Virus record (IMG/VR): IMGVR_UViG_3300025066_000007
Length of the DNA stretch: 64,000 bases
Reading direction: 5' to 3' (one strand)
From: a virus
Lineage: Duplodnaviria; Caudoviricetes
Shown here: one piece after another, positions 1 through 64,000 of the stretch
Numbering within the stretch: the first letter of the stretch is position 1
Layout: each line of letters opens with the position of its first letter
Translations under genes and position numbers: made by a program
The notes under the pieces: model-generated
The model's input: only the letters and a program-made list of their open reading frames with translations
What the model was told of the DNA's origin: nothing
Database searches by the model: none

Positions 1-847
1 TATCTAGTCTAGATTCGTCTTCATATATTAGAGCAAAAGAGTCACCCTTATAAGACCTTGAAACAGTTTTATTCCAGCTTACACGCAACATGTCTCCTCT
101 GCCCATATTCGTAAGCTTTTTAATGCCTTGGGCATAGCCAAGAAATTTTACCTGAGGAAAAACTGAGGGAAGAACAACCGCAGGGAGATCTACAGAATAA
201 GAAAAGCTACCACTTAATACATTCCCGCTTAAGTCTGCTGCATCATACTTTACGGTATACGCTCCATTGCGAAAAGGTTCCGTAGGCTCTATCCTTGCTG
301 ATGCTCTATCTTCTGTCTTTGTTATAACAGAGGAATTGCCTGCGTATAGCGTCTGAAAAACTCCTCCCAATACGGCAGGAGAGTTATTGATATATATATT
401 TATAGAATCTTCATCGATATCATCGATTTCATCTTTGAACTGCAGAAAAAGCACCTGATCTGATTGAACAAGGTCTCCAGAAGTCGGAGAGCTTATTTCA
501 AGTTCTGGCTCAGACGGAATTGTCTTAAAAGCATATTCGAAATTATAAAATTTATCTTCTAAATTCTGGATTTGAACTTTTACAAAAACAACCTGTCCTT
601 CGCCAAAGTCATTTATAGAATCTATAACAAGATGTGCTCCAGATGCATCACTGGTTATCTCGGAAAAGATTCCATCAAAGGGGTCCGTGAAATCTAGGCC
701 TTGAAAGGCCCTACTCCCGCTTATTTCAACAACCAATGATGATAGATTTAGTCCGGTTCCATCATCTAAAATGCTAAACTCAATCAAAGAGTTTAAAGAG
801 ATGGAGTTGTCGCCTTCATTGGGCGATTTTCCAGATAAAGTTAACAT
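1..847 (-). CDS. Virion structural protein with Ig-like/Fn3-like domains (partial, runs off the window start)
   Basis: Not in the ORF track; translated by hand from ATG at 847 (GAGG upstream): MLTLSGKSPNEGDNSISLNSLIEFSILDDGTG...NGAYTVKYDAADLSGNVLSGSFSYSVD...DMLRVSWNK...LIYEDESRLD. Open to position 2. Beta-strand-rich, Ig-like pattern. Confidence 0.75.
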   Translation of the reverse strand, partial: MLTLSGKSPNEGDNSISLNSLIEFSILDDGTGLNLSSLVVEISGSRAFQGLDFTDPFDGIFSEITSDASGAHLVIDSINDFGEGQVVFVKVQIQNLEDKFYNFEYAFKTIPSEPELEISSPTSGDLVQSDQVLFLQFKDEIDDIDEDSINIYINNSPAVLGGVFQTLYAGNSSVITKTEDRASARIEPTEPFRNGAYTVKYDAADLSGNVLSGSFSYSVDLPAVVLPSVFPQVKFLGYAQGIKKLTNMGRGDMLRVSWNKTVSRSYKGDSFALIYEDESRLD

Positions 848-872
848 AAGTGCCTCTTAGATATCGAGGCCT

Positions 873-880
873 ATTAGTAG
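873..880 (-). promoter_or_regulatory. CTACTAAT putative late-promoter -10 motif
   Basis: Exact motif about 26 nt upstream of the ATG at 847; recurs in intergenic positions. Confidence 0.55.
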
Positions 881-890
881 AGGAGTTCTG

Positions 891-1412
891 TTAAACAGCC
901 TCTTCTAAAAGTTCCTCGCGCTTGTCTTTTTTATCCTCGCCAGGAACATTATGGTGGTCAAGAAGGTCATCAACATATTCTTCTGCATCTTCTTTTCCAA
1001 GCTCTTTTGAGTGATATTTTATTTGCTTTTGAAATGCAGCTACTTCATCTGGTTCATCAAGATAATTATGTGCTTCGTCGCTTTTAGGCTTACCAAAATC
1101 TTTTATGTGCTGGATCGCATGAACTAACTCATGAATAACATATCTCATTCTAATCTCTGGAGGCTTATCTAGAAGCTTTGTGCTCAAGCTAATGCTCCCA
1201 TCTGTAGTTTTTGCAGCAACCTCTAAGTCCTCAAAGAGAATCGGAACAGAAACAAGAAGCCATTCGTCTACGCCTTCTTCTCTGCAAATTTCTTTAGCAA
1301 CTTCATCATTCATCATGGTGGTCCTGATGTCTGCTAGAAGCCTCATCTGCTTCATCAGCTTATTTTCTGATTTCTTTTTTGCAAAAATAGTAAACATGTT
1401 ATTCTTTCTCAA
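891..1412 (-). CDS. Zincin-like (HExxH) metalloprotease-fold protein
   Basis: YVIHELVHAIQH followed by EPDEVAAF (downstream third-ligand Glu pattern). Confidence 0.7.
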   Translation of the reverse strand: MRKNNMFTIFAKKKSENKLMKQMRLLADIRTTMMNDEVAKEICREEGVDEWLLVSVPILFEDLEVAAKTTDGSISLSTKLLDKPPEIRMRYVIHELVHAIQHIKDFGKPKSDEAHNYLDEPDEVAAFQKQIKYHSKELGKEDAEEYVDDLLDHHNVPGEDKKDKREELLEEAV

Positions 1413-1608
1413 AGAACTCCTGCAAACTTTCTGACTCAGTATCTATGGCCAAGCGAGCAAGAAAAGAGGTTTGTTTGAGTGCTGAGATCCGTTCTTCAGC
1501 TCTCTTTATCAGGTTCTCAAGGCCCAATATTTCGAAGTCAATTTCAACAGGGCTCGTTGGCCTAGAGAATCCGCAATACTTTATTTCGCAATTTTCTGGT
1601 TCACGCAT
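1399..1608 (-). CDS. Hypothetical small protein
   Basis: 69-aa ORF with GGAGG upstream, co-oriented and overlapping the start of the next gene. Confidence 0.65.
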   Translation of the reverse strand: MREPENCEIKYCGFSRPTSPVEIDFEILGLENLIKRAEERISALKQTSFLARLAIDTESESLQEFFEKE

Positions 1609-1660
1609 TATGCCTCCCTGAAAGAAATATTACTCAATATTTGTAGGCCTATTTTTATAT

Positions 1661-1674
1661 ATTAATATTAATAG
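1661..1674. promoter_or_regulatory. Palindromic ATTAATATTAAT containing CTATTAAT (minus strand); probable divergent promoter
   Basis: Perfect 12-bp palindrome 1661..1672 between divergently oriented genes 1399..1608(-) and 1695..2372(+). Confidence 0.45.
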
Positions 1675-1694
1675 CATATCGTAGGTACCGTCTA

Positions 1695-2372
1695 ATGCTA
1701 AAAATTTCTAAAAATATAGAAACGCCAGAAGAGCTATATCACTGGCTCAGCAAAAACAGAGAAGGTTTGATTAGAAGCATAAAAAATAAATATTTCTCTG
1801 CTAGAGCAGGTCATTATAGTCCAATATATATTAGGGATAAGATCAAACTCACTCGACCATATGACAAAAAAGAGGTTGAGGTCCAAGTAAATGTTGTGTC
1901 AAAAGAAACTTTTATCGCAAAAGGATGGGACGAAAACTACTATGCATATGCGGATACCAGCTCAAACACAATTTGGCTAAATACAGACATCTTATTTAAA
2001 TATACAAAGTCGGAACGAGGATGGAAATTCATTCAGCATGCCATGGTTCATGAGATAACACATATTATTGATCCAAAGCTATATGACCCAGACCTCGACC
2101 AAAGGGATGATCTCCCATATTTCAAGCGCCCTTATGAATTTGATGCCTATTCTGCTGGCTTCTCTGACATTATGCGAAACAAATATGAGCCTGAATATAT
2201 CTTAAAAATGCTCAAAGATACAGAGGTGTGGAATAAGCATCCAAATAAGCCTAAAGCCCTCAAAGAGTGGTCGCCAAAGCAATTAAGGCTTTTTAAGATT
2301 AGACTATATCATGATGTAATAAAAGATATGGAGGAGGAGAGAGAGGATCTGGAGGGCCTAGAGTCCCTTTGA
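1695..2372 (+). CDS. Zincin-like (HExxH) metalloprotease-fold protein; only plus-strand gene
   Basis: AMVHEITHIID plus KRPYEFDAY; fills a gap with no minus-strand ORF. Confidence 0.75.
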   Translation: MLKISKNIETPEELYHWLSKNREGLIRSIKNKYFSARAGHYSPIYIRDKIKLTRPYDKKEVEVQVNVVSKETFIAKGWDENYYAYADTSSNTIWLNTDILFKYTKSERGWKFIQHAMVHEITHIIDPKLYDPDLDQRDDLPYFKRPYEFDAYSAGFSDIMRNKYEPEYILKMLKDTEVWNKHPNKPKALKEWSPKQLRLFKIRLYHDVIKDMEEEREDLEGLESL

Positions 2373-3665
2373 ATGATATAACTTCGATATTGCCAAAGAC
2401 TCTTTCTTTAATCCATTAGACAAGGCCCAGCTCTCCAAAGTCTTGAGCTTTTCGGACAGTCCGCTTTTTGCTTTATTTAGGAAGGCCGGAGCAACTCCTA
2501 ATTCATCATATAAGTCTTTTCTTTTGAATCTATCACTCGGAAAGATTCCTCCCAAAAAGTCCTCAAAAACAAGCTCTGATGGATTTTCTTTGTCAGAAAA
2601 ATTTAATTTATTTTCAATATATTTCTGATTTTCTCTTAAGCTTTTTTCTATGAGCTTAGCGTCTGCTTCCGAAAGAAAGATCGCGCCATTTGTGTAATAA
2701 ATTTCATCGTTTATCTTTACTATAAAATATTCATCGAACAAACTATCCACTGGAATCTTTAAGATATCAGGCTTAAGATCTTTCAGATCATACTTGAGCT
2801 TTAATAGCTTAGATTTAGGAGAGCCTCGGTCTTCATAGTTAACTCCCAGATCTTCAATCAGGTCTATAATATATTTGTGATAGTCCGCCTTTGCAGGAGA
2901 GCTCCCAGCTCCTTCAATGCTGGAAATTCTCTTTTCATTTGGATGATATGTCGCGACTATATGTGGGTTCTGGTTCTTGTCGAGCAGAATTAGCATCGTT
3001 CTGTCTTCGTCTATGCCCATAGCGCCAACTGAGCCACAGTTTTTCATTTTTTGGCCAAGAATATCACACTTCTTTCCAGAGTCAATCCAGCGATAACCAT
3101 TTACATATTGCTTAATGGTCGGCATCTCTAAAGAGATTTTTTTATCTGCATAAATCTCTGCAGCTTCTTTGTAAGAAAGCTTCTTATATTGATTTAAATT
3201 ATTTACTTCTCCAGATACGATATCTCTAATCAAATCTCTATCAAAGAAAATGTCTTTCAAGAAGATCTCTTTGATTTCTTTCTTTATAAGTGGAATGTGC
3301 TCCTCTAGGTCTATCCTTCTTGTTTCTTGCGAATAGGGATCATAACTTTCGATTCCACTATAGCCATTCTCCTTAGACCACTTATCATATGCGTCTTCTC
3401 CCTTGAGAGCGGCATCTAGCATCTGCAGTAAATTAGCAAGCAACCCTTCTCCCCTGAGTCTTCCAACGTTTCTAATCCAGTCCATCGGGATCTTATTTAC
3501 TCCCCACAAATGATATTCATTCATCCATTTTGCAATTATAAATGCATTTTTTCCAAATCTTTCAATAAATACTTTCGCAATAACCTCTGGATATCCGAGG
3601 TTTACAATTTGCTGAGCAGAAGCCGCAAACTTATTAAGCGCTAATAGCTTATTGAAACGATTCAT
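2358..3665 (-). CDS. PcfJ-like domain protein with C-terminal shared helical tag
   Basis: LGQKMKNCGS...LILLDKNQNPHIVATY resembles the PcfJ-type GxxMxxC...LxDxxxxPH pattern; C-terminus KLKTLESWALSNGLKKESLAI. Confidence 0.6.
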   Translation of the reverse strand: MNRFNKLLALNKFAASAQQIVNLGYPEVIAKVFIERFGKNAFIIAKWMNEYHLWGVNKIPMDWIRNVGRLRGEGLLANLLQMLDAALKGEDAYDKWSKENGYSGIESYDPYSQETRRIDLEEHIPLIKKEIKEIFLKDIFFDRDLIRDIVSGEVNNLNQYKKLSYKEAAEIYADKKISLEMPTIKQYVNGYRWIDSGKKCDILGQKMKNCGSVGAMGIDEDRTMLILLDKNQNPHIVATYHPNEKRISSIEGAGSSPAKADYHKYIIDLIEDLGVNYEDRGSPKSKLLKLKYDLKDLKPDILKIPVDSLFDEYFIVKINDEIYYTNGAIFLSEADAKLIEKSLRENQKYIENKLNFSDKENPSELVFEDFLGGIFPSDRFKRKDLYDELGVAPAFLNKAKSGLSEKLKTLESWALSNGLKKESLAISKLYHSKGL

Positions 3666-4450
3666 TCTAGAATATCCCCATATCCCTTAAGCCATTCTCT
3701 CCCACTTTCTATGTCCTGCACTTGATTGTCAGAGATCTTTAACCAAATATATTTTTCACCAGCATTTATCGCAGCAAAAGCTCTATGATTTCCGTCTCTA
3801 ATTTGGAATATAAACTCACCAAAGTCTCCGGATCTATTCTCTTCCGCCTCTGTTAACTGAAGCTCCATATCTTTCTTGAGCTCATCATATGATTCTTCAA
3901 CAATGTTGTAATTATCATCATAATCAGAGTTATTACTCAACCACTCTTTTTTATCCGCAAGGTACTGGTCAAGCTCTTCATCGCCAGTTGTAAGCGGAGC
4001 ATGGCCATAATCTTCTTGATATTTTATTGACTCTTCAATTTCGGAAACCCCAACCTTTGACATCTCGCCATAGGGAGCGTAAAGGATTACTTTTTCTGGA
4101 GATGAATTAATCTTATCAGTTAATTGAGAAATCTTTTCGTCATAGAAGACATTCCCTTGGATCGGATAAACGTAATGGGAGTCCGCTCTTACCATTTTGC
4201 CGGTAGTGCCTATCCAGATTACATTGCGTCCATGATAAAGGTTGTCCTCTTCTTTTTCTCTGGAGACTAATTCATCTTCTAGATCTGGGTAAAATTCGTC
4301 ATAAGATTCTGCGCCATAACTCGGCTGCTCCCATAGGGGGCCTTCATTGCGCGGCATAGAATATTTGAAAACTTGCCTTGCCTCTTTCCTCAGGCCGCTA
4401 GAAGCTAGCCAACCTGACAATGCGACAAGCTTCTTTAATCTTCTGTTCAT
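3662..4450 (-). CDS. ParB/Sulfiredoxin-fold protein with N-terminal shared helical tag
   Basis: FQIRDGNHRAFAAINAG (DGxHR signature); N-terminus KLVALSGWLASSGLRKEARQV. Confidence 0.65.
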   Translation of the reverse strand: MNRRLKKLVALSGWLASSGLRKEARQVFKYSMPRNEGPLWEQPSYGAESYDEFYPDLEDELVSREKEEDNLYHGRNVIWIGTTGKMVRADSHYVYPIQGNVFYDEKISQLTDKINSSPEKVILYAPYGEMSKVGVSEIEESIKYQEDYGHAPLTTGDEELDQYLADKKEWLSNNSDYDDNYNIVEESYDELKKDMELQLTEAEENRSGDFGEFIFQIRDGNHRAFAAINAGEKYIWLKISDNQVQDIESGREWLKGYGDILE

Positions 4451-4468
4451 TACAAAAGATTATGGAAA

Positions 4469-4476
4469 ATTAGTAG
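4469..4476 (-). promoter_or_regulatory. CTACTAAT putative late-promoter motif
   Basis: Exact motif about 19 nt upstream of the ATG at 4450. Confidence 0.55.
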
Positions 4477-4621
4477 CTACAGGGGAATGTTAACGCTATT
4501 AAGGCGCTGAACTATGGACAGCGTACAGGGCAAGAATATTACAGGAGATATCAACGCACATTTAACGTAGGCATCTAGTGATTTACTAGTAATTGGGGGA
4601 TTTAATGTTCGCTCCAGAATA

Positions 4622-6208
4622 TTAACAGAGTAATGCGGACAGCTCTTTTGCCTCTTTTCTGAAGCCGTTGGTGCGGAGCCACGCTTCAAGAGGTTGGAGT
4701 TTGTTTTCTTCGGGAGCTTTGTTCTTTGGGTTAAGATGTGCGTATTCAGGAATATTATGTAGGCCGTAATAAAAGAACTCTTCAGGATCTTTCTCTGCCC
4801 AATACTTTGCGGTAGGTATTCCAAACTCTACGTATTCACGAAGCTTATGTAGGCCATAAGAAAAGAAGCGTTTAGGCTTTTTCTCTACCAAATTCTTTGC
4901 GGCAGGTATTCCAAACTCTGCGTATTCAGGAATCTCATGTAGGTCGTAATGAAAGAAGCATATAGGATCTTTCTCTGCGCAATTCTTTGCGGCAGGTATT
5001 TTAAACTCTGCGTATTCAGGAGTCTTGTGCAGGCCATAACCAAAGAACTCTTCAGGACTTTTCTCTGCCAAATTCTTTGCGGCAACCTTTTTCGTATCCG
5101 CTCTTGCCGCATTATTTTGCGTAAATTGCAGCAAAATGCTTGCTATCTGAGAATCATCATTGATTGCTGCAATCTGGAGTTCCAATTCCTCCGGAGTTGT
5201 TTCTGCTATTATTTTATTGAATTTCGTATCTTCTCTTCTGCCTATATCCGCATAGATAGCCGAAATTATCGAATCCGCTTCGGATCCCAAATATTCTTGA
5301 ATTTGGTTCAAGCTTAAATCACGATTATCTGTATTGACTGTAGCATTTTGATTCGTTAAAAGCTGCGGCTTTCCATCTCTTTTGGTAAATCCAATAGATA
5401 TTTTTCTCATCGGATTTGATTTCTCAAAAAATTCCGAATCTTGCTTTGTTATTACGTAATAAAGGTAAATATTTTTTGAAGCATAATTTGCAAACTTATT
5501 TCCTTTAAGATAAGAAGTACACCAAGTGGTTCCCCTGGCCCAATACTGAGAGGATTGAGTGGTTCCACTCAAAACTGTGATGAAGTCATCCGATTGATAA
5601 ATGTAATCCGTATATTTCGGATCCAGAGCGTGTTTTTCTATTTTTGAATAATAATATTCTTTATTTGAAGCAAGTTTTTCATCAAAATAGCTTCTTAATT
5701 CGGAGAGAAGATTAAAGGATTCCAATGGCTTCTCAAGCTGCTCCGGATTTCTTTGGTAAAATAAAACGCTTTTTATGATTTCTTCTATCGGATCCGCTTC
5801 TTCATTAAAAAGCATCTTGAAAATCCAGGGATAATATCTCGGATTAACTTCAGACTTCTTTAATGTCTCCAATCCCTTGACATGCTCCGGATCTTTTAGC
5901 TGTGGATGAGTTGCATTTGCCTTGTCAATTTCCAAGTCCTTCGGACTCTTCGATACACCTCCGCTGCGAATTGCAGCAATGATCTCTTCCTTTGGCTTGC
6001 CTTTGAATTGATTTATGCTTTGAAGATATTCCTCATTGGATCCGAAGTTGCTTCGAAATGCTGAATAATATTGATCCGAAAAAGAAAACATCATATTTGC
6101 ATTTTCGACAGGAAATAATTCAGAGAACTTATCTCTGCTTTCTTGCTTTTCAACGCTTACTGCCGCTTCCTTGAGTAAATCCTTAATTCTACTTGCTCTT
6201 GATAACAT
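4622..6208 (-). CDS. PcfJ-like domain protein with four 30-aa repeats and C-terminal shared tag
   Basis: QYWARGTTWCTS...KFANYASKNIYLYYVI (GTxWC pattern); C-terminus KLQPLEAWLRTNGFRKEAKEL. Confidence 0.6.
   Translation of the reverse strand: MLSRASRIKDLLKEAAVSVEKQESRDKFSELFPVENANMMFSFSDQYYSAFRSNFGSNEEYLQSINQFKGKPKEEIIAAIRSGGVSKSPKDLEIDKANATHPQLKDPEHVKGLETLKKSEVNPRYYPWIFKMLFNEEADPIEEIIKSVLFYQRNPEQLEKPLESFNLLSELRSYFDEKLASNKEYYYSKIEKHALDPKYTDYIYQSDDFITVLSGTTQSSQYWARGTTWCTSYLKGNKFANYASKNIYLYYVITKQDSEFFEKSNPMRKISIGFTKRDGKPQLLTNQNATVNTDNRDLSLNQIQEYLGSEADSIISAIYADIGRREDTKFNKIIAETTPEELELQIAAINDDSQIASILLQFTQNNAARADTKKVAAKNLAEKSPEEFFGYGLHKTPEYAEFKIPAAKNCAEKDPICFFHYDLHEIPEYAEFGIPAAKNLVEKKPKRFFSYGLHKLREYVEFGIPTAKYWAEKDPEEFFYYGLHNIPEYAHLNPKNKAPEENKLQPLEAWLRTNGFRKEAKELSALLC
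4724..5083 (-). repeat. Four in-frame 90-bp (30-aa) tandem repeats, unit AAKNLAEKxPEEFFxYGLHxxPEYAEFxIP
   Basis: Unit starts at 5083, 4993, 4903 and 4813 (exact 90-nt period). Confidence 0.9.
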
Positions 6209-6250
6209 ATTAATTCCTGTTATTATTCAGAATAATAATAGGATTCGCCA

Positions 6251-6447
6251 TTAATCCAGGGGGATATTGTGCCTTTTCATATAACGCTTAAAAGTGGTTG
6301 CTCCGACTCCCAGGGATCGTGCAGCGCCCTTAACCGTTCCGATTTTGTTATAGGTCTCAGCAATGTTTTTTTAGATAAAAGCGTCTTGAATCTTTCGGCT
6401 TTTGAGCCGGTTGATTCTTTGATCCTTATATTAGTAGAGAAAAGCAA
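6251..6447 (-). pseudogene. Cryptic Fis-type helix-turn-helix ORF broken by a 1-nt frameshift in an A7 run
   Basis: 6251..6370 reads KNIAETYNKIGTVKGAARSLGVGATTFKRYMKRHNIPLD*. The upstream open frame (TTG 6447: LLFSTNIRIKESTGSKAERFKTLLSK) joins it only if one A is added to the run at 6366..6372. Confidence 0.45.
6430..6437 (-). promoter_or_regulatory. CTACTAAT putative late-promoter motif
   Basis: Exact motif in the gap after the stop of 6463..7371. Confidence 0.5.
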
Positions 6448-6462
6448 GTGCAGCGGCTACTA

Positions 6463-7371
6463 TTAAATGATACGCCTACTACGAAGATGCTTTAGGCGTT
6501 GTGCAGCGGGCACTCCGCTGCTCATATTGGAGTATGTTCCGTATCCAGTGGGGCCTGGACGAATAGAGTTTTTAATAAACTTAAGCCTCTCTCGATAAGA
6601 GGTCATAAAGTTCTGGTAATGAGTTGCCAGAAAGTCTCCCAGGGCAGGGGGCTGGTAGGAAATCCCTCCATCACTGATTGTAAAGTCTCGACCCTTCTCG
6701 ACCAAAGCCTGAGAGGATAGCGCCAAAATTAAGGCACCTTCAACTATCGCATGAGAGAAGGTTTTGTAGATAATTTGCTCCCCAAAGCTGAACGACGTAA
6801 AGAACGGAACCATATTGAATTCAGATAGAGAAGAGGATAGGAAGCAGGCGAGGATTTCGTCTGTGAAAACATTGCAATCCTCCATTACCATTTCTCCATA
6901 CCCATCTAAGATAAAGGCTCCATATTGATCTCTTGAAGGCTTCTGCCCATCTGATTGGAGTCTAGCCTTCAGTAGCTTAAGAAGTATATTTAATCCGGTA
7001 AGCTCTGCCTGAGTGAAATCAAAGTCTACTTCATCGCCAAGTCTCGCAGCGCCTGCAACTGCAGATGCTTCGTCTGTTACTAGAAATTTAAATTCATTAG
7101 AAAGGGTGACTCCATCTACTACGCCTGTCCACGTATCTGTCCAGAGACCTTTTTCGATAGAAGCGCCTACTGCATATGAATAGGTATAGAGGCCAACCGC
7201 CTCTCTGACAACTCCAGTTGATGTAGAGGCAACTACAATTGCTCCGTCTGGATCCGTTAGCTCAATCTGTGGAATGCTGCCAGCGTCAGCTTCCAAGCCA
7301 TCTGGGCCATAGTACTGAATACTTAGTTCTAGGGTTTCACCTCGTATGGCTTTGTTTCTATTATTGGGCAT
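6463..7371 (-). CDS. Putative head-tail adaptor/neck protein with N-terminal Ig-like domain
   Basis: N-terminal Ig-like segment (GLYTYSYAV...WTDTW); C-terminal helical region FTDEILACFL...FTISDGGISY... typical of head-completion proteins; lies downstream of the capsid gene. Confidence 0.55.
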   Translation of the reverse strand: MPNNRNKAIRGETLELSIQYYGPDGLEADAGSIPQIELTDPDGAIVVASTSTGVVREAVGLYTYSYAVGASIEKGLWTDTWTGVVDGVTLSNEFKFLVTDEASAVAGAARLGDEVDFDFTQAELTGLNILLKLLKARLQSDGQKPSRDQYGAFILDGYGEMVMEDCNVFTDEILACFLSSSLSEFNMVPFFTSFSFGEQIIYKTFSHAIVEGALILALSSQALVEKGRDFTISDGGISYQPPALGDFLATHYQNFMTSYRERLKFIKNSIRPGPTGYGTYSNMSSGVPAAQRLKHLRSRRII

Positions 7372-7694
7372 TATCTTGACTCCGCTCTTGGGGCTCCTCT
7401 TGAGTTTGAATAAACGGTAAAGTGTTCTAGAGTTGTATACTCTGTGCCATCTACGGTATACGTTATGATTGCCATATAGTCTCCTACGTCAGCAGGGATA
7501 TAATCATAGTAATATGTTCCATAATCGCTGTCTGCCTCTACCATCGTAACTGGGAAGTTTCCATCGACTGTTTTATTCGGCTTAATAAGAGAAGTAATGG
7601 TAGGAGAAATCGAACTAGTCTCAGCGATTCCTCCTTCTGTAACCTGCAAAACGATTCTGGCCGTTGCACCTAATTTATAGCTCCCCATTCCCAT
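7371..7694 (-). CDS. Small Ig-like virion protein
   Basis: GTYYYDYIPADVGDYMAIITYTVDG beta-sandwich pattern; translationally coupled. Confidence 0.55.
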   Translation of the reverse strand: MGMGSYKLGATARIVLQVTEGGIAETSSISPTITSLIKPNKTVDGNFPVTMVEADSDYGTYYYDYIPADVGDYMAIITYTVDGTEYTTLEHFTVYSNSRGAPRAESR

Positions 7695-8161
7695 CAGTCT
7701 GCCTCAACATAAATCGCAAATAATGAAGAATCTGCCTGGATAGCTTCTGCAAAATCAGCAGAAACAACAAATGCATTATTTGCGATTACACATTCATCGT
7801 TTATCATTTGTCCATTTAGATATATTGCCAAAGTATTTTCTCGCATTGAAGATGGAAGAGTATAAGGCCCAACTCCTTCGGGGATTATCTGAGAAGATAG
7901 ATCCGCAACAAGAAGACGGGAGTCTGAGGCCAAAATCTCTTCTGCCCTTCTGTCTATCTCTGCCATCAGAGCAGGATCATCAATCGCTCTTTTTGAAACG
8001 GAATAATTTTCATCTTCCACATATTCAGTAAACTTTACGACCTGTCCGGCAATATTCGTTTTGTAAGCAACCCTAGTGGTAACGGTCTCTCCGTCAATTA
8101 CTTCTTCTTTTGCTCTTCTTACAAATGATGTTGTTCCCACTTTTACGCTCCTCTTGAACAA
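7694..8161 (-). CDS. Hypothetical (probable virion) protein, TTG start
   Basis: C-terminal beta-rich YTLPSS...LAIYLNGQ pattern; start lies 5 nt downstream of CTACTAAT. Confidence 0.6.
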   Translation of the reverse strand: MFKRSVKVGTTSFVRRAKEEVIDGETVTTRVAYKTNIAGQVVKFTEYVEDENYSVSKRAIDDPALMAEIDRRAEEILASDSRLLVADLSSQIIPEGVGPYTLPSSMRENTLAIYLNGQMINDECVIANNAFVVSADFAEAIQADSSLFAIYVEAD

Positions 8162-8166
8162 TAATA

Positions 8167-8174
8167 ATTAGTAG
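8167..8174 (-). promoter_or_regulatory. CTACTAAT putative late-promoter motif
   Basis: Exact motif immediately after the terminator T-tract and just upstream of the TTG at 8161. Confidence 0.6.
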
Positions 8175-8175
8175 C

Positions 8176-8205
8176 AAAAAGGGCCGGGGATTTTCCCCGG
8201 CCCTT
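8176..8205 (-). terminator. Intrinsic terminator
   Basis: AAGGGCCGGGGA-AAA-TCCCCGGCCCTTTTT hairpin plus T-tract downstream of 8243..9739. Confidence 0.85.
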
Positions 8206-8242
8206 CAATTTATTCAATTAGTTTTTGCTAATCAATGTTTGA

Positions 8243-9739
8243 TTATACAGATGTCGGAACACAAATAACCATCCAGTCGTCACCATCAAAGTCAGACGCA
8301 GTCTGCTCCCAGATCTTGAGGTCAACATCACTTCCGTTATCAATAAGGCCCCATTCACCATCAGCAGTAGGAGCTACAGACTTCATGTAAGTTCCTTGGT
8401 ACAGAACGCCATTTCTAAACAGCTGAGGACTATCCGCAAGCGGGTGATCTCCAATTAGAACAGATTCGTCTGAAAGAATTGAAGCTCCGGTTCTAACGTT
8501 AGAAGCTGGAGCTCCCAGGTCAGCAGTTAGGCCTCCTGTTACTTGGAGGAAATCAAGTTTTAGGTCGGATACGGCGGCACTGCCGTCGTAGCTTGACATT
8601 GATAGTCCAGAATCCGTAGCATCGCTTAGCGCTCCGAGTGTTCCGCCGAGTGAAACGCCAGAGATTGTGCTGTTAGCAAGCTTTGAATTCGCAATTGCAG
8701 CATCGTTAGCAATACTATCGTCTACAATTTGACCATAAGCAACATCTGTGCCGTCTGACATCAGTACGTAATCAGTGGTACCTAGAGCTAGCTCTTCAGG
8801 CGCGCCAGCGACACCGCCTCGCATAAAGCTTCCTCGGGCTCCAAAGTCTGCTAGCTTCGCAAGAGTAACCTGATTGTCAGCGATACCAGCAGTAGAAACC
8901 TGACCCCATCCGAGATCTGTTCCGTCAGATACTACCATGTAGCCAAGGGTTCCAACGCCTGAATTAGCAGGGTCACCAGAGGCATCACCATAAATGAAGG
9001 TGCCACGAGCGAGTCCGGCCATCTTGGCTAGAGTAACCTGATCATCAGCAATGTGAGCAGTATCAATGGATCCGTCTACATAATGCTCTGAATCAACTGC
9101 GTTATCCGCAAGCTTTGCTCCAGTTACAGCGTCAGCAGCTAATTCCGCAGTTCCAACTCCAAGTGCCTTTAGCTGTAGGGTATCTCCAGAAATTTCAATG
9201 CCCCAAATCCAAGGGTAAGTTTTTTTATACTTTATAATCTTGTCCCTAAATTCACTGCATGATTTTTCAAGTAATTCTTTCTCTGATTTATCAAACTTTG
9301 GGAATTCGATAAATGATCGATAAGCACAATCTACAAGGCCAAAAAAATCAGAAGAGTTAGCCGCCTCAACACAATCCGTATATATAGAAGAAAGTCTTTT
9401 GCGCTCTCTTTCTGATAATCCTGCCGGATACTTATCCGGATGAGATCCATACAAGATATCTTTATAAATTGGCTTCAATCTTTCGCTTAAAAAGCCCTTT
9501 TTGTCATCATGATTAGGCTCTCGCTCTTCGCTTACTTTTGATTCGTCACTACTCTCATGGTCAAGAGTCAATATTTTTTTGGACAAAGATGCATCACCGT
9601 TATTCAGCTTAGAAAGATCTTTCCCAGTTACAGATTGCACTTCTTTGAAAAACGAAATATAATGCTCAAAAAACAAATCCTCTACTTCCTTACATTCGTT
9701 TTTTAAATATTTAGCTTTCAAAAATATGCTTTGGTTCAT
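8243..9739 (-). CDS. Chimeric ORF: J-domain-like (HPD) N-half fused to a tail-fibre/spike-like repeat C-half
   Basis: KPIYKDILYGSHPDK (HPD at 9434..9442). After YPWIW (9203) there is an abrupt switch to GIEISGDTLQLKALGV...GAKLADNAVDSEHYVDGSIDTAHIADDQVTLAK fibre-type repeats. Confidence 0.6.
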   Translation of the reverse strand: MNQSIFLKAKYLKNECKEVEDLFFEHYISFFKEVQSVTGKDLSKLNNGDASLSKKILTLDHESSDESKVSEEREPNHDDKKGFLSERLKPIYKDILYGSHPDKYPAGLSERERKRLSSIYTDCVEAANSSDFFGLVDCAYRSFIEFPKFDKSEKELLEKSCSEFRDKIIKYKKTYPWIWGIEISGDTLQLKALGVGTAELAADAVTGAKLADNAVDSEHYVDGSIDTAHIADDQVTLAKMAGLARGTFIYGDASGDPANSGVGTLGYMVVSDGTDLGWGQVSTAGIADNQVTLAKLADFGARGSFMRGGVAGAPEELALGTTDYVLMSDGTDVAYGQIVDDSIANDAAIANSKLANSTISGVSLGGTLGALSDATDSGLSMSSYDGSAAVSDLKLDFLQVTGGLTADLGAPASNVRTGASILSDESVLIGDHPLADSPQLFRNGVLYQGTYMKSVAPTADGEWGLIDNGSDVDLKIWEQTASDFDGDDWMVICVPTSV

Positions 9740-9960
9740 TATTTTGAATATAGAATCTTCTTTAGCGATCTAATCTTGTTATCGTACTCGCAAAATTCGC
9801 TACTAAAGAAATCTATAGATAACTCTTCGGCTGTCCTCTCCAAATCCTCTAAGATAAACTGAAATCGTCCAGACTCCAGTCTCTTGGCGCTAAGAAGCTT
9901 CAGCCCCTTAAGCGTTAGATATGCGGCCAGAGCTAAGTCTGATGTTTCATAATGCGTCAT
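9739..9960 (-). CDS. Small conserved phage protein (DUF5659-like)
   Basis: YETSDLALAAYLTLKG...GRFQFIL; ATG at 9960 follows AAGGAG. Confidence 0.55.
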   Translation of the reverse strand: MTHYETSDLALAAYLTLKGLKLLSAKRLESGRFQFILEDLERTAEELSIDFFSSEFCEYDNKIRSLKKILYSK

Positions 9961-10004
9961 TATCACTCCTTTTATAAAAGTTAATTAAAAAATAATAGAG
10001 AAAT

Positions 10005-10496
10005 TTATTTGCTATTATTTTGTTTTTTTAAATATTTTCTATGAGAAGAACATAGTGCAGAATTCTTCGGAGCTTGTCGCTTACATCTATTGCCATCTTT
10101 CTTAGTAAATTCACATTGAATGAACTTAAATGGCAAAGCACTTTTTTTGTCATTATCATAGCTATTCTTTGCTGCGGCTAATATTTCTGGAATTATTTCT
10201 TCCATTATAATGGGAGTAAATGTTCTTTCTGTATTCTCATTTTCTTCTGGTTCGACATCTTCAAGCACAATATATGGTTCGGAATTTAACATTTCACTAT
10301 ATTGTTCAGAAGAGGACTTTAGGCCGGCCAAGTCGTCTTCGTAATCGAAAAATGTGTCGAACTTTTCGTTCCCAGGCTCCTCTTCTGCATTGGCGAGTCC
10401 AACTTCTCTTCTTGAAAAAGTTTTCGCTTGAGCACGGTCTTTGAGAGGGGTTGCCTCTATTCTTTTCTGCCTGGATTGAAGTCTCTTTGGAATCAT
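10005..10496 (-). CDS. Hypothetical protein with C-terminal CCCH Zn-finger-like motif
   Basis: QCEFTKKDGNRCKRQAPKNSALCSSH. Confidence 0.6.
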   Translation of the reverse strand: MIPKRLQSRQKRIEATPLKDRAQAKTFSRREVGLANAEEEPGNEKFDTFFDYEDDLAGLKSSSEQYSEMLNSEPYIVLEDVEPEENENTERTFTPIIMEEIIPEILAAAKNSYDNDKKSALPFKFIQCEFTKKDGNRCKRQAPKNSALCSSHRKYLKKQNNSK

Positions 10497-10579
10497 GTCG
10501 GCCCTACTTAATTAACTGTCATTGCTATCTGCTCATAACAAAATAATTAATATATAGACCGATATAAGAGGAAGGTTAA

Positions 10580-12019
10580 TCAGCAGGAAACGCTTCTATA
10601 AACCAAAGAAATTTGGCGCTTAAAATCTTTTTCAGATTTATCATTTTTCATAGAATTGCAAGTAGTGCAGCAGGGCGTGCAGTTGCTTTGGCTATAGGGT
10701 TTTGATGAATCAATTCTGTCGATCCCAACCGTGTTAATTGTGGATCCGCAATAACTGCAGGATTGCTGCCAGAATTCCTCAAACTGGGCTTTCGATAATA
10801 GGAAATCGATATTTCTTTTTTTGGCACCGCTCTTATAGTGAGCAAATTTTCCATCAACAGTACGGTGATAATCGTTCTTTGCATTTCCGGTCTTGAAGAT
10901 TCTCGGCCTTCTATTTTCTGTGATTCCATCTTCGGAGAACTGCTGAATCTTGCAGATATGAGAGAAGAAGGCTTCCGTGGATAAATCATTCTTCATATAG
11001 TTGCAATAGGTGCAACAGGGGACACAATTGTCCATTTCGTAGGATCCGCTTGAGTCGACTCTATCTATTCCAATCGTTTCTATTTCGGAATGGCAGTAAT
11101 TGCAAGGCTTCTGCCAGAAGGATTTGAATTGCTCCTCAGATAAATTGAACTCTATATTGCGAGCCTTAGCCGAAGATCTGTATGCGGAAAATCTACCATT
11201 AAATGTTTGGCCATATTTGCTTCGCCTTTTGATCTCCTTGACCCTAAAGGCTTCGTTACCATGATATTTCTTTTTATTCTTAGCAAGAATTTCTTCTCTG
11301 TTATTCTCAAATCTTACTTTTGATCTCTCTGCAATTAACTCAACGTTTTCAGCATAATAGTTTTTATAGGCACCGCGTTTGCATGGCTTACACTTTGTTT
11401 CATATCCATCACCACGACTTGCATCGCTTGAGAAGGAGCTGATGTCCAGGGTTTTTTTACACTTTGAACAAGTTTTGCTGCTTAAACGTATTATGCCTAC
11501 AGCAATTTTCCCTTGTTTTTTGGCAGCAGCCTTAGCCCTCTTTGCCTTACGGCAATCTCGACAGGAGCCCTCTAGGCCATCTTTCGTTAGTTTTGTTTTT
11601 CCAAAATCACAATATAGCTTTGCTGAATTACACTTTTTGCAAATCTTATGCCCACTCGGAGCAGAAAGATTTCTCCTTGCTGCCTTCTTTGAATTCTTTT
11701 TGTCGTTCAAAGACTTTTGGTATGCATTTCTGCAGTCTTTGCACTTATTTTCAAGACCTCCAACGATATGCTTATTCTTTCCATATTTAGAAAGTGGTTT
11801 TTCTACTTTGCAGCTATAGCAAATTTTATAGCCGTCCCTTGCGGTTGGTTTTGGATTAAGGAGTCTCTCCTTTTCCTTTTTTGCTTTATATGCATCTCTG
11901 TTTTTCTGGTTTCTGCAAATGCTGCAATCACTGCTGAGTCCGTCTTTATTGCTTTTGTTCTTTGGAAATTGATCGATAGTTTTTTCGGTCGTGCAAGTCT
12001 TGCATGTTTTTAGATTCAT
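10580..12019 (-). CDS. Free-standing putative homing endonuclease: four Cys4 Zn-finger repeats plus two tandem HNH-like (His-Me) domains
   Basis: Four CxxC...CxxC repeats (CKTC/CSIC, CYSC/CKDC, CKKC/CRDC, CSKC/CKPC) and two copies of FWQxxCxYC...IGIDRxDSSxxY...NCxPCCxxCNxMKND; AAGGAG RBS. Confidence 0.75.
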   Translation of the reverse strand: MNLKTCKTCTTEKTIDQFPKNKSNKDGLSSDCSICRNQKNRDAYKAKKEKERLLNPKPTARDGYKICYSCKVEKPLSKYGKNKHIVGGLENKCKDCRNAYQKSLNDKKNSKKAARRNLSAPSGHKICKKCNSAKLYCDFGKTKLTKDGLEGSCRDCRKAKRAKAAAKKQGKIAVGIIRLSSKTCSKCKKTLDISSFSSDASRGDGYETKCKPCKRGAYKNYYAENVELIAERSKVRFENNREEILAKNKKKYHGNEAFRVKEIKRRSKYGQTFNGRFSAYRSSAKARNIEFNLSEEQFKSFWQKPCNYCHSEIETIGIDRVDSSGSYEMDNCVPCCTYCNYMKNDLSTEAFFSHICKIQQFSEDGITENRRPRIFKTGNAKNDYHRTVDGKFAHYKSGAKKRNIDFLLSKAQFEEFWQQSCSYCGSTINTVGIDRIDSSKPYSQSNCTPCCTTCNSMKNDKSEKDFKRQISLVYRSVSC

Positions 12020-12171
12020 TTTAGCTCCTTAAGCTGCGATGCGATTTTCGCTTCAAATATATTATAAATATATTATACTCAGGTTTATGGAGAAAACGTA
12101 TTTTATTTGCAGAAAATTAGGTTGGGCCGCCGATAGTTCGCAGCAGCTGAAGGAACGATGGGTTGCAAAAG

Positions 12172-12203
12172 AAAAGGCCCCAGAGTTTCCTCTGGGGCCT
12201 TTT
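12172..12203. terminator. Intrinsic (bidirectional-looking) terminator after the major capsid gene
   Basis: Perfect hairpin AAAAGGCCCCAGAG-TTTC-CTCTGGGGCCTTTT. Confidence 0.9.
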
Positions 12204-12231
12204 ATCTAGTGTTTTCAGCTAGTTATGTGAC

Positions 12232-13239
12232 TTACACAGTACCAGTTGCAACGCCTCGGGGGTTAACAATACCGACTCCGATTATTTCATTCACGACCCA
12301 ACCTAATTTCAGCTGCTTCGGCTCATCAGCAGGTAGTACCTCGATGTCCTGACGGACAGGCATTACGCCGACGAACTCAGGATCCGCACAAGCGAATGCA
12401 CGGCCTGAAGGAACAACCTTGGACACAATGATGTCAGCGCCAAAGACGTGGCCGTAAAGACCGGTCTGTAGCAACTCACGCTGGGTGACGGGGTCAACCT
12501 GTGAGTTTGTGTTACCAGCAGATTCCCAGGTGAGAATGTCGGTGAACTCATTGATGTTTAGGAAGTACTTGGAGGTTACCAAGTCCCAGCGGTCAATCTG
12601 GCGCTTGAGGTTGATGAGACCGTCTTTCTCAAGTGAAGTACCAGCGGGGGATAGGTCTACAGCCGCGTTCTCACCACCCTGAGTAGAGTCACCAGCGAAC
12701 TCAAGCGCGGAGAATACGTTAGCATCCTCGTGAGCCTGAATTTCCTGACGAGCCTTCTGCTGGGCACGATCGATCACGTTGAACCGACGACGCTTGACTT
12801 CCGCGATGCGAACGGTCGGGTTTGAGACAACCTCAAACTCGGGAACGTTTACGCGGTCACCGAATACGCGTGACTCAGGAGCTGCACCGTTGCTGGAAAC
12901 AACAACAGCCGCTACATCGATATCACGGTCGTAAACCGGAAGAGCACCCTGGGGAAGCGGATCGACTACGAGAGCCTTACGCGCCACACCCTGATAGTCA
13001 AGGTTGCGACGAATCGGGTTCGCCATCGCTTGACCTAGAGCAATCTTGCCTTCTTGCGTCATTAGAGCCTGCTTGATCATCTCATCTCTCTGACCATCAT
13101 TTAGGCTAGGCGCTGCGGCCTGAGCGTTACTTGACGGCTGAAGATCTTCGATGATTGAAGCATACTTGACGATCTGTGATAGAGCCTCTTGTACGTTAGA
13201 GGCATTGATCTCACCATGTGTGTTAAATAGATTTGTCAT
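12232..13239 (-). CDS. Major capsid protein (HK97 fold)
   Basis: 335 aa with strong AGGAG RBS, visibly biased codon usage, and followed by a terminator. Lies downstream of protease/scaffold and decoration genes. PIRRNLDYQGVARKALVVDPLPQG...PEFEVVSNP...QEIQAHED pattern. Confidence 0.85.
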   Translation of the reverse strand: MTNLFNTHGEINASNVQEALSQIVKYASIIEDLQPSSNAQAAAPSLNDGQRDEMIKQALMTQEGKIALGQAMANPIRRNLDYQGVARKALVVDPLPQGALPVYDRDIDVAAVVVSSNGAAPESRVFGDRVNVPEFEVVSNPTVRIAEVKRRRFNVIDRAQQKARQEIQAHEDANVFSALEFAGDSTQGGENAAVDLSPAGTSLEKDGLINLKRQIDRWDLVTSKYFLNINEFTDILTWESAGNTNSQVDPVTQRELLQTGLYGHVFGADIIVSKVVPSGRAFACADPEFVGVMPVRQDIEVLPADEPKQLKLGWVVNEIIGVGIVNPRGVATGTV

Positions 13240-13253
13240 TTTATACTCCTAAC

Positions 13254-13889
13254 TTATCGCGGATCTAGTAGGTAGATTGCGGAAGCCTCGATGGTCTTTG
13301 CGTTACCTACAGCAGTGTTAGTGGTGGAGACAAGTGACGTATCTGCCATGTGTCCAACGAAAATTGCGACCTGAGTTGCAGTAGTAGCAGTGGTCAGGAG
13401 GCCAGCCGCATCAGCGTGAACAGCATCATTTACAGCTGTCGCACCAGAAAGCGGTGAGGCTGCATCGGTAGCAGCAGCGCCATCAACGGCGTAAAGACCA
13501 GACTGTGACCAAACGGTTACCTTGCCTGAGCCTCTCTCTGTGGTGGGGCCTACGACGACCGCGCCGTTAACAACAGTCGTCCGTCCGGCGCTGGCACCGA
13601 TGGTGCGACCGAATAGAGTTCCGTAGCCAGTGGTACCTTCATCGGCAAGACCAGATAGTTCGCCGGCTACGCGGGAACCAACATCAAACTTAACACTCGC
13701 ACGGTTTCCGGCGAGGTCGGCACCAACGAAGGGGCCTCCGCTTGAAACGTCTGCAGCATAACCTTCAGCGCCAACGGCAGTTGCGTCTAGACCAACATGC
13801 TCGCCGCCCTCAAGGGTGCCCATAGTATCATCCTCAAGATCGAACTGACCTAGCGGTCGTAATCCGGGATTTAGTAGTTTAAGAGCCAT
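13254..13889 (-). CDS. Capsid decoration/cement protein
   Basis: Directly upstream of MCP, Gly/Ala-rich; GSGKVTVWSQSGLYAVD matches the paralog at 16496..17188. Confidence 0.65.
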   Translation of the reverse strand: MALKLLNPGLRPLGQFDLEDDTMGTLEGGEHVGLDATAVGAEGYAADVSSGGPFVGADLAGNRASVKFDVGSRVAGELSGLADEGTTGYGTLFGRTIGASAGRTTVVNGAVVVGPTTERGSGKVTVWSQSGLYAVDGAAATDAASPLSGATAVNDAVHADAAGLLTTATTATQVAIFVGHMADTSLVSTTNTAVGNAKTIEASAIYLLDPR

Positions 13890-13952
13890 TTTAAAATCTC
13901 CTTAAAGTATTTTACTTTTAAATATAAACGAAATTGCTTACATCTATCTAGG

Positions 13953-16067
13953 TTATTTGCTTCCCTTCTTCTCTAACATATTACGTACCCAAGCGTAATT
14001 AGATCTATAATTTCCAGTGGGGGCGCTCATTGCGACACCTTCACTTTGTTCTTTTTGCTCTAATCCGTTTTCTACGAGTCCTCCGTTGCCAATAGAATCT
14101 AAGATTACTACCGACTTTGGATGAGCAGAATTAACCAGTTCAGAACCAGAACCATCTGTTATGTTATAAAGAGAACCAAAATCTGTTTTGGGATTTTCCG
14201 ATTTTTCATCATACAGTCTACCTAGACCTGTAAAATACTCTCGGACTTCTTTGTCATTATTATTGAGATCCTTAACGGCATCTTTACAATAAGACTTTGA
14301 TGTTTCATCTGCTTCTTTAAACAGTGTTACATCAGTATTTTGATGATTATTAGTAGAATTAGAATTATTTGAAGATACTTTCTTAAAAGTATTTAATTTT
14401 TGAAGTCTATCTGAATCACTTGATGTTCTCAGGAACCTTTCTGGCCGCCTATCTTTCTGTTGTGCCGGAGATAGCCCTTCGCCCCTTCTTCCTAGAAATT
14501 TTCTTTTAGGGAATGCCCTAAATGGTCTGCCCATTATATACTTTCTGGCCCTAGTGTTGCCGAGTGACGTGGCGTAAAATCCATACTGGTAAATTACCTG
14601 AACAGATTTGTTTAATGCACTTTGGGGATTGGATACTTTGCTGCGTTCGTAATTATAAACCATCATTCCCGGCCCACTTGTAAAAGACCTTAAGATCGTC
14701 AAGGTCTCCGGGTGTGTAGGTAGAAGTACCCGCTCGCCTGGACTCTTCAGCCTTCCTGAGTCAAAAAATGCGAAGCTAAGTCCATCTATGGGCTCGGGAA
14801 AAATCATAAGATTACTAAATCTTGATCCTTGTAGTGCTTTGGCTAAAGCCGATGTATCTCCGGTTTCTAGATAGCGTTTTATAGCGTCTTCAGTAGTCGC
14901 TGAAGCTCCGCCGATATCTCCACGAGCTCCTGATGCTCCTGGCGCTCCGCCAACTGAGCCTGTATCGTCATCTCTCATTAGATATTTGGCGCCCATAACT
15001 CCGGCTCCTACAAGTCCTGCAAATCCTAGGATCTTTAGGAGAGATACTGCCCAACCGGCCTTCCTAATTCTGCTTAAAAGGGGTGACTTCTGAGACTTCT
15101 TTTCAAGAGCTTTGATCGACGCGATTGTATCTTCTTTTGCCCGCTGAATAGTCTTCAGGGGATCTTTCGCGGGATCCATTAACGCTTTGTTTCCAGTCTT
15201 CTTAGAAGCATCGGCAAGTGCCTTCTCCATCTCGGCTAGCTTCTTAGCTGCCATTTCGACAGATTCCTCAGAGGCCTTATACATTCTCTCTGCAGTTTCT
15301 CTAAGAATATTTTCTGCAGCTTTAGCTCCATCTTTCGGCAGATCCTTAGGGGCAGTCAACATTAGGCTATCAAGTTCATCAACTTTCTGAGTTAGAACAG
15401 TGTCTATCCTAGCTCTGCTTCCGGCAATAGCATTAGTTAGTTCTTTAAGCTGTGTAGGGTCAGCCTTTCCTTCTGCTCTTAGGCCATTCGTGACAGTGCT
15501 TGCGTACTCCCATATGTTAGTATGCTCATCAAGAATGGCGTCTATTGTGGGACCGGTCTCTTTTCCTGTTGCTCTCAGGACTCTTTTGGCAAAAGGAAAC
15601 TCTTCGGCTAGACTCTCCAGAGTTTGGCGACCCATAGGAGCACTAGGTGCAGAGCGGACTGCAACAGAAGAAGGCGACTGAACCGCAGGAAGATTTTTGG
15701 AACGTCTGTAATCAACGACCAAATCTGCTTTACTTTTTCTTGTTAGTGCGCTAAGATCTCCTCCCTCTTCCATCAGATGGTAGATCAAAGCTTTTATCTC
15801 TTCATTTCCACTTCTATATTGAGAGCCGAGAAGAGTATTGTTTCCATCTTCAAAGGCTTGCAAAATAGCCTTCACTTCTACTTCTGGGCCAATTTGCTTA
15901 AGAACCTTTGCGCCTGGGCCCGTAAGGCCCTTTATTTTTGTAAGCTTGGATCCTCCGGCCATCAACTCATCAAGGCTAGAGAATAATCCCGCCTTCTTAT
16001 TGAAGCGGTCCATCGTTTCAAAGAAAGAGTCAAGAGATGAAGTGTCAGATACTTTGTTTATTTGCAT
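13953..16067 (-). CDS. Putative internal virion/ejection protein with coiled coil and a transmembrane-like segment
   Basis: Helical central region; hydrophobic AGWAVSLLKILGFAGLVGAGVMGAKYLM followed by a Gly/Ala linker; FNKKAG and LFKEAD motifs. Confidence 0.5.
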   Translation of the reverse strand: MQINKVSDTSSLDSFFETMDRFNKKAGLFSSLDELMAGGSKLTKIKGLTGPGAKVLKQIGPEVEVKAILQAFEDGNNTLLGSQYRSGNEEIKALIYHLMEEGGDLSALTRKSKADLVVDYRRSKNLPAVQSPSSVAVRSAPSAPMGRQTLESLAEEFPFAKRVLRATGKETGPTIDAILDEHTNIWEYASTVTNGLRAEGKADPTQLKELTNAIAGSRARIDTVLTQKVDELDSLMLTAPKDLPKDGAKAAENILRETAERMYKASEESVEMAAKKLAEMEKALADASKKTGNKALMDPAKDPLKTIQRAKEDTIASIKALEKKSQKSPLLSRIRKAGWAVSLLKILGFAGLVGAGVMGAKYLMRDDDTGSVGGAPGASGARGDIGGASATTEDAIKRYLETGDTSALAKALQGSRFSNLMIFPEPIDGLSFAFFDSGRLKSPGERVLLPTHPETLTILRSFTSGPGMMVYNYERSKVSNPQSALNKSVQVIYQYGFYATSLGNTRARKYIMGRPFRAFPKRKFLGRRGEGLSPAQQKDRRPERFLRTSSDSDRLQKLNTFKKVSSNNSNSTNNHQNTDVTLFKEADETSKSYCKDAVKDLNNNDKEVREYFTGLGRLYDEKSENPKTDFGSLYNITDGSGSELVNSAHPKSVVILDSIGNGGLVENGLEQKEQSEGVAMSAPTGNYRSNYAWVRNMLEKKGSK

Positions 16068-16444
16068 ATTATTTCTCGTTCTGAAATCTCATCGATAGTT
16101 CGCTCTATCTTGTAGGCTAGCTTGATATCGTTTTTGTTTATAGCTTCTTGCGCCAATAAGCGTAGCTCTTCCAAAACCTCTTCAGTTACATCATCGTCTT
16201 CTTCTTCAGCCTCAGGATCATCTGCGAGATTTGCAGCTGCCTCATCAACCTTTGCCAGGGAGTCTGCAGCACCTTTTGCCGCCTCGTTTATAGCTTTAAG
16301 GCTTTGCTCCGTTTGCTCTTCTGCGATTTTTCTATTTAAAATTTCAGCACGCTTTACTGTATCAATAACTCGTGTTTCTAGCTCTTTAAATACTTCGCTA
16401 TCATTAAAATTTGCGAGGTCTTCCTTGCTCCAAAGGTTTTTCAT
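16058..16444 (-). CDS. Acidic helical putative internal head protein
   Basis: ATG at 16444 after GGAG; C-terminal LRLLAQEAINKNDIKLAYKI tag-like segment. Confidence 0.6.
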   Translation of the reverse strand: MKNLWSKEDLANFNDSEVFKELETRVIDTVKRAEILNRKIAEEQTEQSLKAINEAAKGAADSLAKVDEAAANLADDPEAEEEDDDVTEEVLEELRLLAQEAINKNDIKLAYKIERTIDEISEREIICK

Positions 16445-16480
16445 ATCTTGCTCCAAGAGAATATCAATAAAAATTAAATA

Positions 16481-16488
16481 ATTAGTAG
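16481..16488 (-). promoter_or_regulatory. CTACTAAT putative late-promoter motif
   Basis: Exact motif between 16496..17188 and the next gene. Confidence 0.55.
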
Positions 16489-16495
16489 TTTAATG

Positions 16496-17188
16496 CTAAA
16501 GTAACATGAACTCTAATGTGCCAATGGAGGAGGACGGCGGCCCCGTACAAATTGCAACGCCAGGATGGCTTTCGGTAGGCTGAGAGGAGGTAAGCTTCCC
16601 GTCTAGCCCAATATAAAGAGTTGTGTTTAGCGGGTAGGCTTGAGTTGTGTCAAATTGATCAGTAGCATATATTCCACGTTGATAATGGATCGTTATTCGG
16701 CCACTTCCAACTGTAGTATCATCACCGGGCTTTCCGGCTATTCTGTAAATATAGTTTACTATGATTCTAAAGCTGTCATTCGTTCCGTCTTCTGTTGAGT
16801 CATAGTTTGGCTCAGTTCCAGCGGGAATGGTAACGATTCCATTTACAGAATTCAAAACAACAGAAGTAGTTGCAGTAAAGCTATTGTCTATAATATTGGG
16901 ATACTCAAGAACTCCAGTTACATCAACTGTGGATACTCGTTTTCCATTTGCATCAATAGTCGATGCTTGAGCGTCTACCAATATAACTTCGTCTACCTGT
17001 GCGCTAGTAAATGCGGATGTTCTAACATCATCTATGATTCCTAATGGAGCTGTTCCATCACTTACACTGGCAACTATATCATTTCCTATCAGTCCAAGTT
17101 GAGCAAACATTCCTGGCTCAAACTCTGCGGTTGGATCAACAGAAAGACTCATAGGAAGAGCGTTACCACTATGAATAACTTTTAGCAA
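16496..17188 (-). CDS. Second capsid decoration/cement-like protein
   Basis: GSGRITIHYQRGIYATDQFD...LYIGLDGKLTS; shares a motif with 13254..13889. Confidence 0.6.
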   Translation of the reverse strand: MLKVIHSGNALPMSLSVDPTAEFEPGMFAQLGLIGNDIVASVSDGTAPLGIIDDVRTSAFTSAQVDEVILVDAQASTIDANGKRVSTVDVTGVLEYPNIIDNSFTATTSVVLNSVNGIVTIPAGTEPNYDSTEDGTNDSFRIIVNYIYRIAGKPGDDTTVGSGRITIHYQRGIYATDQFDTTQAYPLNTTLYIGLDGKLTSSQPTESHPGVAICTGPPSSSIGTLEFMLL

Positions 17189-17202
17189 TTTATTTCTCCA
17201 TT

Positions 17203-17235
17203 AAAAAAGGGAGGAGATAACTCTCCTCCCTTTTT
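17203..17235 (-). terminator. Intrinsic terminator abutting the RBS of 16496..17188
   Basis: GGGAGGAGA-GTTA-TCTCCTCCC-TTTTTT followed directly by AATGGAG. Confidence 0.8.
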
Positions 17236-17243
17236 ATTTTACT

Positions 17244-17251
17244 ATTAATAG
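17244..17251 (-). promoter_or_regulatory. CTATTAAT putative late-promoter motif (within palindrome CTATTAATAG)
   Basis: Exact motif 10 nt after the stop of 17261..17773. Confidence 0.45.
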
Positions 17252-17260
17252 GAAATTTCT

Positions 17261-17773
17261 TTAAGCAATTTTACTCATAGTAGAAAGAACCATGTCCGCA
17301 GCAAACTGATCCCCAGAATCGCTTAACTCTTTTGCCATTTTGCTCAAAGAGTCAGTTATCTCGGTCTTTTTCGCTGCTTCTTTTTTGAAGTCTCCAATTA
17401 TGCTCTTTGCAGTAGCCTCTACTACATCCGCAGCAAAAGACTCTCCCTTATTACTTAGATCTTTAGAAATCTTCTTGAGACCATCGATAATATGTTTTGC
17501 TCTTGCAGTCAGAACTAAGCCTTCACTTGCGTAAGAGTCTAGTCCTGAAACATCAATTAAATCGGAAGCATAATGCTCCCTCTCTTCTTCGGAGTCCAAA
17601 ATTAGGTCTTCTAGCTCAGAATCTGAAACAACATTTTCAGCTTCCGCAGGAGCCTCCTCCAAGGAAGCCGTCTTAACAACGGCTTCCTTGGCTGGAGTGC
17701 GCGGTGCGGCGCCCTTCAATAGCCCTGCAAATTCCTGAGCAATATTATCTCCATTCTTTTTTAGGCTATACAT
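17261..17773 (-). CDS. Putative internal head protein carrying two copies of the shared helical tag
   Basis: LKKISKDLSNKGESFAADVV and LSKMAKELSDSGDQFAADMV; VVKTAS, FKKEAA and MSKIA motifs. Confidence 0.65.
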   Translation of the reverse strand: MYSLKKNGDNIAQEFAGLLKGAAPRTPAKEAVVKTASLEEAPAEAENVVSDSELEDLILDSEEEREHYASDLIDVSGLDSYASEGLVLTARAKHIIDGLKKISKDLSNKGESFAADVVEATAKSIIGDFKKEAAKKTEITDSLSKMAKELSDSGDQFAADMVLSTMSKIA

Positions 17774-17782
17774 GACTTCTCC

Positions 17783-20700
17783 TTACTCGTCCCAGAGTGA
17801 AGATAGGGAATCGGCAGACATAGGCCCCGGCACGCTTGCAGTGTTATCTTCAGTTTTAACGCCAATATTTAGGCCGCCGAGATCAGATGCAATCTTAACT
17901 GTCCCAACTGAGCGTGCGCTTGCAATGCTCCTCTTAAACGCCTCAAAGGCATTGTTGTCGAAAGACATGATCTCATCTACCTGTCGGTCCAAAGAAGCCT
18001 TAGATGACGGCAACAGACCCTTGGTTTGCATTTCTAGACCAACATCATACGCTCTACGAAGCTTGATTCGATATTCTTCCCTAGCTTCATTTGCACGCTT
18101 CTCTTCCATCTTACTCGCAAGCGCAGCCTTTAGTGCTCCACTCTTATCGGAAGCCTCAACTTCTAGATCATCCTCAGCTTCGTTAACAACCGCATCAGCA
18201 GCTTCGTTAACAACCGCATCGTCAGCTTCGTTAACAACCGCATCAGCAGCTTCGTTAACAACCGCATCGTCAGCGCAGGATTCTGCTCCCATTTCGTCAG
18301 AGTCTTCGTCCATTGCTTTCTTATTTAGCTTGTCGGCTGCGAATCTACTTTCCGCTTGCTTTAGGATGGCTTCCCGGCGATCCCTTCTTAGCTGCATAGC
18401 CGCAGTAACCAGCTCTTCTGTGCCATCATCCGCGAGGTCTTCCATTGGTTCTTCCGCTGCTGGATCATCCATAAGGTCATCAGCAAGATTAACAGTTGAA
18501 TCCACAGCCATATCCTCTGTCGGAGCGAAATCTTCTGCCATATCCATTGCAAGTCGAACAATTGCCTTCGCCTCACCGGTCGCCCTATCAGCGTCCTTAA
18601 TCGCATCACTTGCAAGCTTTCTAAACTCAATTTTCTGAGCAGAGGATAGCTTGCTAATATTATCAAAGGTTTCTGCCACCATAGAGAGCTCATCTGCAGA
18701 TCCATCAAGACGCTCGAAGGCCGTCTTCAGATTGGTAAGCATCTTAGATGATAGTGCTGTCATTTCTGCATCAGCACCCTCTGCAGCAGCGCCTTCTTCT
18801 CCGGTAAAGACATTGACGTCTACATCTGCAGTCCTTCCATCCTCAAGCTCGCTAACAAGATCTCTGACCTCATCGATTAGCTGCTCCATTTCAGCCAGCC
18901 TATTGTCGACTGCAGTTCCGGGCTCTTCCGGCTCTTCGTCCATCGGCATTTCAGCGTCTAGCTCCATCGGCATTTCGTCTTCCATCGGCATTTCTGCTTC
19001 CATCGGCATTTCTGCTTCCATTGGAGGCATAGCAGCCTCCTCCGGTGCAGCAGGCAACTCCTGAGCAGTCTTAAGCAAGCTGGTAACATGAGTTAATCCA
19101 GCAATGCGAATTTGAGAACAAACCTCGCGACCGTAATCACGGCTCTTTAGCCACTCCCAGTTATCCTCTAGGCTGGGCCCAAAGATCTCTTGGCCAGTAG
19201 CCGCGATCACCCTCTTGTCTCCAGCAAAAACCTCTAGGAGACTCGCCTTCTTGTCTACGGCTCCATTGAGAGCTCTTTTCACAGAGAATCTTGTGCTTAG
19301 CCCGGGGCCATTGTAAGCTGCTCGGCTCATCTTCTCTTTGACCTCCTTGTCGCCAGGGAACATGCCGGAATCTCCACCCATGCTTCCTGTCTGTAGCATG
19401 TGCTTGTCATCGCCATAAGTTTGCGGCTCACTCTTGTAGGTGTTGGGCTCAGCGCCTTCGGATCCGCCTTGCATGTAAGCCAAACGCTTTAGCTTACGCT
19501 CTTGGAGTTGAGCTCGACTCAGCTTCTCCTTTGTCTCCTTGTCGCCAGGGAACATGCCGGAATCTCCGCCCATGCTTCCTGTCTGTAGCATTTGCTTATC
19601 TTTGCTCTGCGCATCGGTAGGCTCACTCTTAAATGTGTTAGGCTCCGCACCCTCTGAGCCGCCCTGCATGTAAGCAATTCTACGGCGTAGCTCAGCTCTC
19701 TTCCTCAATCTTGACTCGTTCATAATATCCTCCACTATTGAATTAATTGAAAAGTCGTTAACAAAATCGCTGCTATCACCATTATTGGCAGTTTTAACGT
19801 GTTGATCTTGCTTACTGCTAATTACCGAAACAGCGGGCTCTCCACTGGCCGGAAAACTTAAAATATCATCCTCATCACCAGCGAAGTCAGGCTGGTCCCC
19901 TGTATCTCCGCCGCCAAGAAGTCCTATTCTAGATGTTGCAGCGCTTTGCTCTGCAACATCGCCTGGACCTCTTCCGTCTGAGTTTTCATAAGATGAAAAC
20001 TCCTCTCTGTTTGTGCCAGAGAGATCTGGTCGGAATTTCTCTTCCAGCTCCCCCATAAGCATCTTGATGACTCTCTTGACATCATCATTGACATTTGGAT
20101 CTCCCAAAAGACTAGCCGCATCGGGCATTGTCTTTAGGGTTTCTGCTATGTTTCTTGCCTCTTCTGATTCGTCAGTAAATGAAGTCTTTAAAAGACCATT
20201 ATTTTCTAGAAAACTTCTTACAATACGGTCTCTATCATCTACGGAGCAGCTATTATCTCCGCAGGCAGTTTTCATTATGCCATCCAAATGTTCCGCTTGC
20301 TTAAGGCTAAGCCTTCCTAACATTTCAGAAACATTGTCTACACCATAATTTGTAAATTCTTTTTTGTATTCCTGCAAGGAGGCTATACACTTTAGAAGGA
20401 CTGCTCCAGGCTCTGCAGGCTGAACCACTAGGCTGTACTCAATTGGCTTGAGCCCAACATTGACCTCTCCATGAGCAGCCCTGCTTGAGATGCACTTGCA
20501 GTATTCATTTTGATTTGTTGCTTTGTTTTGGCAATCTGAGCAGATAGAGGTTTCTACTGCTGTACCCATTGATCCGTATCGAACCATTCCGGTTTCAACC
20601 TTCCTGGCAAGGTCTGGATAGTTGACCTTATCAAGGGCGCAGAGTCCAACGACCTGCTTAAACTTCTCATCGTAATGGGTATCTAGAATGATTCCTCGTA

Positions 20701-21097
20701 TTCCGTCTACAGAGCTTGATTCGTGGTCTCTACAAAGCGGGAGGCCTATCCATTTTGATGTAGCCTTTTTTAGCTCAGATTCGGGGAATATATCGGAATT
20801 ATTATTTTTGTGAGCAGGAACATTGCCATGCCACTTCCAGTTTTGATCGAAAAAGCCCCAGGCGTCTTCCTTTCCTACTTTCTTTATCTTTCCCTCTCCG
20901 TCTATAAGGGCTGACTCTGCGGCCTTTAAAAAAATGATCGAAAAATATAGAAAGTCGTCAGACTTGGGAGCAATATTACGAAGGCTTTTTGCCAACTTTG
21001 TAAATCGTTTTACGATAACAGGATTTGCACATACGGCCTCGTGCGTATGTGTCTCTATATCGTAATTATTTGGAGAAAAGCATATCTTCTTTATCAT
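17783..21097 (-). CDS. Prohead (maturation) protease - scaffold fusion
   Basis: N-terminal HK97-gp4/assemblin-like domain: HKNNNSDIFPESEL, LCRDH (His, 20723..20725), RYGSMG (Ser, 20570..20572). Followed by ~850 aa of acidic low-complexity/coiled-coil scaffold. Located between portal and MCP. Confidence 0.85.
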   Translation of the reverse strand: MIKKICFSPNNYDIETHTHEAVCANPVIVKRFTKLAKSLRNIAPKSDDFLYFSIIFLKAAESALIDGEGKIKKVGKEDAWGFFDQNWKWHGNVPAHKNNNSDIFPESELKKATSKWIGLPLCRDHESSSVDGIRGIILDTHYDEKFKQVVGLCALDKVNYPDLARKVETGMVRYGSMGTAVETSICSDCQNKATNQNEYCKCISSRAAHGEVNVGLKPIEYSLVVQPAEPGAVLLKCIASLQEYKKEFTNYGVDNVSEMLGRLSLKQAEHLDGIMKTACGDNSCSVDDRDRIVRSFLENNGLLKTSFTDESEEARNIAETLKTMPDAASLLGDPNVNDDVKRVIKMLMGELEEKFRPDLSGTNREEFSSYENSDGRGPGDVAEQSAATSRIGLLGGGDTGDQPDFAGDEDDILSFPASGEPAVSVISSKQDQHVKTANNGDSSDFVNDFSINSIVEDIMNESRLRKRAELRRRIAYMQGGSEGAEPNTFKSEPTDAQSKDKQMLQTGSMGGDSGMFPGDKETKEKLSRAQLQERKLKRLAYMQGGSEGAEPNTYKSEPQTYGDDKHMLQTGSMGGDSGMFPGDKEVKEKMSRAAYNGPGLSTRFSVKRALNGAVDKKASLLEVFAGDKRVIAATGQEIFGPSLEDNWEWLKSRDYGREVCSQIRIAGLTHVTSLLKTAQELPAAPEEAAMPPMEAEMPMEAEMPMEDEMPMELDAEMPMDEEPEEPGTAVDNRLAEMEQLIDEVRDLVSELEDGRTADVDVNVFTGEEGAAAEGADAEMTALSSKMLTNLKTAFERLDGSADELSMVAETFDNISKLSSAQKIEFRKLASDAIKDADRATGEAKAIVRLAMDMAEDFAPTEDMAVDSTVNLADDLMDDPAAEEPMEDLADDGTEELVTAAMQLRRDRREAILKQAESRFAADKLNKKAMDEDSDEMGAESCADDAVVNEAADAVVNEADDAVVNEAADAVVNEAEDDLEVEASDKSGALKAALASKMEEKRANEAREEYRIKLRRAYDVGLEMQTKGLLPSSKASLDRQVDEIMSFDNNAFEAFKRSIASARSVGTVKIASDLGGLNIGVKTEDNTASVPGPMSADSLSSLWDE
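18177..18272 (-). repeat. Four 24-bp in-frame repeats (DAVVNEA[AD])
   Basis: gcttcgttaacaaccgcatc(agca/gtca) x4, alternating variants. Confidence 0.9.
18940..19030 (-). repeat. EMPME[AD] 18-bp in-frame repeats in the scaffold
   Basis: MPPMEAEMPMEAEMPMEDEMPMELDAEMPMDEE. Confidence 0.8.
19321..19675 (-). repeat. 195-bp (65-aa) tandem duplication within the scaffold
   Basis: AYMQGGSEGAEPNT[FY]KSEP...MLQTGSMGGDSGMFPGDKE[TV]KEK[LM]SRA starts at 19675 and 19480. Confidence 0.9.
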
Positions 21098-21183
21098 AAA
21101 AAACCTTATAAGAATTAATCAAGTATTTATACAAATATTAGTTTTATGACTTTTTGTGTAATATTTTTTTGAATAACATATTT

Positions 21184-21369
21184 TTATTCGGCTTCATCAT
21201 CATCTAGGTAGGTATTTAGAATCTCAATTCTTCTATCATCCACATCTTTGCTGTCACTTTTCTTATATAAATTGATAGTATCGAAGTCTTCATTGAGCTC
21301 ACTACTATATCCATCCTTAGATGTTTTCACTATGATTTTCTTTGTTTTATCACTAAATTTTATAAACAT
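21184..21369 (-). CDS. Small hypothetical protein
   Basis: 61-aa ORF starting 9 nt after the stop of 21378..23654; IIVKTS motif. Confidence 0.5.
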   Translation of the reverse strand: MFIKFSDKTKKIIVKTSKDGYSSELNEDFDTINLYKKSDSKDVDDRRIEILNTYLDDDEAE

Positions 21370-21377
21370 ATTTGCGC

Positions 21378-23654
21378 CTAATTGGATAGTATTATCATAC
21401 CCAAAATGTTTTTCGTTATGTACTCTTTTGCTCTATCGAGAATAGTCCTTAGATCTTTTAGAGCTATAACGGTAATGCCAGTATTGGAGTCTAGAGTTTG
21501 TACGAAGTCTGGAGAGCCAAGATTGTCTGAGAGATCAAAGACATCCTTTATAGAGTCTGAAAATGATTTCGAAGACCCAGCGATACTACTTATTATCTCC
21601 TCAGTTGTAGAAGCGTCTTGTATCTCGTTCAGGATTCTAATTCCCTCCTGAATGTTGAGAAGGCATTTCTTCGCAATTTTAGAATTACGTTTGCAGGACT
21701 CTCTGTACTCACCCTTGCTATTCTTGATTACGCCCGGCTTATCAGCCAGCTGCTGATAAACAGAAACATTTTGATTAAGATTATCAGCAAGCTCCGTGCA
21801 AGAGTCTTTTGCCCTACTGAAATATCTTGCTGCCTTTTTTGCAACTTCTTTTGTGTGATCAGAAACTGGAGCTCCAGCCGCCTTGGAGAGCTCCCCAGCC
21901 CTCAGGAGAGTGCTGCAATTAGGATATCTGCTCGCTAGTGCGCTTAGACAGTTATTATCATCAAAATTTCGAGGAACTCTTATGAAGTCCGCATTCAAGG
22001 AAAAGCTTTCATCTTGGGTAATTCCTCTTATTTTTGCATTTAAAAGCTCTGTTGCTAACTTGATATTTAGATCGCCTCTATATATAAAGGAGATCTTGCT
22101 TAAAATATTAGACGAATCTTTATAGATGCGCTTCAAATATAGATCCTCATGTTCGTTAGCATTAATGCTTCGAGCATATTTTAGAGCATCAAGGGCATAT
22201 TTTCTGTTAATTTTTCCAAAGAAACCATTTTCGATAAGAGCTTCTTCTGAAACTCTTATAAAGTCCCCCTTTGTAGAAAATGTCTCTCCGAATAGACTTA
22301 CCGCAATTTTAGTAAGATCGCTAGTCTCTTCCCGTCTATATAGGCTTGCCTCTTTTGAGTCAAAGATGAAATTCAAATCATAACAAATGACTTTAGTTTT
22401 TTCTACATTGTAATTCTTAGCGTTTTTAATAAGAGATGTTGCTGTTGTATTTTCTGAATTTTTCAAATATAAATTGAAGTTATAAAGGTTATAAAAAGAG
22501 TTCTCTGCATAAGAGGACTCTTTGTAAATACATCTATCTAGCCCTGCCGCCTCTAGTATTCGAGATTCTTTCTTAAAAGTTTCAGAGATCTGCTCTCCAT
22601 AATTTAAGAATAATTTCTCTCCAATCTCGATGCCTATCTCTTTGGCTGCTCCGGCAGAAAGTTCCAAAACTGTCTTTGTATTGGCCGATCCAAATATCTC
22701 TAGAGATCCAGGCTCTATATTTCTGCAGAGCTTAACAACAGTGTCATTTTCATCTAGAAAAGCAACATCAATAGGAAAGTTGACAGTTCCCATGTGAAAC
22801 ATCACGTCTGTAGGCCTGCTGTACTTAAAGATCAACCCGCATCTATCTAAGAGGCCCGAGTAGGCCTGCAGGCCTATTGTTCGCTCCATATGGGTATCTG
22901 CAACGTCACATTCAAATATGGATAATTCCTTCTTGTCTAAATTGTAATATCGAATAACTGCAATTTTGTTTAAATCATTTTTCTTTATTAAAAACTTCGT
23001 AGTTTCGCCCGAATGCTTTTTGATAATTTCAAAATTACACTTTTTAACTATAGTCTCAAGATCAAAAGAGCCATTAGAGACAATGAGGCCATACGCCATA
23101 GGCCTCATCTGGCTGTAAATGTTTCTCAAAGATATTTCGGCAACCTCTGCGTTATCGAAGGATGATTCGGACAAAACTCCATCCAGCTTATATCTTCCCT
23201 TATAAAACATTGGATCGCTAGCTTCTACAGGAAAGCTTAAGAGATTAACTCCATGAGGATAAGCATCTTTCTGTAAAGAAACTACGTTATGACCTCTAGC
23301 CGCCAATGAGTTAAGGGCCGGAATGCTTTGTCTTCCTATTCCAAGAATATTAGAGCCCTTTCTCATTAAAGAGCAGAAGGCACTTGCTAAGACATCTAGG
23401 TCTTCATCCTCTTTATCATCGGCCTCCATATCATCTGCGGAATCCTGAAGAGGAGAGAGCATGCCCTCTGAATACGAAGTTGGAACCTGATGTTCTGGGC
23501 CGGAGCTTTTTTGATGGTCTAATAAACCGTAATTCTGCGTAGAAAAGTCTCCGAAATCATTAGGCCCTTCGATATCTGAGTAATCCCCCTTGGGAGACAT
23601 CGAGCCCATTTCCGCTTCTGCACTTCCTGTATATGGCCAAGATACTTTGTTCAT
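21378..23654 (-). CDS. Multidomain protein: acidic N-terminus, degenerate class I methyltransferase-like fold, DUF192 domain, helical C-terminus
   Basis: DUF192 signature VADTHMERTIGL...GLIFKY...FHMGTVNFPIDVAFLD...VLELSAG (~22610..22916); GSNILGIG...LDGVLS...SLRNIYSQMRP MTase-like pattern upstream. Confidence 0.65.
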   Translation of the reverse strand: MNKVSWPYTGSAEAEMGSMSPKGDYSDIEGPNDFGDFSTQNYGLLDHQKSSGPEHQVPTSYSEGMLSPLQDSADDMEADDKEDEDLDVLASAFCSLMRKGSNILGIGRQSIPALNSLAARGHNVVSLQKDAYPHGVNLLSFPVEASDPMFYKGRYKLDGVLSESSFDNAEVAEISLRNIYSQMRPMAYGLIVSNGSFDLETIVKKCNFEIIKKHSGETTKFLIKKNDLNKIAVIRYYNLDKKELSIFECDVADTHMERTIGLQAYSGLLDRCGLIFKYSRPTDVMFHMGTVNFPIDVAFLDENDTVVKLCRNIEPGSLEIFGSANTKTVLELSAGAAKEIGIEIGEKLFLNYGEQISETFKKESRILEAAGLDRCIYKESSYAENSFYNLYNFNLYLKNSENTTATSLIKNAKNYNVEKTKVICYDLNFIFDSKEASLYRREETSDLTKIAVSLFGETFSTKGDFIRVSEEALIENGFFGKINRKYALDALKYARSINANEHEDLYLKRIYKDSSNILSKISFIYRGDLNIKLATELLNAKIRGITQDESFSLNADFIRVPRNFDDNNCLSALASRYPNCSTLLRAGELSKAAGAPVSDHTKEVAKKAARYFSRAKDSCTELADNLNQNVSVYQQLADKPGVIKNSKGEYRESCKRNSKIAKKCLLNIQEGIRILNEIQDASTTEEIISSIAGSSKSFSDSIKDVFDLSDNLGSPDFVQTLDSNTGITVIALKDLRTILDRAKEYITKNILGMIILSN

Positions 23655-23693
23655 TATAAATCCTATATATTTTACTGTTTAAAATAGCAGATT

Positions 23694-24020
23694 CTATAAT
23701 CTGGAAGATAATTCACTTAAAACGATATTTATGAAATAAGGATCCTTACTATTCAACACATTCTTAATAAGACCCAAGCTGACGCCGATAGAAGCTCCGC
23801 CTGGACTCTTCTTGTTGGAAAGTTCCATTCTATTAAATTCAGAAATTTTATTTTTAATATTGTGAAAAGACTTTCCTCTAGACTCTGGGGCCATGCCGCT
23901 AATCATTATCTTAATGATGTTATGAAGTTGCTCTGCAACATATACCGCATTCTGTTCTAGCATTTGCGCTTCCTTAATAAGCTCGGGGTCGCTCAACTGT
24001 CTTGCGCTATACTCAAACAT
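23694..24020 (-). CDS. Hypothetical head-module protein
   Basis: 108-aa coupled ORF; LIKEAQ motif. Confidence 0.65.
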   Translation of the reverse strand: MFEYSARQLSDPELIKEAQMLEQNAVYVAEQLHNIIKIMISGMAPESRGKSFHNIKNKISEFNRMELSNKKSPGGASIGVSLGLIKNVLNSKDPYFINIVLSELSSRL

Positions 24021-24579
24021 GACCTACCACCATCTGTGCGACTACATGATATGCGGCATTATGAGCTTCTGATTCGGACCCTCCATCTTCCACAGACTCT
24101 ATTAACAAAGAGTTATATTCTTTTACAATCGACTTTATAAGAGATTGTTTTCCCATAATGTCAGAATTATTGATTTTTATAAGCAGATCTTTCAGAAGAA
24201 CTTGGTAGTCTAAATTTTTTTGTTGTGCTATTTTCTGAATTAAAAAATCTGCAAAGTTAGAATACCTGTATTCCTCCTGCTTGTCCATTCCATCAGAAAG
24301 ATCTATTAGAAGAGCTAGGAGCTTATCATACTCTAAGTCATGTGTTTTTCGTTTTTTCTTTGGAAATTCTTCACGATCTTCGGCCTCTGAATGAGTTGCA
24401 GGCATTACTGACTCTCCTGGCATGACCAAGCCTCTTCCTACTCCATTTCCAGCATCTCCAGAGAGCCCTTCTTCGCCAGACGCTTGCCCTGGCAAATTTA
24501 AATTGAATTCGGTATTCAATCTTTCCAATCGCTTATTTCTATAAGATTTTTTATCCATTTTATTTTTTAACTTTGCCAA
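24013..24579 (-). CDS. Hypothetical head-module protein with tag-like segment
   Basis: LIDLSDGMDKQEEYRYSNFADFLIQKIAQ. Confidence 0.65.
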   Translation of the reverse strand: MAKLKNKMDKKSYRNKRLERLNTEFNLNLPGQASGEEGLSGDAGNGVGRGLVMPGESVMPATHSEAEDREEFPKKKRKTHDLEYDKLLALLIDLSDGMDKQEEYRYSNFADFLIQKIAQQKNLDYQVLLKDLLIKINNSDIMGKQSLIKSIVKEYNSLLIESVEDGGSESEAHNAAYHVVAQMVVGHV

Positions 24580-25963
24580 ATCCCTTTGACGTCACTTTTG
24601 AGGCGAGAGATTTGGCCTTCATTTTCTTGGGCCTAAATCTCTTTCCTTTGGAATCTGTTAGATATCCTGTGCCCGCAACTAAATCAGTTGGGGTAAACGA
24701 AATCTTCTCACCGCTTGGAGAACTAGCTTCATATAGTGGCGATGTTGTTGCATAAGAAAGCTTTTTGAGCTGATCTGTCTTGCTTGCAGTAACTTCTTCC
24801 TCCATATGTGCGCTACTACCACTTCTTTCAACTTTAAAAATAAACTGAGAGCCTGCTTTTCGCGCCTGAGCAACCGCTCTTGCTCTGACTATAACTTTGA
24901 CTATATTAATCTTGCCATACTCTGTTATAGCAGAAGAATAGCTTCCCCTATCTTCTAATGCTGAAGAAATTTTTATCTGCCTACTATTAAGAAGTGATTC
25001 CAATATTTCTTTGGAGTCAAATCCTCCCACATCTCTGTTAAACTCAATCCCAAAAACAAGATCTTCTAATAAAGGGTCCGCCACTCTATGAGGGCTTTCT
25101 GGCAGCCCTCCGTCCTCCTGACTAAAGCCTTGAAAGGGGATAATCTGTCTGATGCGCAGACTCTCTATGTCAAGAGGAAGGGTTGTCGTGGGCGCTTCGG
25201 GATTTTTTCCCTTTTTTCTAGCCTTATCCTTCTTTTCTGTTTGTGAAACTTGAGGCTTAAAGTTGATACGAGCAGGCTCATAGGCATCTAAGAATGACTT
25301 CAAGCTTACTATTGAGTAATAAAGCCTAGATAAACTTTCGTCATTATCTTTTTCTTTATGCTCATTGAAACTTTCTTTTAAGGCTTGGAATAAGCTTACT
25401 AAATGGGGAATCATTTCTTTCGTAATGATATAAGCTGGACTATTTTTTCTCAAAAACGATATTTTGTTTTTAGACAAAATTAATCGACTAATCATATCGC
25501 TATGTGCGTCATGAACGTTCTCATCAGAAAGTCTATCTTTTTCAGATTCCTTTTGGAATCTATAGAGCGGATCAAATCTTCCAACGTAAATAGTTCTAGC
25601 TTCCGTCATAATTTTTCGGAATTCTTCTTTGGCTTTTTTGTTATATTCGCTGTTGTATTCTACTCCCAGATTTTTCTTTGACTTAATCCTTCCGATCAAA
25701 GGATTGACGGAAGGGCTGCCTCCCGATAGGAGCGACACAAAGGCAGAAGACATTCTATCTGAAACATCTACCTCTTTTGTCCCCAGAAGCCCTTTTCCGC
25801 CAGCCTCCTTTAGGCCAGCCTCAATAAGCATCAAGGCGGTCCGCTTGGCCCTCTCCTCCTTTCTCTTCTCAATCTCATTTGCTTGAGCATCATTTTCCGG
25901 CGAGCTTTCTTCCGAGACTATAGGCGATGGCTCCGGAAGCTCTTCTTCTCCAAGCTTTTTCAT
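24560..25963 (-). CDS. Hypothetical basic protein downstream of portal
   Basis: 467-aa ORF, Lys/Ser-rich, coupled to portal. Confidence 0.65.
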   Translation of the reverse strand: MKKLGEEELPEPSPIVSEESSPENDAQANEIEKRKEERAKRTALMLIEAGLKEAGGKGLLGTKEVDVSDRMSSAFVSLLSGGSPSVNPLIGRIKSKKNLGVEYNSEYNKKAKEEFRKIMTEARTIYVGRFDPLYRFQKESEKDRLSDENVHDAHSDMISRLILSKNKISFLRKNSPAYIITKEMIPHLVSLFQALKESFNEHKEKDNDESLSRLYYSIVSLKSFLDAYEPARINFKPQVSQTEKKDKARKKGKNPEAPTTTLPLDIESLRIRQIIPFQGFSQEDGGLPESPHRVADPLLEDLVFGIEFNRDVGGFDSKEILESLLNSRQIKISSALEDRGSYSSAITEYGKINIVKVIVRARAVAQARKAGSQFIFKVERSGSSAHMEEEVTASKTDQLKKLSYATTSPLYEASSPSGEKISFTPTDLVAGTGYLTDSKGKRFRPKKMKAKSLASKVTSKGFGKVKK

Positions 25964-25965
25964 CT

Positions 25966-28188
25966 TTACATAACTCCCTCTGGGGGCATTCCCATATCGG
26001 GCGCTTCTCCACCCATTCCCTCCATGCCTTCCATTCCTCCTGCATCTTCTACACCGGGAAGACCGCCCTCTGCTCCGCCAGCAGTCTCTGTTCCAGGCGG
26101 CTCAGTGATTGACTTAGAGGGATCAAGACTCTGCAGCTCTGCAAGCTTCATGCCTCCAAGGACTTGCTGCTCTTTTGCAAAGATTTGATTATCGATCATT
26201 TCTTCTCGAATTCTTCTACGCTCCTCTTCATAGCTAAGGCCAAGACTTCTGTGCAGAGTCTGCAGTGAAACTTGCTGGTTTCCAACAAACTGTCCAACAG
26301 AAGTTATAAAGTCGGCCATATCGTAAAGATTCATGTGGTTAAAGTCAATTGACGGAACAAGAAGTCTCTTCTCCCCATCTTTGTATTCAAAGAAGTCTTG
26401 TATCTCACAGATTGGGGCGAAGACCTTTCTCTCAAGCCACTTCTTAATCATATTTCTGAAAATATCATATCTCTGACGCAAAACTTCTAGACCGACAGAC
26501 GATGACGCGTATGTGTTTCCATGTATAGCAACCTTGCCATTATGTCTGGTTACAAATACGTGATTAGGAACTTCAACGCAGAATACTCTTTCTTCGTTAA
26601 CCCAATTAATAGTTACATCACTAGGACGAACCATTGCTGTAACAAATTTGGAATCAGGATCAGTAGGTGTTAGGTTATCAATTGTTGTCATAAAGAGAAC
26701 ATTGTTTTCATGATTAATATCGAACTTCTCGTCAGAATTAATCTCGTCAATATCAAAGACCTCCAGAGCACGACTCTTCTGATAAGTTGCTCCCCCATCT
26801 TTAGAGAGATACATTTCGTGAAAATCAGTTACTTCAACATCAACATTCTGATTCTTAAATGCATACATCATTCCTGTAAACTTAAAGTCTTTATAAAATG
26901 TTGGCCTATGAAACTCCAAAGCCTGTGTTTCGGGATTTACTGTAGCGATTTTATCGTCTTCTTTTAGATCATCAAAGAACTTCCACCCACTAGACTCCGT
27001 TAAGATCTCATTATCAGAAACCTTAAGGCAGGAGCTTTCCTGATCCATTAATGCCTTTGGAGTCATGAGGCCTGCGTAAATGTTTGTAACGATATGCTCA
27101 ATATCAGTTCCGATATCTAGGGTCGAGCCAGAGAAGCCAGAGCGTTCGATCTTAACGCCATTGTGGGTTACAATCTTGAAGTCTTTATCATATTGAGCTT
27201 CTTCCAAAAGATTCTTAAAGGCCTCAATGTCAGATTGGGTTGGACGATAGTCGCCTTCTCCTCCAAGGGTAACCAGAGTCAGGGGGTTTATCATTCCGTC
27301 TGCTTGTGCAAACTTTGATTCCCTAAGCCGATCATAGAGCATCAGGTCTTTATATATAGAGACGATAACGGATGTGCCTCGGATATCATACGGAGAACTC
27401 AATAGCTTTAGGTGAGAAACGTTAAATTCATCAAGAGGAATGTTTTGACCACGACGAACATAGTTCAAGATATGCTTGGGTATGAATTTTCGCATAGACA
27501 AGTCGGCAGGAGAGGTTGAGTTTACCAGTCGCTGAAGAGTTGCGTCAGGTCTCAAGGAGACTATTGTATTGTTTCCAATAACTGTCTTCTTAACATGGAC
27601 GTAATCAGGGTTTAAGATTGTGATTCGCTTCCAGATTCCCGCCTGCTCATCTAGCTCTGCATAGGGAAATGCTTCGCCCAATTTCCAGAACTCCAATGCT
27701 GCTCCGTAAACAATTGAGTATAAATCAATCTTTTCTGCCATCTCCATGAAGAACTGTTGAACTTTTTTGTTTTTACATGTGATATTAATCTTGCTTATAG
27801 GATATGATGCGTGAAGATTTATTGCGTTTCTAACGAGAGGATGCGTGTCGTAAAAAACGCGATTCCAGGCGTTCATCGTCACCCGATCTCTTGGGAGATT
27901 CAGGTTTGCAAGCTGGAATAGAGGAGAATATATCTCTGGGGACATTCTATCGGAAGTGGACGAAACTGTGGGCCCCGGCATAGGAGAGGATATTGATCCA
28001 CTCTTTATTAGATTTAAACTCTTCTTTCTAAAATTAGAGCTGTGAGCTATAGCTCCAATCGGAGACTGATTCTCATCTCTGTCCATCTGCTTATTTGCTG
28101 CGTCTGAGATCTGAGCACGACGCACTTCAGAAATAGACTCTGCAGTCTTTTTCGTCAGAGGAGTAGGGGGCTTACCTGTTCTTCTCAT
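25966..28188 (-). CDS. Portal protein (contains a mini-intein)
   Basis: Immediately follows TerL; YDTHPLVRNAINLH...ILNPDYV...YGTSVI-like segment (PYDIRGTSVIVSIYKDLMLYDRLRE); acidic Gly/Met/Pro tail. Confidence 0.8.
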   Translation of the reverse strand: MRRTGKPPTPLTKKTAESISEVRRAQISDAANKQMDRDENQSPIGAIAHSSNFRKKSLNLIKSGSISSPMPGPTVSSTSDRMSPEIYSPLFQLANLNLPRDRVTMNAWNRVFYDTHPLVRNAINLHASYPISKINITCKNKKVQQFFMEMAEKIDLYSIVYGAALEFWKLGEAFPYAELDEQAGIWKRITILNPDYVHVKKTVIGNNTIVSLRPDATLQRLVNSTSPADLSMRKFIPKHILNYVRRGQNIPLDEFNVSHLKLLSSPYDIRGTSVIVSIYKDLMLYDRLRESKFAQADGMINPLTLVTLGGEGDYRPTQSDIEAFKNLLEEAQYDKDFKIVTHNGVKIERSGFSGSTLDIGTDIEHIVTNIYAGLMTPKALMDQESSCLKVSDNEILTESSGWKFFDDLKEDDKIATVNPETQALEFHRPTFYKDFKFTGMMYAFKNQNVDVEVTDFHEMYLSKDGGATYQKSRALEVFDIDEINSDEKFDINHENNVLFMTTIDNLTPTDPDSKFVTAMVRPSDVTINWVNEERVFCVEVPNHVFVTRHNGKVAIHGNTYASSSVGLEVLRQRYDIFRNMIKKWLERKVFAPICEIQDFFEYKDGEKRLLVPSIDFNHMNLYDMADFITSVGQFVGNQQVSLQTLHRSLGLSYEEERRRIREEMIDNQIFAKEQQVLGGMKLAELQSLDPSKSITEPPGTETAGGAEGGLPGVEDAGGMEGMEGMGGEAPDMGMPPEGVM
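26515..27030 (-). mobile_element. Mini-intein (172 aa, no endonuclease) in portal
   Basis: Starts CLKVSDNEILT after DQESS; block B VTDFH; ends VFCVEVPNHVFVTRHNGKVAIHGN; +1 residue Thr. Confidence 0.85.
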
Positions 28189-28190
28189 CT

Positions 28191-31040
28191 TTAAATTCTC
28201 CTCTTAATATTCGCGATTACAGGCCTTGGATATTCGAGTCTTTTATCTAGCCCAGGCCTCATAGAGAACCCCTTGGTTAGGTCGAATTTATACGCCATAT
28301 AGGCGTATATTAGCGCCATAAATCCATCATTTGGCGAGTTTCCCTTGACGTAAGTCTTTATGGGCTGACCTCCGGATGTCCTTATTTTGGTCTCCATAGA
28401 TGTGCAGTGATCAATGAGCCACTCCATGTGCTCATAGCTCTTCCATGGAAATCTAACCTTTCCCTTTCTAAACAGCTCAATTAATTCGTCAATTAATAAA
28501 TCTTTATTATAAGAAATAATTAGCTCATCCTCTCTATATTTTACTGGTTTGGCCAAGCTTCCACTTCCTTGAGCTCCAAGAAACCTATCTCCGTATACTA
28601 ATTGAAGATCCGAAACAACGTCTTGTCCAAAGAACCAGTCTGATACGCCTCTCGTTACACCAAACCTTCGATACATCTCTTTTATAGTATCTTTTTTAAA
28701 ATCAAATGTATTCTTCTTTAACTTATGGGCGTGTTCTATAGATAAGATCCCATCTGGACTTGCAGACAGAACGACTACACAAGAGAAGGACTGCCCTCCT
28801 CTTGAATTAGGATCGTCATCTTTTCCACCCCAGTCAGAACCAAGATAAACAGTTTTTTCCTTTGAGCTAATAGATTTTGCAAAATATCTATCCGGATCCC
28901 TGCATAAGTTATAAACTTCTGCCTTAGTAAGGGGGGAGCCTGCGCCAGAGTAAAACTCTCCAATAACTTCATTTTTCCAGATTCGCTCTGTTTGGGCAGG
29001 ATTATTTTCCGGCATTAACTTTTCTATATTTTCTTTTGTAAAATATGGAATATAAAGCTGATTGATGTGAAATCCAACGAAGTCGGATTCCTCAAAAGGC
29101 CTTGTTGACACCCACTTTCCAAGTTCTATAGCTTCTATTTTCTTCTGTTTTGTTCCGCAAAGAGGGCATTGAACTATGTTTTCATATAACCAAATTGACT
29201 GCCACCGATTATCATCTGGAAGATAAAAGGGATAAGTCTTCTTGCAATTAATGCACCCAAGATGGTAATAGCGCTGATCTGAAGTTCCCCATATTGTTGC
29301 GAAGTGACTGTTCTTGCTCTTAGGGGTTCCAAAATAAACCTGCACCCCCTGACCAACAGGGCCGTATTTTGCGGCAGTTAAAATCTTTGTTGCATTGCCG
29401 ATTGCATGCGGCAACATCTCTTGGCAATTATGAACGATAGGACCTCCGGTTCCGCTTGAGCCTTTTCTTGACGACAAAATAAAATTGTGATTATCTTCTA
29501 CCTCAATATCGTAAACGACCTCTTTCTTCTCAACGGGAGTTACATTATTGACAATTGTCCATGAGTATTCCTTAAAATCTTGGTTCCAGCTATAAGTTTC
29601 TCCGGCAAATGGCTTTAGCAGCTTATGTGACATAGATGGATGCACATATGGAGAGATTAATTCGGATAAGCTTTTGAATCCGTCCTTGTTAATGAGGACG
29701 TAAAAATAATGTTTATTTCGCTGCTTTGAAAAGTATTTTGAATAGTGACACTTTATTCCCATAGAATTAAGCTTCTTAACGATTCTTTTTTGAGAATCCT
29801 CATCAAATGAAGAGGTGTGCAACGTTCCGGCTGCAGAGCTCTTCCACCTTGCGTTTACAGATCCGTCATCCATAAACCAAATAGCCAGACCTCTCTCATC
29901 TAGCTCGTCTAGCACTTCTTGTGGACAAGTAGACTTTGTCTTTGGGAGATCAAGGTTCATACAAAACATTTTTGAGGAAAATCTTATCGCAGGCTTTTGG
30001 CTAAATCCATTTTTTTCAATTCTAGTTACATTCGCATTAATTATTTTTGACTTCCATTTGCAATACTCTTCCTGGGCCTCTCCGTGATTTACCATAAGTC
30101 TATGGCCTTTGTCACAAGTCCGATCAAGATGGCCATCTCCAAGAAAAGATCCAAGAACTAGCTGCCTCTGATCATCATTTAGAGCTCTGGAGCGCTGAGC
30201 TCCTTCTTTGCGTGATTTGAGCAGATCTCCGGACAAAAGTTCTTCTGCAGGAACCCATCCTCGACTCGTAAGGAATCTGTGGTTTCCAGTGCATTTTATT
30301 CGCCACTTTCCAGCTGTAATTTTAACTAAGCCCTTGGAGCCTCTGTTCCAAGCTTTTTTTATCTTCTTATATTCGAACTTTTCTATAGATTCGTTGAATG
30401 TTCTGGCCATCGGAAGCTCTTCTCCGGCCTCAAATCGCCTAAATAGCTCTCCTATCTTAACCTTTCCATCAGATGTCTCTATATGCTGATCGTAAGGAAA
30501 GCACTCATCGAAAATGCCAACATCAACGGTCATGCCACGAATTCTGTCTCCGTCTGTTCCAAGGCTGTCTATCCAGAGGGTTCCGGTATTAAACTGCTTC
30601 ATCGTAAGGTTGTCGACGGAGTTTGGAGTATTTAGCTTGTTTTTGGTTATGAAGTCATCTTTTGCGGTTCGAATAAGATTCTCTAACTTATCCTGAGAAA
30701 ACTTCTTCACCTGCCCTAAAGCTGGAAATAGGTGAATCACTCGAATATTCGGATCTGTGAACAGACCACTGTTGGTAAAGAACAGGTCAAGTGCTCCGGC
30801 CATCATAGTGGCGCCAACCTGTCGACCTTTCTTTATTACAACCGGCTTCCCATCGGGCCTTGTTGCTTGAAGTGCGATATAACGATAGATATCGGACATG
30901 AATTTCCAGCCGTTATCTAAAACGTTAAATTCAGCTCCATCTAAAGTTAGGTTATTCTTAGTAAAGTGCGCAGGATCGAAATCGAGAAAATTTGATTTTA
31001 ACTGTTCAAATAAATCTTTTTCGCTCTTTTTTGGTGCCAT
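28191..31040 (-). CDS. terL: Terminase large subunit (lambda GpA-like features; contains a LAGLIDADG intein)
   Basis: IKKGRQVGATM (Walker A region), VGIFDE|CQ Walker B, FGTP, Zn motif CINC...CPLC, GFHINQLY, nuclease LGSDWGG. Confidence 0.9.
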   Translation of the reverse strand: MAPKKSEKDLFEQLKSNFLDFDPAHFTKNNLTLDGAEFNVLDNGWKFMSDIYRYIALQATRPDGKPVVIKKGRQVGATMMAGALDLFFTNSGLFTDPNIRVIHLFPALGQVKKFSQDKLENLIRTAKDDFITKNKLNTPNSVDNLTMKQFNTGTLWIDSLGTDGDRIRGMTVDVGIFDECFPYDQHIETSDGKVKIGELFRRFEAGEELPMARTFNESIEKFEYKKIKKAWNRGSKGLVKITAGKWRIKCTGNHRFLTSRGWVPAEELLSGDLLKSRKEGAQRSRALNDDQRQLVLGSFLGDGHLDRTCDKGHRLMVNHGEAQEEYCKWKSKIINANVTRIEKNGFSQKPAIRFSSKMFCMNLDLPKTKSTCPQEVLDELDERGLAIWFMDDGSVNARWKSSAAGTLHTSSFDEDSQKRIVKKLNSMGIKCHYSKYFSKQRNKHYFYVLINKDGFKSLSELISPYVHPSMSHKLLKPFAGETYSWNQDFKEYSWTIVNNVTPVEKKEVVYDIEVEDNHNFILSSRKGSSGTGGPIVHNCQEMLPHAIGNATKILTAAKYGPVGQGVQVYFGTPKSKNSHFATIWGTSDQRYYHLGCINCKKTYPFYLPDDNRWQSIWLYENIVQCPLCGTKQKKIEAIELGKWVSTRPFEESDFVGFHINQLYIPYFTKENIEKLMPENNPAQTERIWKNEVIGEFYSGAGSPLTKAEVYNLCRDPDRYFAKSISSKEKTVYLGSDWGGKDDDPNSRGGQSFSCVVVLSASPDGILSIEHAHKLKKNTFDFKKDTIKEMYRRFGVTRGVSDWFFGQDVVSDLQLVYGDRFLGAQGSGSLAKPVKYREDELIISYNKDLLIDELIELFRKGKVRFPWKSYEHMEWLIDHCTSMETKIRTSGGQPIKTYVKGNSPNDGFMALIYAYMAYKFDLTKGFSMRPGLDKRLEYPRPVIANIKRRI
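29427..30503 (-). mobile_element. Intein with LAGLIDADG homing endonuclease (359 aa) in TerL Walker B
   Basis: CFPYDQ start after DE; CTGNH block B; LVLGSFLGDG and LAIWFMDDG; VYDIEVEDNHNF...IVHN|C end. Confidence 0.9.
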
Positions 31041-31637
31041 TTATCCAGTCTGTGCGTGTTGCATGTAGTCGGCTATTTCATTAGCTATGTCATGCTCATC
31101 GCTTTCTCTATGAGAGAGTTCTTCCGGAATATATTTTACTTCCTCTACGTCTTTTTCTCCCACTAGTTTTTCAATTAAAGCTTTAAGCTTCTTCTCGTCT
31201 ATCAGACGGGCGACTCCTGCATATCCCAGAGAGGGATGCTGTCGGCAAATTGTGAGCGCCGCGAGCGCTCCAAGTTCAGGCCGATCTGCCAAGAGATCCT
31301 TTATATAATTGACAATCATTCTTAAGGATCTAAAGAGTTCCGGGTTACATTCTCTACACTTCTTGCCGCTACAAGAGCAGGCATCAATCTCAGTTGCGTT
31401 GGCGATCTTTTCCGTCTTTGAGCTATCAATATCTTTTATGAGATCGAATCCAGCTCGGGTTCTTATATCTGCCATCTTCTCTTCGATGCTTGAAAAGTCA
31501 TTTCTCTTTTTCATGATCGTTTTGAGGTTGGCTAAATAGTCAGCGCTTTTCTCAATATTTTTAGAGAAATCATCTATCCAGTCAGCCTTAGAGCTTGAGC
31601 TATAATCTTCAGTTAAATTTTGTCGCTTTATCTTCAT
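31041..31637 (-). CDS. Hypothetical head-module protein with a Cys cluster
   Basis: 198 aa; CSCSGKKCREC; IEKSA motif. Confidence 0.65.
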   Translation of the reverse strand: MKIKRQNLTEDYSSSSKADWIDDFSKNIEKSADYLANLKTIMKKRNDFSSIEEKMADIRTRAGFDLIKDIDSSKTEKIANATEIDACSCSGKKCRECNPELFRSLRMIVNYIKDLLADRPELGALAALTICRQHPSLGYAGVARLIDEKKLKALIEKLVGEKDVEEVKYIPEELSHRESDEHDIANEIADYMQHAQTG

Positions 31638-31652
31638 TGTATATCCGATTGA

Positions 31653-32663
31653 TTATGCGAAATAATTCTTCATAAAATCTACGTTTTTTCCGTCATCTCC
31701 TTCCTGAAAAAAAGACCCTCTATCCTTGAAAATATGGAATCCACTGTCGGCAAGAATCTGCATTATAGAAAGCTCTTCACGGTCAGTTAGGTCATACTTT
31801 TTTGACAGAGTTTCATATACCTCTTCCATTGGATGGCCTGCAGAAACGTGAGCGTTTATCATCATTCCTGAAATAGCCCTTTCGAAAGGGGTTATAGATA
31901 TAACTATGTTCGAAGGAGTTCCTGCTTCCTTTACTAGATCTCCATAGGCAACACTTTCGCCAGATGCAGCAGCCCAAGCCGGAGGTATCTTTACAGAGGC
32001 TTTCTTCGAATGCTCTTCTTTGACCTTTTTATTCAATTTATTCAGGTGGTCTTTTAGCACAAGGGTGTCTCGCATTATGCTGACACGAATAGCCTCAAGA
32101 GCCTGTATGTCTAAGACATTATCGTGATCATCCCTGATGGCCCTAGAGATCTCATGGTTTTTTCTGTCCAAGAAGCTTAAAGCTCGTTCACAGCCGACCG
32201 TAGTCCGGCCATCATGCTGAGGGATCCTAGAAGGATACTGGTCATTTATATAGGCCATAAACTTTTCTAAGTCACCATCATTCACATAGTCAGTCTCTTT
32301 TTCCTCAGCCTCTTCTTCAAGCTCTTCCGCTCTTACATCCGCGCCAGGAAGGAGGTCCCCAAGAGTTGTATCTCCATGCTCCTCTAGAAGTTCGGTAACC
32401 TCTTCGTCCATCTTTGCCAGCTCTTCTGATAGCTCTCCGAAGCTTTCCTCTCCCTCCACCATTGGCTCTAAGACTTCTTTGAGAGTTTTGTCAGAGAGCT
32501 CTGGGTCCAAATCTTCGTCCATACCAATGATGGCTCCGACTAGACCTTCGGGACTTCCCTGTAGCTCTTCGGCAAAAAATACATCATCAGATTCGTCATA
32601 AACATATGACTCTTCTGGCTGTGTTGCTTCTTTGTAAATTATCTGCTCAAATTCTTTAGACAT
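31653..32663 (-). CDS. Acidic putative internal head protein
   Basis: 336 aa; IYKEAT, SKKAS and LVKEAG motifs; AGGAG RBS. Confidence 0.65.
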   Translation of the reverse strand: MSKEFEQIIYKEATQPEESYVYDESDDVFFAEELQGSPEGLVGAIIGMDEDLDPELSDKTLKEVLEPMVEGEESFGELSEELAKMDEEVTELLEEHGDTTLGDLLPGADVRAEELEEEAEEKETDYVNDGDLEKFMAYINDQYPSRIPQHDGRTTVGCERALSFLDRKNHEISRAIRDDHDNVLDIQALEAIRVSIMRDTLVLKDHLNKLNKKVKEEHSKKASVKIPPAWAAASGESVAYGDLVKEAGTPSNIVISITPFERAISGMMINAHVSAGHPMEEVYETLSKKYDLTDREELSIMQILADSGFHIFKDRGSFFQEGDDGKNVDFMKNYFA

Positions 32664-32671
32664 ATTATCTC

Positions 32672-33112
32672 CTATCCTACAAGGCTATATATACCGTAGT
32701 ATACGCTTCTGCTCTCATTATTATCAGAATACTGATCCAAGGGGTATCCATATTGTGCTTCCGGCATATTGCCAATCATCATGCGCGGATATAGGGGGCT
32801 TCCAGTTAGTCCAACGTTTCCAGCAGGGAGTCTGCTTTGATCTTCGTCATACTTACAATCTACAGAGCCTTTATCTTCAAAGACTCTATCCGCAAATGGG
32901 CACTTTATTTTTTCTTCAGCCAAAAACATTAGATCCATATTTTTTTCAGCAAGCTCTTTGCGCTCTTCTTCATGCTCAGCCAAATCCAATGGAGTCATAT
33001 CTCTTGCGATCGCCCTATTCTTTTCTCCATCTTTTCTAACCGCACCAATGCTAATGCACCCCTCTGCAACAGGGAGGCCGAATGGACATTGATGAAGCTT
33101 TCCTCTAATCAC
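32672..33112 (-). CDS. Cys-containing hypothetical protein (GTG start)
   Basis: QCPFGLP...CISIG...KCPFAD...VDCKY. Confidence 0.6.
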   Translation of the reverse strand: MIRGKLHQCPFGLPVAEGCISIGAVRKDGEKNRAIARDMTPLDLAEHEEERKELAEKNMDLMFLAEEKIKCPFADRVFEDKGSVDCKYDEDQSRLPAGNVGLTGSPLYPRMMIGNMPEAQYGYPLDQYSDNNESRSVYYGIYSLVG

Positions 33113-33153
33113 TTTTATTCCTATTGTTTTATATAATATTAGTAATTCTAAGA

Positions 33154-33930
33154 CTAGATATTATCCAGATAGTATTTAATAAGCCTTCTTTTGATGAGCT
33201 CATCCTTAAATCGTCCAACTAAAGGAACAGAGGTAAGGAGGTCCATATCCATAAGGTGCTTTAGCGTAACCTCGGGAGAGGCCTTAAGCGCTCTGGCGAT
33301 TACCTTTGAGATAGACGTCGGCTTAACAAAGAGTGGCCCATCCGTTTTGAAATTATTTCTGTTCTCCTTAATAAAGGATACTAGCTCGGGATCTAAATCG
33401 AATCCAAAGCGTGCAGCAAAACTTATAGCTCTAAATGCACGCTTTGGATCATCGCTTATTGTAATCTCTGGAGGAACACAGGTTTTTATTATTTTTTTGT
33501 CTAGGTCTTCTAAGGCGCGACCAGTAGGATCTGTAATCTCTTTTGTTTCAATGTCCATATGCAGAGTGTTCATTGTAAAATCTCGGCTATAGACTTCGTG
33601 ATAAAATTCGTCTTTAATCCCAAGTTCTTTATCAATATACTCAATTGCTCCTTCGGAAAGAAAGTTGCTTGAAAAATCTAATGTGTATTTATCAAAATAT
33701 ACGGCTACATGGCCATCTGGAAATAGTTTGAATAACTCATCAAAAGTGTAGGCGATTGTAATCGCAAGACGAGCAACATCAGGATGATTCGTTGTAAGGT
33801 CTATATCCTCAAACTCCCTTGCCATGCCAAGGGTAATATCCCTGGGAACCCCGCCTACCACATAAGGCTTAGAAATGAAGTTTTCTTTGCAGATATCTAA
33901 AATCTGCCCATATAGTCCCTCTGTCTTCAT
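33154..33930 (-). CDS. cca: Class II tRNA nucleotidyltransferase (CCA-adding/poly(A) polymerase family), short form
   Basis: YVVGGVPRD...EDIDLTT (motif A), SRDFTMN (motif B), ISDDPKRAFRAISFAARFGF (motif D). Confidence 0.85.
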   Translation of the reverse strand: MKTEGLYGQILDICKENFISKPYVVGGVPRDITLGMAREFEDIDLTTNHPDVARLAITIAYTFDELFKLFPDGHVAVYFDKYTLDFSSNFLSEGAIEYIDKELGIKDEFYHEVYSRDFTMNTLHMDIETKEITDPTGRALEDLDKKIIKTCVPPEITISDDPKRAFRAISFAARFGFDLDPELVSFIKENRNNFKTDGPLFVKPTSISKVIARALKASPEVTLKHLMDMDLLTSVPLVGRFKDELIKRRLIKYYLDNI

Positions 33931-33934
33931 GTGC

Positions 33935-35446
33935 TTACTCTAAAGGTTGCTCGACCGGCTGCTCAGCGCTTAAGTCGTCTGGAGATAACTGCTCCTCAGA
34001 TTCTTCGGCTGTCTCAGGGGAACCGGGCACTCCCTCACTTGTGCTTACGAGCACTCTTGCATTTGCGAGCTGACCCATCATTTTGGTTACTCTAGTTAGA
34101 GAGTATGAGAATGCGTCAATTAATTTACTCTGAGATTCTGCAAGCTCCGGAAATAGGGATGCGATCCCGATTTTGTCTAGCATAATATCAAACTCAGCCA
34201 ATTGCCTGATGACTCTTCTATCTGCAAGCATTCCCGCGACCTCATCTAGCTTTGCTGAGGCAATTTCGAGACTAACATCTCCGGCCAATTCTTCATACTC
34301 TCCTGGCCTTGCCCCAGGCATTGGCATGATCTCCTTGAGATCCTTCGGCTCTACTTCATCTGCAGATGGAACCTTAAAGCCTGACTTGCTATCTGCGGCC
34401 TCTTCCGGCTCATCTGAGGTTGGGATTGCCAGCTCTGCTTCCGGTGGCTGTGCTGCTGGCACAGACTCTTGCGTTGGTTCTACCTGAGGCGCATGAGAGA
34501 TTGGCTCATCTGAAGGTACTTCTTGTGCAATTTTCTTCAGAATGCCCGCAGCCTCATTGGCCCCAGCCCTTTCAAAAGTTGATGCCGTCTTATATGTGAC
34601 ATCGGATAAGGTCCTGGCAAGTTTTACTTTTTTCGCCAAAATACTAAGACTGTTGAGAGCTTCCGACAAGTCCCTATACTCTTCATGATCGACATATCGA
34701 TCGGACCTAATTAGTTTGTCCACTCTTCTGATCGCTCCATAGAGCTGTTGTTTCCAAGTGGAAAATGCATTTTTTTCCTCTGAGTTTCTTGCAGGCCGCT
34801 GAGAAACCTCCTGAAAAGTTCCTCCATCAAAGCTATTCCCAGGCATATTGTTCGTAGCGCTATAGGCACCGCCGCTTTGTCCTAGTCCAGATTGGTAAAC
34901 CGCTTTTTTCTTCATGTCTAGCTCCTCTTCAAGGCTATACTTCAAGTGTTCTCCTGCGCTATAATAGTCGAACCACTTAAGAAATCCGACTTTTTCCTTT
35001 TCATCTAAGGAATTGCTGTAGTATTCCAGGGCGTTCTCTTTTGACATCTCTCCTGTTTCTACTGAGTTATATATTTTATATACAAGTTCTAGCCACGCGT
35101 TAACATTATATTCTTCTGTTATTGCCTCTGGAGAGAGCCCGTAATTTGGATAGGCAAGTTTTGTTATTCCCTTCGAAGTCATCCTTGCCTTTACAATCAT
35201 ATAGTAAGCATCATTTTTGCTTTTAATATCAGATTCTAATATCTTTCTTATATTACTGTCGGTAAGCGCAGCGCCTATCTCTGAAGCCGCACTCTTTACT
35301 GTAAGATATTGGGATAATTTTTCATCAGAGCTAATCGACAACGAAGAAAGATAACGAGCACGCTTGGTTAGCCCCACAAATTCGTCGCTACCAACTCCGG
35401 AAGAAAGCTTTACTAGCTTTTCATAAAAATACTTATTGATCTTCAT
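33935..35446 (-). CDS. Putative internal head protein
   Basis: 503 aa; LTKRA, ITKLA, MKKKA and LKKIAQ motifs; tag-like TYKTASTFERAGANEAAGIL. Confidence 0.6.
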   Translation of the reverse strand: MKINKYFYEKLVKLSSGVGSDEFVGLTKRARYLSSLSISSDEKLSQYLTVKSAASEIGAALTDSNIRKILESDIKSKNDAYYMIVKARMTSKGITKLAYPNYGLSPEAITEEYNVNAWLELVYKIYNSVETGEMSKENALEYYSNSLDEKEKVGFLKWFDYYSAGEHLKYSLEEELDMKKKAVYQSGLGQSGGAYSATNNMPGNSFDGGTFQEVSQRPARNSEEKNAFSTWKQQLYGAIRRVDKLIRSDRYVDHEEYRDLSEALNSLSILAKKVKLARTLSDVTYKTASTFERAGANEAAGILKKIAQEVPSDEPISHAPQVEPTQESVPAAQPPEAELAIPTSDEPEEAADSKSGFKVPSADEVEPKDLKEIMPMPGARPGEYEELAGDVSLEIASAKLDEVAGMLADRRVIRQLAEFDIMLDKIGIASLFPELAESQSKLIDAFSYSLTRVTKMMGQLANARVLVSTSEGVPGSPETAEESEEQLSPDDLSAEQPVEQPLE

Positions 35447-35687
35447 CGTCCTTTTCTAGTCGCTCCAAAAGAACTCCAAATTGACTAAGCCACTCTTTCT
35501 TGTCTAGTAGCCTAACTTTATTCATTTCATTTTTCAAGTATTCAATAAAGATTCTAAAGTGATCTGAATCTATGACCTGATCTTCTTTGTATAGCTTCGT
35601 GTTATCTCGGATCCACTTCTCAAAAGATATCAGGCTATTGATATCTTCTAGGCGAAAAGTTTTACGAAGCTTGCCATCAGTAAACAT
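35433..35687 (-). CDS. Small hypothetical protein
   Basis: 84-aa coupled ORF. Confidence 0.55.
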   Translation of the reverse strand: MFTDGKLRKTFRLEDINSLISFEKWIRDNTKLYKEDQVIDSDHFRIFIEYLKNEMNKVRLLDKKEWLSQFGVLLERLEKDDEDQ

Positions 35688-36369
35688 CTATGACCTCTCC
35701 TTCTATAAGAGCCCTATTATTAGCATCTAACATATTTAATTTGTTATCTAATCTCGTTACAAATACTGTGACTAGACTTGGGTCTATCTCCTGCAGAACG
35801 CTAAGAACGGCTTCCTTCAGAACTCTTGCCTGCTCGTTAACTACATTGATATTGACATTATGATCAATTCTCTTATCAGCAACACCCTCAATATACTTTT
35901 TCCAATCTTGCATCAAAGTCTTCATTGTATTTATATATTCGATAAAAACTTTGTCATCTCTAATGGTAGTTGTTGCACCGCTTTCCAGAAGATTATAATA
36001 ATACTCTATCCTTGATCCGATCAGCTTATCCATCTCCAGAAGTCTTCGAGAAACGTCAAGCTCTGCTCCGGCTATTTCATCTATTTTTCTTTGATAGGCA
36101 GAAGATGAGTTTATAACCATCTTAGTCTCTGCCTCTAAAGCTTTTTTATCTATCTCTGTTCTTCTGTTTTTTACGTCATCAAGAAGGTTGCCTTTCAGGT
36201 TTAGGTTCTCTCCTCTAAACTTTTGAAGCGTCATATATGACACATGGAGCCTTCTTGTTCTTGGATACTTCTTTTTCAGCCAAGCCTCAACTGACTTTAC
36301 TGAGTCGCCTTCCAGTAACTTTGAGATAATATCTTCCTTATCTGGATGATTTAAAACTTTCTTACTCAT
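35677..36369 (-). CDS. Candidate terminase small subunit
   Basis: N-terminal HTH-like HPDKEDIISKLLEGDSVKSVEAWLKKKYP...VSYMTLQKF followed by oligomerisation-type helices (resembles the Mu gp27/DUF3486 layout). Confidence 0.45.
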   Translation of the reverse strand: MSKKVLNHPDKEDIISKLLEGDSVKSVEAWLKKKYPRTRRLHVSYMTLQKFRGENLNLKGNLLDDVKNRRTEIDKKALEAETKMVINSSSAYQRKIDEIAGAELDVSRRLLEMDKLIGSRIEYYYNLLESGATTTIRDDKVFIEYINTMKTLMQDWKKYIEGVADKRIDHNVNINVVNEQARVLKEAVLSVLQEIDPSLVTVFVTRLDNKLNMLDANNRALIEGEVIDVY

Positions 36370-36393
36370 ATTTCCCCTGGTAACCTCTTGAAA

Positions 36394-36431
36394 GAAAAAG
36401 GCTCTGACTTATTTTACCAAGTCAGAGCCTT
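36394..36431 (-). terminator. Intrinsic terminator
   Basis: 13-bp stem AAGGCTCTGACTT...AAGTCAGAGCCTT followed on the minus strand by a T-rich tract. Confidence 0.8.
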
Positions 36432-36493
36432 AAGCGTCTACGAGAATTAATATTGCTATAATTTTCAATACAGCACTTAGCTCCCAACCCTCT

Positions 36494-37015
36494 TTAGAAG
36501 GCTTTCTTGATAACCCAGTCTAACATGTCCGCTTCTTTTATCAGGCCTTTTTCGTCCAATTGGCTTGCAAGATTCATAAGATCAGTTTGCAGTCCAACAC
36601 TGCCGCCTGCGATTTCTCTTCCATCTTCAGTTTTGAATCCTTCGTTATAATCGTAGATCTTATTTGTATATGGATCCTGCATTATACCGTCACCAATGCG
36701 CCTAGCCTGAACCCCCACTCTATCAGGAGAGTATCTGGTTGACAGAGAGGGACTTACCTCTCGTACTTCCGCCTTTGAGTCTTCATGATCTGAGCCGAGA
36801 TCATAAAGAGCCTCTGTCTCTCTGGACGGAACTTCTCCGCCTCTTTGGGAGAGGTACTTTTGTCTAGTCACATAATCTTCAACATTTGATTGGAAAGATT
36901 GAAAAATACCATGCTGATCAGCTGCAGCGACTTTGTGAAGATCCTCAAGCTTAGAGAGGTTCTTCGCAGAGGTTCCGGCCATAATGTTTAGGAGTTTAGA
37001 TTTTCGATCTTTCAT
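36494..37015 (-). CDS. Putative internal head protein with C-terminal shared tag
   Basis: C-terminus LMNLASQLDEKGLIKEADMLDWVIKKAF; LHKVAA motif. Confidence 0.65.
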   Translation of the reverse strand: MKDRKSKLLNIMAGTSAKNLSKLEDLHKVAAADQHGIFQSFQSNVEDYVTRQKYLSQRGGEVPSRETEALYDLGSDHEDSKAEVREVSPSLSTRYSPDRVGVQARRIGDGIMQDPYTNKIYDYNEGFKTEDGREIAGGSVGLQTDLMNLASQLDEKGLIKEADMLDWVIKKAF

Positions 37016-37019
37016 AATA

Positions 37020-38576
37020 TTATGTCAATGATACTTTAGATGTAGAGATCAGAACCCCTGTAGCGTCTGAATCTTTTGTCTGTGTTTTTCTGGTCATCGG
37101 CACAACTCGGCCCTTCGCATCAAAGGCAACCTTGCTTACAGGCAGGCCAAGACGAGGGCAGTAAAGCTGTACGGAAGTTGGAACATTAATCAGATCGCCT
37201 CTGTCAAATGCAGCCTTTATAAGCTCATCTCTTTCCGTGCTTCCCGATGCATGCTTGAGAAGTTTTGAAAAACGATCCAAAGAGGCAATGTATTTTTGGC
37301 CTCCAAATTTTTCCTCAATTACTTTGAGTGCAGCCTCTGCCTGCTTCAGGTTTGACTCAGCTACTCCACCATCAATCTGGTTAACAAGCTGAGAGTAGGT
37401 CATTCTGCCCATCTCTTCTGCTTCCCTAGAGACCTTGTTAATAGATTCGGTCTTTGCCGCATGCGAAAGCACGCTCTTTAGCCCAGCTGTATTCAGGCGA
37501 TACTTCTGTCCGGCAACAGAAAAATGAGAGGGAATAACCGGATTTCCGTTTGGCATATCGACAGGAATAGAGACTTCTACTTGGCCTAGAGAAGAGGGGA
37601 TTGAAGCCCTAAGCTCCAGAGTCTTCTTATTAGCAGATGCAAGCTTAATCTGAGCTCTATTTAGGCCCAAGCTAGAAAGTTCTGCAGAAACGATATTGAT
37701 TGCAGCACTTACCTGATCTCTACTAAATATAGTTGCCGCAGCGACTAGATCATTATCCAGATTTGCGTACTTCTCTAAAGCAGATGGAATAGCCGGGCTC
37801 TCTATCTTCAGTTCTCCGTAGGCTCTTTGCGCCTCATATTTCTTTTGAGAAGACTTTTTGGTAAAGTTGCTTGCGTCTTTAACAAAGATAAAAAGATTTT
37901 CCCTATTAAGACTGACCAGTTCGTCCTGCTGAATGAATGAAGTAGGAAGTGTCGGCAGACCGTTAGATACCTGAACCGGAATCGGAACATTTACCTGCAT
38001 AAAGTCTGTTGTACTTATGGAGGCATTGCATAAAACGAAATGCTCGTTTGACTTGACTGCAGTAACCTCAGACGGCTGATATCCGAGTGCGCTTAACTGT
38101 AGTTTTGCAAACTTCTCTGCCTTTCTGAGGGTATTGTCAGAGGCTGCAGTAAATGCCGCCTTCTTGTTTAGGGAAAATGCTCCAGAGAGCTCATCAGAAA
38201 GCTTGGAAGAAGCGTAAAGCGGCTCAAGCTTATTCTCGTAAGGAATTCTAGAAGAAACTTCGCTTCTCTTTGCCGGCTCAGTTGCTTGCTTGGAAACAAG
38301 CAAATCTTCTAGCTCGGTTCTAAATGCGGATCGTCCACCTGACATCCCATAAAGATGATCGTAAGTTTCAGAAATTTCTTTTTGAGAAACGAATGTTTGG
38401 CTAGATGCTTTCTTGACAAAAACATCTCTCATATGTCCAATTAGGGCATCGCCAGGGTTGTTCGCCGCAGAAGCCTCAAGCCTTCCCGCCACATAGCTAG
38501 TGGGATAAGTTTTGCCATTGTTGAGCTTATCCAGGGCCTTCTTGGCCTGCTCTACAATTTTCTTTAGTTGATCCAT
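37020..38576 (-). CDS. Putative internal head protein with two similar beta-rich modules
   Basis: VNVPIPVQVSNGLPTLPTSF and VEVSIPVDMPNGNPVIPSHF internal repeat; FVKKAS, LNKKAA and LLKHAS motifs. Confidence 0.6.
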   Translation of the reverse strand: MDQLKKIVEQAKKALDKLNNGKTYPTSYVAGRLEASAANNPGDALIGHMRDVFVKKASSQTFVSQKEISETYDHLYGMSGGRSAFRTELEDLLVSKQATEPAKRSEVSSRIPYENKLEPLYASSKLSDELSGAFSLNKKAAFTAASDNTLRKAEKFAKLQLSALGYQPSEVTAVKSNEHFVLCNASISTTDFMQVNVPIPVQVSNGLPTLPTSFIQQDELVSLNRENLFIFVKDASNFTKKSSQKKYEAQRAYGELKIESPAIPSALEKYANLDNDLVAAATIFSRDQVSAAINIVSAELSSLGLNRAQIKLASANKKTLELRASIPSSLGQVEVSIPVDMPNGNPVIPSHFSVAGQKYRLNTAGLKSVLSHAAKTESINKVSREAEEMGRMTYSQLVNQIDGGVAESNLKQAEAALKVIEEKFGGQKYIASLDRFSKLLKHASGSTERDELIKAAFDRGDLINVPTSVQLYCPRLGLPVSKVAFDAKGRVVPMTRKTQTKDSDATGVLISTSKVSLT

Positions 38577-38586
38577 TACATTCCCT

Positions 38587-39063
38587 CTAGTTTGTCTTAA
38601 AGATTTCGGGGAAAAGACCCCTTATTGCGGAGGCCTTTGCCTGTGTTTGGGAGTCTAAAACTTTACTTACAAAAGAACTATCGTCTGTGGCCATATCCAG
38701 TAGTGCTGATTTGAATATAAAAATATCCTCTGATGAATATCCGTATTCATCAGAGGAAAAAGCGCAAATAGGAACATTTTTATAGGATAAAGTTACACTA
38801 TTATGATCGTAATTGCTGGAAGCGCTCCAGTCTCCACCCTCTTTTGTTTGATATTTAGGATCAGAACTTCTTACTAAAAAGCTTTCTCCATTAATATCTT
38901 CGGACCTCCAGAGGTCATCATATTGATCGCCAAATACCTTGTACATATCAAACGCAACCTTTTTTATCGGCAGATCATCAGTTAGTTGAATTCGATCTTT
39001 TTCCGATAAATCGGTTACCTTATCCTTAGCTAACTTTAAGAGCACCTCATCTAGGTCTGACAT
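38587..39063 (-). CDS. Hypothetical head-module protein
   Basis: Start reassigned to ATG 39063 (GAGG RBS); LLKLAK and IKKVAF motifs. Confidence 0.65.
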   Translation of the reverse strand: MSDLDEVLLKLAKDKVTDLSEKDRIQLTDDLPIKKVAFDMYKVFGDQYDDLWRSEDINGESFLVRSSDPKYQTKEGGDWSASSNYDHNSVTLSYKNVPICAFSSDEYGYSSEDIFIFKSALLDMATDDSSFVSKVLDSQTQAKASAIRGLFPEIFKTN

Positions 39064-39094
39064 CAATTTATTCCTCGCTGTAAAATTTATCTTT

Positions 39095-39102
39095 ATTAAT
39101 AG
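39095..39102 (-). promoter_or_regulatory. CTATTAAT putative late-promoter motif
   Basis: About 32 nt upstream of the ATG at 39063, at the head of the head-gene cluster. Confidence 0.55.
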
Positions 39103-39155
39103 AAACAAACAAGTTCGACTAACAGGGCTGTTTCGCTATTATATATCTAAATATA

Positions 39156-39163
39156 ATTAGTAG
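39156..39163 (-). promoter_or_regulatory. CTACTAAT putative late-promoter motif
   Basis: Immediately after the stop of 39164..39604; second motif at the replication/head boundary. Confidence 0.55.
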
Positions 39164-39604
39164 CTAATCAGCTTCCTCTCTGTTTATCTCTTGAATTTTT
39201 TCCAGTATGTCCTTGATTCTATTGTTATTTTTGCAGATCTTCTGAAGCTTCTTGACTATCCCGCCATATCTTTTTTTATGGTTCTTATAATCAATGTTTC
39301 CATGCATTGCCTTATGGACTGCAGACTGAGTGATTCCTAGGTGTTCTGCTATATCATTTTGCGTTTTGCCCATTAGCCTCATAAACAATATCTTCTTCTG
39401 ATGATCAGTCAGGTGAGGTCCGTTTACTATTTCGTAAATTTCGTCAAGAAGCTCCTGCTTAAGATCTAGAATCCTCTCGTCCGATGTATTTGCCATCATA
39501 ACTTGGCCCATGCCACGATCAGATGAAAAATTATTTAATTTTGCAGACTCAAACGATATTTCGACAATTTTATACTGATATGATTTGCCCTTTTTCTTTT
39601 TCAT
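39164..39604 (-). CDS. Stand-alone sigma70 region-4/LuxR-like HTH protein
   Basis: LTDHQKKILFMRLMGKTQNDIAEHLGITQSAVHKAMH. Confidence 0.75.
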   Translation of the reverse strand: MKKKKGKSYQYKIVEISFESAKLNNFSSDRGMGQVMMANTSDERILDLKQELLDEIYEIVNGPHLTDHQKKILFMRLMGKTQNDIAEHLGITQSAVHKAMHGNIDYKNHKKRYGGIVKKLQKICKNNNRIKDILEKIQEINREEAD

Positions 39605-39607
39605 CGT

Positions 39608-40369
39608 TTACCAAATCTCCGGAATACTTTGCTTGAAGTCTGAAAAGAAAGACTCCTTAGTTTTATTGGGAGCAGAGAAGTATTCATCTACATCCTTGGC
39701 TCCAGCGGGAAGAGTCAGAAATCTAAGCCTCATGCCTTTGTTGATATACTTTTCATATATTCTTTCGGCAGAAGCTTTTCCTGCTGCATCACTATCCATA
39801 ATAAACGTAATCTTATCTGTATATCTGGCTAGTTTTATGAAATGTTTTTGCGAAAATGCAGTTCCACATATCGCTACAGTATTTTTAATAGAGTTCTGGG
39901 CCATAGAGAGGTAATCAAAAAACCCTTCTACAACATATACATTATTCTTTTTTAAAATTGAGCTTTTTGAATGATTCAGCCCATATAGTATATCGCCCTT
40001 TTTATAAGAGGAGTTTTTATACTTAGGGATTCCAATACTCTTCCTCTCTATGTCGGCAAGAAGTGATCTGCCACTAATTCCAACTGGATCATTATGCTCT
40101 GAGAAAATAGGAAAGACTAGATAGAAGTAACTCGCAAAGTCACTGCCTCCAGTAAAATTTGTGATGTTCAATCTCGCCAAAGCTTCTTCTGACACATGTT
40201 TCTTTAGCATATCTATGCTTTGCGGAAAGTATCCCAGCCTATTACTTCTGATAAGTTCTTTGGACAAACCTCGCTCCTTAAGAAGATACCTCAAGCAATC
40301 TTGAGAGGATCTTAGATTGGAGTGACAGATGCTAACTAGCTTAGAGAGATTTTCAAGATCTGTAACCAC
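39608..40369 (-). CDS. dnaG: DnaG-type primase catalytic core (TOPRIM), lacking the N-terminal Zn-binding domain
   Basis: PKYKNS...LYGLN...VYVVEGFFD...AICGTAF...FIMDSDAAG...KDVDE. Confidence 0.85.
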   Translation of the reverse strand: MVTDLENLSKLVSICHSNLRSSQDCLRYLLKERGLSKELIRSNRLGYFPQSIDMLKKHVSEEALARLNITNFTGGSDFASYFYLVFPIFSEHNDPVGISGRSLLADIERKSIGIPKYKNSSYKKGDILYGLNHSKSSILKKNNVYVVEGFFDYLSMAQNSIKNTVAICGTAFSQKHFIKLARYTDKITFIMDSDAAGKASAERIYEKYINKGMRLRFLTLPAGAKDVDEYFSAPNKTKESFFSDFKQSIPEIW

Positions 40370-40379
40370 TTAATAGTCC

Positions 40380-40718
40380 CTATTTCTCTTCTAAGGTTTC
40401 TAGCGTATTAAGCATGTAGCTAGTAATGTCTATCTTGCAGCCATCTCCATTATTGGGACAGCCCTTTCCGGTTAGAGTTCCCGTAGAAGTTGTGGCTTCA
40501 ACTGATTTATCGCATGTTTTGCACGGAAACATGAATGCCTTTCTTTTGCTATTTCGAACAATATCTCCAGCGGCCTTCATTGAAAGCTTTGCATAAGAAG
40601 AGATTCCTTCTAGTGTATCTCCACAATTATTGCAAACAACAGAATCTGCTTCCACATCAAGAGATGCATCTGTCATCCCATCACTTTTTTTACACCCAGG
40701 CGTACAACGAACTAGCAT
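40380..40718 (-). CDS. Small Cys-rich Zn-binding protein
   Basis: Eight Cys in four pairs: CTPGC, CNNC, CKTC, CPNNGDGC. Confidence 0.65.
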   Translation of the reverse strand: MLVRCTPGCKKSDGMTDASLDVEADSVVCNNCGDTLEGISSYAKLSMKAAGDIVRNSKRKAFMFPCKTCDKSVEATTSTGTLTGKGCPNNGDGCKIDITSYMLNTLETLEEK

Positions 40719-40719
40719 A

Positions 40720-41880
40720 TTATTTTAACCTCGCTATTAACGGATTTTCCTCTTCCACGTTTTCTATTCCATTTTCTACTGATGTCTCTGAGTCGCCCTC
40801 TCCAAGGTAAGCCTCTCGAATTGAGGAGGCGTACTCTTCGATAAGGTCAGGATGCTCCTTCGTTAGGAACTCGAAAGCAGCGTCTGCACCTCTAACTTTT
40901 TTTCCTCCAATTTCATAAGACTGAGAAGATGGCCTCGTTATAAGGCCATACTTGATTGCTAAGTCAAAAACCTCTCTGTCCTTCTGAACAACTCCTTTTT
41001 GATACTCTATTTTATACTCAGCTTTTGAAAATGGTGTTCCAACCTTATTTTTTTCAACTTTAGCCCGAACGGTATGCCCTATTCTCTCTCCATCCTCATT
41101 GGCGATAACAGAGTCAGAGGAAAAGTTTGGAGCCATATTAATCATGAGGCTGCATGCGTGCTTTAGGGCTCTTCCTCCGGGAGATGAGGTCGGGTCTCCA
41201 AACATCTTCCCCAAGTCTACTCGCACCTGATTGATTCCTATAAACGCAATATTTGCATGAGCAATTACAGGAGTTAGCTTTTTCAGTTCTGTCGACAAAA
41301 ATCTTGGGATAGGAGCCATGTTGGCTTTTCCGACTTCGGCTCTAATTTCAAGAGGGGTGTTCAAAACTGCAATAGAGTCCAAAACTATAATGCCAAGGTT
41401 CTTAAATCTTGGATCAGTGCCTTCAATTACATGATCCAAGATTCCTCTCATACCCTTTGAGACTTTCTTTGTAGCCTTATTTACTTTCACCTTTCCCAGC
41501 AAACCTTCAAATATCATCTTTGCATCATTCGTTTTGATGACCATTACGCGAGACGTATCAACACCCTGCTTTGCGGCCCACGCTGGATCGTAAGTATACT
41601 CTGCATCGATAAATAATGCCGTATTATCAGGATTTTCATTCAGATATTCTCTTATACATGAAAGAGAAAGCATGGTCTTGCCAGAGCTCTCTTGGCCTGC
41701 AAGCTGGGTGATTCTTCCTCGCGGAATACCTCCGATTCCAATTGCTTCATCCAAAGAGGGGCTTCCGGTGCTTATAGCCTCGTATTTTGTAGATATATTT
41801 CCATCAAAAAAGATCGCGTCTTCTCCGAAGAACTTCGTAATTTCCTTCTGCGCCTCAGAAGGACTCAATAACTTTGACAT
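40720..41880 (-). CDS. recA: RecA/UvsX recombinase
   Basis: STGSPSLDEAIGIGGIPRGRITQLAGQESSGKT, FIDAE, IVLDSIA, FIGINQVR, PGGRALKH, KVEKNKV. Confidence 0.95.
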   Translation of the reverse strand: MSKLLSPSEAQKEITKFFGEDAIFFDGNISTKYEAISTGSPSLDEAIGIGGIPRGRITQLAGQESSGKTMLSLSCIREYLNENPDNTALFIDAEYTYDPAWAAKQGVDTSRVMVIKTNDAKMIFEGLLGKVKVNKATKKVSKGMRGILDHVIEGTDPRFKNLGIIVLDSIAVLNTPLEIRAEVGKANMAPIPRFLSTELKKLTPVIAHANIAFIGINQVRVDLGKMFGDPTSSPGGRALKHACSLMINMAPNFSSDSVIANEDGERIGHTVRAKVEKNKVGTPFSKAEYKIEYQKGVVQKDREVFDLAIKYGLITRPSSQSYEIGGKKVRGADAAFEFLTKEHPDLIEEYASSIREAYLGEGDSETSVENGIENVEEENPLIARLK

Positions 41881-41898
41881 TTATTCTCCAATCGTTAT

Positions 41899-43545
41899 CT
41901 AGTATTTGTGTGCTAAGGTTCCCTCTTGAGGGGGCCTCCAGCCGGCAGGAGCCTGCCAGCTTGATGGATTTTCTGGCTGCTCGGAAACTACAGCGTCAGT
42001 ATTTATGAGTAAAAGAGATATGCTTGTTGCGTTTTCTAGAGCAGTCTTTGTAACTTTTTTCGGGTCAATAACGCCTGATTTAACTAAGTCTTCAAATGAA
42101 TTTGTAGCAGCATTATATCCATAGTTATTATTAAGCTTCTTCAATACTTTGTCCACAATTTTATCGCCATCAGCATAAGCATTTGCAGCAATTTGTCGCA
42201 TAGGCCTTTCACACGCGTCTATGAGTACGCGTGCGGCTGGAACAAGCTCTTCATCCAGAAGGCTTAGATCTACTTGACTTGCCGCACGAAGAAGAGCCGT
42301 ACCTCCGCCAGGAACGTACCCCTCTTCTATTGCAGCTCTTGTTGCGCAAATAGAGTCGTCAACCCTGTCGCCCTTCTCCCTAAGCTCTAACTCCGTAGAA
42401 TATCCGACAGCAACAACTGCCGCTTTATTCTGGATAAAAGCTATCCTCTTTTTTGTATCGAGCCTTTCATTGTCTCCAATAAGCGTCAACAAGTCTTTTT
42501 TGTAAAGCTCAAGCTTTTCTTCGAATCTGGCCTGATCCCTATTTCCTTCTAATATTTTTGTGGAATATCTATCAACCGTCACTCTCTTGGCAGATCCTAG
42601 GTCAGAAACCTTGGCCTCCTTAAGGGGAACGCCTCCTTCTCCTGAGAATACTTTTGTGCCGACGAGAACAGAGAGGGCTTCTAGCCATTCATTTTGAGCG
42701 GATCCAAATATCGGAAGGCTTACAGCGACAGCCCTCAACCTACCAAGCTTATTGTTCGCAACAAGAGTAGCGAGAACCTCCTGCTTTACGGATTTGGCGA
42801 GGATTAAGACGGGAATATTGTCTTCAGATAATTGATTAAATAACCCCAGGCAAGATGTCAGATTTGAAATATCATCATTGCAAATGAGAATTTTGCAATT
42901 ATTAAGCCTAACATCTGTTTGGCCTTCTTCGGTTAGGAAGGCAGGAGTTACAAATCCAGATTTTATTTCAACTCCATCTGCAAATCTAACAGAATTTCCT
43001 GCGCCAGGAAATGCCTCTGCAACAACTGTTCCGTCCATACCTACTGCATGAAATGCTTCTGCTATTTTGCTGCCAAGCTCCGGATCATTATTTGCAGATA
43101 TTGACGCAATATTCACAAGATCCTCCAAGGAGGATACATCGATAGCCATTGTGTTTAGATTCTTGGTAATCTGTTTTAGAGCCCACTCTATTCCAATCCT
43201 AAAGTTCAAGGGACTATAGTTTTCATCAATAAGCTTACATCCCCGCTTCAAAATTTCATGAGTCAAAACTGTAGCTGTAGTGGTTCCGTCACCTGCTACG
43301 GCAGCCGTCCTTCCCGCTACCTCTTTTATGAGTTGACACGCAAGCTCTTCTACGGGCTCTTCTAAAGTAATCTCCCTTGCAACAGTGACTCCGTCTTTAG
43401 TGAGAACTGGAGCTCCAACATATTTGCCCAGAATTACATTCTTTCCTTGAGGGCCCATCGTTACTGCCACAACTTTGGCTAACTTTTCAGCGCCGGAAAG
43501 AATCTTCTTTCTTGCTTCACTCTTAAAGGTTAAATCTTTGGCCAT
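41899..43545 (-). CDS. groEL: Chaperonin GroEL
   Basis: TMGPQGKNV, TKDGVTVA, GDGTTTAT, GYVPGGG, GVIDPKKVTKTALENA. Confidence 0.95.
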   Translation of the reverse strand: MAKDLTFKSEARKKILSGAEKLAKVVAVTMGPQGKNVILGKYVGAPVLTKDGVTVAREITLEEPVEELACQLIKEVAGRTAAVAGDGTTTATVLTHEILKRGCKLIDENYSPLNFRIGIEWALKQITKNLNTMAIDVSSLEDLVNIASISANNDPELGSKIAEAFHAVGMDGTVVAEAFPGAGNSVRFADGVEIKSGFVTPAFLTEEGQTDVRLNNCKILICNDDISNLTSCLGLFNQLSEDNIPVLILAKSVKQEVLATLVANNKLGRLRAVAVSLPIFGSAQNEWLEALSVLVGTKVFSGEGGVPLKEAKVSDLGSAKRVTVDRYSTKILEGNRDQARFEEKLELYKKDLLTLIGDNERLDTKKRIAFIQNKAAVVAVGYSTELELREKGDRVDDSICATRAAIEEGYVPGGGTALLRAASQVDLSLLDEELVPAARVLIDACERPMRQIAANAYADGDKIVDKVLKKLNNNYGYNAATNSFEDLVKSGVIDPKKVTKTALENATSISLLLINTDAVVSEQPENPSSWQAPAGWRPPQEGTLAHKY

Positions 43546-44084
43546 TATTTGTTCCTATGTTTATAGATATAAGTCAGACAAACCGCAATAGCGTCTGCCT
43601 CGTCAAGACATTCTTTTGCAAGATTCCCTGCTCGATTATCTCTAACTTTAAAGTTAGAAAAATAAGTCTTAACATATTCAAAAGCTTCTTCTTTTGAAGA
43701 TATTTTTGTTTTTGCAAGCTTGCTGAGGCAAGACCTAATCGTAACTACAGCATAGCTTTCTGGCTCCACATTTAATGCTTTCAGGCAAGCTACAGAGGTT
43801 ATCTCGTTAAAAAACGAAAGTGTAATTATTGTCCTTGCTGTACTTCTGCCCTTCGGAAATCTACTTGCGTAAGCCTCAATTGCCACGAAATCTGGATCCT
43901 TTTTCTTCAAGAAGTCCTTGATCGTATCGAAATAATCTGCAGCACGAAAGGCCAGAGAGCCTTTCTTCGATTTAGGCGGCTTGATGTGGCCGTACTCCAA
44001 AAGAATTTCCGACTTATCATCATACTCTACTAAGCTCCAACCGACAGTTGAAGAGGATATGTCTAAACCTAATATTTTCTTCAT
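43545..44084 (-). CDS. ruvC: RuvC-like Holliday junction resolvase
   Basis: ILGLDISSSTVGW, VAIEAY, DEADAIAV. Confidence 0.85.
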   Translation of the reverse strand: MKKILGLDISSSTVGWSLVEYDDKSEILLEYGHIKPPKSKKGSLAFRAADYFDTIKDFLKKKDPDFVAIEAYASRFPKGRSTARTIITLSFFNEITSVACLKALNVEPESYAVVTIRSCLSKLAKTKISSKEEAFEYVKTYFSNFKVRDNRAGNLAKECLDEADAIAVCLTYIYKHRNK

Positions 44085-44085
44085 A

Positions 44086-44123
44086 AAAAGGGCGTATAGA
44101 GATTATACTCTATACGCCCTTTT
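44086..44123 (-). terminator. Intrinsic terminator after ssb, T-tract abutting the ruvC ATG
   Basis: 16-bp stem AAAAGGGCGTATAGAG-TATAAT-CTCTATACGCCCTTTT then T-ATG. Confidence 0.85.
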
Positions 44124-44145
44124 AAATTAATCATGCAAAAGGATC

Positions 44146-44769
44146 TTAGTCCTCGAAGTCGAAGTCGAAATCCTCGCTGTTAGCAGTAGCTGTATCTGCG
44201 CCCTGAGTTGCAGAAGAAGTATCCCAACCCATCTTGGTTGCTACCGCCTCTGGCGTGGAAGGGGAGATTAGCTTCTCTAGGTTGACCCTGTCATTGAAGT
44301 CAACGAATTTACTCTTGAAATCGCTAGATAGCGGCTCCTTCGGATTCGGAGTTACGCTATAAAGCGGCTGCTGACCCTTGGGACCTCTATTGATAGAGAT
44401 GTCATATCCAGTAACCTTGCCCCATTTTGAATTGTTATAAAGCGATTTAATCGAATTATAAATCTGAGGTCCAATCTCCAGAAGCTTGAAGGTATCGTCA
44501 TTTCGATCAAGGATCTTGACGAGCCATCGAGCCTGTCGCTTAAAGCCTGAATCTTCTAGGCGACGAACCAGCTCCGGGTGATTCGCGGGAGAGTTGATCT
44601 TGCTCTTCGCGCCAGCGGGAGTGGTTACCCAATGGATGTAAAACTGAACGGGGTTTCCCATCACTCGTACAACGTTCTCTCCCTCAACTAGCCTTGCAAA
44701 GTCAGACTTCTGACCTGAATCAGAATCTGCAGCGTTCCAATCAACTTCTCCAAAAACCATATTTGACAT
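44146..44769 (-). CDS. Single-stranded DNA-binding protein (gp32/gp2.5-like)
   Basis: GENVVRVM...FKLLEIGPQIY...GYDISINRGPKG...YSVTP; acidic aromatic tail EDFDFDFED. Confidence 0.75.
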   Translation of the reverse strand: MSNMVFGEVDWNAADSDSGQKSDFARLVEGENVVRVMGNPVQFYIHWVTTPAGAKSKINSPANHPELVRRLEDSGFKRQARWLVKILDRNDDTFKLLEIGPQIYNSIKSLYNNSKWGKVTGYDISINRGPKGQQPLYSVTPNPKEPLSSDFKSKFVDFNDRVNLEKLISPSTPEAVATKMGWDTSSATQGADTATANSEDFDFDFED

Positions 44770-44862
44770 ATAAATACTCCTTGTGGTGTTATATTAACAC
44801 TCTTGGCCTTTTGTTTTATTACGCGGTATTGCGTGTTATTTTTTGGCCTTATTATTGTGGAT

Positions 44863-45417
44863 TTATTTTCCCCACTCTATTTCTTCGGATTCTGCTCCAA
44901 AATCATTTGGCCGAGAACTTCCGGGGAAGGTAGAAGTGTCAGCCGCAGAAGCTCCGTAGCCTGCGCTACTTGCAACTTCAATTGAATAATCTCTTTTTAG
45001 GAATGTCTTGAGAGCGTAATGCCAGCCCAAAAAATATCCTGCCTTATTTTCTAGCCACTTTTTTGAAGCCTTAGCTAGAATTAAATTATTGCAAGCTTCT
45101 ATATAATCGTCATCTGCTTGCGCAAACCACTCTTTGTCCTTTGCAGTCTTCAGTCCAGACTTAATTGCCTTGCTTAGGGCGGCATCAGACCAAGCTTTGT
45201 TCTTCAATGACTCAAGATGACCAATCCATCTATCAATCTGGACGATCCTCTCTTGACAAAGATTCTGTCCCTCTAGGGTTCTGAGGAGGCCAACCTCAGC
45301 GATATTAAGGTCAACTACTCCATTTGTAGGAAGCGATGCAGCAACCTCTTCTATGGATTTAATATCTATATTCTGTATAGAGAAATTATCTATTGATAAT
45401 TTATTATGCAGTTTCAT
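44863..45417 (-). CDS. UvsY-like recombination mediator (tentative)
   Basis: All-helical; KTAKDKEWFAQADDDYIEACNNL pattern; next to ssb; start reassigned to ATG 45417. Confidence 0.45.
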   Translation of the reverse strand: MKLHNKLSIDNFSIQNIDIKSIEEVAASLPTNGVVDLNIAEVGLLRTLEGQNLCQERIVQIDRWIGHLESLKNKAWSDAALSKAIKSGLKTAKDKEWFAQADDDYIEACNNLILAKASKKWLENKAGYFLGWHYALKTFLKRDYSIEVASSAGYGASAADTSTFPGSSRPNDFGAESEEIEWGK

Positions 45418-45748
45418 CGTCAGCTCCAAAAATCGTCGCCTCCAGGCGCTCGATCCGTGCATTTAGCTTAGCCACGGATCCCTGAGCGGCAATATTTTCG
45501 CTGACTTTTTTCAGTTCATCGTCTAACATTCTAACTCGTTGGTTCATCATCACATTCAAAATATAGTAAATAATACCAACATTCACCGTGTTATTTACAG
45601 GCGGAGTTACTGATGTTATTATACCATTTTTATCAGTCGTAAACAAGCCTAAAAAGCCTTTGTCTCCAAACTCTTTTACCAAAGATTTATAGTAAAGAAA
45701 CTCAGATTCGCTCAAATCCAATCGCTTATTCCCAACCGCTCTAATCAC
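45404..45748 (-). CDS. Hypothetical protein (GTG start)
   Basis: 114-aa coupled ORF in the replication operon. Confidence 0.6.
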   Translation of the reverse strand: MIRAVGNKRLDLSESEFLYYKSLVKEFGDKGFLGLFTTDKNGIITSVTPPVNNTVNVGIIYYILNVMMNQRVRMLDDELKKVSENIAAQGSVAKLNARIERLEATIFGADDETA

Positions 45749-46238
45749 TTGAAAGTCTCCTTACAAATGTTCCGGGGCTCCTAATCTTGCTTTCTTTGGC
45801 AATTCTCTTTAGCCTTTGAACCTTTAGTTCTGCGTCTAAAAGATCCGGGGATAAAGCCTCATTGGAGAGGGCCTCGACGCGCACCTGATCCCGTATGGCC
45901 TCGTAGGATTCTTCTTCGGTTGGCACGTCGGCCACCGCCTCCGAAGCCTCCTCCGCTGCCTCCGAGCCCTCTGGCGCGGCCTCCTCGTCGTTGGGGACGG
46001 GGGGCTCGATATCAGGCGGAAAGAACTCTACGAGCATAAAAAGAGCTATATCGAAAATATCATCGCTCTCTAGCTTTTCCGAAAATGGCTGATTAACAAG
46101 CCTTTGCCTAAAGAGAGACAGCCTTCTGCTGTGAAGCTCCCCCAGGAGCGCGCCGCCGCAAGCTGGGCAGCAATTCTTTACTAGAGAGTGTCTCATTGAG
46201 GCCTTTACCTCAAATTTGCAGTTTCTGCATTTTATCAT
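45741..46238 (-). CDS. Zn-ribbon hypothetical protein
   Basis: CRNC...CPAC; acidic linker. Confidence 0.65.
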   Translation of the reverse strand: MIKCRNCKFEVKASMRHSLVKNCCPACGGALLGELHSRRLSLFRQRLVNQPFSEKLESDDIFDIALFMLVEFFPPDIEPPVPNDEEAAPEGSEAAEEASEAVADVPTEEESYEAIRDQVRVEALSNEALSPDLLDAELKVQRLKRIAKESKIRSPGTFVRRLSSD

Positions 46239-49200
46239 AGTGATTTTCCATAAACTCTCTCAAGACTAGAGAGAGCAAGATCTTTTTGATCCAAATAATT
46301 ATTTACTTTGCATATTGCCTTAATAGGAGTTCCATCTTTTAGAATGGTACGATATAAGGCATAGTCATCAGCCCAAATAGTCAAACCACAAGTATCTCCG
46401 TTAACATCTTCTACTAAGTATTTTGCGAATTTCTTTCCTATATTTTTACCATTTTTAATTTTAAATTCTTTGATCTTTGTCTTGATAATTGCCTCGATTT
46501 TTAATCGAGCACCATCTCCTTGAGCCGCAACACCTGATAAAGGCGTTACCATTGGACCTCCTGTGAAAAAGTCCTTAAAAACTTCATGCAGACTTCCCGA
46601 CAAAGATCTCCCCATTACTTCTCTCTCTTTTAAAAGAGTCTCCTTTCTATCCCACTCCTCTTCGGAAGTAGTAAATGTAAGTGAGTCCATTATCTCTAAA
46701 AACCGCTTTGAGCCAAGAGGTATGTCAAATTTTGCCGTTAGCTCGGGAATGTTTTCTTTCGGAATTTTTTTCCATGTTGGATTCGCAGCAAGAATATCCT
46801 TTGTAATAGCCTTCTTCAGGGCTGCCTTCATTTTGGTTCTGTATTTTTGGTAATTATCGTGCATATCCATTCTGGTCAGCCCGAAGTCATCAAGAGCGCC
46901 GGCCTTTGCCAAGGATTGAATTACGGTCTTTCCAACTGTGCGGCTATTGTTTCTGGAGACAAAATCAGCAAAGCTCTTATAAGGACGATTTTCCGTGATG
47001 CTCTCTATGGCCTTTTCTCCGAGCCCTTTTACGGCGGAAAGCCCAATTGCTATCGATTTAGCGTTTAGAACGCGATACTCTCCTGCCGACTTATTAACGT
47101 TGGGATGAGTTACGTCAATTTTCATGTTTTTGCATTCAGAGACATACTCCTGCGCCTTGTCGCTATTTGGGTCTTCAGAGTTGATTAGCGCGCACATAAA
47201 CTGCACAGGATAATGACATCTTAGCCAAGCTGTCTGAAAAGATATCTTCGAATAGGATATTGAGTGAGATTTGTTAAAGCTGTACAGGCCAAGAGGCTCA
47301 ATATAATGCTTCCATATTAAGGAGCCTGTTTTGTAATCCATCCCAGAAAAAGACATGCAATCCTTTACGAAATTCGCTTCAGTCCTAAGAACCAGATCTT
47401 CATCCTTGCCCTTTAGCTTGCTGATCTTTCTAAGGGCATCCGCTTGGTTCAGGTCCCATCCGGCACAATCTTGGGCAATAAACATTGCCTGCTCCTCATA
47501 AATTAGGACTCCAAAGGTCTTCTTTAAAGCCCTCTTGAGTTTGGGATGCTCATAAGTCGCCTCTTCCAGCCCAAGCCGACGCTTTGCGTACTTCTTTCTT
47601 TCTGCCGGCAGACAAGATGGTCTTCCAATTGCGTTAATAACAGAGATATCCTCAATGGTTTTTGGCTTTAGCTTTATACAGAATGGGGTCAGAGAAGACT
47701 CAAGCTGAAAAACTCCAAGAGTTTCTCCTCGCCCTAACATCGCATAGACTTTTTGATCGGCAAAGTCTATGTCTTCTGTTGTCAGCTTTTTCCCCGTAGA
47801 GCTCTCGATTAGCTTGAAGGTATTGTCGATAACAGTCAGCGTTTTTAGGCCCAGAAGATCCATCTTAATAAGACCATTGTCTTCACACCTAGTCTTCTCC
47901 CACTGAGTTACGACGTTGTTGTCTCCATCAATTCTCAGAGGGACTGTTTCGTAAAGCGGATTCTCACCGATAACCAAACCTGCGGCGTGAATGGACCAGT
48001 TTCTTGTGAGATTCTGTAGCTTATTTCCATATTGATAAAGCTCGGGGTACTTGCTCATATACGCAGAAAACTGAGGGCTATCCGCCATAGCCTTGTCTAA
48101 GGTTTTTGAATCAGGCATGATAGATGTAATGTTATTTGATATCTTAAATGCCGCCGACTTATCTCCTCCCAGACGAAGGCTTCTGGCTACGTCTTTTATA
48201 ACAACTTTTGGAGACAAAGTACTCCAGTTTGAGATGGAGGCGACCTTATCTTCTCCGTACTTTTCTTTTACGTATTCCTTGACTGCGCCTGGATCCGAAA
48301 AATCTGTATCAATGTCTGGAAAAGATGTCTTCTGATTATTATGAAATCTCTCAAAAATTAAATCGTATTTAATTGGGTCTACGTCTGTAATTCCGGCCAA
48401 ATATGCGACCAAAGAACCGGATGCTGATCCCCTTCCGGCGCCAACGGGCATCTTCTTTTTCGCCCAATTTATGTAGTCTGCAACGATAAGCATGTAGGAA
48501 GAAAAGTTCTTATCCTCCAGAACAGAGAGCTCGACTTTGACACGATCCCAATAGCGCTCTTTTTCCTCTTTTTCTAAGCCGCCAAGCTTATCTTTAAACC
48601 CTTGGATGCACCGATATCTCAGAAGAGCCTTATCCTCAGATAAGGTTGATCTAGTTTTCTTGTACCATGCCGAAAACTCTTTATAGTCCGGCTCTCCATG
48701 CACAGGAAAAGAGGGCAGCCTTGCTCCCTTTGGCTTTATGTAGTGAGGCTCCTCACAAGCCTCCATAATTTTAATTGTATTCTCCATGCCTTTTGACGCT
48801 ACTTTTTGGCCAAAAAAGTCAACTATTTCAGAAGGCTCCTTCAGGTACATATCCTGAACTCCATAGCGGAATCTATCAGGATCGTCAACAGCCTTCTTGT
48901 CCTTGATGGCCAACATGAAGTCGTGATATTTTGCGTGCTCTTTATCTCGATAATGAGCGTCGCATGTTATGACGTATGGAATTCCTAATTCGCTGGATAT
49001 CTTGAGCAAAGATTCGTTTAGCCTAACTTGATTAACCTCTTTTCCATTTTTATTAACAGCGTGTAAAGCGTGCGGCTGCAACTCCAAAAAGAATCTATCA
49101 TTAAAAATAGAGTGAAATCTCTTGACGTATTGCGTGGCAAGCTCTTCGTCTTCTTCTGTTACAAGAGTTTTTCCGATTAGACCATTGCTGCAGGCGGTAA

Positions 49201-49606
49201 GGGCAAAAACGCCCTCATTGTACTTTTCGATATGCTCCCAGGAAATTCTGGGCGTCTTCTTTCCCATGTAGCCAGCAACTTGATTTTGAAATGCCAGATA
49301 ATTTAAAGTTAAGATATTTTTATACCCAACTGCATTTTGAGCAAGAAGAACAAGGTGGTGACTCTTTCTCTCTGAAAGATCATTCGCGAAATAAGCTTCA
49401 ATTCCAGGAATATATTTCACTCCGGTCTTTTGAGACGCAAGATATGCGTCATAACTGGCAGTTAATGTTCCGTGATCTGTTACAGCTACAGCTGGGTGCC
49501 CCACCTCCTTCGCCCTCTTAAAGAGATCGAGTGTATCGTTCATTCCGTCTAGAGGGCTTCCTAGTTCTGTGTGATTGTGAAGCGATACAAATGGTCCTTT
49601 TGACAT
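46235..49606 (-). CDS. dnaE: DNA polymerase III alpha subunit with intact PHP domain
   Basis: SLHNHT...TDHG...DAHY (PHP); GRGSASGSLVAY, RFHN...PDIDTDF, KMDLLGL, GVFQLE, YSFNKSHS. Confidence 0.95.
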   Translation of the reverse strand: MSKGPFVSLHNHTELGSPLDGMNDTLDLFKRAKEVGHPAVAVTDHGTLTASYDAYLASQKTGVKYIPGIEAYFANDLSERKSHHLVLLAQNAVGYKNILTLNYLAFQNQVAGYMGKKTPRISWEHIEKYNEGVFALTACSNGLIGKTLVTEEDEELATQYVKRFHSIFNDRFFLELQPHALHAVNKNGKEVNQVRLNESLLKISSELGIPYVITCDAHYRDKEHAKYHDFMLAIKDKKAVDDPDRFRYGVQDMYLKEPSEIVDFFGQKVASKGMENTIKIMEACEEPHYIKPKGARLPSFPVHGEPDYKEFSAWYKKTRSTLSEDKALLRYRCIQGFKDKLGGLEKEEKERYWDRVKVELSVLEDKNFSSYMLIVADYINWAKKKMPVGAGRGSASGSLVAYLAGITDVDPIKYDLIFERFHNNQKTSFPDIDTDFSDPGAVKEYVKEKYGEDKVASISNWSTLSPKVVIKDVARSLRLGGDKSAAFKISNNITSIMPDSKTLDKAMADSPQFSAYMSKYPELYQYGNKLQNLTRNWSIHAAGLVIGENPLYETVPLRIDGDNNVVTQWEKTRCEDNGLIKMDLLGLKTLTVIDNTFKLIESSTGKKLTTEDIDFADQKVYAMLGRGETLGVFQLESSLTPFCIKLKPKTIEDISVINAIGRPSCLPAERKKYAKRRLGLEEATYEHPKLKRALKKTFGVLIYEEQAMFIAQDCAGWDLNQADALRKISKLKGKDEDLVLRTEANFVKDCMSFSGMDYKTGSLIWKHYIEPLGLYSFNKSHSISYSKISFQTAWLRCHYPVQFMCALINSEDPNSDKAQEYVSECKNMKIDVTHPNVNKSAGEYRVLNAKSIAIGLSAVKGLGEKAIESITENRPYKSFADFVSRNNSRTVGKTVIQSLAKAGALDDFGLTRMDMHDNYQKYRTKMKAALKKAITKDILAANPTWKKIPKENIPELTAKFDIPLGSKRFLEIMDSLTFTTSEEEWDRKETLLKEREVMGRSLSGSLHEVFKDFFTGGPMVTPLSGVAAQGDGARLKIEAIIKTKIKEFKIKNGKNIGKKFAKYLVEDVNGDTCGLTIWADDYALYRTILKDGTPIKAICKVNNYLDQKDLALSSLERVYGKSL

Positions 49607-49616
49607 TTTTCTCCTT

Positions 49617-49663
49617 AAAAAAGATATAGGCGTGGGAGCCGATATGGCCCTCCACGCCTATAT
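49617..49663 (-). terminator. Intrinsic terminator directly before the dnaE RBS
   Basis: 12-bp stem ATATAGGCGTGG...CCACGCCTATAT, then C-TTTTTT-AAGGAG-AAAAATG. Confidence 0.75.
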
Positions 49664-49691
49664 TAGGCACGTTTTTTACTTTGTCCTAAGA

Positions 49692-49988
49692 TTATTCAGA
49701 CACCAAGCTGTGAATATGGTCATAAATTTCATTTACGATATCCATATCAATATCTTGCTTTGCACTACGAAGGGCCTGCGATAGCTCTTTTTTCGGAAGG
49801 CTTTTTGACTTTATATAGTCTGCGGACCACTCTCTTCGGGCTTCTTGCAGATCCTTGATCGAAACCTCATAAACCATATATTGCTTTACATATTCTTTTA
49901 CGTCATCCATTGACCACGTAGTTGAGCCTCCCTCTGATTCGTTGAAAATTCTAACCATACCAGTCGACTCTGTTTCTTCTTCGTTCAT
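49692..49988 (-). CDS. Small dsDNA-binding protein (GapR/T4 DsbA-like, tentative)
   Basis: 98 aa, helical: VKEYVKQY...IKDLQEARREW...LPKKELSQALR; AAGGAG RBS; followed by a terminator. Confidence 0.5.
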   Translation of the reverse strand: MNEEETESTGMVRIFNESEGGSTTWSMDDVKEYVKQYMVYEVSIKDLQEARREWSADYIKSKSLPKKELSQALRSAKQDIDMDIVNEIYDHIHSLVSE

Positions 49989-49997
49989 ATAAGCTCC

Positions 49998-52900
49998 TTA
50001 TTGTACTTCTGTTCCGATGATCAGCTCCCAGGTTCTCCGGAGGCCTTCGCTTACAATAATAGCCTCAGAATACTTGCTCGCCTTTAAAACTTCAGGTTTT
50101 TTGCCAACAGGCCATTGATCGCTAATTTTCGCGTCCTTTCTCAAGGTGTTCTCGACATTTTGAGAGCTATTTTTTTCGAGCTCCCTCTTCTTCTGGTAGG
50201 CTGTAAACTCACTGTAAGCGTCCTCGATTCTATCAGTATAGTACTTGGCGAGGGCCTTCTCTACATTTTTAACACCCATAACTTTCTTCCCCTTTTTTGC
50301 AGCAGAAGGGAGGGTGGGATAAACAGGACCAATAGGCTCTTGATAAACTCCGTATCCAGCAAGGGTTTCTGAATGAAGGGAATAGATCTCTTGCATAGTC
50401 AGGGTTCTATCTGAATCCTTGTCTTGGATCTCAGATAGAACATCTTCAGTAGAATGGGTTGTAGATTTATAGTCATACAGTAAGTTCCTTATCTGCATGT
50501 AAGATCTTTCATCTTCATTACTGCCGCTAACAAAATAGAAATTACCACCAGAAGTGTCTCTCAGCTTATTCCTCATATTCTTGACTTCTGAAGTCTTACC
50601 CTTAATTCTTAGGCCAAGGCTGTTGTAGTCGCCCTCTTCAACTTTCCCCTTTAGATCGGGCTCGTGCCTATTCCCATAAGGATCAAGCAAGATTTCTGGA
50701 TTTTTAACTCCAATCTTATTTGCAATATGGTCAAGTCCGTGACTCTTAATTAAGAAGTCTTTTACGAGAGTCTTAACGTCTGAGTCATATATGTCATCTC
50801 CAAGCAAAATTTGCTGTCCCGCCCACTCTTCAGAGAAGCATTCTAGAGTTAGCATCTTATTTAGCAAAACATAGTTATTCAACGGAATATATATTCCAGA
50901 CGCAACCTCGTATCCTCCGGCCTTTTCTCCGAACCCTATAGGCCCCGTTTCTACTATATCTTTTTTCTTTCTCTGGAAACTCGTTAGACCTGACCCCATA
51001 CTAACATTAAATGGCAACCCACGATACTCGCTAAACAAACTCTTCGTTCTAGCCTTAGCATAGGCCTCCGCTTTCTCTCGACTCTTGACCCCCAACTTGT
51101 CCTTTCTGTCTTGGAAGTCATTATAAACCCTCATTATATTCATCAAAAGGCCATTAGCATACTGCAGAGGTCTTCTCTGCAGCATGTCAGAGATCTCAAT
51201 GACATTTCCCTCAGATATTGCAACCTCTATATTTGCGGTTATAATTGAGAGATCATTGGCTTTGAAATTTTTTGGATCAACTTCTATCGGAATAGAAATT
51301 CCAGTAAAACTAGGGGCGCCGATAGTAGGCGGAACTAAGTTGGCCTCTCCATGCCTGACCTCCTGAGGGCCTATTGCAAATCCACTTGAACTGTTAAATC
51401 CAAATTTATCATTTATAACAGCAGAACCTTCGCTCCCAGACACGACTCTTGTCATTGGGTGATCCAGAAGGCTCAGAAGGCTTTTTGAGGCAATCTTGAG
51501 GCCGACCGTTCGACTAGGAACTCTATACAAAGAGTACTCCGGGCCAATTCCGGCATCTGTCAGCAGCTTGCGATAAACGCCCTCTTCCAAAAGAACCGGA
51601 GCCTCTCCTATGGCACTTCTTAGCTCGTCCTGGCTTGTTGCCGTCATAATTATAATAAAGCCAGCTGCCAAAAACCCATCAAAAGAAGGGTCTATTATTC
51701 CAAACGGATTCTCCTTTCCTTTCTGATCGCAAATTCTAAAAACAGGATGAGTAAACTTATTCTTTTTAAACTCGTAATGCATGGCGCTCCATGTTGGGAC
51801 TGCCATGACCCCCTCCTGTCTGAGGGACTCATGTTCAGCAGAAAGAAAGCCACTTGGAGAAAGCTTTCTTGCATACTTAGAATCTTTCCCCATAAGAATT
51901 TTAGTAACAGGTCGCACACTAAGAATCTTATTTAAGACCAAAGAGGCTTTTGCAGGAAGCAGAGAGAACTCTCGTATTAACGCGTCTTCATCTTCACCTG
52001 CTGCAGATACACCAAGACTTACGACAGGGCCTCCTTCTCTTCTGGGAGTTATCCTGTATATAGTCTCCGTATCTCCTGGCTGAACTACGTATACGGAGCC
52101 ATCCCTTCCCTTCCAGAAAGACCCTAACTCTGGAGCTAGCTTGGAAAGATGAGGGGTGGCCTTACCTCTTACCGGAGGCGTATGTGAGTATCCAAAATCC
52201 TTCAGGAGGCCTGTTATGGAGTCTGCGTTTAAGCCCGCTCCCTCATTCTCTAGTCCATGCGGAAAGCTGACCCTCTGGGTGTCTAGTTCGGCAGAAAGTT
52301 GAGTTCGAATATATTTTATCGCCAAGTCTTGGTGATACTCGTTTAAAGAAGCAGAATTAAGTCCAATTGGAATTTGTTTTATATCAATTTTCAATAAACC
52401 AATATTCGTCATAATTGTGTCAAAAATATCATCCAATGAATCTTCGTCTTCTGGCACTTCGAGAATAACCGGCTCAACGATTGGAGATACAGAGCAATAT
52501 TCGATTATAGACTCGGGCGTCAAAAAGACATCCTCTTCTACTCCTACGAATTCATAATATACATATCTTGGAGATATGTCCCTAAAGTATAGATTATAAA
52601 TTATAGAAAGCTTTTCTGCAATATAATGAGCAGAGGCAGCAGCAGCCACTCTTCCGTAATACTCTCTTCCATATTGCTTAGACAACTTTAAGGTAGTATC
52701 TGCCGATATCAACCCCTTTGTGAGATGTGCAAGATCCTTGTTTTCCGGCCCAATCAACTTGTATAATGCAATCGCTCCAGGGGATTCGAAAACTGAGCTT
52801 TCGAATTTACCATGCTTTCGTCTGCCTGAAATCAAATAGCTTCCAATTGCTCCAATTCCCCGTGCAACTTCACCTTTTGATAGAGTTTTGTCATTATTTA

Positions 52901-55900
52901 TTAAGGAGGATATTTCTTTTAGCAAAGCTTCGAAAACCTTTTCTGTAACCGTTCTTAGAAAATCTTGATCCAAAAAGAATAAAAATCTTTTTTCAGACTC
53001 AAAGCTCTCAAGGAAGCTTGAGAAGTCATATTTGTCAAAAACTGCCCTCCCTGATACTCTGCCTAATAGAGGCTCTAGATATTGATGAGTTGAGCTTATT
53101 TCTTCAAATAAATGATTTCTAGAAAAGTCAATCAGCTGAATGATGGCCTTTTCGAACTCACTCTTATTACCTTTGTATGAGTCTGAAAACGAAACGAGCT
53201 TATCTCCAAGCAATGGCGCTCGAATAACAGAGGATGAAGAAAGCCTTAAAAAATTAGAGCATGAACTAAGCATTTCTGACATAACGCGTGCAATAAATTT
53301 ATTCATTAGATCAAAAATTTGCTCGGAGGCTATACTTTTGGAATCAAGAACTGAGCCATCATCAGCTGAAGCTCTAAAATCAATTCCACCTGTGTCTGCA
53401 TACTTCTTGGCTCTATCAGATGCCTCAAAGCGTATGCCTTTTCCAGTACCTATTCCCATATCTTCAGAGGCTTCGTAGTATTCTTCAAGAATATGTCTTT
53501 TTAAAACTGTTCCGTGGGTCATAGTAACAGTTCCTGCCTCTGAGCTATTCGGGGCACCCCAAGCAAGCTTTACATCTCGCGCTCCCTTCCGAGGAAAGCT
53601 GTACTCTTCTCCGTTATATTCAAACTTTACGTCCTTAGGTCTAAGCCCACGCTTAGACCGTACTTCCGCATATGAGCGACGGGCATCTCTTCTGGTCGTT
53701 TCAGGGACGCCCTTAACAAGGAGGCCTTGATCAACTGCTGCTTTCACAGAAGCCTCGCCAGAGGCTTGGAGAAGCTTGTATAGAGAGTTCTTTGCTAAGA
53801 TGTCTTCTGTAGATGTGCTTCCAGTGCTAGTCCTATGATAGAGTTTGGTTATATCATGTAGGTAATGCTTCGCTCCAAAATGCACAGAGTTGTTTATAGT
53901 AAATTTGTGTCCATGCCTGCACCTCAATACTACCCCGCCGATAATACTTAGATCTTCTGCAGAAAACTTTACGGAAGTAACTCTTTTTGCCGCTCCAGTA
54001 AGACCAAATCTTTTACTGCTTGCTGCCATACGAAGAATAGATGCAAGCTTTTCTGTTCGCTCTGCAGCTTCGACGGATTCTAGGCTGCCGCCTCCGCCTT
54101 CTTCTCCAAGCAAATCTATAAAGAATGCCATATCTGACACATCTACTCCAAGCTTTAGCATGAAATCAATAACGGCCATTCTTCCTTCTGCACTAAGATT
54201 TCCGATAAGAGCACTGAACCCAGCGGGATCGATTGAAGACGCGCTAACCCCCGCCCCGCATACGGGGAATACGGACGTCCCTTCTGGAAGGTTCTTAAAC
54301 CCACCCATACCATCAGACGGAGGAGGGATAATGCCGCTTTCAAAGTCAAATTCATCTATCGCTAATGGGGCCTCGCTAATTGGGCCGGCCAGCGGAGTTA
54401 CCAGATAGAGACCCTCTGCGGCCATTCTATACTTTCTTATAAGAGATTCAAATTCTTCTTTATTTGAAAAAGAAAGATGGGTTGGACATCTAAAATAATT
54501 TTTGGAAAACTTCCATCCGCCACTGCTTTTCGACTTATAGTATCTCCTTATCTTTTCTGCAGTAGCCTCATCTACCTTCTCTTCCTTTACGGCCCGCTCC
54601 AATGCACCATCTAAGCTTGCCTTGCTCCGGTAGACGTTCTTGTCGGAAAAGGAGCTGGCAGCTAGTATTGGGAGGGAGGTCTTATCGGAAGGTGCCGAAC
54701 CATCTATAACTCCGGAGAGATCTACAGAAAATCCACATTGACCAAAGGATTCGCGAGATAGAGAGGAAGCCACCTCTTCATAAGGAAAGGCGCTATTTCT
54801 TCCATCACCTTCTGGGTAAGGGCAGAAGAAGCGTTGGCCCTTTATCGAAATACCTCTTGTAGTCAAAGGTATGCACCCAAGAAATCTCATAGCTTCTGCT
54901 CGCCTCAAAAGCCCCTCTGCCGATTTCTCAAACCTATCCGAAGAAATTAGGTCTTCGATTTCATCCCAAGTCATGCTTTCGTTTGACCTCTTATATATGG
55001 AGCTCCAGGCCTCTTTGATTCTCTTTCCGCCTACTACGGAAATGTAGCTTTTGGGAGGCGCAAATCTAGCCCCTGACGCTCTAATCTTCTCGATAGGGAG
55101 AGGTTCAACTTTTCCAACAACAAGCCTGCCGTCCTTATCCTTTTTAGTCTCCTTCTTAAAGAGAGAGTAAGTTTGCACCTGAATGTCAATCTTGCTCATC
55201 TTGGCTTCAATCGTTTTTCTTTTTCTCTGTTCTTCAGTGCCAGGCTGTTTCTCGAACCCATTGACAATAGTCTTTCCACATACAGTACAGCTTATAAGCT
55301 CAGCCTTAATCTGAGGGACAGACTCCTTTTTTATTGTATAATAAATTCTCTCTTTTCCAATATTAGAGGTTATAAAGCCGCACATTCCTCTTGAGCTAGA
55401 AAAAGATTCTCCTGCCAAATACTCTTTGGCCTTACTCTCTATACTCTTGCGAAAAGCATTATAGATTTTATCGTGAAAAGTTGATGAGAAGCCATACTCA
55501 TACATTTTCTTAATACTCTCTGAGTATTTCTTGCTATACTTAAACTCATCAATTTTCTTCTGGAGAAAGGTGCCTAGGCTAAGATCTGGAAGCGCTATAT
55601 GATATAAAATTGAATATATTGAGGAGAGATAAGGATCCTCTATTAAATGATTCGTCAAGTAGATCTTATCGTCTAGTTTTTCTCCTTGATTTTTTACAAA
55701 AAGATCTCTCATTTTAATAGATGATACAAATCTATCAAAGTTATCTGCTAGATTCTGACGATGAGCCTCTACTCTTTCAACTGTATCACGATCCCCATGC
55801 TTCTCATTGTTACGAGTATAGTCCGACCATTCTTTCGCTTTTTCTTCGAAACTTTTTAACTCTACTTTTATGCCAGATAGCAACTCATTTGTATATTCAG

Positions 55901-56840
55901 TTGAATATACAAAAACTCCATCTGGACCAGTCTTTCCTCCTAAAGCCTTTTCGTTATACTTCTTGAAAAATGCAGAAAATGTAATCGGAGTAACTTCTGC
56001 ACCTTCCTGTATGGCCTTGTCAAACAAGGACTTATAGGAGTAGGGCGACGTATCTGAGATAAATGCCCGAGAAGATGTTACCAGTGATCGCTGCAATCTA
56101 CCATAGGTCTTTCTCTTAAATAGGGCAGGCTTACGAACAAGCTCTTTGTCGAAGACCGAAATCTCTACCATGCCTTTCGGAGGATGCTCTCTAGGCTCTA
56201 GCTCTTCTAGCAAGGCTGAGGGCAGATCTTTCTCACCTGATTCTTCTTCGAAAATATTAATCGCGTCAGGTATAGGCTCCTTTTCTGCTTCTTTTTTTTC
56301 GCTTAAGAAGTAAGACCTAACTTCTTCAAAGGGCGTCTCTATAAAGCCTCTTATTCCGGCTATCCGGAATAAGAGTAATACTGGGGCCTCAAGATGATCG
56401 GGAAGCGAATAGCCCTGAAACCGAATAACAAAATCGTCATAAGCTGCCGAAAGAGCCTCCGTAATACCGCTTGAGCCAGAAGAGAGAAACGCCTTTTCGG
56501 CAGCTTCTATAAGAATATCTTTTTGTTGCTCGTAATCATATTCTACCTCAGCCTCACTCAGACCCTCCTCGTAAGACCCTTCTTCATAAGACTCTTCTCC
56601 GTAAGACCCTTCTTCATAAGACTCTTCTCCGTAAAAGCCTATCTCCTCCTCGCCTCTTTCTTCATAAGAATCTTCCTCTTCAGACATCAGCATTGGAAGA
56701 ATATTAAATACTTGGTTTAAGTATTTATGGTATTCTTCGAGGGTGGAGAGAGAGTCGTCTAAGCGGGCCTCTTCAAAAGTTTCGGGAAAATGCTCTTTGC
56801 TCGCCTCTACTGCAGTCTCTAGTTTTGATTTACTGTTCAT
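49998..56840 (-). CDS. Giant 2280-aa hypothetical protein with several Cys/His metal-binding motifs
   Basis: Continuous ORF; CTVC, CPY...CGF, CPTH, CGAG and CRHGH motifs; acidic Tyr-repeat N-terminus. Confidence 0.75.
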   Translation of the reverse strand: MNSKSKLETAVEASKEHFPETFEEARLDDSLSTLEEYHKYLNQVFNILPMLMSEEEDSYEERGEEEIGFYGEESYEEGSYGEESYEEGSYEEGLSEAEVEYDYEQQKDILIEAAEKAFLSSGSSGITEALSAAYDDFVIRFQGYSLPDHLEAPVLLLFRIAGIRGFIETPFEEVRSYFLSEKKEAEKEPIPDAINIFEEESGEKDLPSALLEELEPREHPPKGMVEISVFDKELVRKPALFKRKTYGRLQRSLVTSSRAFISDTSPYSYKSLFDKAIQEGAEVTPITFSAFFKKYNEKALGGKTGPDGVFVYSTEYTNELLSGIKVELKSFEEKAKEWSDYTRNNEKHGDRDTVERVEAHRQNLADNFDRFVSSIKMRDLFVKNQGEKLDDKIYLTNHLIEDPYLSSIYSILYHIALPDLSLGTFLQKKIDEFKYSKKYSESIKKMYEYGFSSTFHDKIYNAFRKSIESKAKEYLAGESFSSSRGMCGFITSNIGKERIYYTIKKESVPQIKAELISCTVCGKTIVNGFEKQPGTEEQRKRKTIEAKMSKIDIQVQTYSLFKKETKKDKDGRLVVGKVEPLPIEKIRASGARFAPPKSYISVVGGKRIKEAWSSIYKRSNESMTWDEIEDLISSDRFEKSAEGLLRRAEAMRFLGCIPLTTRGISIKGQRFFCPYPEGDGRNSAFPYEEVASSLSRESFGQCGFSVDLSGVIDGSAPSDKTSLPILAASSFSDKNVYRSKASLDGALERAVKEEKVDEATAEKIRRYYKSKSSGGWKFSKNYFRCPTHLSFSNKEEFESLIRKYRMAAEGLYLVTPLAGPISEAPLAIDEFDFESGIIPPPSDGMGGFKNLPEGTSVFPVCGAGVSASSIDPAGFSALIGNLSAEGRMAVIDFMLKLGVDVSDMAFFIDLLGEEGGGGSLESVEAAERTEKLASILRMAASSKRFGLTGAAKRVTSVKFSAEDLSIIGGVVLRCRHGHKFTINNSVHFGAKHYLHDITKLYHRTSTGSTSTEDILAKNSLYKLLQASGEASVKAAVDQGLLVKGVPETTRRDARRSYAEVRSKRGLRPKDVKFEYNGEEYSFPRKGARDVKLAWGAPNSSEAGTVTMTHGTVLKRHILEEYYEASEDMGIGTGKGIRFEASDRAKKYADTGGIDFRASADDGSVLDSKSIASEQIFDLMNKFIARVMSEMLSSCSNFLRLSSSSVIRAPLLGDKLVSFSDSYKGNKSEFEKAIIQLIDFSRNHLFEEISSTHQYLEPLLGRVSGRAVFDKYDFSSFLESFESEKRFLFFLDQDFLRTVTEKVFEALLKEISSLINNDKTLSKGEVARGIGAIGSYLISGRRKHGKFESSVFESPGAIALYKLIGPENKDLAHLTKGLISADTTLKLSKQYGREYYGRVAAAASAHYIAEKLSIIYNLYFRDISPRYVYYEFVGVEEDVFLTPESIIEYCSVSPIVEPVILEVPEDEDSLDDIFDTIMTNIGLLKIDIKQIPIGLNSASLNEYHQDLAIKYIRTQLSAELDTQRVSFPHGLENEGAGLNADSITGLLKDFGYSHTPPVRGKATPHLSKLAPELGSFWKGRDGSVYVVQPGDTETIYRITPRREGGPVVSLGVSAAGEDEDALIREFSLLPAKASLVLNKILSVRPVTKILMGKDSKYARKLSPSGFLSAEHESLRQEGVMAVPTWSAMHYEFKKNKFTHPVFRICDQKGKENPFGIIDPSFDGFLAAGFIIIMTATSQDELRSAIGEAPVLLEEGVYRKLLTDAGIGPEYSLYRVPSRTVGLKIASKSLLSLLDHPMTRVVSGSEGSAVINDKFGFNSSSGFAIGPQEVRHGEANLVPPTIGAPSFTGISIPIEVDPKNFKANDLSIITANIEVAISEGNVIEISDMLQRRPLQYANGLLMNIMRVYNDFQDRKDKLGVKSREKAEAYAKARTKSLFSEYRGLPFNVSMGSGLTSFQRKKKDIVETGPIGFGEKAGGYEVASGIYIPLNNYVLLNKMLTLECFSEEWAGQQILLGDDIYDSDVKTLVKDFLIKSHGLDHIANKIGVKNPEILLDPYGNRHEPDLKGKVEEGDYNSLGLRIKGKTSEVKNMRNKLRDTSGGNFYFVSGSNEDERSYMQIRNLLYDYKSTTHSTEDVLSEIQDKDSDRTLTMQEIYSLHSETLAGYGVYQEPIGPVYPTLPSAAKKGKKVMGVKNVEKALAKYYTDRIEDAYSEFTAYQKKRELEKNSSQNVENTLRKDAKISDQWPVGKKPEVLKASKYSEAIIVSEGLRRTWELIIGTEVQ
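56571..56630 (-). repeat. Two exact 30-bp in-frame repeats (GEESYEEGSY)
   Basis: gtaagacccttcttcataagactcttctcc x2. Confidence 0.9.
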
Positions 56841-58182
56841 ATTCTTTATTTTCCAAAAACTTTTGATATTTAGCCAATCTATTCTCTGAGGATTCTACGG
56901 CTTCCTTACGAAGAAAGCTTTCTTCGTAATCATCTTTTATTTCTTTTATTAGTAATTTAATCCACGAATAAGCTTGATTTATATGAGAATCTTCAGACCT
57001 TGTTGCGGCAACTAAGATTCTGCTTTCAACAGGATCTATTTCAATTTTCCCCTTAGAGCTTTTATTTGCAGCTATACAGAACTGATCGTCAGCAAAATCT
57101 ACCGTTCCAATAAGAGAGGCCTCCTCTAGTTCAAGAAGCCTCAAGATCTCTCTGTTCAGATATGGGCCAACCACTTTTTTGGGGAATTCCCAAACTGGAA
57201 TCGTAGATATTGCCTTGTAGTAATCTCCTCTAATTTTAATATTATAAAAGTCTTTTTCCATCAGCGGGGTTACGCACGTTCTCTGGGTGCTAAAAAGATC
57301 TAGATATAAGAGCTTCATCGTCTCATTTCCAACTCTAGCAATCGGAAGCTTTATTGAGAACCCTCTTTTTACAAACTTCTTATTTATAGGAGCTCCCGCT
57401 TTGGAGAAGAAGCCTCTTTCTAACGGTAAAGTTCTCTCTATGCAGATCGACCGCTCAAGAGAATCTGTAATGTCTGAAAGAGGATATATACAAGATATAT
57501 AATTATTGTGCCCCATAGTGCCGTTCGTCAGAAGTGGAGTCTCCATAATTCCTGCGTTGTAATATCTGAATATATTTATAACGCCAAAATCGAATAAACC
57601 ATCCAGTCTAGCCTCCAGTTCAATAGAGGCCTCTCCGTTCTCTTTCTCAAGAAGATCGAGCGTAGCTTCTATGTCTAAAGCCTCTCTTCTGATAATTCTA
57701 GCAAAAGAGTACAACAGAATTTGTATTCTGGCTCTTTTCTTTGCAGAAAGCGCTCCTTCGACAGCTCTCACAGAACTTGGCCTCTTTGGGCTTAACGCTC
57801 TCTTGCTAATCGAAGTTTTTCCCTCTAGTGGATCAATCTTTCTTATCTTATCTTCCAGAAGATACTTATATAAACTCTTAAAAAAAGCAATTCGCCTTCT
57901 CAAGGATGAGATATGCCTCGGAGAAGATGCGCGCTCTCTTAATAAGCCGCTGCTGTATTTGGAATCAAACAAGGCCCTGTCTGCTTTGAACGCTGATACA
58001 GCGGACCTAAGCTCGCTCAGGCTGTCTAGCCCAAGCGAGTCAAAGGGGAACTTCAAAAAGTCTCTTTCAATAGAAAGGAGTCGAGCCTTATAGGGCTTAG
58101 GCCTTCCTCTTTCTAAAGTTAGAATCTTATATTCTGATATAGACCTCTCCTCTCTTAGAAAGGCCAGCATTTCTTTTTTCAT
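56830..58182 (-). CDS. Degenerate XerC/D-like tyrosine-recombinase-fold protein
   Basis: LAFLREERSISEY...SLRRRIAFFKSLYKYLLEDKIRKIDP...PKRP...RARIQILLYSFARI resembles XerD core-binding domain plus box I; no HxxR/Tyr box II recognised. Confidence 0.45.
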   Translation of the reverse strand: MKKEMLAFLREERSISEYKILTLERGRPKPYKARLLSIERDFLKFPFDSLGLDSLSELRSAVSAFKADRALFDSKYSSGLLRERASSPRHISSLRRRIAFFKSLYKYLLEDKIRKIDPLEGKTSISKRALSPKRPSSVRAVEGALSAKKRARIQILLYSFARIIRREALDIEATLDLLEKENGEASIELEARLDGLFDFGVINIFRYYNAGIMETPLLTNGTMGHNNYISCIYPLSDITDSLERSICIERTLPLERGFFSKAGAPINKKFVKRGFSIKLPIARVGNETMKLLYLDLFSTQRTCVTPLMEKDFYNIKIRGDYYKAISTIPVWEFPKKVVGPYLNREILRLLELEEASLIGTVDFADDQFCIAANKSSKGKIEIDPVESRILVAATRSEDSHINQAYSWIKLLIKEIKDDYEESFLRKEAVESSENRLAKYQKFLENKEYEQ

Positions 58183-58190
58183 TTTTAGTC

Positions 58191-58955
58191 TTAGACGAAG
58201 TCTTCCAGAAAATCTACTACAGCCTTATTGGTCTTAATTCTCTTTAACCGCATACTTGCTGCCCAGCCAGTTATCCCAACTTGTTTGGCAGCATCTTTTA
58301 TAGAGTGCCCCTCAAGGCAGACCATTTTTAAGATGGCCAGAGTTTTCTCATCAACTTGTCTTTCGAGTCGATCCATCATCATAGATAGGTCGACCTCTTC
58401 TTGAGCTGTTCTCTCTATGGAATAAATTCCATCAGATGATGATAGGCTGGATTCGAAATTATCATACTCCTCTCCGTTCATCGGATTTTTCTTGGGCATC
58501 GCACTAAAGATAAGCTCATCTCTTGAGACTCTATACGCAGAGCCATGCTCTGCGCCGCACTCCACACACACCTTAAGGCTTTTTTTCTTCTGAATGACAC
58601 CGCCACAAGAGCAAAGGCTTGCCTCCTTTTGATGAAGATACCCGTAGGCATCATTTGACAATTTATTTGCGCTCTTTAGTTTTGAAATTATTTTATTTTT
58701 CAAGTGGTTGTGGAGGAACGTACTTAGCTTAACTTTCTTTTCAGGGTTAAATGCGTTAATTCCCTCAATTATCATCACCGAGAACTCTTGCCTCAAGTCT
58801 TCGGTGTGATATCCGGAAATATATATTTTAGACGCCCATTTGCATACCAAGGGGTATATCTTTTTGAGAACCCTATCATATCCTTCCTTAGTTTTTGTAT
58901 TAATAAGAAACTCTTCTTCGTACATCCTAACAAGGTGTTCGTGCTCGCTCTTCAT
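58191..58955 (-). CDS. Phage sigma70-family factor (regions 2 and 4) with inserted Cys4 Zn ribbon
   Basis: EDLRQEFSVMIIEGINAFNPEKKVKLSTFLHNHLKNKIIS (region 2); LEGHSIKDAAKQVGITGWAASMRLKR (region 4 HTH); CSC...CVEC; start reassigned to ATG 58955 (AGGA RBS). Confidence 0.85.
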   Translation of the reverse strand: MKSEHEHLVRMYEEEFLINTKTKEGYDRVLKKIYPLVCKWASKIYISGYHTEDLRQEFSVMIIEGINAFNPEKKVKLSTFLHNHLKNKIISKLKSANKLSNDAYGYLHQKEASLCSCGGVIQKKKSLKVCVECGAEHGSAYRVSRDELIFSAMPKKNPMNGEEYDNFESSLSSSDGIYSIERTAQEEVDLSMMMDRLERQVDEKTLAILKMVCLEGHSIKDAAKQVGITGWAASMRLKRIKTNKAVVDFLEDFV

Positions 58956-58963
58956 ATATCTTC

Positions 58964-59728
58964 CTATTCCGCCCAAGCATCTTGGCATATTGGCATATAG
59001 TCGCACCACCTACACAACATAGACGGCTTCTTGACCCAATTCTTGTCACTTTCAATTGCTGAAGCTCGTTTTGTTACGGTGTCTACACATCTGCTTAAAT
59101 CACTGCGATTAAAACGATACTCTTTGGTAGAGCTCTTGTGCTTTAACATAAGATAAGACCCATGTACCTCCTTGACATCTTTAAATTTCCGATTTAAAGC
59201 CTCAGCGTATACTAGAAGCTGAAATTCATTTAAGTATTTCGGATTTTTACTTGTCTTGTAATCTAGAACTCCATACACGCCTGGACTTATTCTGTCGACT
59301 CTATCTATAAAGCCTCGCACTATTGTCGTTGGGTTTATATTAAACTCATACTTCATTTCTGTGGCAATTACATCAGGGGTTCCTTCTGCTCTGATCTTAT
59401 TGAGATAATCTTGCATCATTATCCTGAGAGCAAGCATTCCAGACATATCTCCGTCTGGCATCCAAGTAGATTCCTGCAGCAAGTTTATGTTAAACTCTTT
59501 TACTCCGGCTACAAAGCACTGCTTCATTAAAATCGAGTAATCTTTCGAGGGAATGCTTTCCGCTATAATTCTTTCATGAAAGATTTCCAAAATTCTGTGA
59601 GCACAAGAGCCTAGCTCTGTGAAGTTCCATTCTTGCTTTGGAATGTCTGGCTTTTCAATATACCTATAATGATATTTTTTGGGACACTTTTTGTGAGTGT
59701 CCATAGACGAAACAGATAACTTTAACAA
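58964..59728 (-). CDS. PD-(D/E)XK exonuclease, Cas4/AddB-like with 4-Cys Fe-S motif
   Basis: CPKKY...ELGSCAH...ATEMKY...RGFIDRVD...LDYKTS...QLLVYA...CRWCDYMPIC. Confidence 0.85.
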   Translation of the reverse strand: MLKLSVSSMDTHKKCPKKYHYRYIEKPDIPKQEWNFTELGSCAHRILEIFHERIIAESIPSKDYSILMKQCFVAGVKEFNINLLQESTWMPDGDMSGMLALRIMMQDYLNKIRAEGTPDVIATEMKYEFNINPTTIVRGFIDRVDRISPGVYGVLDYKTSKNPKYLNEFQLLVYAEALNRKFKDVKEVHGSYLMLKHKSSTKEYRFNRSDLSRCVDTVTKRASAIESDKNWVKKPSMLCRWCDYMPICQDAWAE

Positions 59729-59743
59729 ATTAAACTCCTAATT

Positions 59744-60619
59744 TTAAAACGCTCGACTAACAGACCTATCCTGTATCCAGCGATATACAAAACGATTTTT
59801 GCTACCAACCCCGTTTTTTGAGGTCTTTCTCTCGACTCTCTGAACAGACTTTATCCATCTAGATTCTAGACTCTCCCAATAGTAAGATATATAGAGCTGT
59901 TTCTCTGCGTCATAAAAGCTTCTAACATAATTTCCAGTAACTATAGGCTCGGGCTCCCCTAATCTTTCCTCATAGAATTTGGCAGTTGGACCGAAAGTAC
60001 TATAAGTGCGATTAATAATCTTAACGACTTGGTTGTCCATCATTTCTTGGGTTGATCCGTCTATAGTTATGTACTTTGCCTTTGGATCAAATTCTGAATT
60101 ATTATTTACAGAAGAAATAGAAAAACGATCATCTGCAGAGTTGATTTCAGGAAAGTTTATAAATGAAACAGAAGTCTTGTTTCCTGAAAGCTTTACTCCG
60201 CTTGAGTTAACCAGGGACGCCTTTATATCTAAGTCCTCAAACGCTATCGAAGTCTCTTGAGCTGGCTCTCCAACGGAGTTTACGGATAAATTATCTAGCA
60301 CAACCGCCGAAGAAGATAGAATCGAAATTCCCTCCTCACCGATTCTCCTTGGGCCATTTAGATCTGTAGAGCTTGTAGCGTAAGACTCAGTCAGAACAGC
60401 AGAGCTATCTGTAGGTGAGATTGCTATTGCCTTCAAAGTAACTGCCCCAGGGGACGTTGGTAGGTGGACATTTCCAACTGCAATTAAATCTGCTGAAGTT
60501 GGGGTTTCTCCGTCAAGAGTATAATACACTGTCGCAGGAACGTCCGTAGAAAAAGTTACGAAAGATGGAATTTCCGAAATAAACTCTATTTCACTTTCGA
60601 CTAATGTTAGCGTTATCAT
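59744..60619 (-). CDS. Fn3-associated/chitobiase-like Ig-domain protein (probable virion protein)
   Basis: VTFSTDVPATVYYTLDGETPT...VTLKAIAI; GAGG RBS. Confidence 0.65.
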   Translation of the reverse strand: MITLTLVESEIEFISEIPSFVTFSTDVPATVYYTLDGETPTSADLIAVGNVHLPTSPGAVTLKAIAISPTDSSAVLTESYATSSTDLNGPRRIGEEGISILSSSAVVLDNLSVNSVGEPAQETSIAFEDLDIKASLVNSSGVKLSGNKTSVSFINFPEINSADDRFSISSVNNNSEFDPKAKYITIDGSTQEMMDNQVVKIINRTYSTFGPTAKFYEERLGEPEPIVTGNYVRSFYDAEKQLYISYYWESLESRWIKSVQRVERKTSKNGVGSKNRFVYRWIQDRSVSRAF

Positions 60620-60654
60620 ATTTTCCTCGCAATATGCTCAATATAATTAGCATG

Positions 60655-63600
60655 TCACCTAGTCGTAAATTTTATAGAACTTTCTCCATTGACTTTCGTT
60701 ATATCAATTATGTTATCAAACTTCTCTTTCAAAGATTCGTCATGGGTTATTACCAGTATCTTGTACTTATCTTCTAGAGCCTTAATTACGTTAACAAAAA
60801 GAGTCTCAACTCCATAACGATCAAGAGGAGAATTAACCTCATCAAGGAGCAAGAACTCAAGCGAAGAGCCTCCGTATCTAGAGGACATATCACTTAAGCC
60901 TATTCTGAGCGCAAGTGATATCCGGAACTTCTCCCCTCCGCTTAGAGACTTAAAGCTTTGTAGGTGTCCATCCTTCTGTACCTTTAAGTCCAAGGTTTCT
61001 ATGGTAGAAACTCCGTCTGAACCGACCCGCTGTGTCTCTAAGACTATAGATGCTGGCTCGTTGCAAATTGAGGACAAAATTACGTTTGAAGTCTTCTCTA
61101 AATCTTCAATAATTGTATCTAAAAGAACTGCTTGTATCCCATTTTTTCCAAACATCTTGGCAAGCTTATCAAAGGTTGATACTGCGGCCATCTTCTTAGC
61201 TATGCTCTTTTTGTCCTCTGACATCTTCTTAAGCTTAGCAGACAGAGTGCTTTCTCTTTCGAGTAATCGTCCAATACTCACATTCTCTTTGGAAATATTC
61301 TCTAGCAACACAGACAACTCTGCTCTAAAGATTTTTAGGTTTTTTCTGATAGCCTGAAAGTCTTCATTCTTGATTGATTCTAGTTGAGATTTATTTCTTT
61401 TTAGACGATCAGCCGCCTCCACTGCGGCAATCTCCGCAGCGCTCAACTCTTGTTTGTACTGCGCTATATTCTTTTTCAAAATTGACAGCTTATGGTTTTC
61501 TATCTCTAATTTTTCTCTCGCCTTTAGGATCTTGACATTTTCAGCCTTTGTTTTGAGCAAAGCATTTAGGGCATCTTCTGTGTTTCGCAATTCTCTTATA
61601 GCCACACTATTTCTCTCGGAGTACGTCCCTCTCTTGCAGAGGATATCTTTCTTTAGAGAATCATACAGCTCTTGGTCAATATCTTGACTGCAAACATAGC
61701 AACGATCTTGAGCTATCTCTATATCGTCTAAGCTTCTAATCAGCTCCTGTGAAGAGGCTTTCTCAACTTTATAAAAGGATAGTTCGCTAGTTAGATCCTC
61801 TACTTTTAGCTCGTCAACTTCCTCAAGGACCTTTTCCTTGAGGTATAGCTCCAGCTTTCCGGCTAAGACCAGAATTGGAGCTTCTTCTGTCTCTAGATCA
61901 AAAATTCTCTTCTTACAATCTGTCACCTGTCCTAGCAGCCTTCCTCTCTTTTCATTGAGGATTAAAATTTCCTCAGTTGCCTTATCATAGGCGTCCGTAT
62001 CAAGGCTGCTCTTTAGTTTTGAGTACTTGACCTCCAATGAAGAGATATCTTTGGAGTAGGCGCTCCTCTTAGACTGAAGCTCTCCTACCCTTTCCTTTGA
62101 CTGGCTGACATTAAGGCGTACGTCTTCCAGCTCTTCGAATGTTACATCATAATCTTCTACGGATTTCTTTAGAATCTTGCATTCCATAGAAAGCTCTTTG
62201 GCCTTCTTCTTGGCCTCCTTTTCGTAAGAGTCCCATCTTGATACATCAACTATTGATTTTAAAATCTCTTTTTTCCTAGAGGCCTCTACTTCTGCAAACT
62301 CAGAGATATCATTCTGCCGAAAGTAAATAGAGTTCACAAAGGTCTTGTGATCAAGCCTAATAGTCTCTTCTATTTTCTTGTTGGTACTGCCAGATGTTGA
62401 GCCAGACTTATCGATCCAATCGCCAGCCTTATCTAGGCAATGTAGCTCAACTTCTGACGTTGAGTTTACTCTATTTCTAGTTCTCTTTACCCTGTAAACT
62501 TTGTCTTCATGCTTGAATTCCATAGCAACAGAACAGATCGACTCTCCCCATCGAATAATGTCATCCATCATAGCTGATCTGGACTTATTAAATAGGCACC
62601 ACAGTATACCCTCAAAGATAACCGAGTTATGGGTTATGAATCCATTTAACGCATACAGTTTTGTATGATTGTCTATCTGTATATCATATGTTTGCTCATC
62701 AGGAATCTCTTTTATTGCCTTGACCTTGTCCCAATATATATCGGCATTTGATAGGGCAGTTAGTCTATCGCTCTTCATGAAGGCGGCATATTTGCCAAGC
62801 TTGCTTCTTGACATGTTTTTGTTACGAATTTGACTTCTCGACAAATTAAACCTATCCCTATTCCCATAAAAAGCACCAGACTTAATGCTCTCCTGTATTT
62901 CATCCCGGAATAAGCTCGAAGGGACTACGTCCTTATTCGGATTTCCACGAATAGATTGAATTTTCTTTCTCATAGCCAATAGCCTAGCCTTCTTTGGACC
63001 GTAAACGTGTCCCTCTACTAAGTCGAAAAACCTATCGAAGTTGCCGGCCTCGGTGTGCAAAGACAGGGTCCAAGAATTATGTTTTTTAGCAATTAGCTTG
63101 CGCCTAACCGTACCTGTCACCCCAAATCTCAGCAACAGACTCTGTATATCATATGCTAGTTGCCGAGATTCAAGTCTAAAAGATACCTCTCGACTCTTTT
63201 CGGTGTTCGCAATGTATCCATCGCCAGAAAAAAACATTCCCAAAAAAGCGCCAACATTTTCTTTGCTTTCAGAAAAGAATATTGTGGGTAAAGTTTTGTC
63301 AATCGCCTTCTTCCCCATAAGATTATATTTTTTGAAGAAATCTCTAGAGGCCCTAGCTGAAGACAAAGACTTTGCGGCTCTCGTTATAATGGGATCATTA
63401 AACGATAGCAGCTTATCATAATTTAGCGCATGTTGAAGCGCCTTTATTCTACTCCAGTTATTTGGAGACATTTCTTCTAAAGAGATTCCGAGCTCTTGCA
63501 TTCTCTTCAAAATAGCCGCCCCATTTCCCCTTCTGTCATTGGCTGATGTTATCGTATACGTTAGCTCCTGCTTGCTAAGCGCTCCTCCAAAGATGTCCTT

Positions 63601-64000
63601 TACGTCTTTCCTTGCTACTTCAACGATCTCTTCATCTGCATTTGTAAACTTCGGAGACATGCCCGTCAGGCCGCCTTCTGCGGCGAACAAACCAAGCAGT
63701 CTAGCCTCAGGAGCCTCAAGGGTTGTCTTCGGACAGATAACTCCAAGGCTTCTTGGTGTTGCAACAAAGTCTCCTTCCGTAAGAAGTGAGGCCTTCTTAC
63801 AGTTTAGGTCATCAGATAAAATTGGATGTGTTTTAGAAACACGCTCAGAAATGCCAGAGACCATAGTCACTTCTAGCATACTCTTTACTCCAGATACCTG
63901 AGTCGCAACAACTTTGGCTGGCCTCAGCTTGAGATCTTCGTCAAGGCCCCATACATAAAAATCCCGAAAATTTTCATGCAGTTCTTTTACAGAAGTTTTT
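60655..64000 (-). CDS. sbcC: SbcC/Rad50/gp46-like SMC ATPase (5' end beyond the window; contains an intein)
   Basis: Coiled coil with CYVC hook, LSGGEKFRISLALRIGL, LLLDEVNSPLD, VITHD; frame checked open from 63879 to 63999. Confidence 0.9.
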   Translation of the reverse strand, partial: KTSVKELHENFRDFYVWGLDEDLKLRPAKVVATQVSGVKSMLEVTMVSGISERVSKTHPILSDDLNCKKASLLTEGDFVATPRSLGVICPKTTLEAPEARLLGLFAAEGGLTGMSPKFTNADEEIVEVARKDVKDIFGGALSKQELTYTITSANDRRGNGAAILKRMQELGISLEEMSPNNWSRIKALQHALNYDKLLSFNDPIITRAAKSLSSARASRDFFKKYNLMGKKAIDKTLPTIFFSESKENVGAFLGMFFSGDGYIANTEKSREVSFRLESRQLAYDIQSLLLRFGVTGTVRRKLIAKKHNSWTLSLHTEAGNFDRFFDLVEGHVYGPKKARLLAMRKKIQSIRGNPNKDVVPSSLFRDEIQESIKSGAFYGNRDRFNLSRSQIRNKNMSRSKLGKYAAFMKSDRLTALSNADIYWDKVKAIKEIPDEQTYDIQIDNHTKLYALNGFITHNSVIFEGILWCLFNKSRSAMMDDIIRWGESICSVAMEFKHEDKVYRVKRTRNRVNSTSEVELHCLDKAGDWIDKSGSTSGSTNKKIEETIRLDHKTFVNSIYFRQNDISEFAEVEASRKKEILKSIVDVSRWDSYEKEAKKKAKELSMECKILKKSVEDYDVTFEELEDVRLNVSQSKERVGELQSKRSAYSKDISSLEVKYSKLKSSLDTDAYDKATEEILILNEKRGRLLGQVTDCKKRIFDLETEEAPILVLAGKLELYLKEKVLEEVDELKVEDLTSELSFYKVEKASSQELIRSLDDIEIAQDRCYVCSQDIDQELYDSLKKDILCKRGTYSERNSVAIRELRNTEDALNALLKTKAENVKILKAREKLEIENHKLSILKKNIAQYKQELSAAEIAAVEAADRLKRNKSQLESIKNEDFQAIRKNLKIFRAELSVLLENISKENVSIGRLLERESTLSAKLKKMSEDKKSIAKKMAAVSTFDKLAKMFGKNGIQAVLLDTIIEDLEKTSNVILSSICNEPASIVLETQRVGSDGVSTIETLDLKVQKDGHLQSFKSLSGGEKFRISLALRIGLSDMSSRYGGSSLEFLLLDEVNSPLDRYGVETLFVNVIKALEDKYKILVITHDESLKEKFDNIIDITKVNGESSIKFTTR
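62626..64000 (-). mobile_element. LAGLIDADG intein in SbcC, probably inserted at Walker A (N-terminus off-window)
   Basis: RVSKTHP block B; LLGLFAAEGG and FLGMFFSGDG; TYDIQIDNH...GFITHN|S end at 62626; downstream extein SVIFEGILWCLF is the post-Walker-A segment. Confidence 0.85.

Follow-up and report, generated by a model that had tools for sequence, protein, structure and literature searches.

Three adjacent genes in a 64,000-nt stretch of viral DNA (hereafter the window) encode otherwise unrelated proteins that carry the same short helical tag, a module that is real, portable and under selection at the protein level. From its sequence, we favour the reading that the tag is a prohead-association hairpin with a likely hydrophobic-x-K-x-A cleavage site, borne by accessory proteins of the Dar/polyvalent type, and we give that reading slightly under an even chance. 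The carriers, their tags and their leaders are:

2358..3665, minus strand: open reading frame of a 435-aa PcfJ-like protein, leader N-terminal and tag C-terminal (AF2 mean pLDDT 79)
2373..2480 (core 2388-2447), minus strand: C-terminal tag of the 435-aa protein, KLKTLESWALSNGLKKESLAI (residues 396-431; HMM E 7e-13)
3618..3656, minus strand: N-terminal leader of the 435-aa protein, FNKLLALNKFAAS, of the form hydrophobic-x-K-x-A-A/S, seen directly in the sequence
3662..4450, minus strand: 262-aa ParB/Srx-like protein with an N-terminal tag (AF2 mean pLDDT 87)
4361..4444, minus strand: N-terminal tag of the 262-aa protein, KLVALSGWLASSGLRKEARQV (residues 3-30, ending in VFKYS/MPR; HMM E 3e-12)
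4622..6208, minus strand: 528-aa protein with a leader, a conserved domain (GTTWCT...YLYYVITK), helical repeats of about 32 aa and a C-terminal tag
4625..4705, minus strand: C-terminal tag of the 528-aa protein, KLQPLEAWLRTNGFRKEAKEL (residues 502-528; HMM E 9e-14)
6158..6190, minus strand: N-terminal leader RIKDLLKEAAV of the 528-aa protein, from the sequence

All three tags lie in these minus-strand ORFs where the original prediction had placed them. An HMM built from the three sequences and run against six frames of the 105,986-bp contig recovered these tags alone (E 9e-14 to 3e-12), the next match having E 0.87 and lying on the non-coding strand, while a profile of four tags run against 1.84 billion representative proteins gave 6 matches at E <= 0.001: half of them were the window's own, and the others were P0018, with an internal tag, P0019, with an N-terminal tag, and one spurious repeat protein. 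Chance is excluded as the source of the likeness. The consensus, KLxxLSxWLxxNG[LF]xKEAxx[IL]xKL, is about 25-30 residues long and carries a net positive charge. Since the tags share only 50-57% pairwise nucleotide identity and about half of the identical residues are encoded by differing codons, their likeness is kept at the protein level and does not stem from recent DNA duplication, and the codons indicate that selection acts on the tag peptide. The further expectation of many copies genome-wide fails for the exact tag, with three copies in 106 kb and one real copy in a 316-kb relative (G001); an IMG/VR search with this exact tag, here called W-type, found no new carriers. The W-type tag is rare, often C-terminal and confined to the ParB/PcfJ island.

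The body of the 262-aa protein is ParB/Srx-like. The motif DGNHR is kept by 30 homologues, all of its residues being invariant but the aspartate, which is nearly so; the ParB/Srx-superfamily domain has the conserved active-site arginine; and the top Foldseek matches, which are weak (E ~0.7), are ParB, Noc and Srx (sulfiredoxin). The name PcfJ-like for the 435-aa protein holds as a lead, drawn from the atlas (features score 0.92, 171 shared; clustering with PcfJ on 17-26% of members) and from AFDB cluster matches that include PcfJ-like proteins (E 3.6e-3), and finds no backing in Pfam, where nothing, PcfJ (PF14284) included, matched above the gathering score. Two homologues of the 528-aa protein (P0007 and P0009) have a precomputed PF01816 (LRV) match within the repeat region. 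The leader of the 435-aa protein recurs in P0020-P0022 and in the 119-, 825-, 146- and 1122-aa proteins of locus L002, and in P0018 the leader is internal, behind the tag; that of the 528-aa family keeps a hydrophobic-hydrophobic-K-x-A-A motif throughout, with K13 and A15 invariant. Among cultured relatives, none with these tagged proteins was found.

The claim that the tag is a movable signal and not a sign of shared domain ancestry is well supported by its presence or absence among homologues of all three families. It stands at the N-terminus, at the C-terminus, at both ends or between two domains of a fused relative, about half of the copies being C-terminal and one internal: (i) in the 435-aa family the tag is kept in P0020 and P0021 and absent from six other homologues; (ii) in eight homologues of the 262-aa protein it is followed by hydrophobic-x-K-x-[AS][MVI]PR; (iii) in the 528-aa family a divergent but conserved C-terminal tag is found in P0003-P0007, P0010, P0012 and P0014, and an N-terminal one in P0007, P0009 and P0013; (iv) the 1122-aa fusion protein of L002 consists of an N-terminal domain, the tag, a PcfJ domain (Pfam E 7e-9; 36 bits, cut-off 25) and repeats, and in P0018 too the tag lies between an N-terminal domain and the PcfJ domain. 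The carriers do have different folds, as had been proposed, hhalign of the 435-aa family against the 528-aa family aligning the tag region only; for the 435-aa and 528-aa proteins the earlier label of enzymes is a putative one. The same peptide is thus attached to otherwise unrelated proteins, as is the capsid-targeting sequence (CTS) of phage T4.

In the AF2 models the tag of the 435-aa protein forms two helices (396-416 and 420-431) at pLDDT 49-59, values that suggest a loose tether, and that of the 262-aa protein forms two as well, 3-17 and 21-30, behind which lies a coil of 28 residues, the confidence of the hairpin being below that of the protein body. The tag is accordingly modelled as an autonomous amphipathic helix-turn-helix, exposed and flexibly tethered.

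A second type of hairpin, here called D-type, has the consensus LIKLAxxLDxxGLxKEADxLDxxIKK and is acidic, whereas the W-type tag is basic. HHalign of the two types gave a probability of 82% (P 1e-5) and a score of 22.5, where 150 column shuffles reached 15.7 at most; on this comparison these phages have a wider family of hairpins, of which the W-type tag is a rare and basic subtype. D-type hairpins are found on at least 17 proteins of G001 (94% complete), in about 20 copies, on small unrelated proteins, most of the genes lying among small function-unassigned ones. Copies with 27 of 28 residues identical nonetheless differ in 12 codons. A homologue of the scaffold (L042/L044) has two clear copies, which score 20 and 16 bits where decoys reach at most 4.2; in relatives, several other proteins whose genes lie upstream of that for the capsid protein have D-type copies, as does an L086 island protein. 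In one case the hairpin is followed by a hydrophobic segment resembling a lipobox, which would be a poor fit to a capsid-internal protein. The window has its own copy, in a protein whose final 30 residues have matches at the N-terminus of some 10 proteins in G001:

36497..36592, minus strand: D-type hairpin LQTDLMNLASQLDEKGLIKEADMLDWVIKKAF, C-terminal in a 173-aa protein encoded among the packaging/head genes

The tag also has a counterpart in the head module itself, where the following features were identified:

20171..20245, minus strand: SVDDRDRIVRSFLENNGLLKTSFTD, a conserved translated segment with the tag core in the 1104-aa prohead-protease protein
17261..17773, minus strand: acidic 170-aa protein, scaffold-like, with a pair of hairpins at its C-terminus and hydrophobic-x-K-x-A at its N-terminus
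13105..13239, minus strand: conserved N-terminal extension (45 residues, with QIVKYAS) of the major capsid protein

In the 1104-aa protein the protease domain occupies residues 95-206 (phrog_18299, E 7e-11), and directly behind it comes the segment in question, which is conserved in about 20 relatives and has the core [WF]LxxNGLxKx[AS] in common with the tags. HHalign of the tags against this segment scored 21.2 (P 7e-6), with a maximum of 11.1 in 100 shuffles. In 221,016 residues the regular expression [WFY][LA]..[NS]G[LFI].K.[AS] had matches in the tags, in the protease proteins and in one baseplate-like protein, and nowhere else; in 79 related head loci (510,299 residues) it matched protease proteins alone, and on reversed sequences nothing. 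These comparisons indicate that the tag is related to the prohead-protease segment. The 170-aa protein may be the scaffold, as its composition and its position between the protease and the major capsid protein suggest; its C-terminal hairpins scored 13.1 with the W-type tag (shuffle maximum 12.5) and 17.3 with the D-type (shuffle maximum 17.3), a marginal likeness. The motif hydrophobic-x-KEA is about threefold over-represented (15 observed against 4.4 expected; 25 against 8.8, in statistics that are partly post hoc) and concentrated in the head module and the island, and the hydrophobic-x-K-x-A type also occurs in the N-terminus of the scaffold-like protein and in the 45-residue capsid-protein extension, an extension that phage G gp27 lacks. 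A simple leader regular expression was weakly enriched at N-termini (6.7% against 4.6% in G000; 5.1% against 2.2% in G001).

An uncultured jumbo-phage clade attaches the hairpin to accessory proteins, here a DdrB-like ParB/Srx protein, PcfJ-like proteins and one with repeats, either at a terminus or between domains. On the reading that we favour, the hairpin would dock such a carrier to part of the prohead during assembly, the partner that would also hold the protease. The prohead protease would then cut hydrophobic-x-K-x-A in the turn ('GLRKEA'), with second cuts perhaps at the end of helix 2 or at N-terminal leaders ('LNKFA/AS', 'VFKYS/MP', the slash marking the presumed cut), and cleavage would free the cargo inside the head, to be ejected with the DNA. 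Binding partner, encapsidation and cleavage are what we infer from sequence. The earlier proposal of capsid loading gains indirect support from the core behind the protease domain, from the kinship with hairpins of a scaffold homologue and of head-module proteins, and from cargo types that suit the P1 Dar and polyvalent-protein precedent (PMC5512222, PMC9024508). Weighing against it are the rarity of the W-type tag, the distance of the tagged gene from the head module in G001 and the surroundings of most D-type genes there. A wider proposal is possible, and we regard it as rather doubtful: that in this marine jumbo-phage clade a single family of cleavable hairpin labels, with several subtypes, effective at either protein end and also present in the prohead protease and in scaffold homologues, marks at least 20 unrelated proteins (about 5% of the proteome) for prohead loading, cleavage by the head protease releasing them for injection.

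Another explanation, which we judge unlikely, is that the hairpins bundle with one another or with leader helices, so holding the island proteins in a non-covalent complex in which no capsid role is needed, the counterpart of the covalently fused 'polyvalent' proteins of relatives. It draws on a Rosetta-stone pattern: the ParB-like domain of L002, which has no tag, forms the C-terminal part of the 825-aa fusion (DUF5591 ... ParB-like), and the tag of the 1122-aa protein stands exactly at the domain junction with the leader behind it, while a stand-alone ParB carries the tag and has a tagged neighbour in the window, in L101 (262 and 698 aa) and in L102 (255 and 162 aa). The overlap between the stop of the 262-aa gene and the start of the 435-aa gene is in keeping with such a complex, as are the exposed, flexible tags of the models. 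However, the single real W-type tag of G001 would be without a partner, and mutual docking accounts neither for the same core in the prohead-protease protein nor for the roughly 20 D-type copies on small unrelated proteins.

It is improbable that the core is simply a protease recognition site or linker at module boundaries, devoid of any targeting role, at which the prohead protease or neighbouring zincin-like peptidases trim propeptides and split polyproteins. Such a role would suit the invariable position of the tag at a module boundary (N-terminal, C-terminal or interdomain), the agreement of its most conserved part, G[LF]xKEA, with the pattern hydrophobic-x-K-x-A, and the recurrence of that pattern in leaders, scaffold, capsid-protein extension and the end of the protease domain; in herpesvirus assemblin, self-release sites also have that location. 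On either side of the island lies an HExxH protein, one of 225 aa with HEITH as its sole feature and the other the following:

891..1412, minus strand: 173-aa zincin-like protein (HExxH, SprT/YgjP-like) with an Ish1-like C-terminus, directly downstream of the island

The gene of this 173-aa protein keeps the same position in G001, L094 and L101, and its matches (YgjP-like E 3e-4, SprT-like E 2e-3, Ish1, of the HeH type, E 7e-4) are all below the Pfam cut-offs. A cut site alone, however, needs no two conserved amphipathic helices (L1, L4, W7, L8 and helix 2), and a cut in a C-terminal tag would take off only some 10 residues. Were the prohead protease the enzyme, its substrates would be inside proheads anyway, so that this explanation merges with that of prohead association.

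There is only a slim chance that the tag is a SAP/HeH-like module, a basic hairpin that either binds a host hub protein or tethers to DNA the proteins acting on it, the ParB-like one for example: the tags are net positive, their helix 1 has the spacing L-x2-[EW]-L-x2-[RN]-G-L of SAP motifs and the neighbouring zincin-like protein ends in the weak Ish1 match, but none of the three tags matches Pfam SAP, HeH, LEM, Rho_N or Ish1 at E <= 10, HeH motifs have some 4 residues more between their helices, the hairpins of the related D-type are acidic and the protease match is left unexplained.

A prohead-association hairpin would have parallels and differences among known systems. Encapsulin loading peptides are portable and terminal, usually C-terminal and sometimes N-terminal, and bring unrelated enzymes into an HK97-fold shell. 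Encapsulins, however, have no portal, terminase, protease or DNA, and their peptides are short, extended and of a different consensus, whereas the tag is helical and the window encodes portal, large terminase, prohead protease and tail genes; we therefore rejected this identity. In the scaffolds of P22 and 80alpha and in SaPI1 CpmB a C-terminal helix-turn-helix binds coat, and the HK97 protease has a C-terminal capsid-targeting tail; terminal helical elements of this kind hold their carriers to the inner capsid surface and can carry foreign cargo. Here, by contrast, the significant match of the tag is to a segment behind the protease domain and not to a terminal tail.

The T4 CTS is a short conserved peptide on the unrelated, hypervariable internal proteins IPI-III and Alt, where it is both address and prohead-protease site (PMC9024508, PMC10052503). 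The tag is likewise a short peptide common to otherwise unrelated accessory proteins, for which address and cut site are proposed. It is not a strict T4-type CTS, from which it differs in length, position and motif: the CTS has about 10 residues, is strictly N-terminal and ends in L/I-x-E (a gp21-type protease site), whereas the tag is a hairpin of 25-30 residues, at either end or internal, with hydrophobic-x-K-x-A as its putative site. Packaging is proven for the CTS and predicted for the tag.

Phage ParB-like domains of the DdrB type adjoin virion genes, P1 DdrB being in the head, and polyvalent proteins are predicted to undergo zincin processing (PMC5512222); in DarB the first 30 residues are a sufficient capsid-targeting signal, and the P1 Dar proteins have no recognisable signal in common (PMC9024508). 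The island resembles these systems in that ParB/Srx-type and other conflict-type domains are encoded beside virion genes with putative zincin-like peptidases nearby, and the same domains are fused in multidomain relatives (the 825- and 1122-aa proteins of L002); in G001 the island is far from the head module. It differs from the Dar system in the one recognisable module common to its carriers. No sequence homology between P1 proteins and the window proteins was detected.

To our knowledge, no part of the phage virion is harder to predict than its internal and ejected proteins, and we know of no sequence rule for spotting them apart from the 10-residue CTS of T4. If the tag is a prohead label, the injected proteome of uncultured phages would be readable from sequence, and the cargo of uncultured giant phages, probably anti-defence (ParB/Srx-like, PcfJ-like), could be listed from metagenomes; there would also be a testable protease code, hydrophobic-x-K-x-A, for a phage-G-related head, and a compact tag with which large capsids could be loaded with foreign proteins. 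Were it a docking or processing element instead, it would still explain how accessory modules exchange and recombine at fixed junctions.

The capsid protein of this clade is closest to that of Bacillus phage G. The tagged island sits between head and tail genes, on the same strand and behind a motif common to structural genes; in most relatives its insertion site holds a small membrane (holin-like) gene, so the late-operon position says little, and in G001 the tagged gene is about 100 kb from the head module. The motif stands before the ParB-like gene:

4469..4476, minus strand: promoter-like motif CTACTAAT, 26 nt upstream of the 262-aa gene start

The anticipated enrichment behind CTA[CT]TAAT was marginal in the window (12 observed, 6.7 expected). 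Copies of the motif at most 120 nt upstream of a same-strand gene start account for 8 of 15 in G000 and 17 of 27 in G001, head and tail genes included.

The window corresponds to the minus strand of an IMG/VR contig of 105,986 bp that CheckV scores as 32% complete, so the genome should be roughly 300 kb. Translation of its ORFs bears out the original prediction that three adjacent ORFs (hereafter the island) carry a common terminal peptide, here called the W-type tag, each at its predicted position:

4622-6208, minus strand: 528-aa ORF, tag carrier, adjacent to the 262-aa ORF
3662-4450, minus strand: 262-aa ORF, tag carrier
2358-3665, minus strand: 435-aa ORF, tag carrier

Across all six frames of the whole contig these tags were the sole matches of an HMM built from them (E 9e-14 to 3e-12), the next-best match having an E of 0.87 and lying on the non-coding strand. 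A profile of four tags, compared with 1.84 billion representative proteins, found six at E <= 0.001: the three window proteins, P0018 (with an internal tag), P0019 (with an N-terminal tag on an unrelated 162-aa protein) and one spurious repeat protein. The E values of both searches rule out chance as the origin of the shared tag, and the exact W-type tag is rare: scans of IMG/VR with the single 435-aa and 528-aa proteins gave no matches, a scan with the 4-tag alignment re-found only the contigs of L002 (a locus of G001, a 94%-complete relative of 316 kb), and the tag was not found in phage G. The DNAs encoding the tags are 50–57% identical and use different codons at about half of the identical residues, which indicates that their likeness is maintained at the protein level and excludes a recent copying of DNA, whether by duplication, gene conversion or a mobile cassette.

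The three carriers were characterised as follows: (i) the 262-aa protein keeps a DGNHR motif across 30 homologues, with four residues invariant and the D nearly so, and its good AlphaFold2 model (mean pLDDT 87) has ParB, Noc and sulfiredoxin as best, weak PDB matches (E about 0.7); we call it ParB/Srx-like. (ii) The 435-aa protein has no Pfam match; PcfJ-like proteins are suggested by its atlas features and by AFDB fold clusters. (iii) In the 528-aa protein, a conserved domain outside the known families precedes helical repeats, each about 32 residues long. Two of the carriers, the 435-aa and 528-aa proteins, are at most putative enzymes. The claim that they represent different folds holds, since in profile-profile comparison with hhalign the tag is the sole part aligned between the 435 and 528 families, which rules out a common domain ancestry of these two bodies.

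The tag also proved to be a portable module, as predicted, being N-terminal, C-terminal, at both ends or interdomain among homologues, and present in some and absent from others. Within the 528 family most members carry it at the C-terminus, P0009 and P0013 at the N-terminus and P0007 at both termini, and in P0010 it is joined to a protein whose N-terminal domain differs; among the 435-family homologues, P0020 and P0021 alone have it. In eight members of the ParB-like family it is N-terminal, and in each of these hydrophobic-x-K-x-[AS][MVI]PR comes next; the remaining members have another leader (MKKIAADK...) or none. In G001 (L002) an 825-aa fusion ends in the ParB-like domain, which has no tag there, and the sole real tag lies in a 1122-aa protein, where it separates the N-terminal domain from a Pfam PcfJ domain; a leader-like LHKVAAQ comes immediately after the tag. 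An alignment of 18 tags gives the consensus KLxxLSxWLxxNGFxxEAxxIxKL. In the AlphaFold2 models the tag forms helices 3-17 and 21-30, followed by a 28-residue coil, in the 262-aa protein, and helices 396-416 and 420-431 (pLDDT 49–59) in the 435-aa protein; in both it is modelled with lower confidence than the body, as would fit a tethered interaction module. Such a module could serve for docking in place of covalent fusion, a role we consider unlikely.

P0011, of the 528 family, has after its tag a basic tail, about 45 residues long and bearing the motif CSNPKGFSQKQYC, that the other members lack. A second junction motif, K-I-A-[AS]-[DE]-[KR]-N-Y, recurs in several mutually unrelated proteins, placed after the leader or the hairpin (N-termini of P0030, P0036 and P0028; G001 genes at 53382, 156259, 161007 and 161293). 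The 825-aa fusion (L002:6249-8726) matches DUF5591 near its N-terminus (E 6e-6, 26.5 bits), and a GlmS-like gene lies directly upstream.

The W-type tag belongs beside a wider hairpin family, the D-type. About ten G001 proteins have N-termini that match the C-terminus of a 173-aa window protein (36497-36592). With a D-type HMM (LIKLAxxLDxxGLxKEADxLDxxIKK), 17 proteins of G001 score above the decoy ceiling, and the majority of the copies lie at the extreme N-terminus of unrelated bodies. Its fuller form, MIKELIKLAxxLDxxGLxKEADxLDxxIKK, is near-identical in at least 17 proteins (G001, loci L005-L020); examples are:

L012:14785-15123, L012:16684-17172 and L013:1293-1670: D-type hairpins in G001
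window 36497-36592: D-type hairpin of the window

Many copies cluster at 144–162 kb of the 316-kb genome. Most D-type genes of G001 have small genes of unknown function as neighbours, and one of the hairpins precedes a lipobox-like hydrophobic segment. Paralogous copies have up to 27 of 28 residues identical, yet 12 codons differ; this pattern, the same as in the W-type tags, excludes recent DNA copying here too, and peptide-level selection on the hairpin is strong. Compared by HHalign, the W and D types align without gaps and in the expected register (probability 82%, P 1e-5, score 22.5; maximum of 150 column shuffles 15.7). Neither the tags nor the D-type carriers match Pfam or PHROGs, and among cultured phages we found no homologue of the 262-, 435- and 528-aa proteins or of the D-type hairpin.

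PHROGs matches identify four head genes:

12232-13239: major capsid protein
17783-21097: prohead-protease domain, in a 1104-aa protein
in the window: portal and large terminase

Among cultured phages, Bacillus phage G has the closest capsid protein, gp27 (51–53% identity), and 79 related head loci were compared. The protease is the strongest link between tag and head. Immediately behind the protease domain, a segment is conserved in the 1104-aa protein and some 20 homologues, R..IV.SFL.NNGLLK.[AS] (window 20171-20245), preceded by CG..GCS and followed by a long variable acidic region. HHalign scores it at 21.2 against the W tags (P 7e-6; shuffle maximum 11.1) and at 19.7 against the D-type. 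A regular expression built from the tags, [WFY][LA]..[NS]G[LFI].K.[AS], recovered from the 221,016 residues of both genomes the four tags, their two protease proteins and a single baseplate-like protein, from 510,299 residues of the 79 loci protease proteins only, and from reversed sequences nothing. The protease segment may serve for self-release or as a helix that docks to the prohead. D-type hairpins also occur in the head loci, with two copies in a scaffold homologue (L042/L044) and others in several further proteins encoded upstream of the capsid gene; the likeness of the tag to the scaffold's own hairpins is marginal, and an atlas search with the scaffold-like protein gave no informative match.

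The baseplate-like protein (1102 aa; G001:292523-295831, L019), encoded between giant tail genes, contains an internal DWALSNGIYKESA, 9 of whose 13 residues match the core of the 435-aa tag, and which may be chance or a real embedded copy; a weak 12-bit G001 tag match at 294203-294235, inside this protein, was set aside. The scaffold homologue (349 aa; L042:1268-2317, L044:3526-4575) has peptidoglycan-binding-like repeats (GVLGPQT...) and its two D-type-like hairpins come in addition to the two usual C-terminal ones. The 949-aa large terminase gene (28191-31040) has terminase matches at residues 540-918 only; residues 289-474 match a LAGLIDADG homing endonuclease and residues 173-272 match helicase-like sequences, a pattern suggesting an intein or an inserted homing endonuclease.

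A short pattern, hydrophobic-x-K-x-A, recurs in (i) the turn of the tag (GLRKEA) and the end of its helix 2, (ii) the N-terminal leaders of tagged proteins (LNKFAAS, LLKEAAV), (iii) the scaffold N-terminus, the stretch between the scaffold hairpins and the protease segment, and (iv) a 45-residue N-terminal extension of the capsid protein (13105-13239; FNTxGExNASNVxEALxQIVKYASII), which the clade conserves and phage G gp27 lacks. This extension resembles the N-terminus of the scaffold-like protein (NGDxIAQEF...hydrophobic-x-K-x-A). The form hydrophobic-x-KEA is about three times over-represented and, in the window's own genome, concentrated in head module and island, with statistics that are modest and partly post hoc; a simpler regular expression for the N-terminal leader was only weakly enriched. 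The pattern would fit a hypothetical prohead-protease cleavage code. That the tag is purely a processing site seems to us rather improbable.

The best-supported reading, which we favour tentatively and at a little under an even chance, is as follows: the hairpin would associate its carrier with the prohead, thereby loading accessory proteins of the Dar/polyvalent type into the head, and a protease site within it would release them there. Little probability attaches to binding of nucleic acid or of some host factor as the role of the tag. ParB-like domains of the DdrB type adjoin virion genes, and DdrB of P1 is located in the head (PMC5512222). In P1 DarB the first 30 residues suffice for capsid targeting, and the Dar proteins have no common signal among them (PMC9024508), whereas the window proteins share one hairpin. 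Capsid-targeting and cargo-loading peptides are already known as a kind; a shared helical hairpin active at either end and echoing the protease would, if true, be a new variant.

Several findings call for caution with the favoured reading: the exact W-type tag is rare, D-type genes in G001 have the surroundings described above, the scaffold likeness is marginal, cultured phages gave no homologues of these proteins, and in G001 the tagged gene lies far from the head module. The site of the island in the window is an insertion hotspot, and most relatives have a small membrane (holin-like) gene there. The hotspot, which separates the 302-aa gene from the zincin/661-aa genes (window about 2358-6460), was also seen in L024, L027, L054, L071, L077, L081, L086, L094, L095 and L097, loci of relatives; depending on the relative it is empty or is occupied by the small holin-like gene, by a fusion containing ParB, by a gene of the 528 family in reversed orientation or by one for a 337-aa protein with a C-terminal D-type hairpin. 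A scan of the island for sigma-70 promoters and terminators stayed at background level. CTA[CT]TAAT occurs almost only on the coding strand:

873-880, 1667-1674, 4469-4476, 6430-6437: CTA[CT]TAAT copies
8167-8174, 16481-16488, 17244-17251, 39156-39163: further copies

More than half of the copies in both genomes lie within 120 nt upstream of gene starts, a position that makes the motif a candidate promoter element of the phage. At 891-1412, between head and tail genes and at a place kept in relatives, is encoded a 173-aa HExxH protein, SprT/YgjP-like below the cut-off, whose C-terminus weakly matches Ish1/HeH (E 7e-4).

Follow-up and report, generated by a model that had tools for sequence, protein, structure and literature searches.

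The 498-residue open reading frame (ORF) P0001, which joins a helical N-terminal part bearing an HPD tripeptide (hereafter the N-part) in frame to a C-terminal part of fibre-type repeats, is very probably a real chimeric gene of one phage lineage, formed by an in-frame deletion or an illegitimate recombination event in a hypervariable accessory fibre cassette. Relatives of this phage carry the two parts as separate genes that are adjacent or up to ~1.4 kb apart, and P0001 is the only fused protein among 127 clusters of N-part homologues. Both observations support the suggestion in the initial annotation that a natural in-frame deletion had fused two neighbouring genes; a search of related genomes for the same fusion found none.

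The window (the whole 64,000-nucleotide stretch of DNA that was analysed) belongs to a 106-kb viral record estimated to be 32% complete. The relatives found through the major capsid protein (MCP) are 220–335 kb in size, which places this uncultured marine phage in a jumbo-phage family. The fusion ORF lies in the head-morphogenesis operon, preceded by genes for the large terminase, the portal, a protease-containing protein and the MCP. Across the family this operon reads MCP – p163 – DUF5659 – hypervariable cassette – p155 – p107 – p302, and some members have in this cassette an accessory J-domain gene of ~200 aa and, after it, a fibre gene that is separate and highly variable.

The fusion gene and its junction

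The N-part comprises, in order, a long N-terminal helix, an acidic disordered linker (aa ~56–88), the J core, a C-terminal helix and a TYPWIW motif. The stop codon of the DUF5659 gene and the ATG of the fusion overlap by one base (TAATG), which suggests that translation of the fusion may be coupled to that gene; the same overlap is present on the contig that encodes the homologue P0121, there with a standalone J gene. A predicted terminator hairpin would close a p163-DUF5659-fusion transcription unit. Positions of these and other features are collected in Table 1.

Table 1. Features of the fusion locus and of related loci (window positions unless a locus is named).
Feature	Position	Strand	Description or basis
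Fusion ORF (P0001)	8243–9739	-	498 aa; helical N-part and fibre-type repeat C-part
N-part, aa 1–179	9203–9739	-	P0121 similarity, HPD invariance, profile match, AF2 model
Codons for H100-P101-D102, J-domain signature	9434–9442	-	Only invariant columns of alignment A2
Fusion junction, aa 180–182 (G-I-E)	9194–9202	-	Assignable to either parent
Fibre part, aa 183–498 and stop codon	8243–9193	-	PHROG, tblastn, P0088 and internal-repeat matches
Modules of the fibre part			Shaft, aa ~187–298; two ~56-aa repeats, aa 232–350; C-terminal domain common to P0088
DUF5659 gene upstream of fusion	9739–9966	-	Pfam PF18903
Terminator-like hairpin	8179–8205	-	12-bp GC-rich stem and T run; 38 nt past fusion stop
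Motif CTACTAAT	8167–8174	-	Immediately past the terminator
HNH/EndoVII endonuclease gene	10580–12019	-	479 aa; between MCP and p163
MCP gene	12232–13239		phrog_2522, E 1e-73
Large terminase gene (TerL)	28191–31040	-	949 aa
Closest relative, 5743-bp contig			Partial 151-aa ORF – DUF5659 (73 aa) – P0121 (202) – 129 – 130 – 61 – P0088 (464) – 153 – 107 – p302
Split-MCP loci	L073:1451–3640, L074:8591–10780, L075:280–2469, L078:8601–10741, L085:7491–10504		MCP gene matched in pieces
Distant J-family members	L087:202–897, L088:1921–2616, L089:3423–4259, L091:3633–4418, L093:2739–3464		Replication/repair modules
Second, partial DUF5659-like stretch	L027:9177–9621, L029:11435–11886		Follows a DUF5659 gene

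The junction reads YPWIW/GIEISGD at nucleotides 9203/9202, where it had initially been placed, and GC content rises downstream of it, from 0.29–0.39 over positions 9200–9740 to 0.46–0.53 over 8300–9200. By codon position (first/second/third), GC is 0.40/0.31/0.31 in the N-part (aa 1–179) and 0.64/0.48/0.35 in the C-part. Since GC3 is nearly equal in the two halves and the jump is confined to codon positions 1 and 2, the GC step is an effect of amino-acid composition: a helical domain rich in K, E, I and F is joined to a fibre rich in G, A, D and V, and synonymous codon usage is unchanged. The abrupt switch described in the initial annotation is therefore correct for amino-acid composition and GC content but not for codon style. 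The similar GC3 values also mean that neither half looks recently imported, and a foreign origin of the fibre half, considered from its GC content, was ruled out on the same grounds.

At the position of the junction P0121 reads WGLE and continues into its own tail (DDSKKQ...), the J parent in general reading WG[LI]E; the fibre homologues read [GT]IE[IV]SGD, which opens a repeat unit. On these alignments the junction can be placed within a stretch of three residues (aa 180–182).

At least 23 contigs, several of them longer than 200 kb, encode the identical protein; they were drawn from JGI assemblies and from Logan assemblies of separate SRA runs, although some of these 23 JGI/SRA records may share samples, so that truly independent samples number fewer than 23. 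The 5.77 kb around the fusion are 100% identical in five contigs, and the 113-kb contig of a second strain (L002) differs at 57 sites over 10.5 kb (99.4% identity) and carries an identical fusion gene. The fusion is thus seen in several libraries and in at least two genotypes. An assembly or sequencing artefact, whether a chimeric contig, a lost stop codon or a frameshift, might be suspected from the abrupt GC change at the junction and from the metagenomic origin of all of the data; it is nonetheless extremely improbable, given the recurrence of the gene, flanks that are collinear with those of relatives on both sides, and a GC3 that is continuous over the junction. The J tail and the three intervening ORFs of the closest relative are moreover missing, which argues against a simple stop-codon loss. 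The mis-assembly that the initial annotation had allowed for can accordingly be set aside.

The C-part matches phrog_13518 (E 1e-20) and phrog_892 (E 2e-12), in line with the fibre-type repeats noted initially; the matches named 'tail fiber protein' are phrog_892, phrog_28766 and phrog_21412 (E 2e-12 to 1.5e-5). By tblastn, the C-part matches cyanopodovirus and pelagiphage proteins over aa 187–298, including the 'tail fiber-like protein' of S-TIP37, and this shaft module is common to thousands of metagenomic proteins, one of which (P0009) has PF03906 (the T7 tail-fibre N-terminal domain) and another (P0072) a Peptidase_S74 chaperone. The duplication of ~56 aa that had been noted initially aligns residues 232–292 with 288–350 at 46% identity (E 2e-16). 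The fibre part as a whole (aa 184–498) aligns with residues 160–464 of P0088 at 46% identity, reaching the last residue; P0088 has its own N-domain of 160 aa. A Pfam search of P0001 detected neither PF03906 nor another virion-anchor domain, as expected from the earlier reading of a fibre half that has no virion-attachment N-terminus. PF13884 (S74) was not found in P0001 or in aa 350–498, even at E≤10, and an ESM Atlas search with the C-terminal domain (aa 350–498) returned only unnamed viral clusters with scores below 0.9.

The fibre part might also, or mainly, be produced from an internal start past the junction, the fusion frame then being incidental. The first in-frame ATG past the junction is M240, and it could provide such a start. 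This is very unlikely, given that no ATG is present at aa 180–239, that no promoter-like site lies on the gene's strand within the ORF, that a product starting at M240 would have no shaft module, and that the N-terminal fibre segment of relatives is missing here anyway.

Several further features were observed in the window and in its relatives. The loop of the terminator hairpin (SNPs at 8191–8193) reads, in gene orientation, AAA in the window but TTT in L002, the strain of 99.4% identity, a flip that is the sole difference between them across 5.77 kb. The motif CTACTAAT lies 6 nt ahead of the TTG start codon of p155. Were this motif to act as a promoter element, p155 would be transcribed with almost no leader, unless its translation truly begins further downstream, at the site that gives the 148-aa product called in the JGI records. 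We also considered the AT-rich stretch from 9203 to 12019 as a single mobile insertion and rejected this, p163 and DUF5659 being conserved in nearly all relatives. Only the gene for a 479-aa multi-zinc-finger HNH/EndoVII endonuclease within that stretch is sporadic; it occupies the same position in L062–L066 at 35–38% identity and is absent from most relatives, a distribution that fits a free-standing homing endonuclease. In the large terminase, a LAGLIDADG homing-endonuclease PHROG matches aa 289–474, ahead of the terminase match (aa 540–918), and an intein is likely at this position. The MCP gene of several relatives matches in two to three pieces ~1.0–1.2 kb apart, which suggests that introns or inteins (homing elements) may lie within it. 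The relatives L027 and L029 each carry an additional, partial DUF5659-like stretch after their DUF5659 gene.

The N-part and its family

The N-part (aa 1–182) aligns without gaps to the standalone, 202-residue P0121 at 59% identity. An HPD tripeptide by itself could be a chance occurrence. In an alignment (A2) of 50 homologues of the N-part, however, H100, P101 and D102 are the only invariant columns. When the A2 profile was compared with the PDB, 58 of 60 matches were J-domain proteins (best, DNAJB8, E 5.8e-8), and the alignment spans helix II, the HPD and helix III (K..Y+.[IL] and, 3–4 positions on, HPDK). Together, this invariance and the profile match indicate that the HPD is not there by chance. 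PF00226 (DnaJ) is matched by five of eight close homologues (best E 1e-5); P0001 alone does not match it even at E≤10, and phmmer with the N-part against the PDB gave chance-level matches only (E≥0.03). The initial description of the protein as J-domain-like thus holds at the level of the family, and not for the single sequence against Pfam.

An AF2 model of the N-part built on A2 (mean pLDDT 85, pTM 0.75) is all-helical over aa 1–184, as had been anticipated for this HPD-containing region. The HPD (residues 100–102) sits in a loop between a helix at 89–99 and one at 110–128, followed by a further helix at 132–141, and a long N-terminal helix and C-terminal helices flank this J core. Helices II–IV are modelled, and a distinct helix I was not identified. 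The model obtained from the single sequence (aa 1–200) was poor (pLDDT 52). Foldseek with the N-part model against the PDB gave no match at E≤0.001, a method that is uninformative for short helical domains, as is VIA-align, which for aa 83–144 gave generic three-helix bundles (Z 7.6), with no J-domain among the matches listed. From the conservation and profile evidence we conclude that the N-part contains a divergent but genuine J-domain core, and we infer that it would be a working J-domain that engages host DnaK via the HPD.

An exhaustive HMMER search, clustered at 50% identity, placed this J family at 127 homologue clusters, all of them proteins predicted from metagenomes. The 126 clusters other than P0001 are standalone proteins of 62–278 aa (typically ~200 aa). 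The members carry no precomputed Pfam annotation, and the family is, judging by its profile, a widespread and unannotated set of divergent kin of phage J-domain proteins.

An HSP70 gene was not found in five relatives, three of which are 94–100% complete, and any J-domain activity in this phage family must therefore rely on host DnaK. Each relative with the J gene has one copy of it, and two complete relatives carry fibres but lack it, which marks the gene as accessory. Wherever a standalone J gene occurs in this lineage (seven loci and the P0121 contig), it lies just upstream of a fibre gene, and this fixed place might point to a part in fibre assembly. Four distant members of the family, taken as a random sample, lie instead in replication/repair modules and not beside fibres; neighbours of distant members include a 5'-3' exonuclease, DnaB, RecA, gp32, Fapy glycosylase, Pol III alpha and thymidylate synthase. 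The J family overall is thus not tied to fibres. One of these distant loci (L093) additionally encodes a canonical full-length DnaJ.

The separate-gene state and the origin of the fusion

In seven IMG/VR relatives the homologue of the N-part is a standalone ORF of 191–213 aa that ends ~20 aa past TYPW[VI]W. The same loci encode a separate fibre-like ORF of 515–814 aa, which follows it directly in four loci and is set off from it by one or two small ORFs in the other three. The closest relative, a 5743-bp contig of JGI sample 3300072015, holds the best homologues of both halves of the fusion (59% and 46% identity) as separate genes in the same order. Both flanks of its J/fibre cassette match the gene order of the window, the partial ORF at its start being in the position of p163 and the 153-aa ORF being the p155 homologue, after which come homologues of p107 and p302. 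What the fusion lacks by comparison with this contig is the C-terminal tail of the J protein (DDSKKQQKILQDYLSSKKGK in P0121), all three intervening small ORFs, and ~160 aa at the start of the fibre. The residue at which the fibre motif starts varies (~16 in L028, ~72 in L009 and ~155 in P0088), and since the cassette fibres are so heterogeneous the extent of the lost fibre N-terminus is uncertain. A tblastn search of the 106-kb record (~32% of the genome) for the J tail, the N-domain of P0088 and the intervening ORFs of relatives found none of them. No relative was returned by a search of viral contigs with the whole fusion, and a metagenome scan with P0121 gave no match.

We believe that a single event is the most economical explanation, with no adaptive role required. 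A deletion or illegitimate recombination would have taken out the final ~20 codons of the J gene, whatever separated the two genes (in the closest relative three small ORFs, in four other relatives nothing) and the 5' portion of the fibre gene, which encodes the N-terminal and presumably virion-attaching segment. The crossover would have fallen within G-[IL]-E, a short stretch that both parents share, with the reading frame kept, and would have yielded a J-domain attached to a fibre fragment that has no anchor. With identities of just 59% and 46% to the two halves in the closest unfused relative, the event could also have been a recombinational replacement rather than a simple deletion. The phage would tolerate the fusion because both parent genes are accessory, and the fusion itself is probably neutral. 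No sequence divergence exists within the fusion gene among its carriers, so that selection on it is not measurable; the fusion appears to have been caught soon after it arose, with the parental two-gene state still visible in relatives.

The fusion could instead be an evolved design, in which the J part recruits host DnaK in cis so that its own fibre part folds or assembles, or the helical N-part serves as a new virion anchor. The ORF is intact, the J part keeps all of its family-conserved residues, conservation of the fibre part extends through its final residue, and two strains carry the fusion with neither half decayed, as expected of a useful gene; the constant position of the standalone J gene just upstream of the fibre gene points the same way. 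We nevertheless consider such a design unlikely. The architecture is unique in its family, distant members lie beside DnaB, RecA, Pol III alpha and glycosylases and not beside fibres, two complete relatives keep fibres but have no J gene, and the zero divergence within the fusion leaves selection beyond assessment. The self-chaperoning fibre offered in the initial annotation was disfavoured on the first two of these points. A related proposal, to which we attach only a slim chance, is that the standalone ~200-aa J proteins of this lineage might be dedicated co-chaperones that enlist host DnaK to fold or assemble the product of the adjacent fibre gene, of which the fusion would be a single-chain, cis version; if so, they would represent a new type of fibre-assembly helper.

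Comparison with known systems

To our knowledge very few phage J-domain proteins have been studied, Rki of phage RB43 being the characterised one. Relative to canonical J-domains (PF00226; DNAJB8, 2dmx; E. coli DnaJ, 1xbl), the N-part shares the succession of helix II, HPD, helix III and helix IV, but its J core is internal (aa ~85–145) rather than N-terminal and has no clear helix I; unlike canonical J proteins, the N-part also has no G/F region, zinc finger or DnaJ_C domain. The J family would be novel as a set of unannotated, divergent phage J-domain proteins, and the fusion as a new architectural variant of it that is probably accidental. In phages that have no Hsp70 of their own, the family likely marks a dependence on host DnaK.

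As described by Perrody et al. (2012; PMC3486835), Rki (gene 057w of the T4-related phage RB43) is expressed early and, rather than serving as a general co-chaperone, stabilises sigma32 through its action on DnaK. Compared by that description, Rki and the present J family are both small, accessory, phage-encoded proteins with an HPD J-domain, in phages without Hsp70, and both engage host DnaK (an activity that we infer for the J family). In contrast to the early Rki, the gene described here lies in a late head/fibre operon, is probably coupled to DUF5659 and is fused to a fibre in this lineage. Its architecture (a long N-terminal helix, an acidic linker, a central J core and a C-terminal TYPWxW region) also differs from that described for Rki. 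DnaJ and DnaK are reported from another lineage of large phages (Moraphage; PMC12619734), to which no link from the present J family was established.

The fibre half finds its closest counterparts in marine T7-like cyanophage and pelagiphage fibres (P-SSP3, P-GSP1, NATL2A-133 and HTVC106P), which have the shaft (aa ~187–298) in common with P0001 at 44–52% identity by tblastn and, like it, contain DUF5907-like repeats. Metagenomic proteins match the shaft module at up to ~70% identity, some of them with a PF03906 N-terminal domain. The marine fibres begin with a virion-attachment domain (PF03906 in P0009), whereas P0001 does not, and its C-terminal domain is different. The fusion shows how hypervariable fibre cassettes produce chimeric ORFs. 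Among known fibres, a built-in folding helper is provided by the Peptidase_S74 (endosialidase-type) chaperone, which is C-terminal, autoproteolytic and independent of Hsp70. Such a domain is present in the shaft homologue P0072 but not in P0001. The fusion offers a natural construct for asking whether a tethered J-domain alters the folding of a fibre.

Follow-up and report, generated by a model that had tools for sequence, protein, structure and literature searches.

A portable helical-hairpin module in proteins of an uncultured marine giant phage and its possible role in docking proteins to the prohead core

Several proteins encoded among the head genes of an uncultured marine giant phage, a relative of Bacillus phage G, carry short helical stretches that resemble each other, which raises the question whether these stretches belong to one module and what such a module would do in an assembling head. 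In order to answer this question, we analyzed a window of 64,000 nt from a 106-kb contig with 133 ORFs. All features given below with coordinates lie on the minus strand, except for one intergenic slot, for which no strand applies. The head module of the window includes the genes for a 335-aa major capsid protein (12232..13239; PDB 6wkk, phage G gp27, E 1e-91; phrog_2522, E 1e-73), whose N-terminus is extended by ~45 conserved aa that phage G lacks, an 1104-aa polyprotein in which residues 95-206 form a domain of head maturation proteases (17783..21097; phrog_18299, E 7e-11), the portal protein (25966..28188; phrog_16240, E 2e-42), and the large terminase TerL, into which a LAGLIDADG intein is inserted (28191..31040; Pfam GpA_ATPase, Intein_splicing, and LAGLIDADG_2). 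A megablast search of the region against phage records gave no match.

A sequence-only reading of the window had claimed six copies of a helical-hairpin tag in at least five head-module proteins. All six peptides are encoded at their positions on the minus strand; when the same coordinates were read on the plus strand, the translation was interrupted by stops. By profile comparison, four of these copies, distributed over three proteins, belong to one module. Two of them lie in an acidic 170-aa protein (17261..17773), where copy 1 covers residues 97-128 (17390..17485), the most conserved stretch of the family, and copy 2, the C-terminal copy at residues 141-170 (17264..17353; hereafter 170b), follows 44 residues after copy 1; both were identified by HMM and hhalign. 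The third copy forms the C-terminus of a 173-aa protein (36494..37015; tag at residues 144-173, 36497..36586), which also has a small conserved beta domain. The fourth lies inside a 188-aa protein (24013..24579; tag at residues 89-120, 24220..24315) and was recognized by ortholog comparison, hhalign, profile scan, and six-frame search. The remaining part of the claim fared less well: the copy near the C-terminus of a 132-aa protein is only a probable divergent member, and the membership of a segment in a 503-aa protein is not established.

The spacing pattern on which the tag had been proposed does exceed chance. Strict spacing gave 3 matches among all 133 contig ORFs compared to 0.04 in shuffled sequences, and the hydrophobic-relaxed spacing gave 7 compared to 0.6, whereby both tests are post hoc. 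All-against-all short BLAST within the genome yielded 28.6 bits for tag pairs compared to 28.6-32.9 bits in shuffles, which is noise level. The significance of the tag family comes from ortholog profiles and not from pairwise similarity within the genome. In hhalign comparisons, the 173-aa and 188-aa tags matched with 94%, 170b and the 173-aa tag with 80%, and 170b and the 132-aa tag with 90%, while 57 helix-like control segments reached at most 3.6% with the 173 profile and 48% with the 170b profile. The two copies of the 170-aa protein recovered each other with 27-31 bits and an hhalign value of 98%. Single-family HMMs detected other tag families above reversed-sequence decoys; for instance, an HMM built solely from the 173 family scored N-terminally tagged ORFs with up to 44 bits, the 188 family with 19 bits, and the 170 family with 11 bits, while no decoy exceeded 4.0. 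When 6,959 windows were scanned without gaps, the tags were mutual best non-self matches in exact register, with z values of 7.1-7.3 for 173/188 against noise of ~5. A six-frame profile search of the whole contig returned five copies in four proteins, namely the 170-aa (two copies), 173-aa, and 188-aa proteins, the last with 39.4 bits, and a 445-aa protein outside the window, which has an internal tag and, by sequence, an HExxH motif.

The 132-aa protein (16058-16456) carries its putative tag at residues 96-127 (16076..16171). This copy lacks the Gly in the window and was itself missed by the HMM searches, but orthologs with the Gly reached 7.9-12.5 bits where decoys did not exceed 5.1, and hhalign gave 78% to the pooled profile in addition to the value for 170b. 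For the 503-aa protein (33935-35446), the helical segment with a Gly turn at residues 282-313 (34508..34603) is conserved in 43 orthologs; it reached 46% with the 173 tag and 31% with the pooled profile in hhalign, and its z values of 4.4-4.9 are at noise level. Two further candidates were rejected. The N-terminus of a 108-aa protein (ELIKEAQML) resembles the second helix only and was left uncounted, and in the protease polyprotein a stretch at residue ~788 gave an hhalign value of 41%, which is control level, whereas the stretch at 985-1070 gave <1%. The 108-aa ORF lies downstream of the gene for the 188-aa protein, and in at least 10 relatives the two are fused. The 188-aa tag of the window has a Glu where many orthologs carry the turn Gly, and among the 173-aa orthologs several stop before the tag and one has two tags.

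The module comprises ~30 residues in the order helix, Gly turn, helix, with the pattern xxLxKLAxxLDxxGxxxEADxxDxxIxKI. That the tag would be a helix-turn-helix with Gly at the turn agrees with AlphaFold2, which predicted the hairpin in both proteins that were folded. For the 173-aa protein the model has strands at 105-136, a helix at 140-155, an EKG turn, and a helix at 159-172. Among 181 unique copies, of which 30 are N-terminal, 50 C-terminal, and 101 internal, K5, D11, D20, D23, and K28 are conserved beside the hydrophobic core and Gly14. Because these polar residues are kept, the alignment suggests a binding face rather than conservation of a mere fold.

Searches with the tag against Pfam matched no family, the tag and 170-family profiles found nothing below E 0.1 among PDB sequences, tblastn of one tag copy against 50,697 phage records gave no match, and a literature search with tag strings returned nothing relevant. 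The tag profile also had no match in four sampled phage records (phage G, Tunturi_5, LR745208, and Rctr197k); phage G is the closest cultured relative, yet it lacks the tag. A profile search of 1.84 billion proteins, in contrast, returned 2,046 protein clusters, 125 of them at E<=1e-10. The best 150 of the 2,046 clusters were inspected and are mostly uncharacterized. The 149 top metagenomic matches fell into 64 unrelated groups after the tags had been masked; one copy was present in 19 and two copies in 113 of these 149 matches, and tandem pairs are mostly spaced by 43-46 residues. Many metagenomic proteins have tags at both ends or 2-4 copies. One match to Pfam Phage_T7_Capsid occurred among 55 representatives and was not traceable to a member. 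As judged from these profile searches, the tag is a previously undescribed and very widespread module.

The sequence-only reading had described the 170-aa protein as little more than two tags plus an acidic linker, and this description held: the protein (pI 4.65) consists of an N-terminal helix, ~65 disordered acidic residues, and the two tags. In the AlphaFold2 model, residues 22-84 are disordered and residues 90-170 have a pLDDT >90, with helices at 90-108, 112-153, and 156-169 that are separated by an NKG turn and a GD turn. The gene lies upstream of that for the capsid protein and directly follows the one for the prohead protease, from which it is separated by 9 nt in the window; in a relative, the gene and its protease neighbor overlap. 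Conservation in the family is highest in the tags, and no other family always bears two copies. Since the gene abuts the protease gene upstream of the capsid gene, and since the product is acidic, combines helical with disordered parts, and is best conserved in its tags, the 170-aa protein is likely a scaffolding or core protein. No named homologue was found in Pfam, PHROG, PDB, or annotated phage proteins, and its look-alikes in the ESM Atlas are nameless; no relation to known scaffolding proteins was detectable by sequence or profile. tblastn against the 50,697 phage records gave one match at chance level (E = 8), and a Foldseek search of the PDB with the model retrieved no more than weak rows for TPR or designed helical-repeat proteins (E >= 0.5).

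At least 20 unrelated bodies bear the tag in relatives, be it at either terminus or internally. Small ORFs of relatives carry it at residues 3-32 and form ~14 groups that are unrelated by masked BLAST, and some orthologs of the 704-aa family have it at the C-terminus. The tagged bodies include a PilZ domain protein and a cell-wall hydrolase with two LysM domains. Peptidoglycan-acting bodies are typical of ejected virion proteins, such as T7 gp16. Beside TerL, between the genes for a 336-aa and a 198-aa protein, there is a variable slot (31638..31652) that is empty in the window and holds 1-3 extra ORFs in relatives. In 55 relatives with both flanking genes, the slot is empty in 35, and 19 of the 20 filled slots contain at least one N-terminally tagged ORF. 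No cleavage motif common to the tags, either after N-terminal or before C-terminal copies, was seen by eye.

The proposed affiliation of the tag with the head module holds in part. In whole-record searches of five relatives, 19 of 51 copies were located in head modules, which make up ~9% of the DNA, and this corresponds to an approximately four-fold enrichment; when the always-present 170-family pair was left out, the figure was 9 of 41 (p about 0.01). However, the other 32 of the 51 copies lie elsewhere, most of them in clusters of orphan small ORFs ~100 kb away. Pfam and PHROG scans of this second tag cluster were empty. One metagenomic tag protein adjoins a helicase.

It had further been suggested that the same tag links accessory enzymes to head assembly. 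Tags of this kind are present at the N-terminus of a 262-aa protein (ORF 3662-4450; 4340..4435) and at the C-terminus of a 528-aa protein (ORF 4622-6208; 4625..4705), both found by spacing scan, as well as at the C-terminus of a 435-aa protein (ORF 2358-3665; 2361..2453); a 1122-aa homologue of the 528-aa protein in L081 has an internal copy. The head-tag HMMs scored the accessory tags (2358-6208) with -0.5 bits, the six-frame search had no match there at E<=1, and HMMs from three seeds were too narrow to connect the two sets. A four-copy accessory-tag profile that includes the 262-aa copy did match the 173 tag with an hhalign value of 79% over 20 columns, at a control maximum of 28%. Thus, as far as profiles tell, the accessory-enzyme tags are a separate subtype that is connected to the head tags only via the 173 type, and the suggested tie is correspondingly looser than had been proposed.

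What the module does has to be deduced from this distribution. Our best explanation, which we favor tentatively and with somewhat less than even confidence, is that the tag labels proteins for docking to the prohead core and that the 170-aa protein is the two-tag scaffold. The hairpin, an amphipathic helix, a Gly turn, and a second helix in the shape of a single TPR-like unit, would serve as a label for the assembling head. The scaffold would present its two tandem tags as the business end on a disordered acidic linker, and proteins with a single tag, whether N-terminal, C-terminal, or internal, would use the same hairpin to reach the same partner. This partner may be the scaffold core itself, through helical bundling of hairpin to hairpin, or the inner face of the capsid protein. 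Tagged proteins would then be enclosed in the prohead, as are the T4 internal proteins by means of their capsid targeting sequence. The module is real, conserved, and portable, its predicted shape is a hairpin, and the double-tag gene occupies the position of a scaffold gene; what we infer is the partner, the entry of tagged proteins into the head, and any cleavage thereafter. The docking-label explanation draws on the cross-family profile matches, the polar conservation, the portability, the hairpin models, the scaffold features of the 170-aa protein, the tagged slot, the enrichment, and the peptidoglycan-acting bodies, and it is weighed down by the 32 of 51 copies outside head modules, the lack, as judged by eye, of a conserved protease motif flanking the tags, the acidic nature of the tag, the lack of a scaffold relative, and the tagless phage G. 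A more far-reaching version is possible but rather doubtful, namely a plug-and-play cargo loading in marine phage-G-related giants, in which any protein given the hairpin, whether terminal or internal, would co-assemble with the two-hairpin scaffold and be sealed in the capsid, so that the variable tagged loci would encode an exchangeable payload that is injected with the DNA.

It could also be that the tag is a general docking or oligomerization module that is not specific for the capsid and that, in the infected cell, connects many phage proteins with each other or with a common hub, be it a host target or a factory or scaffold of the phage, the head copies being part of a wider network. The location of most copies in complete or near-complete relatives outside head modules, the adjoining helicase, the both-end or multiple tags of many metagenomic proteins, which would suit cross-linking, and a fold and spacing like those of the TPR unit, a generic protein-binding hairpin, would fit such a role. 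We nevertheless consider it unlikely, given the enrichment in head modules, the occurrence of the sole always-two-copy family in the scaffold position, and the variable slot for tagged ORFs between head-packaging genes. Quite improbable, in our view, is a split of one ancestry into two functions, in which the hairpins of the 170-aa protein are coat-binding or self-assembly elements of the scaffold while the 173 type, found on small ORFs and enzymes, has another partner and purpose. The second helices do differ (FAADVVEAT and KEADxLDxxI), the 170 and 173 types recognize each other only modestly (7.8-11.4 bits, with the hhalign value of 80%), and detection is strong among the 173, 188, and N-terminal types; yet K5, D20, and K28 are conserved in both types, and both co-occur in all five relatives searched. 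That the copies have no common function at all, but are generic amphipathic hairpins, one of which was duplicated within the 170-aa protein, is very unlikely. The noise-level similarity within the genome, a spacing shared with any TPR-like hairpin, and the weakness of the 503-aa copy and of the window's 132-aa copy would be expected in this case, but single-family HMMs reach other families with scores of up to 44 bits, far higher than those of the decoys, 125 clusters were matched at E<=1e-10 among 1.84 billion proteins, polar positions are conserved, and the 57 helical controls stayed at or below 3.6% in hhalign with the 173 profile.

The likeness to the TPR unit is limited. The tag spacing L3-L6-A7-L10-G14-A19 corresponds to W4-L7-G8-Y11-(G15)-A20 of a TPR, and one of 55 profile matches is a true TPR protein. 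However, Pfam TPR models did not match any of ten tag-bearing proteins at E<=1, the tags are single or paired 44 residues apart while TPRs form arrays with a period of 34, and the second helix of the tag has a different register.

With regard to the docking label, the closest parallel is found in T4, where the internal proteins, encoded by variable loci and otherwise diverse, have only the capsid targeting sequence (CTS) in common, which brings them into the prohead's scaffolding core (PMC3012670). The CTS of IPI-III and Alt is likewise one short peptide on diverse proteins, and the slot with tagged ORFs is a close parallel to this arrangement. The T4 sequence has ~10 residues, is strictly N-terminal, and has a defined site at which the head protease cuts it off, whereas the tag is a predicted folded hairpin of ~30 residues at either end or internal, sometimes in 2-4 copies. 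The two share no sequence similarity, no cleavage motif was recognized by eye beside the tags, and packaging would be a property that we infer here. The scaffolding protein of P22 is reported to be a small helical protein with a C-terminal helix-turn-helix that is essential for coat binding (bioRxiv 10.1101/2022.12.13.520362), and P22 particles are reported to enclose cargo that is fused to this helix-turn-helix (PMC9962691). Similarly, the 170-aa protein is small and helical, its gene lies in the block from portal and protease to capsid, and its C-terminus is predicted by AlphaFold2 to be a helix-turn-helix; however, the tag matches no PDB chain in sequence. The P22 hairpin binds the coat protein through basic residues, whereas the tag is acidic, and we know of no natural reuse of the P22 hairpin on many unrelated proteins. 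Encapsulation peptides of microcompartments and cargo-loading peptides of encapsulins, whose shells have the HK97 fold as does the capsid protein of this phage, are short terminal helical peptides that send unrelated enzymes into a protein shell. They offer an analogy only, as they are shorter, consist of single helices or extended motifs, and have no sequence relation to the tag.

The heads of giant phages hold many proteins and, to our knowledge, detailed insight into how these are selected is confined to T4 and a few other phages. If the docking-label explanation is true, a folded, position-independent tag present in thousands of metagenomic clusters would be a second and different solution to head loading. 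It would allow candidates for injected proteins, anti-defence factors and wall-degrading enzymes among them, to be picked out from the sequences of uncultured ocean phages, and it would offer a compact tag for putting proteins into HK97-fold shells for engineering. If the partner is not the capsid, the tag would be an undescribed and very widespread docking domain that still merits a family description.

All six peptides that the sequence-only reading had assigned to one helical-hairpin tag were returned exactly by reverse-complement translation; the genes lie on the minus strand, and plus-strand translation runs into stops. The host ORFs, all on the minus strand, comprise 173 aa (36494-37015, tag C-terminal), 188 aa (24013-24579), 170 aa (17261-17773, two copies, 170a and 170b), 132 aa (16058-16456, divergent copy), and, as a tag candidate, 503 aa (33935-35446). 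The window is part of a viral contig of 105,986 bases with an estimated completeness of 32%, and the 170-aa protein is also present on contigs of up to 309 kb. The match to phage G gp27 (PDB 6wkk, E 1e-91) identified the capsid protein gene (12232-13239, minus strand), and PHROGs and Pfam assigned three further genes: the portal, a TerL containing an intein, and a polyprotein of 1104 aa that includes a head protease domain. From the 518-aa gene onward, the transcription order (lengths in aa) is 518, 173 (tag), 230, 84, 503, nucleotidyltransferase, 146, 336, 198, TerL, portal, 467, 188 (tag), 108, 758, 61, protease, 170 (two tags), 230, 132 (divergent tag), 704, 211, and capsid protein. When IMG/VR was scanned with the portal or the capsid protein as anchor, about 160 syntenic loci were obtained from marine and other metagenomes. 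In at least 10 relatives, the 188-aa and 108-aa ORFs (23694-24579) are fused into one. The TerL gene (28191-31040) is split by an intein carrying a LAGLIDADG endonuclease, and TerL of relatives, which lacks the intein, has about 590 aa. The capsid protein starts with about 45 highly conserved residues (residues 1-45, 13105-13239) that form an extension with no counterpart in phage G gp27; it could represent a propeptide or an arm contacting the scaffold. About 5 kb upstream of the gene for the 173-aa tag protein is a gene (41899-43545) whose N-terminal sequence, the only basis for the identification, is that of a GroEL-like chaperonin.

The proposed spacing, L1-x2-L4-x3-L8-x3-G12-x4-A17-x2-hydrophobic20, was counted post hoc in the contig's 133 ORFs, with 3 strict matches compared to 0.04 in shuffles and 7 relaxed matches compared to 0.6. 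In an unbiased all-vs-all short BLAST of the proteins, tag pairs scored no better than noise level. The decisive evidence for a shared module is the sequence-based comparison of ortholog profiles. Within the 170-aa family, conservation is highest at the first tag, and HMMs of 170a and 170b each detect the other copy at 27-31 bits. Pairwise hhalign gave 98% for 170a/170b, 94% for 173/188, 90% for 170b/132, 80% for 170b/173, and 46% for 173/503, with control maxima of 3.6% (173 profile) and 48% (170b profile) among 57 helix-like segments from the same phage families. In an ungapped profile scan of 6,959 windows, the top matches apart from self were the other tags, aligned in exact register (173/188 z 7.1-7.3, noise near 5), and the 503 segment stayed at noise level there. 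Single-family HMMs detected other tag families above reversed decoys. For the 132-aa protein, Gly-bearing orthologs reached 7.9-12.5 bits, while decoys did not exceed 5.1, so that this copy is probably a divergent member by sequence profile. Because of this ortholog-profile evidence, the six copies in at least five proteins originally claimed become four firm copies in three proteins and one probable copy (132 aa), and the 503-aa copy is unproven. The pooled profile also matches an untrained copy in a 445-aa protein beyond the window, which carries an HExxH motif as read from the sequence alone. The 132-aa protein further resembles residues 865-1043 of the protease polyprotein (17783-18500; short BLAST 38 bits, shuffled maximum 32.9). 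A recurrence of the tag core in the head protease was not confirmed: the polyprotein's stretch near residue 788 reached hhalign 41%, no higher than controls, and residues 985-1070 gave less than 1%.

The module spans about 30 residues (helix, Gly turn, helix), and the consensus of 181 unique copies is xxLxKLAxxLDxxGxxxEADxxDxxIxKI, with L3, A7, L10, D11, G14, A19, and D20 as the strongest columns, and the conserved charged positions exceed the needs of a hairpin core. For the 170 family, AlphaFold2 predicts a helix at the N-terminus and then disordered acidic residues, followed at residues 90-170 (pLDDT above 90) by a helix, an NKG turn, a long helix, a GD turn, and a helix; the 173 family is predicted to have a small beta domain, then a helix, an EKG turn, and a helix. 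Both predicted folds thus agree with the helix-turn-helix that had been expected. Foldseek found nothing beyond weak matches to TPR and designed-repeat structures. The tag spacing equals that of a TPR unit, but no TPR profile matches the tag, and its copies stand singly or 44 residues apart.

The tags of the accessory enzymes (ORFs at 2358-6208) share the L..L...L...G..KEA core. Head-tag HMMs miss these tags, and an alignment to them was obtained with the 173-type profile alone (hhalign 79%, 20 columns, control maximum 28%); we treat them as a related subtype. The three accessory tagged genes are seldom found in relatives. The accessory genes 2358-3665 and 3662-4450 both begin with a second shared leader, M-N/K-R-F-x-K-L-x-x-L-x-K-x-A, as do four adjacent genes of a relative (locus L081, 3893-10528). 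The motif CTACTAAT occurs seven times on the minus strand (873-880, 4469-4476, 6430-6437, 8167-8174, 14349-14356, 16481-16488, and 39156-39163), always on the coding strand, with 2.4 copies expected over both strands; six of the seven lie 6-220 nt upstream of gene starts, and the genes preceded by the motif include the 132-aa gene and two of the tagged accessory genes. We regard the motif as a candidate phage promoter.

In relatives, the tag also occupies residues 3-32 of small ORFs, which fall into about 14 BLAST-unrelated groups once the tag is masked, and among the bodies behind it are a PilZ domain and a cell-wall hydrolase with two LysM domains. Most of these ORFs sit in a single variable slot that is flanked by the 336-aa and 198-aa genes and lies immediately upstream of TerL. 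The slot is empty in the window and in 35 of 55 relatives; of the 20 filled cases, 19 hold at least one tagged ORF. In the 704-aa family, some orthologs carry the tag at the C-terminal end, and one 173-family member has two tags. In the clusters at three relatives' loci (L163, L164, L165), the small ORFs with N-terminal tags have a ribosome-binding block (GGAGAA, 4-6 bases, AAATG) in common before the tag, which suggests that the leader moves jointly with its own translation signals. Among 1.84 billion representative proteins, the profile had 2,046 matches at E<=0.001 (125 at E<=1e-10), of which the best 149 form 64 unrelated groups after tag masking, with tags at N-termini, at C-termini, internally, and often at both ends. 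Among the best matches inspected, Pfam domains are almost absent; one match is a true TPR protein, and therefore the weak tail of the list probably holds more. The tag had no match in Pfam or to any PDB sequence, five of its sequence strings none in the literature searched, and one copy none by tblastn against the phage collection; the profile was not found in the records of phage G, Tunturi_5, LR745208, and Rctr197k.

Tentatively, we favor a reading of the tag as a label for docking to the prohead core. Consisting largely of two tags, the 170-aa protein has the place and build of a scaffolding protein, and one-tag proteins would bind the same partner (scaffold or inner capsid face) and become enclosed. 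In T4, diverse internal proteins have only the capsid targeting sequence in common (PMC3012670). This parallel is close in logic, and that with the P22 scaffold hairpin in shape; the tag departs from both groups in defining features and is therefore a member of neither. Whole-record searches of five relatives (222-335 kb) gave 5 to 17 copies each, and the head module holds 19 of the 51 on about 9% of the DNA (binomial p 5e-8), or 9 of 41 (p ~0.01) without the ever-present 170-family pair. Among the remaining copies are N-terminal tags on small orphan ORFs that are densely clustered at a distance of about 100 kb, and near these clusters no annotatable gene was found. The many copies outside head modules speak for the main rival, a general docking module with a hub other than the capsid, which we consider less likely. 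Because of this distribution, the link to the head module is real but partial: the proposed setting stands as an enrichment, with the other copies lying elsewhere.

Overall, the observation of a recurring tag is partly confirmed and its interpretation in terms of head assembly partly supported. The tag is a real, apparently undescribed, and widespread domain, and that it acts in head assembly is a good hypothesis.
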